Source of the DNA: Amoebophrya sp. A120
Lineage: Eukaryota; Protista; Dinoflagellata
Assembly (NCBI GenBank): GCA_905178155.1
Contig: CAJINV010000052.1
Span: 1 to 25,327 of the forward strand
Reading direction: 5' to 3'
Length of the DNA: 25,327 bases
Of the stretch, positions 1-25,327 are shown piece by piece; position 1 is the first letter of the stretch, and each line of letters opens with the position of its first letter. The translations under genes were made by a program, and so were the position numbers. The notes under the pieces are model-generated. The model was not told the origin of the DNA. It ran no database searches and was given only the letters and a program-made list of their open reading frames with translations.

Positions 1-157
1 TCGTTTCGAAACTCCACTGCAGGGAGTCGGGGGAGGTACCGACGTGGCGTCAGTGGTAGTTGTAAAACAATTTAGAAGATGAGCAACAGAATGGTCCTAC
101 TCTACGGCATAGCTCCCCCTGTTCTACATTGATGGATCTCAGGCAACAAGACAAAGT

Positions 158-178
158 CTTGAGCCAAAATGGCTACGG
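158..178 (-). other. Dinoflagellate spliced-leader (DinoSL) relic, CCGTAGCCATTTTGGCTCAAG
   Basis: The plus strand reads CTTGAGCCAAAATGGCTACGG, the exact reverse complement of the conserved DinoSL (D)CCGTAGCCATTTTGGCTCAAG. It is followed by AC, not the GT donor of an SL RNA gene, so it is a relic or retrocopy. Confidence 0.9.
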
Positions 179-263
179 GTTTACATTCTTGGAGAGCCTG
201 CATGGAGAGCCTGCATGACAGGTTTACATTCTTCCAGATGTATAGACGTATTTGCATTTGATA
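179..263. mobile_element. Truncated family-A introner (right end only)
   Basis: GCATGACA...CTTCCAGATGTATAGACGTATTTGCATTTGATA matches the family-A right end. The left part is missing and the element abuts the SL relic. Confidence 0.7.
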
Positions 264-278
264 CTGAAGGGGTTGTCG

Positions 279-3200
279 CTAAACATGGAGGTGTTCACAT
301 TGTCGTCCCACGAAATGGATCCTGTGCAAAAGTATCGCACTCGTAGTAGTAATCGCAGTAATGCATTACAAATTTCTTTCTTAAGTTAAATCCGCATTAC
401 AAATTTTATTTCTCAAACTGAGGAAATTTGTCATGCGATTTATACTAGTAAGTACGATGCTTTGCATTTGATAAAATGGAGCGGTTGTTGAGGAAGGCAT
501 TGTTCGTCCCATTCATCGGACTGTCGTCGTCGAAATTTCGAGTGAAGCCGCCCTGGGAATTTGTGAAAGTGCTTATCCTCCTGGTCCTTGCCATCCTCGC
601 CCGGCGAGGGGGGAAGGCGAAACCTCGCAACGTCGGGTTGCATCACCCCTTTCTCGTACCACTCGTTGCAGGTATTCAAAAGTGGCTGAAGTACGTTAGC
701 CGAAGCATCTCTTCTTCCCGTCTGGTCGTGGAGGAAGCCCACACGAGAGACCAACGCCGGCAGATACACGTATTTGATCAGCAGGTACTGCTCCGAGAAT
801 TTGAATACGTTTAACGCATCCGGCGGCAGGCCTGGGAGACCGGACTTTACGCGCTCATCTTCCTGCCTGGCTGCCATGTCCGCATCTCGGATGGCGATTT
901 GAAAAAGGGACTCGTACTTCTGCGCTGTTTTGGAAGATGCGGAGGAACTTCTCTGTGAGGCCGACGGCCCCTTGTGATCTCCGTTGAAATTGAAGCCTAT
1001 GCATTGCAAAAATGTCTGGGGCTGGAACGAAGCAACTTGTCATGCTAAATCTGAATCATGTGAAAATCTGTGTTGCATGATTCCCAAAAGCCATCCACTT
1101 TTGACCTAATCGAGAGACAATTTCTTATGCAGGATAGACATGATAGAACTTCCACAGAATCTGTCATGCTATGTCCTACCTACCTGACCGCACGGGCCAT
1201 GGAAAACCTGCATGACAAGTCTGGCATTCTTCCAGACCCAGACATTTTTGCATTTGATAAAACCGATTCCCGCACGATTTGGGTTCTCCGTTTCCTGCTC
1301 GAAGGCCGATTTGTACCGGTTCACGAGCATATGGATTGTAAAAGTGTCTGGGTCTGGAAGGTTGCAACTTGTCATGCTAATTCTGGATCATGCAAAAATC
1401 TGTGTTGCATGAGTGCCAACAGCTGTCCACTTTCGACCAAGTTGGCAGGGAGTTTCTCATGCAGGATAGGCATGGTAGGGATCTCACAGAATCTGTCATG
1501 CTGGGTCTCGCATTCCAGACCTCATGGCTCATGGAAAATATGCATGACAATGCTAGAAATCTTCCAGACCCAGACATTTTTGCATTCGATAGAGCACGAT
1601 TAGCTGCGAAGCCCAGTTGTGAAAATCCTGGGCCAGGAGGTGGTGGACCTCGCGCCAGTCTTGTTGGCCCCAAAAATTGACGATTGTAGATTCGCGAGTT
1701 CTACAACTACTTCCGTGGTTGGCGTGGGCGGCGAGAGCAGCAAACACTTTTTGTGCAACGGGAAGTGCGCAGATGGTTCCCGACCAGTCGTGCAAAAGCA
1801 TTGCTAGCACGTCGACCAGCGATTGCTGGGCCAGCCTGCCGACCGTCTCGTACATAACGCGCGTGATGGTGTCTATCTTCGCGCAGCTCTCCTCGGTGCC
1901 GGAATCATCGCGCCTGAAGAGGAGAGTTGCAAGCTCGTCCATTTTCGCTAGGTAAATATCCAGAATTTCTCGAAGCTCGTCGTCATGCGCAACGACCGGC
2001 TGTCGCTCAATCTCGGTCTCGGCAACACCACGATACGAGCGGGAGAGTATCTTCGCGGAGGCGCGATCAGGACTGCGGCCTTGCAATTTTTGAATGCAGC
2101 CTCCAACCATGAGAGGGGAGCCAGACCGCTCCACGCACGCCAGATTCGTAAGCATTGCAATGCTAGATCGCCGAACCAAGTGCAAGCACGCGGGCTTCAG
2201 CTTGAGCTGAGCGCTTTCTTTCTTCTCGCCGTAGTAAGGCAACAAATTTACCACGTAGCGCTTGCAGGCTTCCCGCTCCCCCGCTGACAGAGTTGTGTCC
2301 GATACTTCTCCAACAACCTCTGCATACCGGCCATTCAACTCTGGACGCGACTGTAGATCCTGTACCAAAATTAGGTCACCTTTGAAAAAAAGCGACGACG
2401 CTAACATTTTTGCGTGGTCTTGTTCAGCGGTCTTCTTTTTGATTCGCAGAAAACGGTGCGAGCCACGTTCACTTATCGGACACTGCTCGCACTTCGTTAG
2501 CATGTACTGGTAGACCGGGGTGATCGAGACCAGAAACCAGGCACTCACCGTGAACAGTTCTATTTGTTGAAGCAGCGCGACGCCGGTTTCCTTGTCGAGC
2601 GCACGCAGGTCCAAGACCTTTGTGTCGGTGTCGTCCGGAACATCAGCCGTGCTCCGGTTTCGCTGAATTTCTGCCAGGAGTTTGTACGGGTCGTCTTTCT
2701 GCTCAGCCGCAAATTTCTTCACGACTCGATCCACTTTATCATAGAGTTTGTCCAAGCGCTCCTCGTCCTTAATGTCATCGAAGTCATCGGGGTCATCACC
2801 CCATTCTTGTTTCATCTGCCTGCGCACCATCTTTTCTGTGAGAATTTCTCCGTACTGCAATTCCTGTTGGCGTTCTGGGACCCCCCTCGCGAACTCGACC
2901 AACAAACGGCGGACTGCTCCATACAGGTTCCGTAACGCAAAGCCCCGAAGTTGCCGCGGATCGTCCTCTTCCTCCAGCGGATCCTGAAGAACGGTAATGC
3001 AGGACATCATCATGTTGTCAACATGCACGCTCATCTCCCCAACTGCGTTCAGTGGAATCACGCCAGACATTGTTCCGCGAAGTATGTAATCGGAAATACT
3101 CCTGTTGGCCGGGTCTGCTGTCCCTGTAAAAAGTACGTAAGAGGCGCCGAAAGCCCCTTGCGCTGCAACCTGTCGGTCCTGCAACTCCCTTTGCAATCTG

Positions 3201-4436
3201 AGTTTCGCGTCCTCGGATGCGTTCGCGGCCTGCTGTCGTAAAAAGAAGCTCGCCACGCCATCCCTACTTGCGATTTTTGCTTTGGCCGAAACAATCTTCT
3301 CGTTACACCGCACTGTCCGTCCGTCTGCTGTTGACGTGCCAAGAACCTTCCACGAGTCGGGTGAGATTTCTCTCAGTGGTACTCCGAAAGCCGCTACGAG
3401 AACTTCCAGTGTCTTCTTCGTTTCCTCAAATTTGCAGTAGGTAAAAAACTCCTCTCGGAGCCGAGAGATGATCAAAACCGCACACAGCGCGAATCCGGCG
3501 GCGAAATTCTTCACGACATAATCGCGCGGCAAAAACTTCTTTTCCGTCGCTTCCGCGATGAACTTGTAGGCATCTATGATTGAATCCAGGTACACGTTGG
3601 CTGCGTGCAGCTTTTGCGTGAGGTCCCGGTTCTCCTCAATTGAAGCAGGCACGGTGTTTGCCTCGCCATAGCGATCCACCGCGACGACTCTTTCTACTTC
3701 TGCAGTTGAATCGCCCGCGCTGCAATCTTGATCCACATGTCCTCCTGTCGCTCCCGCACTTGCCCGGTCTTTGTCCAGTACCTGCTGTGCATTTCCCCTA
3801 GCAGGTACAAGATCTGCCACAGGCCGTTCGTTTCGTTCTGCGACACGTAGTATGGATTGCAAAAGTGTCTGCGTCTGGAACAATGCAGGAATTTGTCATG
3901 CAGATTTTGCATGACCGATGAGGTCTGTGATGCATGCCCTAGCATCAGAGATTTTGCGAGGGCTTTCATCACATGCTCATACCGCATGAGAAATGCCCTC
4001 TCCACGTAGCACAAATTACACCTCTTTTGCTGTTCATGCAATACAGATTTTATGTAGATTCCAAAAGTAGCATCACAAGTTGCATTCTTCCAGACCCAGA
4101 CACTTTTGCATTTGATGCGTAGCCGCTGTCAACGACACGAAAAACCCGCGCGTCAATTACCGCTACCAGCAAGAAGTCCAGCGTTTCCTTGGTTTCTTCC
4201 GAAAGCAGGTCGAAAGAAAAGGCAGTACGCGGCTCACCTCGCGAAGAACCAGACTGGCTGCCAGACGAGGTGGACTGCTTGGCCGATGGAAGTGGAGGAT
4301 TTTTCGCGTCTGAAGATTCAATATTCGACAAAAAAGCCTGGTTGCCGTTCGTTTCTTGCGTCGTCGTCGTCGTCGTCGCGCCAGGTGTTGTTCCTGACGC
4401 AGAAGGAGGTCGAGGTTGTGCAGTTCTAGCGCACAT
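279..4436 (-). CDS. Large hypothetical protein with 4 introner introns and one apparent frameshift near 3696; contains an SH3/KOW-like 'SRPELNG...RYVV...LKP' motif
   Basis: Exons are about 4436-4118, 3845-1592, 1324-1260, 992-474 and 312-279. The joins read SQLIVL|VNRYKSAF and AGIGF|NFNGDHKG in frame. The 5' join gives DSGY|VSQNETNGLW...QLQK*, one base out of frame with the 776-aa ORF. The frame at the 3' end is ambiguous. Confidence 0.7.
318..473. mobile_element. Family-B introner, 156 bp, DR AAATG/AAATG
   Basis: Ends are GATCCTGTGCAAAAGTATCG and CGATGCTTTGCATTTGATA. Internal GCATTACAA motifs are present. Homologous to 21869-22028 and 23495-23644. Confidence 0.85.
998..1259. mobile_element. 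Family-A introner, 262 bp, DR AAGCC/AAACC
   Basis: TIRs are TATGCATTGCAAAAATGTCTGGG and CCCAGACATTTTTGCATTTGATA. Removal restores the frame. Confidence 0.92.
1330..1591. mobile_element. Family-A introner, 262 bp, DR GAGCA/GAGCA
   Basis: TIRs plus a perfect 5-bp DR. Removal restores the frame. Highly similar to 22166-22432. Confidence 0.95.
3851..4117. mobile_element. Family-A introner, 267 bp, DR CGTAG/CGTAG, inverted relative to 22485-22747 and 23711-23975
   Basis: TIRs plus a perfect DR. The AAAATCTGTATTGCATGA motif is on the opposite strand, near the right end. Confidence 0.92.
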
Positions 4437-5017
4437 GGTTTTTTACACTGTATTCTTCCCTAGTCCGTAAGTCCGAATCTTTCAAAATCCGAACTCTCCT
4501 GGGTTTTGCCCTTCGCTTCCCTCGAGCTCTCGGTGCAAAAATTTGACCTTGGCCTACCTACAATACGAGGAGATTTCTTTCGTCGAGGAACAGAAAGCGG
4601 TACCGAATCGAAACAACGAACACAAAGCATCAAAAGGAAAAATCCACCATCCCCATATCGAAAAGGAAATTTCTGATGCGAGATTTGCGTTACGCAGCGT
4701 ACACAAATTCAGGGGCCCAAACATTAACCGGACTAAGTTGCAGTTCTTCCTGCGCTTTGGAACTTTCTTGTAAGTCGTGCTCCTGCTCTGCGACTCGTCC
4801 GCGGATGCAGACGCAGGAGGCAGCATGAATTTACATTGCAGCTGGTGCGAGAGGTTGAAGTACTTCTTTCCGCCTTCTCAAATTTTTTGATGGCTGACAG
4901 CCAACAGTGCTTTGAGCGTCAGCAGATTCACCTTTTGCCGGAAATCCCCACCGAAAGCTTCATCAAGAATCGCGCGTAGCTGCCTACAACAGCTTTCCAC
5001 CATTCCCATGCTGTGCA

Positions 5018-6053
5018 TCAGGTCGTAGATGACCTCCGTGTGAAACTCGTCAGCAACCTGGTTCCATTTGGGCAGGTCGTCGTCGTCGCGCCAGGTGTTG
5101 TTCCTGACGCAGAAGGAGGTTGTGCAACAAGCACCAAATGATAATTACCGGGTAAATCTCTTGACTTCATGTCCTTCAGCAGGCGACCGCTGAAGCGCTT
5201 GTGTTCGTACAGGAACTGCTTCAGGACGCGCTCTGCCAGCTCATGCTGCGCATCCCCGAGCAGGTCGTACACATGGGAAATGATTCCTCCAGCGATTTGC
5301 TCCGCTACCTCAGACTGGCTTTTGCAGCTGGCCTTCCCTCCATCCGACGGAGCTGCTTCTGCGTCCTCGCCCAGTCGCGTCTCAGTGACCAAGATCGGGT
5401 GCTCTTGCCAGGCCAGCTTTCTGTTCGCACGCAGGTCTGCTGGTGCTTGTTCGTCAGTATTCGTTGTAACACTCTTCCTCGTGGTCCGGGGGGCGGGCCC
5501 AGCTTCCGCCTGTCTGGCGGCTGCGGCGTCGTTTGCGTTCTGCAGTTCCGCCTCGCGACGAGTTTTTTTCAGGTCGAGCTCTTCCCGTTCCAGCTCGCGT
5601 TTCCGGACTTGCAACATGGTGAGACGCCACGTCTCCTGACTTACCAAATTTTTGGAGTGCACCGAAACCGGAATGACCTTGTATCCTTCCCGCTTGAAAA
5701 TGCGGCCTATGACAGTGCACAACTTGTTCCCCTCCCTCTCATCTGAAAGGCGTGACCAGCAAAAGAAACGCAACCGAATATATAAGCCTGCGCATGTGCA
5801 TGACAAGTTGCTGCCTGCTACATAAACTGCATCAGCATAATGTGTTTCCGCTGCTGGGATTTGTCATGCAGACAGGGCAAAACAGAAACGGCATTTGCAT
5901 GGCAATTGAGGGAAAAGCGGAGTTGTGCATTCTCATACGGTGGCTGCCGCATGTGTGATCCTTCACCCAGCCCTTCTCTTGCAAAATTTTCTCCAGGTCG
6001 ACCAGCCTGTACGTAGGGGGAGTGTCGGACTCCTCCTGGTGCGCAACAGCCAT
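5018..6053 (-). CDS. Hypothetical protein with a coiled-coil stretch; two exons joined across a degenerate element; 3' end uncertain
   Basis: ORF 5832..6053 (MAVAHQEES...CGSHR) can join ORF 5018..5806 (LRFFCWSRL...RKRELEREELDLKK) in frame if about 5775-5937 is removed. Protein-like sequence continues in another frame below 5075. Confidence 0.5.
5780..5937. mobile_element. Degenerate introner-like element, about 158 bp
   Basis: Contains GCATGACAA and TTGTCATGC motifs and a TGCATTCTCATA right end. Its size matches family B and removal joins two ORFs in frame, but the DR is poorly conserved (2/5). Confidence 0.4.
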
Positions 6054-6557
6054 CTTGTTCTGACTTCGATTTTTACAACCGCTGCTGGATGCAAAAAAAA
6101 GGCTGTTGGAACGACTATTGTCGAAAAAACGCGAGAAACATCAAAGCAAAGGGCGAAATAAGGAAAGCTCCATTATTCGATGCACAAAGGTCAACTCTAA
6201 AAATCACTAGAAGAGGAGTACATAACGCAACTCTTTAAACCCCAATGCTATTGCTTACATTTTGAAAGGCCACATCGGGTATGGTTCCGTTTGAAAACGT
6301 ACTGCAAGTACAAAAGCACACGATCATCATCACTAGGAGATAGACTGTCTGTTGTTGGTCACGGGAGCTCAAGTGGGTACGAAAATGGAGCCTTGTTGAA
6401 ATTCTAGCGCACTTTTCAGACGATGGGGTACCCGATTCTGTTCAGCGTCGAACCGTTTGCTCTGATGCGTTTTTGTTCTTCTTTGAATGGACGATGGGCC
6501 GCTATCTATCACACGACCACAGGTATTAAAGGCAGCCGAGCTGAACGAAGGTGACGG

Positions 6558-6829
6558 CTCAACTCCCGGATAATCGCTTTTTGGATTTTGTCCCGGAGAA
6601 GCCAAAAATGTCCACATCAGACACGAATGCTTCTGAATCACGACCGATATCTGCTGGACCGAAAATCTGTCTTGCGCAAGAAGCATGACAAAAAGTGGGA
6701 AGGGAGCGATTATCGGGAATCCCCGATAATCGCTCAACTCCCGGAAACCGACTTGCGGATAATCGCTCTTTTGAGTTTGTCCCAGAGAAGCCAAAAGTGT
6801 TCACATCAGACACGAATGCTTCTGAATCA
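6558..6829. repeat. Two diverged direct repeats (about 6558-6640 and 6733-6829) around a perfect 14-bp-arm palindrome (6704-6735)
   Basis: Both copies share CTCAACTCCCGGA...CACATCAGACACGAATGCTTCTGAATCA. The palindrome is GAGCGATTATCGGG-AATC-CCCGATAATCGCTC. Confidence 0.85.
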
Positions 6830-6842
6830 TTTACGATTTAGG

Positions 6843-8225
6843 CTTTTTCGTGCCAGCTGTCCACAAGATGTCACTTTTGCCAGGAGCGATATACGCAAAA
6901 ATCTTGTTTTTGAATATTCTGGTGCAATCCTGGTTTTTTCGTGCCATCTGTCCACAAGATGTCACTTTTAGCAGAAGCGAGATACGCAAAAAACTTGTTT
7001 TTGAATATTCTGCAATCCTGGTTTTTTCGTGCCATCTGTCCACAAGATGTCACTTTTACCAGGAGCGAAGTACGCAAAAATCTTGTTTTTGAATATTCTG
7101 CAATCCTGGTTTTTTCGTGCCATCTGTCCACAAGATGTCACTTTTACCAGGAGCGAAATACGCAAAATTCTTGTTTTTGAATATTCTGCAATCCTGGTTT
7201 TTTCGTGCCATCTGTCCACAACATGTCACTTTTACCAGGAGCGAAATACGCAAAAATCTTGTTTTTGAATATTCTGCAATCCTGGTTTTTTCGTGCCATC
7301 TGTCCACAAGATGTCACTTTTACCAGGAGCGAAATACGCAAAAATCTTGTTTTTGAATATTCTGCAATCCTGGTTTTTTCGTGCCATCTGTCCACAAGAT
7401 GTCACTTTTACCAGGAGCGAGATACGCAAAAAACTTGTTTTTGAATATTCTGCAATCCTGGTTTTTTCGTGCCATCTGTCCACAAGATGTCACTTTTACC
7501 AGGAGCGAAATACGCAAAAAACTTGTTTTTGAATATTCTGCAATCCTGGTTTTTTCGTGCCATCTGTCCACAAGATGTCACTTTTACCAGGAGCGAAATA
7601 CGCAAAAAACTTGTTTTTGAATATTCTGCAATCCTGGTTTTTTCGTGCCATCTGTCCACAAGATGTCACTTTTACCAGGAGCGAAATACGCAAAAAACTT
7701 GTTTTTGAATATTCTGCAATCCTGGTTTTTTCGTGCCATCTGTCCACAAGATGTCACTTTTACCAGGAGCGAAATACGCAAAAAACTTGTTTTTGAATAT
7801 TCTGCAATCCTGGTTTTTTCGTGCCATCTGTCCACAAGATGTCACTTTTACCAGGAGCGAAATACGCAAAAAACTTGTTTTTGAATATTCTGCAATCCTG
7901 GTTTTTTCGTGCCATCTGTCCACAAGATGTCACTTTTACCAGGAGCGAAATACGCAAAAAACTTGTTTTTGAATATTCTGCAATCCTGGTTTTTTCGTGC
8001 CATCTGTCCACAAGATGTCACTTTTACCAGGAGCGAGATACGCAAAAAAGTTGTTTTTGAATATTCTGCAATCCTGGTCTTTTCGTGCCATCTGTCCACA
8101 AGATGTCACTTTTGCCAGGAGCGAGATACGCAAAAAACTTGTTTTTGAATATTCTGCAATCCTGGTTTTTTCGTGCCATCTGTCCACAAGATGTAACTTT
8201 TACCAGGGCCAGAGTACGCAAAAAA
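6843..8225. repeat. Tandem array of an 88-bp unit, about 15.6 copies, near-identical in the centre
   Basis: The unit GTGCCATCTGTCCACAAGATGTCACTTTTACCAGGAGCGAAATACGCAAAAAACTTGTTTTTGAATATTCTGCAATCCTGGTTTTTTC starts at 6850, 6941, 7029, 7117 ... 8173. Confidence 0.98.
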
Positions 8226-9001
8226 GTTCACTTTCAACATTCCGCATGAAGGATCAGCTTGGGCGACCGGGGGTTTCTTGCGAAACATGTCGACAGCGAA
8301 CACAATTGTAAAGCGGTGTTTCGCTATTGCTTTATATCTATGACAAGATAGCCGTAGCTTCTGCTGTCGTCCCAGTTTGTTCACGCAACTAGTTCAGGAT
8401 ATCTATGGTAAACTATGTGGAAACTCTATTTGGCTCCTTCTTTGTCACCATCATGTAAGTACTCTAGCGTTACCTACGAGGGTCGTTCCGGCTTTTAGTC
8501 ATCAATTTTTGTGCAAACCTTTAACATGAGCTGCGGTTCGTGAATCTACCATATCTTTCGGCTCGTTGTGCGAAAAGGAAACAAATATGGAGACAGTAGC
8601 ACGACGTTTTTCATATAAAGTCTATATCTAGCAGTATCAATGATCTAGCACAACATGACACGACTGGCAAATTAATTGTACATCAAGAATCGCCATTTTC
8701 GTTTGAATTCTAGCTTCAGCAGCCCATTTCATTTTGCAAAGCTAGCGGAAATCGTTTTTAGCGGTCTTGGTATTCTTCTTCATTATATGCGTATCATTGA
8801 ATCTAAAATTACTGGGATGAAAACGCGGTGGTGGTCCTAGTCGTTGAAATTCCCGAGAAAGCGGCTCATCACGTTCACGACTCGGCTTCTTCGCCGTATG
8901 CAACCACGCCAGAGAAAAGCCCATCATCCACAGCTTGCTCAACTTCGTTTGCAGAAAATTTGGAATTTTCATCAAGCGATAAATGCATAGATGCATGATC
9001 C

Positions 9002-10100
9002 TTATCTGTCATGTGCTCGTCGGTCGTCCGCAGGACGGATCCGGTAATACCATGATTTCAAATCAATCTCAAGTAAATAGGTCTTGACCACCACACGTAG
9101 AACCCACGAGAGGTGGTTTTTCTCAGTACATAACGGTGGCGAAAAATTTGATTCCTCTTCCTCAGCGGCCTCCGAGCCCGGGGAGTCCGCTTCCTCGTTA
9201 GCGCCATTCGATGCGATTTTCATTTTGACCAGTGGTTTGATGACGTTGTGGTCTATACCGCAGTGCAAAAGCGTCGCAAGAAGTGTACATTTTGCACATC
9301 CACCAAAATGATATATTGCGAGTAAGTGAATTCTTTCATCTACGAGCACAGCAAGTGGCTTGCCTTCACTACAAAAACGCGCTCTGTACAAAAAAAAACG
9401 GGGATTTTGCAACACGGGATAGAGTCGGGCTTGAACAGCGAGTATCCGATGCAAGCAAGTCTGGGTCTGGAAACTTGTGATGCGGGTTGGACATTCATGA
9501 GAACACTATGCCTCAACTGACGGCGAAGCATGACCACAAGTTTTTGCGCTGGTAGATATTGCCTACTCTACATGGCTAATCGCATTTATTTAGCATGACA
9601 GGCAATTGGGGTCGTGTTTGGGCAATTTACACGACAGGGTTAAGAGTTCGCGTCGCTATTCGAGCATGACAAACAATTCATTCTTCCAGACCCAGACCTA
9701 TTTGCAATGTATAGCGAGACGGAAAAGGTCGTGGTGGTGCTGGACGAGGAGGTCGTCCCAGTGCCCGAATCGGTATCAAGTGCAACTATGTCTGGGCCCG
9801 GACGGATCGATGCAACGTTAGCCATGCTTGTCTGGCATGAGTGAAGAGTTCGCGATGCGTTTTGAAGAAGAAACCCTTTCTCTTGTCATGCAAAGTCGCC
9901 TTCTGTGATGCAAAAAGGTCAATACTAACCCGCGCAAATATTTCCCATGCTTGGCTGTGCATTGCAGAGCATCGGCATTCACTATTCACGCCTATGCATA
10001 ATTACAAGTTTCCAGACCCAGACGTATTTGCAATCCATAGTCGGCACCAGAGGCGGCAGGCGAACCCCTCGAGTTCTCCGTCTCCGTATCAAGGCAAATA
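9002..10100 (-). CDS. Probable coding region interrupted by two introners; frame and strand not resolved
   Basis: Removing 9443-9713 and 9774-10039 leaves open frames on both strands. It may be the 3' part of the gene starting at 11644. Confidence 0.3.
9443..9713. mobile_element. Family-A introner, 271 bp, DR GCGAG/GCGAG
   Basis: Ends are TATCCGATGCAAGCAAGTCTGGGTCTGGAA and TTCCAGACCCAGACCTATTTGCAATGTATA. Confidence 0.92.
9774..10039. mobile_element. Family-A introner, 266 bp, DR ATCGG/GTCGG
   Basis: Ends are TATCAAGTGCAACTATGTCTGGG and CCAGACCCAGACGTATTTGCAATCCATA. Confidence 0.88.
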
Positions 10101-10670
10101 AAACGCTTTCTCGTCTGCCTTGCGCATTCGGTCGTATGATTTCAGGTTGCACGTACAAAAATTTACATTGACTTTATCGAAAATACGTACCATGACAGAA
10201 AGCTTTCATCCGTTAAAACAGCCACCATGACTTTATCTTTATTCGTGCCCTTGCTTCGAGTTTCGGAAAAATGGCACATCAGCAGGCATTTTCTCTTTTG
10301 TGTGTGAAAAGCGAGAGTAGGGAAACGTTTTCGGCGCAGCATACGGAGGGGCATCTCCAGAGTTGGCGTTCTTCCCTCCCCCCAGAGTTGGCGCTTCCGG
10401 ATGCAGACTACACATTACCACCATGGTTCCGATCACAGTGATATCAAGATCAAAACTTTCGCAGAGGGATTCATTCGTCACAAACAGCAATGCACAAAAG
10501 GTGGGCCCCTGAGAAAGTCCAGTCGTCTGCAATAACAAAGTCTTGCGAAGAGAACATAGAAAAGGATGCTAGAATAGCAGCTTAGCTATGCGACTAGAAG
10601 AAAGCCTGGCGAAGCAGCAGGCTCTCTCCATCTCCACGGAATAAAATTTTTTGCACATAGGGTTGCAACT

Positions 10671-11644
10671 TCATTTCCTTGGAAAGGTAGTAGTTATCCC
10701 TTGGTGCTGAAAAATATTCATCTTGATATCCTGTGACGAGCATGCACACGGCCAGGATGATGAGCTTCCACCACACGCACTGCATCCCTGTTGTCGATTT
10801 GCATTCCGTTGGAAATAAAAAGTGTGAATCTTTATCTGCAAGTCTAAAAAGTGGTAGGTGATGCACACTTCAACTTCATGCAGACACAGTTGAACAAGAA
10901 CACGGAGTGAATCTGAAAGAACTAGTAAAATCGAAGTACCCTCGTCCTGGTCTTGTGCCCCCGGCTCGTCCTTTTCCTGCAGCAGTTCCTGCTCCTCCAC
11001 CGGCGAAGCGGTGTCATCCTCAGTGGCAGTGGCGGAGGTACTCATCTTTTTCATCACCTGCGCTCCTTTCCCAGGGGTCTTCATGGCAGTACTGGCCGCT
11101 GCGGCGAGAGATTTACCCGCAGCTTTCATCGCTGTGGTAATCTGCGGTGCAGTATCAAGCGCAAACATGTCTTGGTCTGGAAAGTTGTGATGCATGTCGG
11201 CGAATAGTAAACACACTGCAACGCAGCGCCAAAGAACATGACAGATTACTTTTTTTGTGCTTTTCTCTCGCGTCATGTTGTCATCAATTGCGCATGAGAA
11301 TGAGATACAGTGTTTTAGGTTTTGCATGACCAACAAGTACAAGAGGAGGCGTTCGTGGTCGCGCAATACAAAGCTCAGTCTAATGCCAGACTAGCATGAC
11401 AAACCTCGCGTTCTTCCAGACCCCGGCATATTTGCAATGCATATGCAGACGAGCAGGTCGCGGAGATCATCATCTTCATGGGCGGTTTCTGGGTTGGCTT
11501 TGCACTTCCTGACCGCGTGGTGCCTTTGCCTTTCATACTCTTATTGTTTTTCCCTTTTTTATTCGATGCATTGCTCGCACTGCGCTGATTGCGCTTGTAC
11601 AGCGCTGCCTTGCTGACTCCTCCCACCATTTTCTTCCCCACCAT
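10671..11644 (-). CDS. Hypothetical protein with a Lys-rich basic N-terminus followed by an acidic stretch; 3' structure uncertain
   Basis: MVGKKMVGG...ATCSSA|PQITTAMKAAGK joins in frame after removal of 11153-11443 plus one DR. Confidence 0.6.
11153..11443. mobile_element. Family-A introner, 291 bp, DR TGCAG/TGCAG
   Basis: TIRs plus a perfect DR. Removal restores the frame. Confidence 0.92.
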
Positions 11645-12549
11645 GATGCTCAATGGACGAATTTTCCAAACTCCTAGGACTTTTGTCGGTGGCGCTCTTT
11701 TCGTGATTTTACAGACGCAAGCGCCGCTATTGTCGTAAAGATAGAGAGAAGCTGTCACTTCAAATTTCAAAAGGCAAACAAGGAAACTGAAATCGCAGTG
11801 TTCGTCGTGAGCAGAGACCTCAACCTCTCCTCGCTCGTCATTGCGCTCCAGGGATAGCAACCACCTTTCCGTGCTAGTACTTCTCCTGGTAACCGCTACA
11901 GGAGCTGTAAGCAGACAAAATAAGACACCAAGCTCACTGCTTACTCTCATCTACCTCGTTGCACTTGCAACTCAAGTAAAGAATTTTTTTCGTCATCGCT
12001 CGGCAAGAAAAAATTAGATAAACTTTTGCCGCCACTTAAAAGCAACAAATCTTGAAGTCGCACGAATCGTTGTATATCGTACGCTGTGGCTAAGTAGGAA
12101 CACACACACCCCTGTAAGTACCCCGCCGGAACTCCAGCGCCTCCCTTGTTTCTGCTTTCATCGCGCCGCCATTCCTAACATCAGTACATCTTCTAGAACG
12201 TCACTTTATTTAATTTGCGAGTGGGCTTTATTTCACATCTTTTCAGTTCGAAAAAGGTGAGCAGCAGTCGTGGGGACACATTTACTTTTTCCGTACGATG
12301 TAAAGTGAATATTTTTTACTGCTGGTTCAATGCACGCACGCACGGCTTCGTTTGATTATCGGATCCAAAATGGATAATATCCATTTTGCCAGCTCGACAA
12401 AGGTTTCACGTTCATCTCGTATTTTCAAATTACATCGCGTAAATCGAGTCCAAATCCTTGCGACACAGTATTCATTCGAATTTGCTTGGGCTTCTTTATT
12501 CCAATAGGACTAGGAAGTCAGTACATCTACTTTGTCGTCGACCGCTGGT

Positions 12550-13615
12550 TCACAAGTCCTCCTGCTGGGATTCTTGCTCGTCGTTCGATCTGCCCCGCAG
12601 ATCACCGTGGCCCTCCTCATCATGAGTGCCGTCGAAAGCCGATTTTTTAGGTCGTGCCTTCTTTGCATGGGTGTGGTTCGTCGCAGGCTGTGCTTCCGGC
12701 CACGACTGTTTGTCTGCGGCTGCGTCGTTGTCCGCATCCGCCTCATCGGAAAATTGCTTTTGGATGGCGAGGATTTCATATGGAAGGAAAAACATTGCAA
12801 TCCCCCTCCGCTACGTACTGTGCTTGTTCCGCGTGGAAATACAGACGTCAGCCTGGCAAGGAAATGTCTAAGTTTCTATCGACTCGTGTGACTGCTGGTC
12901 TGAAGACATGAGTACCAAGAGCACAACGGTTAGCCCAGTCCGGTGGACAAGAGTTCGCATAAAATACTCGACTGTGAGTGTAGTAAGACTTTATCTTTCT
13001 ACTATGCGAGAGCGAGGTGCGATAATCGGGAGGCCTTTGGATTCCAACACAATTTGATATCTTTTTTTGCAGCTCGATATCATCCCCTGCTATCGTGAAG
13101 CCAACGTTATAGACTTGCTTCGTAACCTCCGCGAGGCCCATGATCATCAGCCGCTCGAAATCCGACCCCTTCGTCGCCTTGTCCGGGACTGTCTTGCCAG
13201 ATCGCCTATACATTGCAAAAATATCTGGATCTTGAAGGATGCAAGGTTTGTCATGCCTGTCTGTAGCATGACTGCAGAGCTTGTGACGCGTGTTCAAGAT
13301 GAGATCCTTTTGCTTGTCATGCAAAAAGCGAAACGCAGACTGTCATGCGGGAAACGCAACACTTGGCCGCGCAAATATTTCTATCGCTACGCCACCCGCT
13401 GCAGTGCATTTCCAATTCACGGCCCAACATTACAAGTTTCCAGACCCAGACATAGATATTTGCAATGCATATCGCTTTTGGGATTTTTTCTTCTTACCCC
13501 TGGCTCTTTCCTTGGTTCGATTTTTCATTTTCCCTTCGGCAGTCGCGTTCGTGGGTACGGCCACCTCTTGTCCCGCGGTCGCTGGGTCCGTCGCGTATGA
13601 CGGCAAAACGAGCAA
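12550..13615 (-). CDS. Hypothetical protein (partial model; start and last exon uncertain)
   Basis: GKKKKSQKR|SGKTVPDKATK joins in frame across 13207-13471. The acidic ORF 12550..12795 is a plausible last exon. Confidence 0.5.
13207..13471. mobile_element. Family-A introner, 265 bp, DR TCGCC/TCGCT
   Basis: Ends are TATACATTGCAAAAATATCTGG and CCAGACCCAGACATAGATATTTGCAATGCATA. Removal restores the frame. Confidence 0.9.
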
Positions 13616-14183
13616 AAGTCAAGCCCGGGTTCAGTTGCACTTTTCAAAATTTCAATTTTGGCACCATGAGCAGAATCCACCAGGAATCGATTTGTCATCG
13701 GTATCTTTCTAATCAATCTGCACGACTGCTGTAGATTGACTACAGTTGTTGTTCTTGTTGAGTATGCGTAAACTTTTGAGTGAAGAAGTGCCTGTATGCA
13801 AGAAACTTCGCTTGACGCACAATTTTTGTAGGATAGGGTGGCCGTCAGATGGTCCGAAGGAGAGTTGGCTCGTGCCTTGTCCACGCCAGGAAGGGTGGTT
13901 GCAATACCTTGGTCATTGTTTGGAAAACTCCGAGACTTTGGAGGCGGCAGAAGTTTTTTTTCATTTCTACTTCCTCACACAGACTTTACCGACCACCGCA
14001 GAGTTTGAATCTTTTTGCGGTCGTGCCCAAAAATCATGACACTGTCAAAAAACAGTTTGCGTCGAAATGTCAAAACACGAGAGTGATGAAATCCTGAGCA
14101 GTACGTCGTATATACATACTGTCGGTTTTTTCGGACGCGTGGATCTATTTTTCGAATGGACAGAAGTACTGTGCTCTCGTTTG

Positions 14184-15116
14184 CTACTTTGAAGTTGTAG
14201 TAATTGTACCGTTCCATCCATTCCCGCTAACAGTGACGCTCTTGTCGACGGAGCGGTGGAGGAGCAGGGAAGAAAGCGCGACGCCTAACAAGCCACCACA
14301 GACGACGAGCACGACGTCTTTCAGGGTTACCACACGTCGGACCTCCGCTAGTGCAGCCCGCGCATTCTGCCACGGGCTTCGGCCAGGCGCCGAAGTCGGC
14401 CCCGCGGGCGTCGATTTATTCGACCCGGTTGTTGCAGCGGCACCTGCTACGCTTGACCCGCGATCGCCGCTGTCTTTTCTCTCGAGGAGTTGTTCGCTGT
14501 TTCTGCGTCGCGCTGCCCGCAGTCCCTTTTCCCGCCCTTGCGTGCCGCTTGGCTCCAGTTGCTTGACGCGCCCCTCGAGGCGCTGGAATGCTTCGAACTC
14601 GCCGCGCTCGACTCGCTTGATTTCGGTGTCCGTGTGGTCTTTGCATTCGGTTCGCAAGTTTTCCAGGTCTGTGCGGAACTTCGTGTTATCGGTTTCCAAT
14701 TCGGTTCGCCGCAACGTGTGACTTTGCAGTGTCTCCTGTACCCCGGACAGCCGAACTTCCTGTCGTCTAAGCGTCTCTTCGAAGCCCCGAAGTTTTTCTT
14801 TGCAGTATGCCTGAATCGTCTGTGGCTGCGACGAAGATCCGGAACCACGCGTACGTCCAGCAACGTTTGTTCCACGATCAGTAGGCGCTTCTCCGGCCGC
14901 AGGTGTTGCAGGACTACCGTTCTCGTGATGCTCGGTCGTCGTTGTAACAGCTCCCGGATTTGTTGTTCCCGTAGCGCTGCCGTCTGCTCCTGCTGTCGGA
15001 GCGGGCGTGGCTGCGGTCCTCTCGTCCCGCGATTGTGTTGCAACCCAATCTTCACGGGCAACCGACGCTGTCGTGGCCGGGGGCGGCGCCGGGGGTAGTG
15101 CTTGCTGAGTCGACAT
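14184..15116 (-). CDS. Intronless hypothetical protein (about 310 aa) with a low-complexity N-terminus, a coiled coil and a C-terminal transmembrane helix (tail-anchored-like)
   Basis: Open frame from MSTQQALPP. It has a heptad-like region (KLRGFEETLRRQEVRL...LEGRVKQLE) and a hydrophobic segment VVLVVCGGLLGVALSSLLL near the C-terminus. Confidence 0.7.
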   Translation of the reverse strand: MSTQQALPPAPPPATTASVAREDWVATQSRDERTAATPAPTAGADGSATGTTNPGAVTTTTEHHENGSPATPAAGEAPTDRGTNVAGRTRGSGSSSQPQTIQAYCKEKLRGFEETLRRQEVRLSGVQETLQSHTLRRTELETDNTKFRTDLENLRTECKDHTDTEIKRVERGEFEAFQRLEGRVKQLEPSGTQGREKGLRAARRRNSEQLLERKDSGDRGSSVAGAAATTGSNKSTPAGPTSAPGRSPWQNARAALAEVRRVVTLKDVVLVVCGGLLGVALSSLLLHRSVDKSVTVSGNGWNGTITTTSK

Positions 15117-16120
15117 GAGATAATATCCTTTCCCGAACCAATTTTCTTTTTTACCTTTGAAGTGGAGACGAAAAAAACAGTTGGGGATCTGTAGTTGTGC
15201 AACTTCATAGTAGCAGTTCCCACGGCGTCCAAGAAATTTCATACGAGAGTAGACCAACACGACCAGAAAGGACATTCCATGAGCAAAGCTCGGCCTTGTT
15301 GCAAGAGTGCAGATGTGAAGAGACGACGACGACGTGACGTTACTCCACGTGCACAAACGATACATCTAGATCAGGCCACTTTTCGATCGATTTGATTTAT
15401 TGCCATGTATATCTATAAACGTCGCACTGGATGTTTTTACCCTGGTCTCCTCTTTATTCATTGTTTACATCTCGCTCACGAGCTGCTTACGAGCTGCCGG
15501 CGGAAAGCTTCGAATCCAGTATACGAAAATTCGGATCGAAATTGGACCTGCCTCACGAACGAGTTTGAGGAAGACGAGTAAGTGTCTAGGCTAGACAGGA
15601 AGTACTGCTATTCGCTAGACTAGCGAATACTAGAAACTGGCGCGAGTAGAAATTGCGAATTGTGAAGTTTCATTTGCACGCCCGTCGCACGTTTTTCACA
15701 ATACAGAGGGTATCATTCTTATCATCGTCATCATCTTGCTACTTAGCACAGGGGGGGGACTGCTAGGGGTGGTATTCTCCTATTTGCTGGGAAAGTTCTC
15801 ATAATTTCATGTCGAGTTTTACAAGGAGCTCCGGCATCGTGGAAGTTCGTTCAAATTGTACTTCGTCATTTAACGGCTCGATAGGTGGAGAAGCTGTAAA
15901 CATTGGTGTGGTTGTAGCTGTACTAAACATTGTTCCGTGCTGACCGGGGCGGTAAGAGCAGCTTCTTGTGCAGGAGTCACGGGTAGAGGAAGTAGATGAA
16001 GGAGTCAGAAGGAGAAGGAAGTGGGTTTAGTTTCGATTCCTCGAGAAAAATATTTGTTCTACATCTGGGGTTGCAGCTTCGCCTCGTCCAGGTTCAGTGT
16101 GATACAGCCTCGTGCTGCTC

Positions 16121-18756
16121 TTACACAGAATTCGACTGGTTTTCGTCTCCGTCGTCCGAGGGTGTGATTGTAGTCTGCTTGCTCAGGTGTTCCCTCGCTT
16201 GCTTCTCTGCTTCCTCTTGTGCCGTCAGCAGAATTTGATATTCACCGCGGAGGGAGAGCAGGTCCGCCAAAATATCGACGACATTCTGATGAGTGTTTTT
16301 TTTGGCGATGAAGCTTCGCGCCCGCTCCAACACCAGGCGGACTTTCACGACGTCGTGATGTGAGTCCTGTTGTATGTTTTTTATTTCGGTTTTTTCTTTT
16401 CGGAATCTGTATCTGACTTCTATACATAGAACCGAGTTTTTGTCAAATTTAGGGCTGAAGACACGATAAGGGCTTTCCTCAATCATTCCACCCCACAGGC
16501 AAAAGCTTTCGAAAATGTACGCTGTTCTCCTCGAGAAAATTGAAAATCTGGGTCGGCGTCGGCAGGTGTTCTGAAGAAAACCAGCTACACAGAAGTCTTC
16601 GCGACTCGCCAGCCCGCCTCATAATCTCGGACCGCTTACCTTGCCGCAATGCCTCTCGAAAATCGTTGTTGAGCTGGTTGCGCTGCTGGATAGTGTCCTG
16701 TCATGAGATTTGGAAGTTTCGTATTGTGTATGCAGATTGTAGAGCAACCAGTCATCTACTTGTGGAGATCGTCTTTACATTTCATTTGCATAAAAACATA
16801 TCCTTACCTGTGTAATTTTCTGCGCCTCTGCCTTTTGTCGTTCACCCATGTTGTCCAAATCCTCCCGCAATGCCGTCCCAATCTCGTCGACGTACAGGTA
16901 CAAGTGTTTGATTGCGTCGCTATTCTCCTGCGCGACTTGCTTACAACTGGTGTTTGTTTCCTGCAGGGCCCTCTGTAGCTGCTGGCAGGCCTGGGCGAAC
17001 TGCTGTTCCAGGGCACTGCGGTCCGCGATTTGCCTGTCTCCGACCTTCCCGACTTCACCCTTCAGCGCGGTGACGTTGTCGCGAAGCGACGACGTAGCGT
17101 TGAAGATTTTGTCCTCTATTTCTTCCCACACGCGTGCCGCCTCCCCGCGGAAACTCTGCTCGAGCTTGCGCATGTCGTTCCCGCACCGGGTGTATCGAAC
17201 GGTGCAAATCTGGTGTCTGGGTCTGGAAAGAAAAACTTGTCATGCTGGGTGGAGCATCACAATTGACGGACAAGCATGACAAGTTTTCGAGTTTCTGCAG
17301 CGTCACTGCCCATTCTGCGTGAAAGTGCAGTAAATTTAAATTATTCCTTTTGGTAAAACGCGCATGACAAACTTGTGAGGACTGACATTCTTTGCCGACG
17401 ACGAGGGTGGCAAACCTTGCATTTGTCTTCCAGAGAGCCCAGACACATCTACGATGTTGCATAGGGTCAAGCAATCCAAAAAATCATCCGTTTTTACTTT
17501 CAGTTGCTGCTTCAGTGCCGATTGCTCTTTCTCCACTGCGTCAGTGCGCTCGTTCACGGTTTTCAACTCCTTCATCGTCTTCTGCTCGAAGGCCTGGTGG
17601 CGCGCGTTTACACCGCTGAAACCGTCCCTGGTCTCCTGCTCGAAGCCGTCCTGGCGGGAGGCCACACTGCTGAAACCATCCCTGGTCTCCTGCTCGAACC
17701 CGTCCTGGCGGGCGTTCACGTCCGCGACGGCGGCTGTGGTTTTCTCCTGAAGCCCAAGCAGGTCCGCTTCGATCCGCAGAGCCCGTTCATTCGCAGCCCC
17801 GCTGTGCAGTTCCGCTGTCCCCACACGCCCCACCAACTTCACGTGCTCACCTTCGAGATCTGACTGCTTCTCGAGCATGTTGCGCCGAGCACGTCTCTCT
17901 TCCTGTCGGATCAGCGCATCCACCTTGTGCAGCTCATCTTCTTCCCTTTGTTGCAGTTGTTGGCGCTGCTCCTTGAAGTGCTGAGTGATTGCGTCCCTGC
18001 GCTTGTAAAGCTCCGTCAGTGGCGACGCCTGTGCGACTGGTGGTCTGGGCGCTTTTCCCGCGGGTCCGGTCGTGAGCAAAGACGCAGCATATGCGCCGCA
18101 AATATGTCTGGATCTTCATCTGGAAGGGTGTATAGTAACTTGTCATGCGAAGTCTCGACCACACAAAGTTCATCCAGGTTCGTTGTCTATACCCCATCAA
18201 CAGCTGCCCCCTTCTTCCTAAGAAAAAGGCGCATTGCTTATGCGGAATTGACATCGCAAAATCTGTAATGCTTCTGCATGCACTCCAGTGGTCCGCGAGA
18301 TGCATGACACATCTTGCACACTTCTTCTAGACCCAGACATGTTATTGCAGTGGATACTGCCAGGAAAGAACGTTTTACCGACTCTGGGGTAGGCACCGCA
18401 GAGGACTTATTATCTTCTTCACCCCCGGCCCCGCCAGGGGAGGGCCACACGACGGCTCCGACGGCTCCATCTTCGGCTGTACCGGGGATCACGTCTGTGG
18501 AGAGGAGTGGCAGCACACGGGAGCTTCGGTACTGCTGTGGCTGCCCAGGTGAAGGCGTGAATGTGAGGGAGGCAACCTCATCTGATGTTGACAACACGCC
18601 GTCTTCTTCCTGTTGACTCGGGCCCTCTTCACCTGGACCGCTTTGTGAGGGAGAGCTTTGGATGGCCGCCGACGCGAAAGGCTGCGTGATATTACCGTCG
18701 TCGTCTTCGGGCGAACTGAGGATAACTTCGTTTGCTTTATTCCCTGCTGACTTCAT
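16121..18756 (-). CDS. Coiled-coil hypothetical protein (about 592 aa) with 2 introner introns and 3 canonical GT-AG introns
   Basis: Exons 18756-18357, 18084-17464, 17187-16808, 16697-16640, 16570-16497 and 16366-16121 sum to 1779 nt in one frame. Donors are CAG|GTAAGG and AAG|GTAAGC; the last donor is uncertain. It contains an internal 18-aa repeat (RQDGFEQETRDGFS). Confidence 0.75.
17193..17463. mobile_element. Diverged family-A introner, 271 bp, DR GGGTG/GGGTC
   Basis: TAT...ATA ends with GTCTGGGTCTGGAA and TTCCAGAGAGCCCAGAC. The join DCLT|RCGNDMRK is in frame. Confidence 0.88.
18090..18356. mobile_element. Diverged family-A introner, 267 bp, DR CAGCA/CTGCC
   Basis: Degenerate TIRs. The join RSFLA|ASLLTTG is in frame. 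Confidence 0.85.
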
Positions 18757-19214
18757 CTTGAAAGGTCAACTATGATCGTGTAGTATCACCACTAGTCAAC
18801 TTTTCCCCCCAACGAGAAAAAACACAAAACAATTGGTCTATTTTTGTAGACAGCATCGAGGTTGTATTTTTCTCGATTTTCGAAACGAAGGAAGTCGCGT
18901 TTCCCACTTTCGGTCGAACGGACCTACCTACCACGTCGATAAATGCTGTACGGATCTAGAACTGGATCAAAAAAGAAGTGCTTACACAGTACTCGTGTGG
19001 CCATTGCTTTAGTTGATCATGATGTTCATCAGGCCTGTGTTTTTCACGAGACTTCCACTAGCGAGGATCTTCTATGTACGATCGAGATAAAGACAAAAAC
19101 CAAGCGAGCGAGTAGTTTCATGGTCTAACGTCGAAACTCCTCCACGTTTAACAAGCTCCGTTCGATCACGATCGCAAAATGAGTCTATATCTACTTTGAC
19201 CAAAAAATAAACGG

Positions 19215-19857
19215 AAGACAACCACGCCGGCACGATGGATTTTCCCTTCCATCCCCCTTCCAACTCCCTTCCATGGATCTTTTGCTTGGTCAGCAAAAAT
19301 GTCTGCATTTGGAAGCCCTAAGCGGGACCTAAGCGGGAGCTACACTAAGACAACCACGCCGGCACGATGGATTTTCCCTTCCGTCCCCCTTCCAACTCCC
19401 TTCCATGGATCTTTTGCTTGGTCAGCAAAAATGTCTGCATTTGGAAGACCTAAGCGGGACCTAAGCGGGAGCTACACTAAGACAACCACGGCGGCACGAT
19501 GGATTTTCCCTTCCATCCCCCTTCCAACTCCCTTCCATGGATCTTTTGCTTGGTCAGCAAAAATGTCTGCATTTGGAAGACCTGAGCGGGACCTAAGCGG
19601 GAGCTACACTAAGACAACCACGACGGCATGATGGATTTTCCCTTCCATCCCCCTTCCAACTCCCTTCCATGGATCTTGTGCTTGGTCATCAAAAATGTCT
19701 GCATTTGGAAGACCTGAGCGGGACCTAGGCGGGAGCTACACTAAGACAACCACGACGGCACGATGGATTTTCCCTTCCATCCCCCTTCCAACTCCCTTCC
19801 ATGGATCTTGTGCTTGGTCAGCAAAAATGTCTGCATTTGGAAGACCTAAGCGGGACC
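19215..19857. repeat. Tandem array of a 132-bp unit, about 4.9 copies
   Basis: AAGACAACCACG...GAGCTACACT recurs at 19215, 19347, 19479, 19611 and 19743. A diverged partial copy lies at about 20925-20995. Confidence 0.97.
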
Positions 19858-20920
19858 GTCACTACGACAAGCGATAGAATTATTCTGAAATTGAAAATGA
19901 CCATTTTTCGCGAAAGCGAAAAGCGGCAGTGGTCTTTCTCTTTTCAGTTTGTGCAAGGCAAGGGCAAAAAATAGGGAAGCAAAAGCACGCGCGGCCTTTC
20001 TCCCGGAGCGGTTTCTAATCAGTGCAGGCACTACCCCTAGATCAAAAAGTCTGCGCATGTGGGTTCCCTAGATTGCCTAGATTTCCAAAATGCCCTCCCT
20101 AGATTTTCCCTAGACTTTCCCTAGATCATCACGAAGCCGTCGTGATAGAATTATTCTGAAATTGAAAATGACCATCTTTCGCGAAAGCGAAAAGAGGCAG
20201 TGGGCTTTTCAATTTGTGCAAGACAAAAGCAAAAAATACGGAAGCAAAAGCACGCGCGGCCTTTTCCCAGGGGCGGTTTCTATTGAGTGCAGGCACTACT
20301 CCTAGATCAAAAAGTCTGCGCATGTGGGTTCCCTAGATTCCCTAGATTTCCAAAATGCCCTCCCTAGATTTTCCCTAGATTTTCCCTAGATCATCACGAA
20401 CCCGTCGTGATAGAATTATTCTGAAATTGAAAATGACCATTTTTCGCGAAAGCGAAAAGAGGCACTGGGCTTTTCAATTTGTGCAAGACAAGAGCAAAAA
20501 ATAGGGAAGCAAAAGCACGCGCGGTCTTTTCCCAGGGGCGGTTTCTATTGAGTGCAGGCACTACCCCTAGACGAAAAAGTCTTCGCATGTGGGTTCCCTA
20601 GATTCCCTAGATTTCCAAAATGCCCTCCCTAGATTTTCCCTAGATTTTCCCTAGATCATCACGAACCCGTCGTGATAAAATTATTCTGAAATTGAAAATG
20701 ACCACTTTTCGCGAAAGCGAAAAGAGGCAGTGGTCTTTTCAATGTGTGCAAGACAAGAGCAAAAAATAGGGAGGCAAAAGCACGCGCGGGCTTTCTCCAG
20801 GAGCGGTTTCTATTGAGTGAAGGCACTACCCCTAGATCAAAAAGCCTGCGCATGTGGGTTCCGTAGATTTCCAAAATGCCGTCCCTAGATTTTCCCTAGA
20901 TCATTTCCAAAATGCCCTCT
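19858..20920. repeat. Tandem array of a 265-bp unit, about 4 copies, with internal CCCTAGAT subrepeats
   Basis: Repeated ORFs at 20129, 20394 and 20659 give the period. Each unit has clustered CCCTAGAT motifs and an ATCACGA-N5-TCGTGAT hairpin. Confidence 0.97.
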
Positions 20921-21099
20921 CATCTCCCTTCCATGGATCTCTTGCCTGGCCAGCCAAAATGTTTGCGCTTGGGAGACCCAAACGGGACCGTCATTGAGCC
21001 AAACACGGCCGTTTTGATGGATTTTCCGTGGCCCCCCACAGCTGACAAAATTTTTGCAATACCCTTCGCGCATAGTATCTGTCTCTCGCGGTAAACAAT

Positions 21100-21168
21100 C
21101 ACAACCCATTCGTGTAGCATTACAAACTCAAACTTTTCCAGACCCACCAGGGATCTTTGCAATACGCA
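21100..21168. mobile_element. Orphan, degenerate family-A right end
   Basis: GCATTACAA...TTCCAGACCCACCAGGGATCTTTGCAATACGCA. No clear left TIR was found. Confidence 0.55.
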
Positions 21169-21794
21169 GTGGCTTGATTTGGTCACTCAGCCTGCCTCAG
21201 ATCTAAGCATCTATAAATGCATGAACAGCTTCGCTCGACAGAGCCATGAGAGCGCTACTGCCGAAAAGCTCCTGAGAATGAAGAACAGAGACGCTCGCGG
21301 CTCTTTTGATACTTGTTCCAGGACGTCGAGCACGTCAGTGCCAATACGTCCTGCTTCCAGGCGTCGGCAGAGTTTTTTTTTTCGTTTTTCTTTTTTCTTT
21401 TTGTGTGAGAAAAAAAATTCCAGTCGTGTCTCAAGGAACTACTTGATATATAATCCGGAGGTGTCGCATGCTTCAGTCGTCTGTGCAACGTATTTACAGC
21501 ACCAAGAAGCAAAAGCACGAACAAGTAGCAGCGGTATACTTATATCATTTTCCTCGTACAACGGGAGAGGCAAAGTGAAAATAAAGGCACATGGCATCAA
21601 ACGTCGTAAGGGTCGTGAGGAAGCTAAAAATGCGATTATAAGAACCGTTCCACTATCGGTTTCGCTACGGTTTGTTTGTGTCGCTTTGTGTCGCCGCGGC
21701 TATCCAAGTTTAGGATTAGGTCTACTAGTGTACCACGAGAAATAAAGCTTGAATACCCGCATGGTTCGTACTTTCACCCCGCGAACTATTTTTC

Positions 21795-24700
21795 TCACCT
21801 CTTCCGCCCACTCGCGGCGCTCCTTCCCCCGCCGCCACCTTTCCGGACCGTTGCCTTTGCGTTCCTGCTATCCCGTGCAAAAGTATCGTACTCGTAGTAA
21901 TTATCGCATTTATGCATCACAACTCTACTTGCTATTGCAAATCCGCATTACAAATGAAATTTGTAATGCTGAGTCAATTTGTATTGCATGCGATTTATAC
22001 AACTAGCACGATGCTTTTGCAGTTCATACCTGGCCGCCTGTGCCTTCGCTTTCGCTTTGGCCGCGGCCGCCGCGGCTTTCGCCCGGGCTTTCTGCTGCTG
22101 TGCCAGTAACTTTGCCTGCTTCTCTCGGGCCTCCCTTTCCAAGCGAATCGCCCGGGCCTTGTTCTTATGGATTGCAAAAATGTCTGGGTCTGGAAGGTTG
22201 CAACATGTCATGCTAAATCCGAAGCATGCAAAAATCTGTATTGCATGAGTGCCAAAAGCTGTCCACTTTCGACCAAGTTGGGAGGGAGTTTCTCATGCAG
22301 GATAGGCACGAAAGTGAAAGAGACCTCACAGACTCTGTTATACTAGGTCCCGCATTCCAAACCTTAGGGGTCATGGAAAACCTGCATGACAAGTTCACAC
22401 TCTTTCAGACCCAGACACTTTTGTTTTTCATAGTTCTTTTCCCTCTTCCTCCGCTGGAGTTCCTTCTGGTACGGCCTCTTCAAGTATCAAATGTAAAAAT
22501 GTCTGGGTCTGGAAAGTTGGGACTTGTGATGCTAACTTTGGATTCTAAAAAAAATCTGTATTGCATGACCAGCAAGAGGAGCCACATTGGTGCCGCGCGA
22601 GGAGGGCATTTGTCATGCGGAAATGGCATCAGGAAGCGTTCCAAAAATCTGTGATGCTGGGTCATGCATTACAAGCATCATGGGTCATGCCAGACAAGCA
22701 TGACAAGCCTTCCAATCTTCCAGACCCAGACATTTTTACATTTGATATCAAGCGGACGTAATCGGCCGTGCCGCGCTTAGACAGCGTCGTTGGGAGGAGG
22801 AGCATGTTTTCGAGATGTAGATCGAACTCGGGATCTTCCGGCTCCTCTTCCACTAGCAATTGATGTCGCTGGGCTGCCTGCCGCTGTCTCATCACCTCCT
22901 GGGAAACTACATCTTGCGCTCCTGCTTTTCCAGTAGTTCCCAGCCCGAGAAGACCTCGCGACGTGCTGCTCTGCTGGTTCAGAATTCCAGGTTTGATATT
23001 CTGTCGTTGCAGATTGATTTTATGAACTGCCGAAGATGAGGATGAGGATGAAGAAGACTGGTTGATCGTAGGTCTTTGAACACCGCTACTACTTGGTGGA
23101 AGTTTATAATTCACATTAGAACTCGGCAAGGAACTACTTGCACTGGAGTCGTAGTTCTGCAACCCCATAGTAGCGCTCTTTCCGCTTTTCCCGTGTTCCA
23201 CCCTCTTCGCAACTGTGTTATGCGCTGCCCTCTTCGTGATCCCAGTGCCGTGTACTTGAAGTTGTTTTCCTGCCGCGCCGGTTCTGGCGACTTTCCCTTG
23301 TCGCGCGGGCCCACTTCCAGGCGGCAGCATCGTCTTTTTCAGGTGTTTCTTCTGCTGCTCCACAAGTCGAGCTTGCTGTTCTCGAAGTTGTGCTGCCTGC
23401 TCCTCCTGTTCCTTGTCCGCCGCCTCTTTCGCTTCCTTTTCAGCCTTCTCCCGATAAAACTTGTTTCGGTTGAAAATTTCGTGTAATAACTGGTTATCCA
23501 ATGCAAAAGTATCGCACTCGTAGTGATTGCAGTTGTGCATTACAAACGCAGGCATTAATGTCCATCCGCATTACAGATTTAATTTGTAATGCTGAGCAAA
23601 TTTGTAATGCAATTTGTACTAGTACGATACTTTTGCAGTTCATACTGGTTCTTCTTGGGCAATAGGTTCCCCTGCCGGTCCTTGGCTTCCTTTTCCAAAA
23701 GGGGCTGCGCTATCAAATGCAAAAGTGTCTGGGTCTGGACGAATGCAACCTGTGATGCTGCATTTGGATTCCAAAAGAATCTGTATTGCATGAGTAGCAA
23801 GGGGAATGCAATTTTTGCTACTCTGAGAAGGCATTTGTCATGCGAAATATTAGGCATCAAGAAGCCCTCAAAAAATCTGTATTGCTAGGGTAGGCATCAC
23901 GGACATCATGGCTCATGCAAAACGTGCCTGACAAGTGTCAGAATCTTCCAGACCCAGACATTTTTCCAGTTGATATGCACTGTGAACATCGTCATCAGCT
24001 CCTGCTTCATGTGCACTCGCACGAGTGCTTGATTCAGTGACTCTTGCTGCGGCTCGCCCAGTATGGATTGTAAAAATGTCTGGGTCTGGAAGGTTGGGAC
24101 TTGTAAAGCTAGCTTTCCATAGCTAGAAAATCTGTATTGCATAACCAACAAAAGTCGCAGTCTCTTTTGTCATGCAAGAACGCAGGTTCTCATGCGGATT
24201 GCCTACGAGAAAGCGTTTTGGGAAGTTGTCATGCCGGACTGCATTCGGAAGCGTTTTCATCATGCACATTTTGGCATCACAAGTTTCCAGACCCAGACAT
24301 TTTTGCATTTCGTATCCAGCGCCGGCAGTGGGCCCGGAAGCTGGTGGGCCGGCATGCTCAAAGCTTCATCCAGTGTCGCGGTTCTTTTACCCCCCAGAGG
24401 GAATTTCTTGCCCGGTGGGTCCTCCGTTGCCACCGACTTCAGCCGGTTGTTTTCGATCTTCAGCTGGGTCACCGCGTCTTTCGGCTTGGACACAATTTTC
24501 ACGTTCGGGGGCAACGACCGCGGGTTCACGCTCGTCACCGGGAAATTTTCTTCGACCCACTGCGTTTGTCGCGTCACCGCTTCGCGGATGTCGCGCTCAT
24601 TTGTCTCTGCTTCACCGTTATGCATTGCAAATAAGTCTGGGTCCTCTGGAAGGTTGTAGTGCGTATCTTGCATTCCTGGAAAATCTGTGTGGCATGAGCA

Positions 24701-24991
24701 GCAAATAAGCAGCGTTCCTTATTATGCAATAAGGCAATTTGCGTTGCGTGTCACGCAGAGGGAAACGCTCCGAAAGGTTGTCATGCTTGGCTGCCGTTGC
24801 AAGCGTTGCAGCCATGCGCAATTCAGCATCACAGGTTTCCAGACATCCAGGGATATTTGCAATGCATAACCGTGCTGCTTTTCGAGATAGTCGTGCAGTG
24901 TCTTCTCATAGACGAACTGCAGTTCGCCACTGAACCCGGACGCCAGGACATCCTGTGTAAAAATGTACCCACCCAATAGTTGAGTTGGGAT
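21795..24991 (-). CDS. Hypothetical protein, 5'-incomplete (at least 517 aa), with coiled coils, a Ser-rich middle and a very basic K/A/R C-terminus; 7 introner introns
   Basis: Exons 24991-24869, 24613-24315, 24056-23976, 23705-23645, 23489-22748, 22479-22433, 22160-22029 and 21863-21795 sum to 1554 nt and read as one open frame ending SGRKR*. Confidence 0.85.
21869..22028. mobile_element. Family-B introner, 160 bp, DR CCTGC/CCTGG
   Basis: Ends are TATCCCGTGCAAAAGTATCGTAC and GCACGATGCTTTTGCAGTTCATA. The join QAAR|NAKAT is in frame. Confidence 0.92.
22166..22432. mobile_element. Family-A introner, 267 bp, DR GTTCT/GTTCT
   Basis: TIRs plus a perfect DR. The join REKN|KARA is in frame. Confidence 0.95.
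22485..22747. mobile_element. Family-A introner, 263 bp, DR TCAAG/TCAAG
   Basis: A perfect long TIR (TATCAAATGTAAAAATGTCTGGGTCTGGAA). The join YVRL|KRPY is in frame. Confidence 0.95.
23495..23644. mobile_element. Family-B introner, 150 bp, DR CTGGT/CTGGT
   Basis: Ends are TATCCAATGCAAAAGTATCG and CGATACTTTTGCAGTTCATA. The join KKNQ|LLHE is in frame. Confidence 0.95.
23711..23975. mobile_element. Family-A introner, 265 bp, DR TGCGC/TGCAC
   Basis: TIRs present. The join MFTV|QPLL is in frame. Confidence 0.93.
24062..24314. mobile_element. Family-A introner, 253 bp, DR CCCAG/TCCAG
   Basis: TIRs present; the right end is GTA. The join PALD|EPQQ is in frame. Confidence 0.92.
24619..24868. mobile_element. 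Family-A introner, 250 bp, DR ACCGT/ACCGT
   Basis: Ends are TATGCATTGCAAATA and TATTTGCAATGCATA. The join KQHG|EAET is in frame. Confidence 0.92.
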
Positions 24992-25098
24992 CTATGCAAC
25001 ACAGATCCAGGAGTTTTGGACGCCACGCGTCACAAGTTGCAGCCGGTAGCGTAGTGCAGGTTAGCAAGGACTGCCGCGCTACAAACAAGTCGCGACAT

Positions 25099-25327
25099 CT
25101 TGGCGAACCCGGGCAGGGGGCGACGCAAAAAACCGCGAGCCGCGGAAACGCCACAGCCATCCTGATTTGTCCGGCGAGCGGCCTCTGGAAGATTGCGCGG
25201 CTGGTCGGCGAATCTTCCCGGCCGTCCCTTGGGTTCCCTTCGCGTCTTACTTGACGAACCCGGGAAGGGGGCGACGCAAAAAACCGCAACCCGCGGAAAC
25301 GCCACAGCCATCCTGATTTGTCCGGTG
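25099..25327. repeat. Direct or tandem repeat with a 151-bp period, running off the window edge
   Basis: CTTG.CGAACCCGGG...GCCACAGCCATCCTGATTTGTCCGG occurs at 25099 and 25250. It probably lies inside an intron that begins at about 24993. Confidence 0.85.

Follow-up and report, generated by a model that had tools for sequence, protein, structure and literature searches.

The window analysed here (the whole stretch of DNA, 25,327 nucleotides of contig CAJINV010000052.1 from Amoebophrya sp. A120) contains genes that are interrupted by elements with inverted TAT...ATA ends and short direct repeats, and it raises the question of how such elements can leave a transcript precisely when GT-AG is missing. 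Organism and class, that is, A120-type introners, match the elements published by Farhat et al. in 2021 (accessible parts of PMC7789003); the class is thus already published and not new. A preliminary description of the window had counted 17 elements with terminal inverted repeats and direct repeats. All 17 were located again (E1 to E17), their direct repeats were tallied correctly (nine perfect, seven with one mismatch, one with two), and in 14 of them GT/GC-AG is indeed absent in every register, such a register being available only in E2, E8 and E11. The count itself was incomplete: RNA joints brought to light another six TAT...ATA elements (N1 to N6), whose repeats have decayed, and an 18th starts at 24949, for which the window showed no right end. 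The features are as follows (E2, E3 and E4 are called from sequence).

318..473, minus: E1, short family, left end GAT; repeat 5/5; rule intron 314-474; removal predicted from the frame
998..1259, minus: E2, long family; repeat 4/5; GT-AG register also present
1330..1591, minus: E3, long family; repeat 5/5
3851..4117, minus: E4, long family, orientation opposite to E2/E3/E12/E13/E15; repeat 5/5
4127..4161, minus: predicted GT-AG intron, 35 nt; its removal would let the upstream exon read on into the E4 +5 product (1053-codon frame)
8897..9132, minus: N1, old; repeat 0/5; RNA joint 8892 to 9134, 1+4 register sole fit
9254..9421, minus: N2, old; repeat 3/5; 173 nt skipped; RNA-piece mismatch predicted by the 1+4 register only
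9423..9438, minus: micro-exon, 16 nt, between N2 and E5; limits by rule; its RNA letters placed at 9427-9436
9443..9713, minus: E5; repeat 5/5; RNA skips element + 5
9774..10039, minus: E6; repeat 4/5; RNA joint 9769 to 10041, element + 5
10087..10343, minus: N3, old; repeat 2/5; RNA joint 10081 to 10344, two registers including the rule
10442..10728, minus: N4; repeat 0/5; RNA joint 10437 to 10730, 1+4 register sole fit
10788..10939, minus: canonical GT-AG intron, RNA; transcript contig common to six elements
11153..11443, minus: E7; repeat 5/5; RNA joint 11147 to 11444
12779..13059, minus: N6, old; repeat 2/5; element + 5 at a junction pieced together out of two loose contig ends
13207..13471, minus: E8; repeat 4/5; RNA joint 13200 to 13471; GC-AG register fits equally
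13596..13835, minus: N5, old; repeat 2/5; RNA joint 13591 to 13837 (one contig, run X7), 1+4 sole fit
16367..16520, minus: canonical GT-AG intron, RNA
16698..16807, minus: canonical GT-AG intron, RNA
17193..17463, minus: E9; repeat 4/5; RNA joint 17187 to 17464
18090..18356, minus: E10; repeat 3/5; RNA joint 18084 to 18357, two registers including the rule
21869..22028, minus: E11, short family; rule gives GT-AG; +5 product out of frame with paralog C-terminus
22166..22432, minus: E12; repeat 5/5; paralog P0001 continues across as element + 5
22485..22747, minus: E13; repeat 5/5; terminal inverted repeat perfect, 30/30; paralog
23495..23644, minus: E14, short family; repeat 5/5; paralog
23711..23975, minus: E15; repeat 4/5; paralog residue is that of the upstream copy of the repeat, in line with the rule
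24062..24314, minus: E16; repeat 4/5; paralog residue is that of the downstream copy of the repeat, in line with the rule
24619..24868, minus: E17; repeat 5/5; paralog
24949..25077, strand unassigned: 18th element, left part, starts CAT; complete copies of its family in fetched loci 279-286 nt

A repeat match of at least four letters in five is found at 1.9% of random position pairs and in 16 of the 17 elements E1 to E17 (p about 5e-27). Over the 46 ends of the 23 elements, the terminal triplet has T in 44, A in 46 and T in 45 cases, and A occupies positions 11-12 in about 39. The elements are 150-291 nt in size, have stops in most frames, that is, no coding capacity, and have interiors partly common to several copies within the window, which marks them as repeated and falling into families; 14 of the 23 have 7-139 matches each in fetched loci and the other nine have none. 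Among the 152 young copies in those loci, 134 carry a perfect 5-bp repeat, no other repeat length giving a signal; orientation relative to the transcript is 27:27 (54 clear long-family copies), and the longest copy with a matching duplication measures 972 nt (135 loci, part of about 410 stretches). Inverted ends, a target duplication of fixed length and the lack of coding capacity are the features of MITEs, and the introner elements are probably DNA transposons of the non-autonomous kind that duplicate 5 bp of their target.

The transcript evidence consists of Logan contigs from one sample (X4, X5 and X7 are the same), which we call probable RNA contigs, their RNA label being a guess. All six testable elements of the original set (E5 to E10) are absent from these contigs, each as the element plus 5 nt, and N1 to N6 are absent likewise. 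Consistent with what had been proposed from the sequence, the element and 5 nt are missing, precisely and without GT-AG, at 12 of 12 junctions; since contigs conceal minor isoforms, this precision holds for the dominant form. (Note that one of 14 joint rows, 9483 to 17271, was discarded as a repeat artefact with 36 foreign letters and side 21, and that all RNA-covered genes lie on one strand.) The 12 joints are non-GT-AG throughout, with a GC-AG alternative in E8 alone. Joined forms predominate, alongside spliced GT-AG introns, and for the gene at 8369-11709 the spliced model of 1378 nt equals the X4 contig in length. In the DNA-like run X1, the joint list of which is swamped by repeat artefacts, 9 of 12 elements are kept in unbroken contigs with zero differences, and the remaining three have both ends joined to element sequence. 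Probable RNA contigs without the elements and a DNA-like run with them support removal at the RNA level. The raw RNA runs X9 and X10 yielded just 10 and 3 matching reads, all partial and all at repeats, run X6 gave cover at repeats only, and exon cover of the E1-E4 gene was absent in four runs.

A single rule, N-TAT...ATA-NNNN in transcript sense, with one cut a single base ahead of the first TAT and the other four bases past the last ATA, is compatible with all 12 RNA junctions and is the unique fit at four of them, N1, N2, N4 and N5 (the call for N2 depends on one mismatch whose exact position was not given). Because N1 and N4, with a repeat match of 0/5, are cut at the same offsets, it is the element ends rather than the direct repeats that define the cut, and the identity of the repeat is dispensable for removal. 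At the junctions of N1 to N6, TAT and ATA both stand at the exact offsets of the rule, each triplet occurring at about 0.9% of positions, and N1, N3, N5 and N6 keep 3/3 terminal matches and just 3-5 of 17 inner ones. Despite the symmetry of the element ends, the mirror 4+1 register is ruled out at seven junctions, and the cut therefore has polarity. Applied to the window, the rule gives GT-AG in one of 23 elements (E11), and in 2 of 95 copies from the loci; 22 of the 23 window elements start with N-TA, placing T at +2 and A at +3. We consider it likely that A120-type introners leave the pre-mRNA through cuts set at constant distances from the element ends. In the literature covered, which took in the legends of Farhat Figs S19-S23 and a citation of Roy et al. 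2023 (Curr Biol), we found no statement of a fixed register for Amoebophrya introners.

Restoration of the reading frame, reported earlier for the gene at 21795-24991, stands in part. Removal of the element plus 5 nt does give a 517-codon frame over seven elements, but removal of the element plus 4 nt is open as well (532 codons over the same seven), so the restored frame is weak evidence by itself and not a stand-alone proof. Removal of E11 to E17 is taken from comparison with the nearest protein to this gene and only homolog found, an annotated A120 paralog at 89%; at the seventh junction (E11) the paralog runs on in a frame other than that of the +5 product, contrary to the earlier claim. 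No homolog of the E1-E4 gene was found among proteins of 414-1318 aa, and none of 14 window ORFs reached a curated Pfam cut-off. Rfam gave no match at gathering score, for self-splicing or any other Rfam RNA, and viral contigs gave none. Outside the window, the gene for the largest subunit of RNA polymerase II (RPB1, locus L049) carries four elements, one of 972 nt, that break conserved motifs. Removal of the element plus 5 nt mends these motifs with no stop and scores 5938, and the stop-free +2 and +8 controls come close behind, at 5894 and 5873. (Note that this motif test is independent of reverse transcription.)

The preliminary description had inferred that the inverted repeats, by pairing, bring the direct repeats together and so set the cuts, in which case cutting or exchange could fall anywhere within the repeat homology. 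Although 16 of 17 young elements match at 4-5 repeat bases and have their joints inside the repeats, N1 and N4 (0/5) and N3, N5 and N6 (2/5) are removed as the element plus 5 nt in a single register, at the same offsets, and we regard this explanation as highly unlikely. (For four of the six older elements no stable end-to-end duplex is predicted, with z of -0.2 to -1.6.) The same description offered precise, IES-like excision of DNA, here in a transcribing stage, which would suit the transposon-like ends; X1 may represent another life stage and contigs drop rare forms, so that stage-specific excision is conceivable. The X1 contigs nevertheless keep the elements, symmetric ends are cut asymmetrically at seven junctions and the repeat is not needed, which makes excision from DNA highly unlikely as well. 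Amoebophrya is not known to have a separate germline nucleus, and without one any excision would pass to the offspring, so that the elements would disappear.

The joined forms might also be "falsitrons", products of reverse-transcriptase template switching over a hairpin with short direct repeats. Every RNA dataset here is cDNA, and a hairpin with 4-5 nt repeats is the setting of such artefacts, which repeat removal abolishes (PMC8240250). However, weakly paired elements without repeats are skipped too, elements break conserved RPB1 motifs that are mended by removal of the element plus 5 nt, and joined forms predominate in the contigs and adjoin spliced GT-AG introns, which makes the artefact very improbable. 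Removal without a repeat match thus speaks against both template switching and excision of DNA.

If the fixed register is correct, then the offsets of 1 and 4, which together equal the length of the duplication, would allow a new insertion to be removed without a scar whatever its target and whichever way round it lies. This would explain the spread of elements through exons, which a transposon family could then occupy free of cost. The duplication would decay with age, with TAT and ATA held by selection as splice signals.

The least certain step is the identity of the catalyst. We infer that a U2-type spliceosome without U1 is the most likely machinery, with a nuclease/ligase route close behind, and give the spliceosome roughly even chances. 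It would take N-UA-U as a relaxed GUA donor and count four bases beyond AUA instead of using AG, the ends of the element being brought together by the terminal hairpin or by a protein that binds both of them. According to the accessible parts of PMC7789003, U1 was not found in A25 or A120 and 83 of 89 spliceosomal proteins were found; U1 is present in a strain with canonical introns (PMC12005148). What counts for the spliceosome is that the rule places T and A at +2 and +3 as in GTA donors, GTA being the canonical donor in 10 of 10 cases (three RNA-confirmed, seven predicted). What counts against it is the lack of preference for G at +1 (28/95, p 0.91) or a terminal AG (6/95, p 0.71) among the strand-called copies (the caller, although trained on these very genes, got 17 of 18 window elements right and left 57 of 152 copies uncalled), and a G at intron +5 in 11 of 23 5' ends versus 10 of 23 mirror ends. 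In terms of U2-type introns, GT/GC...AG is lacking and U at +2 and A at +3 are present.

As a hint, G is mildly raised at the fourth repeat position, which supplies the last exon base and the last intron base (41/95, p 0.007; 0.03 over five positions). A GT-AG remnant within the elements was sought in the 95 strand-called loci copies and none was found, and a branch A at -7, suggested by canonical introns, was inconsistent in a small sample.

It is possible, though less likely than the spliceosome, that the fixed 1+4 code is cut by a non-spliceosomal endonuclease recognising the paired ends and sealed by an RtcB-type RNA ligase. The absence of a G+1 or AG preference and of any orientation bias would fit, as would the long terminal stems predicted in young elements (z -3.5 to -15.7), and the accessible parts of two papers offer precedents: a paired triplet with fixed spacers of 3 nt and 5 nt in Euglena (PMC12501133), and SOS splicing triggered by paired inverted repeats (PMC12779559). 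SOS splicing, however, is described there as imprecise and leaving indels, whereas removal here is exact at 12 of 12 junctions; moreover, four old elements are spliced despite little predicted pairing, and T and A at +2/+3 are not predicted by such a model. We found no literature linking Amoebophrya to SOS splicing or RtcB. We raise only tentatively the idea that A120 has a second, spliceosome-independent and base-precise form of mRNA splicing, which measures 1 and 4 nt from a paired UAU/AUA end matched to the 5-bp duplication. If true, a large share of the introns in the genome would depend on this second system, which would resemble euglenid splicing by convergence and stand as the precise equivalent of SOS splicing.

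A fixed 1+4 code would bring tens of thousands of seemingly signal-free introns under one rule and correct gene annotation in Amoebophrya parasites. It would also give exact coordinates for telling a new splicing enzyme from a spliceosome to which G+1 and AG are wholly irrelevant.

The comparison with known systems draws on the accessible parts of the papers cited. Fritillaria non-canonical introns (PMC11282704, PMC13326754) are likewise transposon-derived and non-GT-AG, in a setting of a largely conserved U2-type spliceosome, but U1 is kept and AG-AC and AG-AT are the preferred end dinucleotides, whereas in the present elements there seems to be no constraint on the first base or on the last four. 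Introners in algae and in other dinoflagellates (Gozashti 2022, PMC9860276; 2025, PMC12130899) are also MITE-like, with target duplications, and act as introns without changing mRNA length; the examples described either carry splice sites of GY-AG type or co-opt them, from element, duplication or target, and the elements here need to do neither. In SOS splicing (Zhao et al. 2025, PMC12779559), DNA transposons also leave the mRNA guided by inverted repeats and without GU-AG, but the process is imprecise, produces indels and needs AKAP17A, CAAP1 and RTCB; the dominant contigs here are exact at 12 of 12 junctions, minor forms being invisible in contigs. Nonconventional introns of Euglena (Nomura et al. 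2025, PMC12501133) share a paired terminal triplet, fixed unequal spacers, the lack of GT-AG and a likely MITE origin. Their code, however, is N3-CDG...CH'G-N5-6/R, as opposed to N1-TAT...ATA-N4 here, their exons start with a purine, a requirement not seen here, and the lineage is unrelated.

The closest match is to the A120 introners of Farhat et al. (PMC7789003), whose ends begin with TAT, followed by about seven variable bases and an A run, and which have direct repeats of 3-5 nt (5 bp in the example of Fig. S19), and form non-GT-AG introns of about 240 nt mean length with RNA-seq support. The elements described here have the same TAT, about seven variable nt and A run, border repeats, removal from RNA without GT-AG, and families; the repeat is 5 nt in the 17 young elements and decayed in the six old ones. 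In that paper the splice sites are called variable relative to the hairpin and the border unknown, the inverted repeats lying 1-5 nt away from the sites, whereas here a single register accounts for 12 junctions, elements without repeats included.

A scan for inverted ends and shared core motifs recovered all 17 of the TAT...ATA introner elements described previously (E1 to E17, from 318-473 to 24619-24868). Each spans TAT to ATA over 150-291 nt, with three ends one base off, and the five flanking bases are, as reported, perfectly repeated in nine elements, mismatched once in seven and twice in one; the flanks give a signal at repeat length 5 and at no other length, and 4 of 5 matches are reached by 1.9% of random pairs. 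All host genes in the window lie on the minus strand, and a gene-strand GT/GC-AG register exists in E2, E8 and E11 alone, in agreement with the earlier count of 14 elements lacking one. The element ends follow the published grammar of A120 introner elements, in which TAT comes first, then seven variable bases and a run of A, with direct repeats of 3-5 nt (PMC7789003, available portion), and the sole protein found for the last gene (the gene carrying E11-E17) is from A120. The proposed organism and class are thus supported, and the introner class is a known one. (Across all elements, the two ends agree at positions 1-3 and, for the most part, from position 8 on, whereas positions 4, 5 and 7 agree in only 8-9 of 23; the end architecture is a short terminal stem, then an internal loop at positions 4-7 from each end, then a long stem.) Further features of the window, some seen in X1, a DNA-like sequencing run, are:

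157-263: right-hand end of a long-family element, last base 263, orphaned in that the window yielded no left end
4365-4416 and 5078-5126: stretch of roughly 50 nt present twice, in unexpressed sequence upstream of the first gene
4628-4690: single end, beginning CAT, from a further TAT-type family; it has no evident partner, and the family is also present in L049, a related locus carrying an RPB1 gene
6844-8225: tandem array, 88 nt x 15.7
9423-9438: micro-exon of 16 nt between two non-canonical elements, retained in RNA contigs
19215-19857: tandem array, 132 nt x 4.9; the elements' terminal core recurs in the unit in degenerate form
19873-20901: tandem array, 265 nt x 3.9
21046-21165: degenerate remnant resembling an element, with a single terminal core, left out of counts
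24949-25327: 18th element, starting CAT, with no right end in the window, then a multi-copy repeat of another kind, where X1 depth is about 530 (25137-25192)

X1 has a flat depth of about 26-33 across genes and spacers and long contigs without differences; its contigs spanned 9 of 12 tested elements whole and were joined, at both ends of the remaining three, to element sequence. X4, X5 and X7, contig runs from a single sample that we guess to be RNA, have the pattern of spliced RNA. Of their 14 joint rows, one was a repeat artefact and was dropped, three were GT-AG introns and ten held 11 other junctions (the micro-exon gives one row two junctions); a twelfth junction was read from two loose ends. 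These 12 junctions belong to E5-E10 and to six older elements overlooked in the preliminary description (N1-N6, 8897-13835), E1-E4 being without cover. In the RNA-like contigs exactly the element plus 5 nt is removed at 12 of 12 junctions, whereas X1 retains the elements, which supports the suggestion of removal at the RNA level. The spliced model of the gene at 8369-11709 (six elements and one GT-AG intron) has 1378 nt, exactly the length of the X4 contig, and contains a 289-codon frame.

Wherever the repeat copies differ, the register can be read from the retained base. In the transcript sense the intron is N-TAT...ATA-NNNN, that is, cut 1 base before TAT and 4 bases after ATA (the 1+4 register). 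Of the 12 junctions, 11 fit this as they stand, and the remaining one, N2, fits when the one mismatch in its piece is taken into account. This register is the sole fit at N1, N4 and N5 and, as the mismatch suggests, at N2; N3, N6 and E10 leave room for no more than one base ahead of TAT, and E6 requires at least one. A GC-AG alternative exists among the tested junctions at E8 only. Pairing of the inverted repeats, bringing the two direct repeats together, had been proposed to define the cut; N1 and N4, whose repeats match at 0 of 5 positions, are cut in the same register, so the direct repeat cannot define it. N1, N3, N5 and N6 retain TAT and ATA intact, with only 3-5 of 17 matches left in their decayed inner inverted repeat and little pairing predicted. 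Removal is exact, of fixed polarity and independent of the repeat, and the two triplets may be splice signals under selection.

Restoration of reading frames had also been put forward. It is real, removal of element + 5 across the seven elements of the last gene giving 517 codons, and is weak on its own, given that element + 4 gives 532. The A120 protein mentioned above, 89% identical, carries Pfam PF05669 (Med31); the last gene (21728-24946) duplicates its C-terminal two thirds, PF05669 being N-terminal there. X1 has raised depth and variant letters over this region, so at least two copies exist. In a protein-level comparison, the annotated protein of this paralog crosses E12-E17 exactly as element + 5 predicts, and it is consistent with the register at E15 and E16. 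Cut by the rule, E11 is a GT-AG intron, and its product does not continue in the frame of the paralog C-terminus; use of an AG lying 14 nt beyond ATA would bring back the paralog frame. The upstream repeat of E11 (21869-22034) is apparently one base longer than the paralog protein implies, which shifts the C-terminal frame by the rule. Thus there is a frameshift, a mis-assembly or different splicing at this point of the window copy.

A metagenome scan found 137 stretches sharing the same ends (part of about 410), of which 135 loci were analysed; their best copies share 68-94% identity with window elements. A perfect 5-bp duplication flanks 134 of 152 paired copies shorter than 450 nt. G at intron +1 (28 of 95 strand-called copies) and terminal AG (6 of 95) stay at background level, and the 54 clear long-family copies split 27:27 by orientation. 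In L049, four elements split conserved motifs of RPB1 (RNA polymerase II largest subunit). Removing element + 5 yields 1341 stop-free codons that match distant homologs at each junction, and the +4 and +6 controls contain 26 and 28 stops (+2 and +8 are open too, with a lower score). Removal from a conserved housekeeping gene is thereby shown independently of cDNA. (The RPB1 element at 6024-6995, 972 nt, contains a nested insertion of roughly 700 nt, retroposon-like when read by eye, A-rich in its tail and flanked by a duplication of about 19 nt; the element ends and 5-bp repeat are intact.)

Could the joined forms be artefacts of template switching? Template switching requires repeats (PMC8240250), and this explanation fails on N1, N4 and RPB1. 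Excision at the DNA level fits neither X1 nor the asymmetry of the cut. The offsets 1 + 4 sum to the duplication length, so that insertions would leave no scar, whatever their target or orientation.

For the catalyst we favour, at about an even chance, a spliceosome acting without U1, because the rule places U and A at +2/+3, where all 10 of the canonical donors seen have them too, because U1 was undetected in A25 and A120 according to the accessible part of PMC7789003, and because the tunicate spliceosome, in the available sections of PMC11282704 and PMC13326754, can relax its intron ends. One strain whose introns are canonical does have U1 (PMC12005148). Against a spliceosome, no remnant of G+1, AG or +5 G was found. 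We found no statement of a fixed 1+4 code in the literature searched, and the rule as a splice code is likely unpublished. The elements are a real feature of a known class, and a fixed splice rule makes their excision mechanism testable. A nuclease-ligase route is a less likely alternative, with precedents in the spacer code of Euglena (PMC12501133, as far as the available text goes) and in SOS splicing (PMC12779559, likewise in part); SOS splicing is described there as imprecise, whereas the dominant product at the 12 window junctions is exact.
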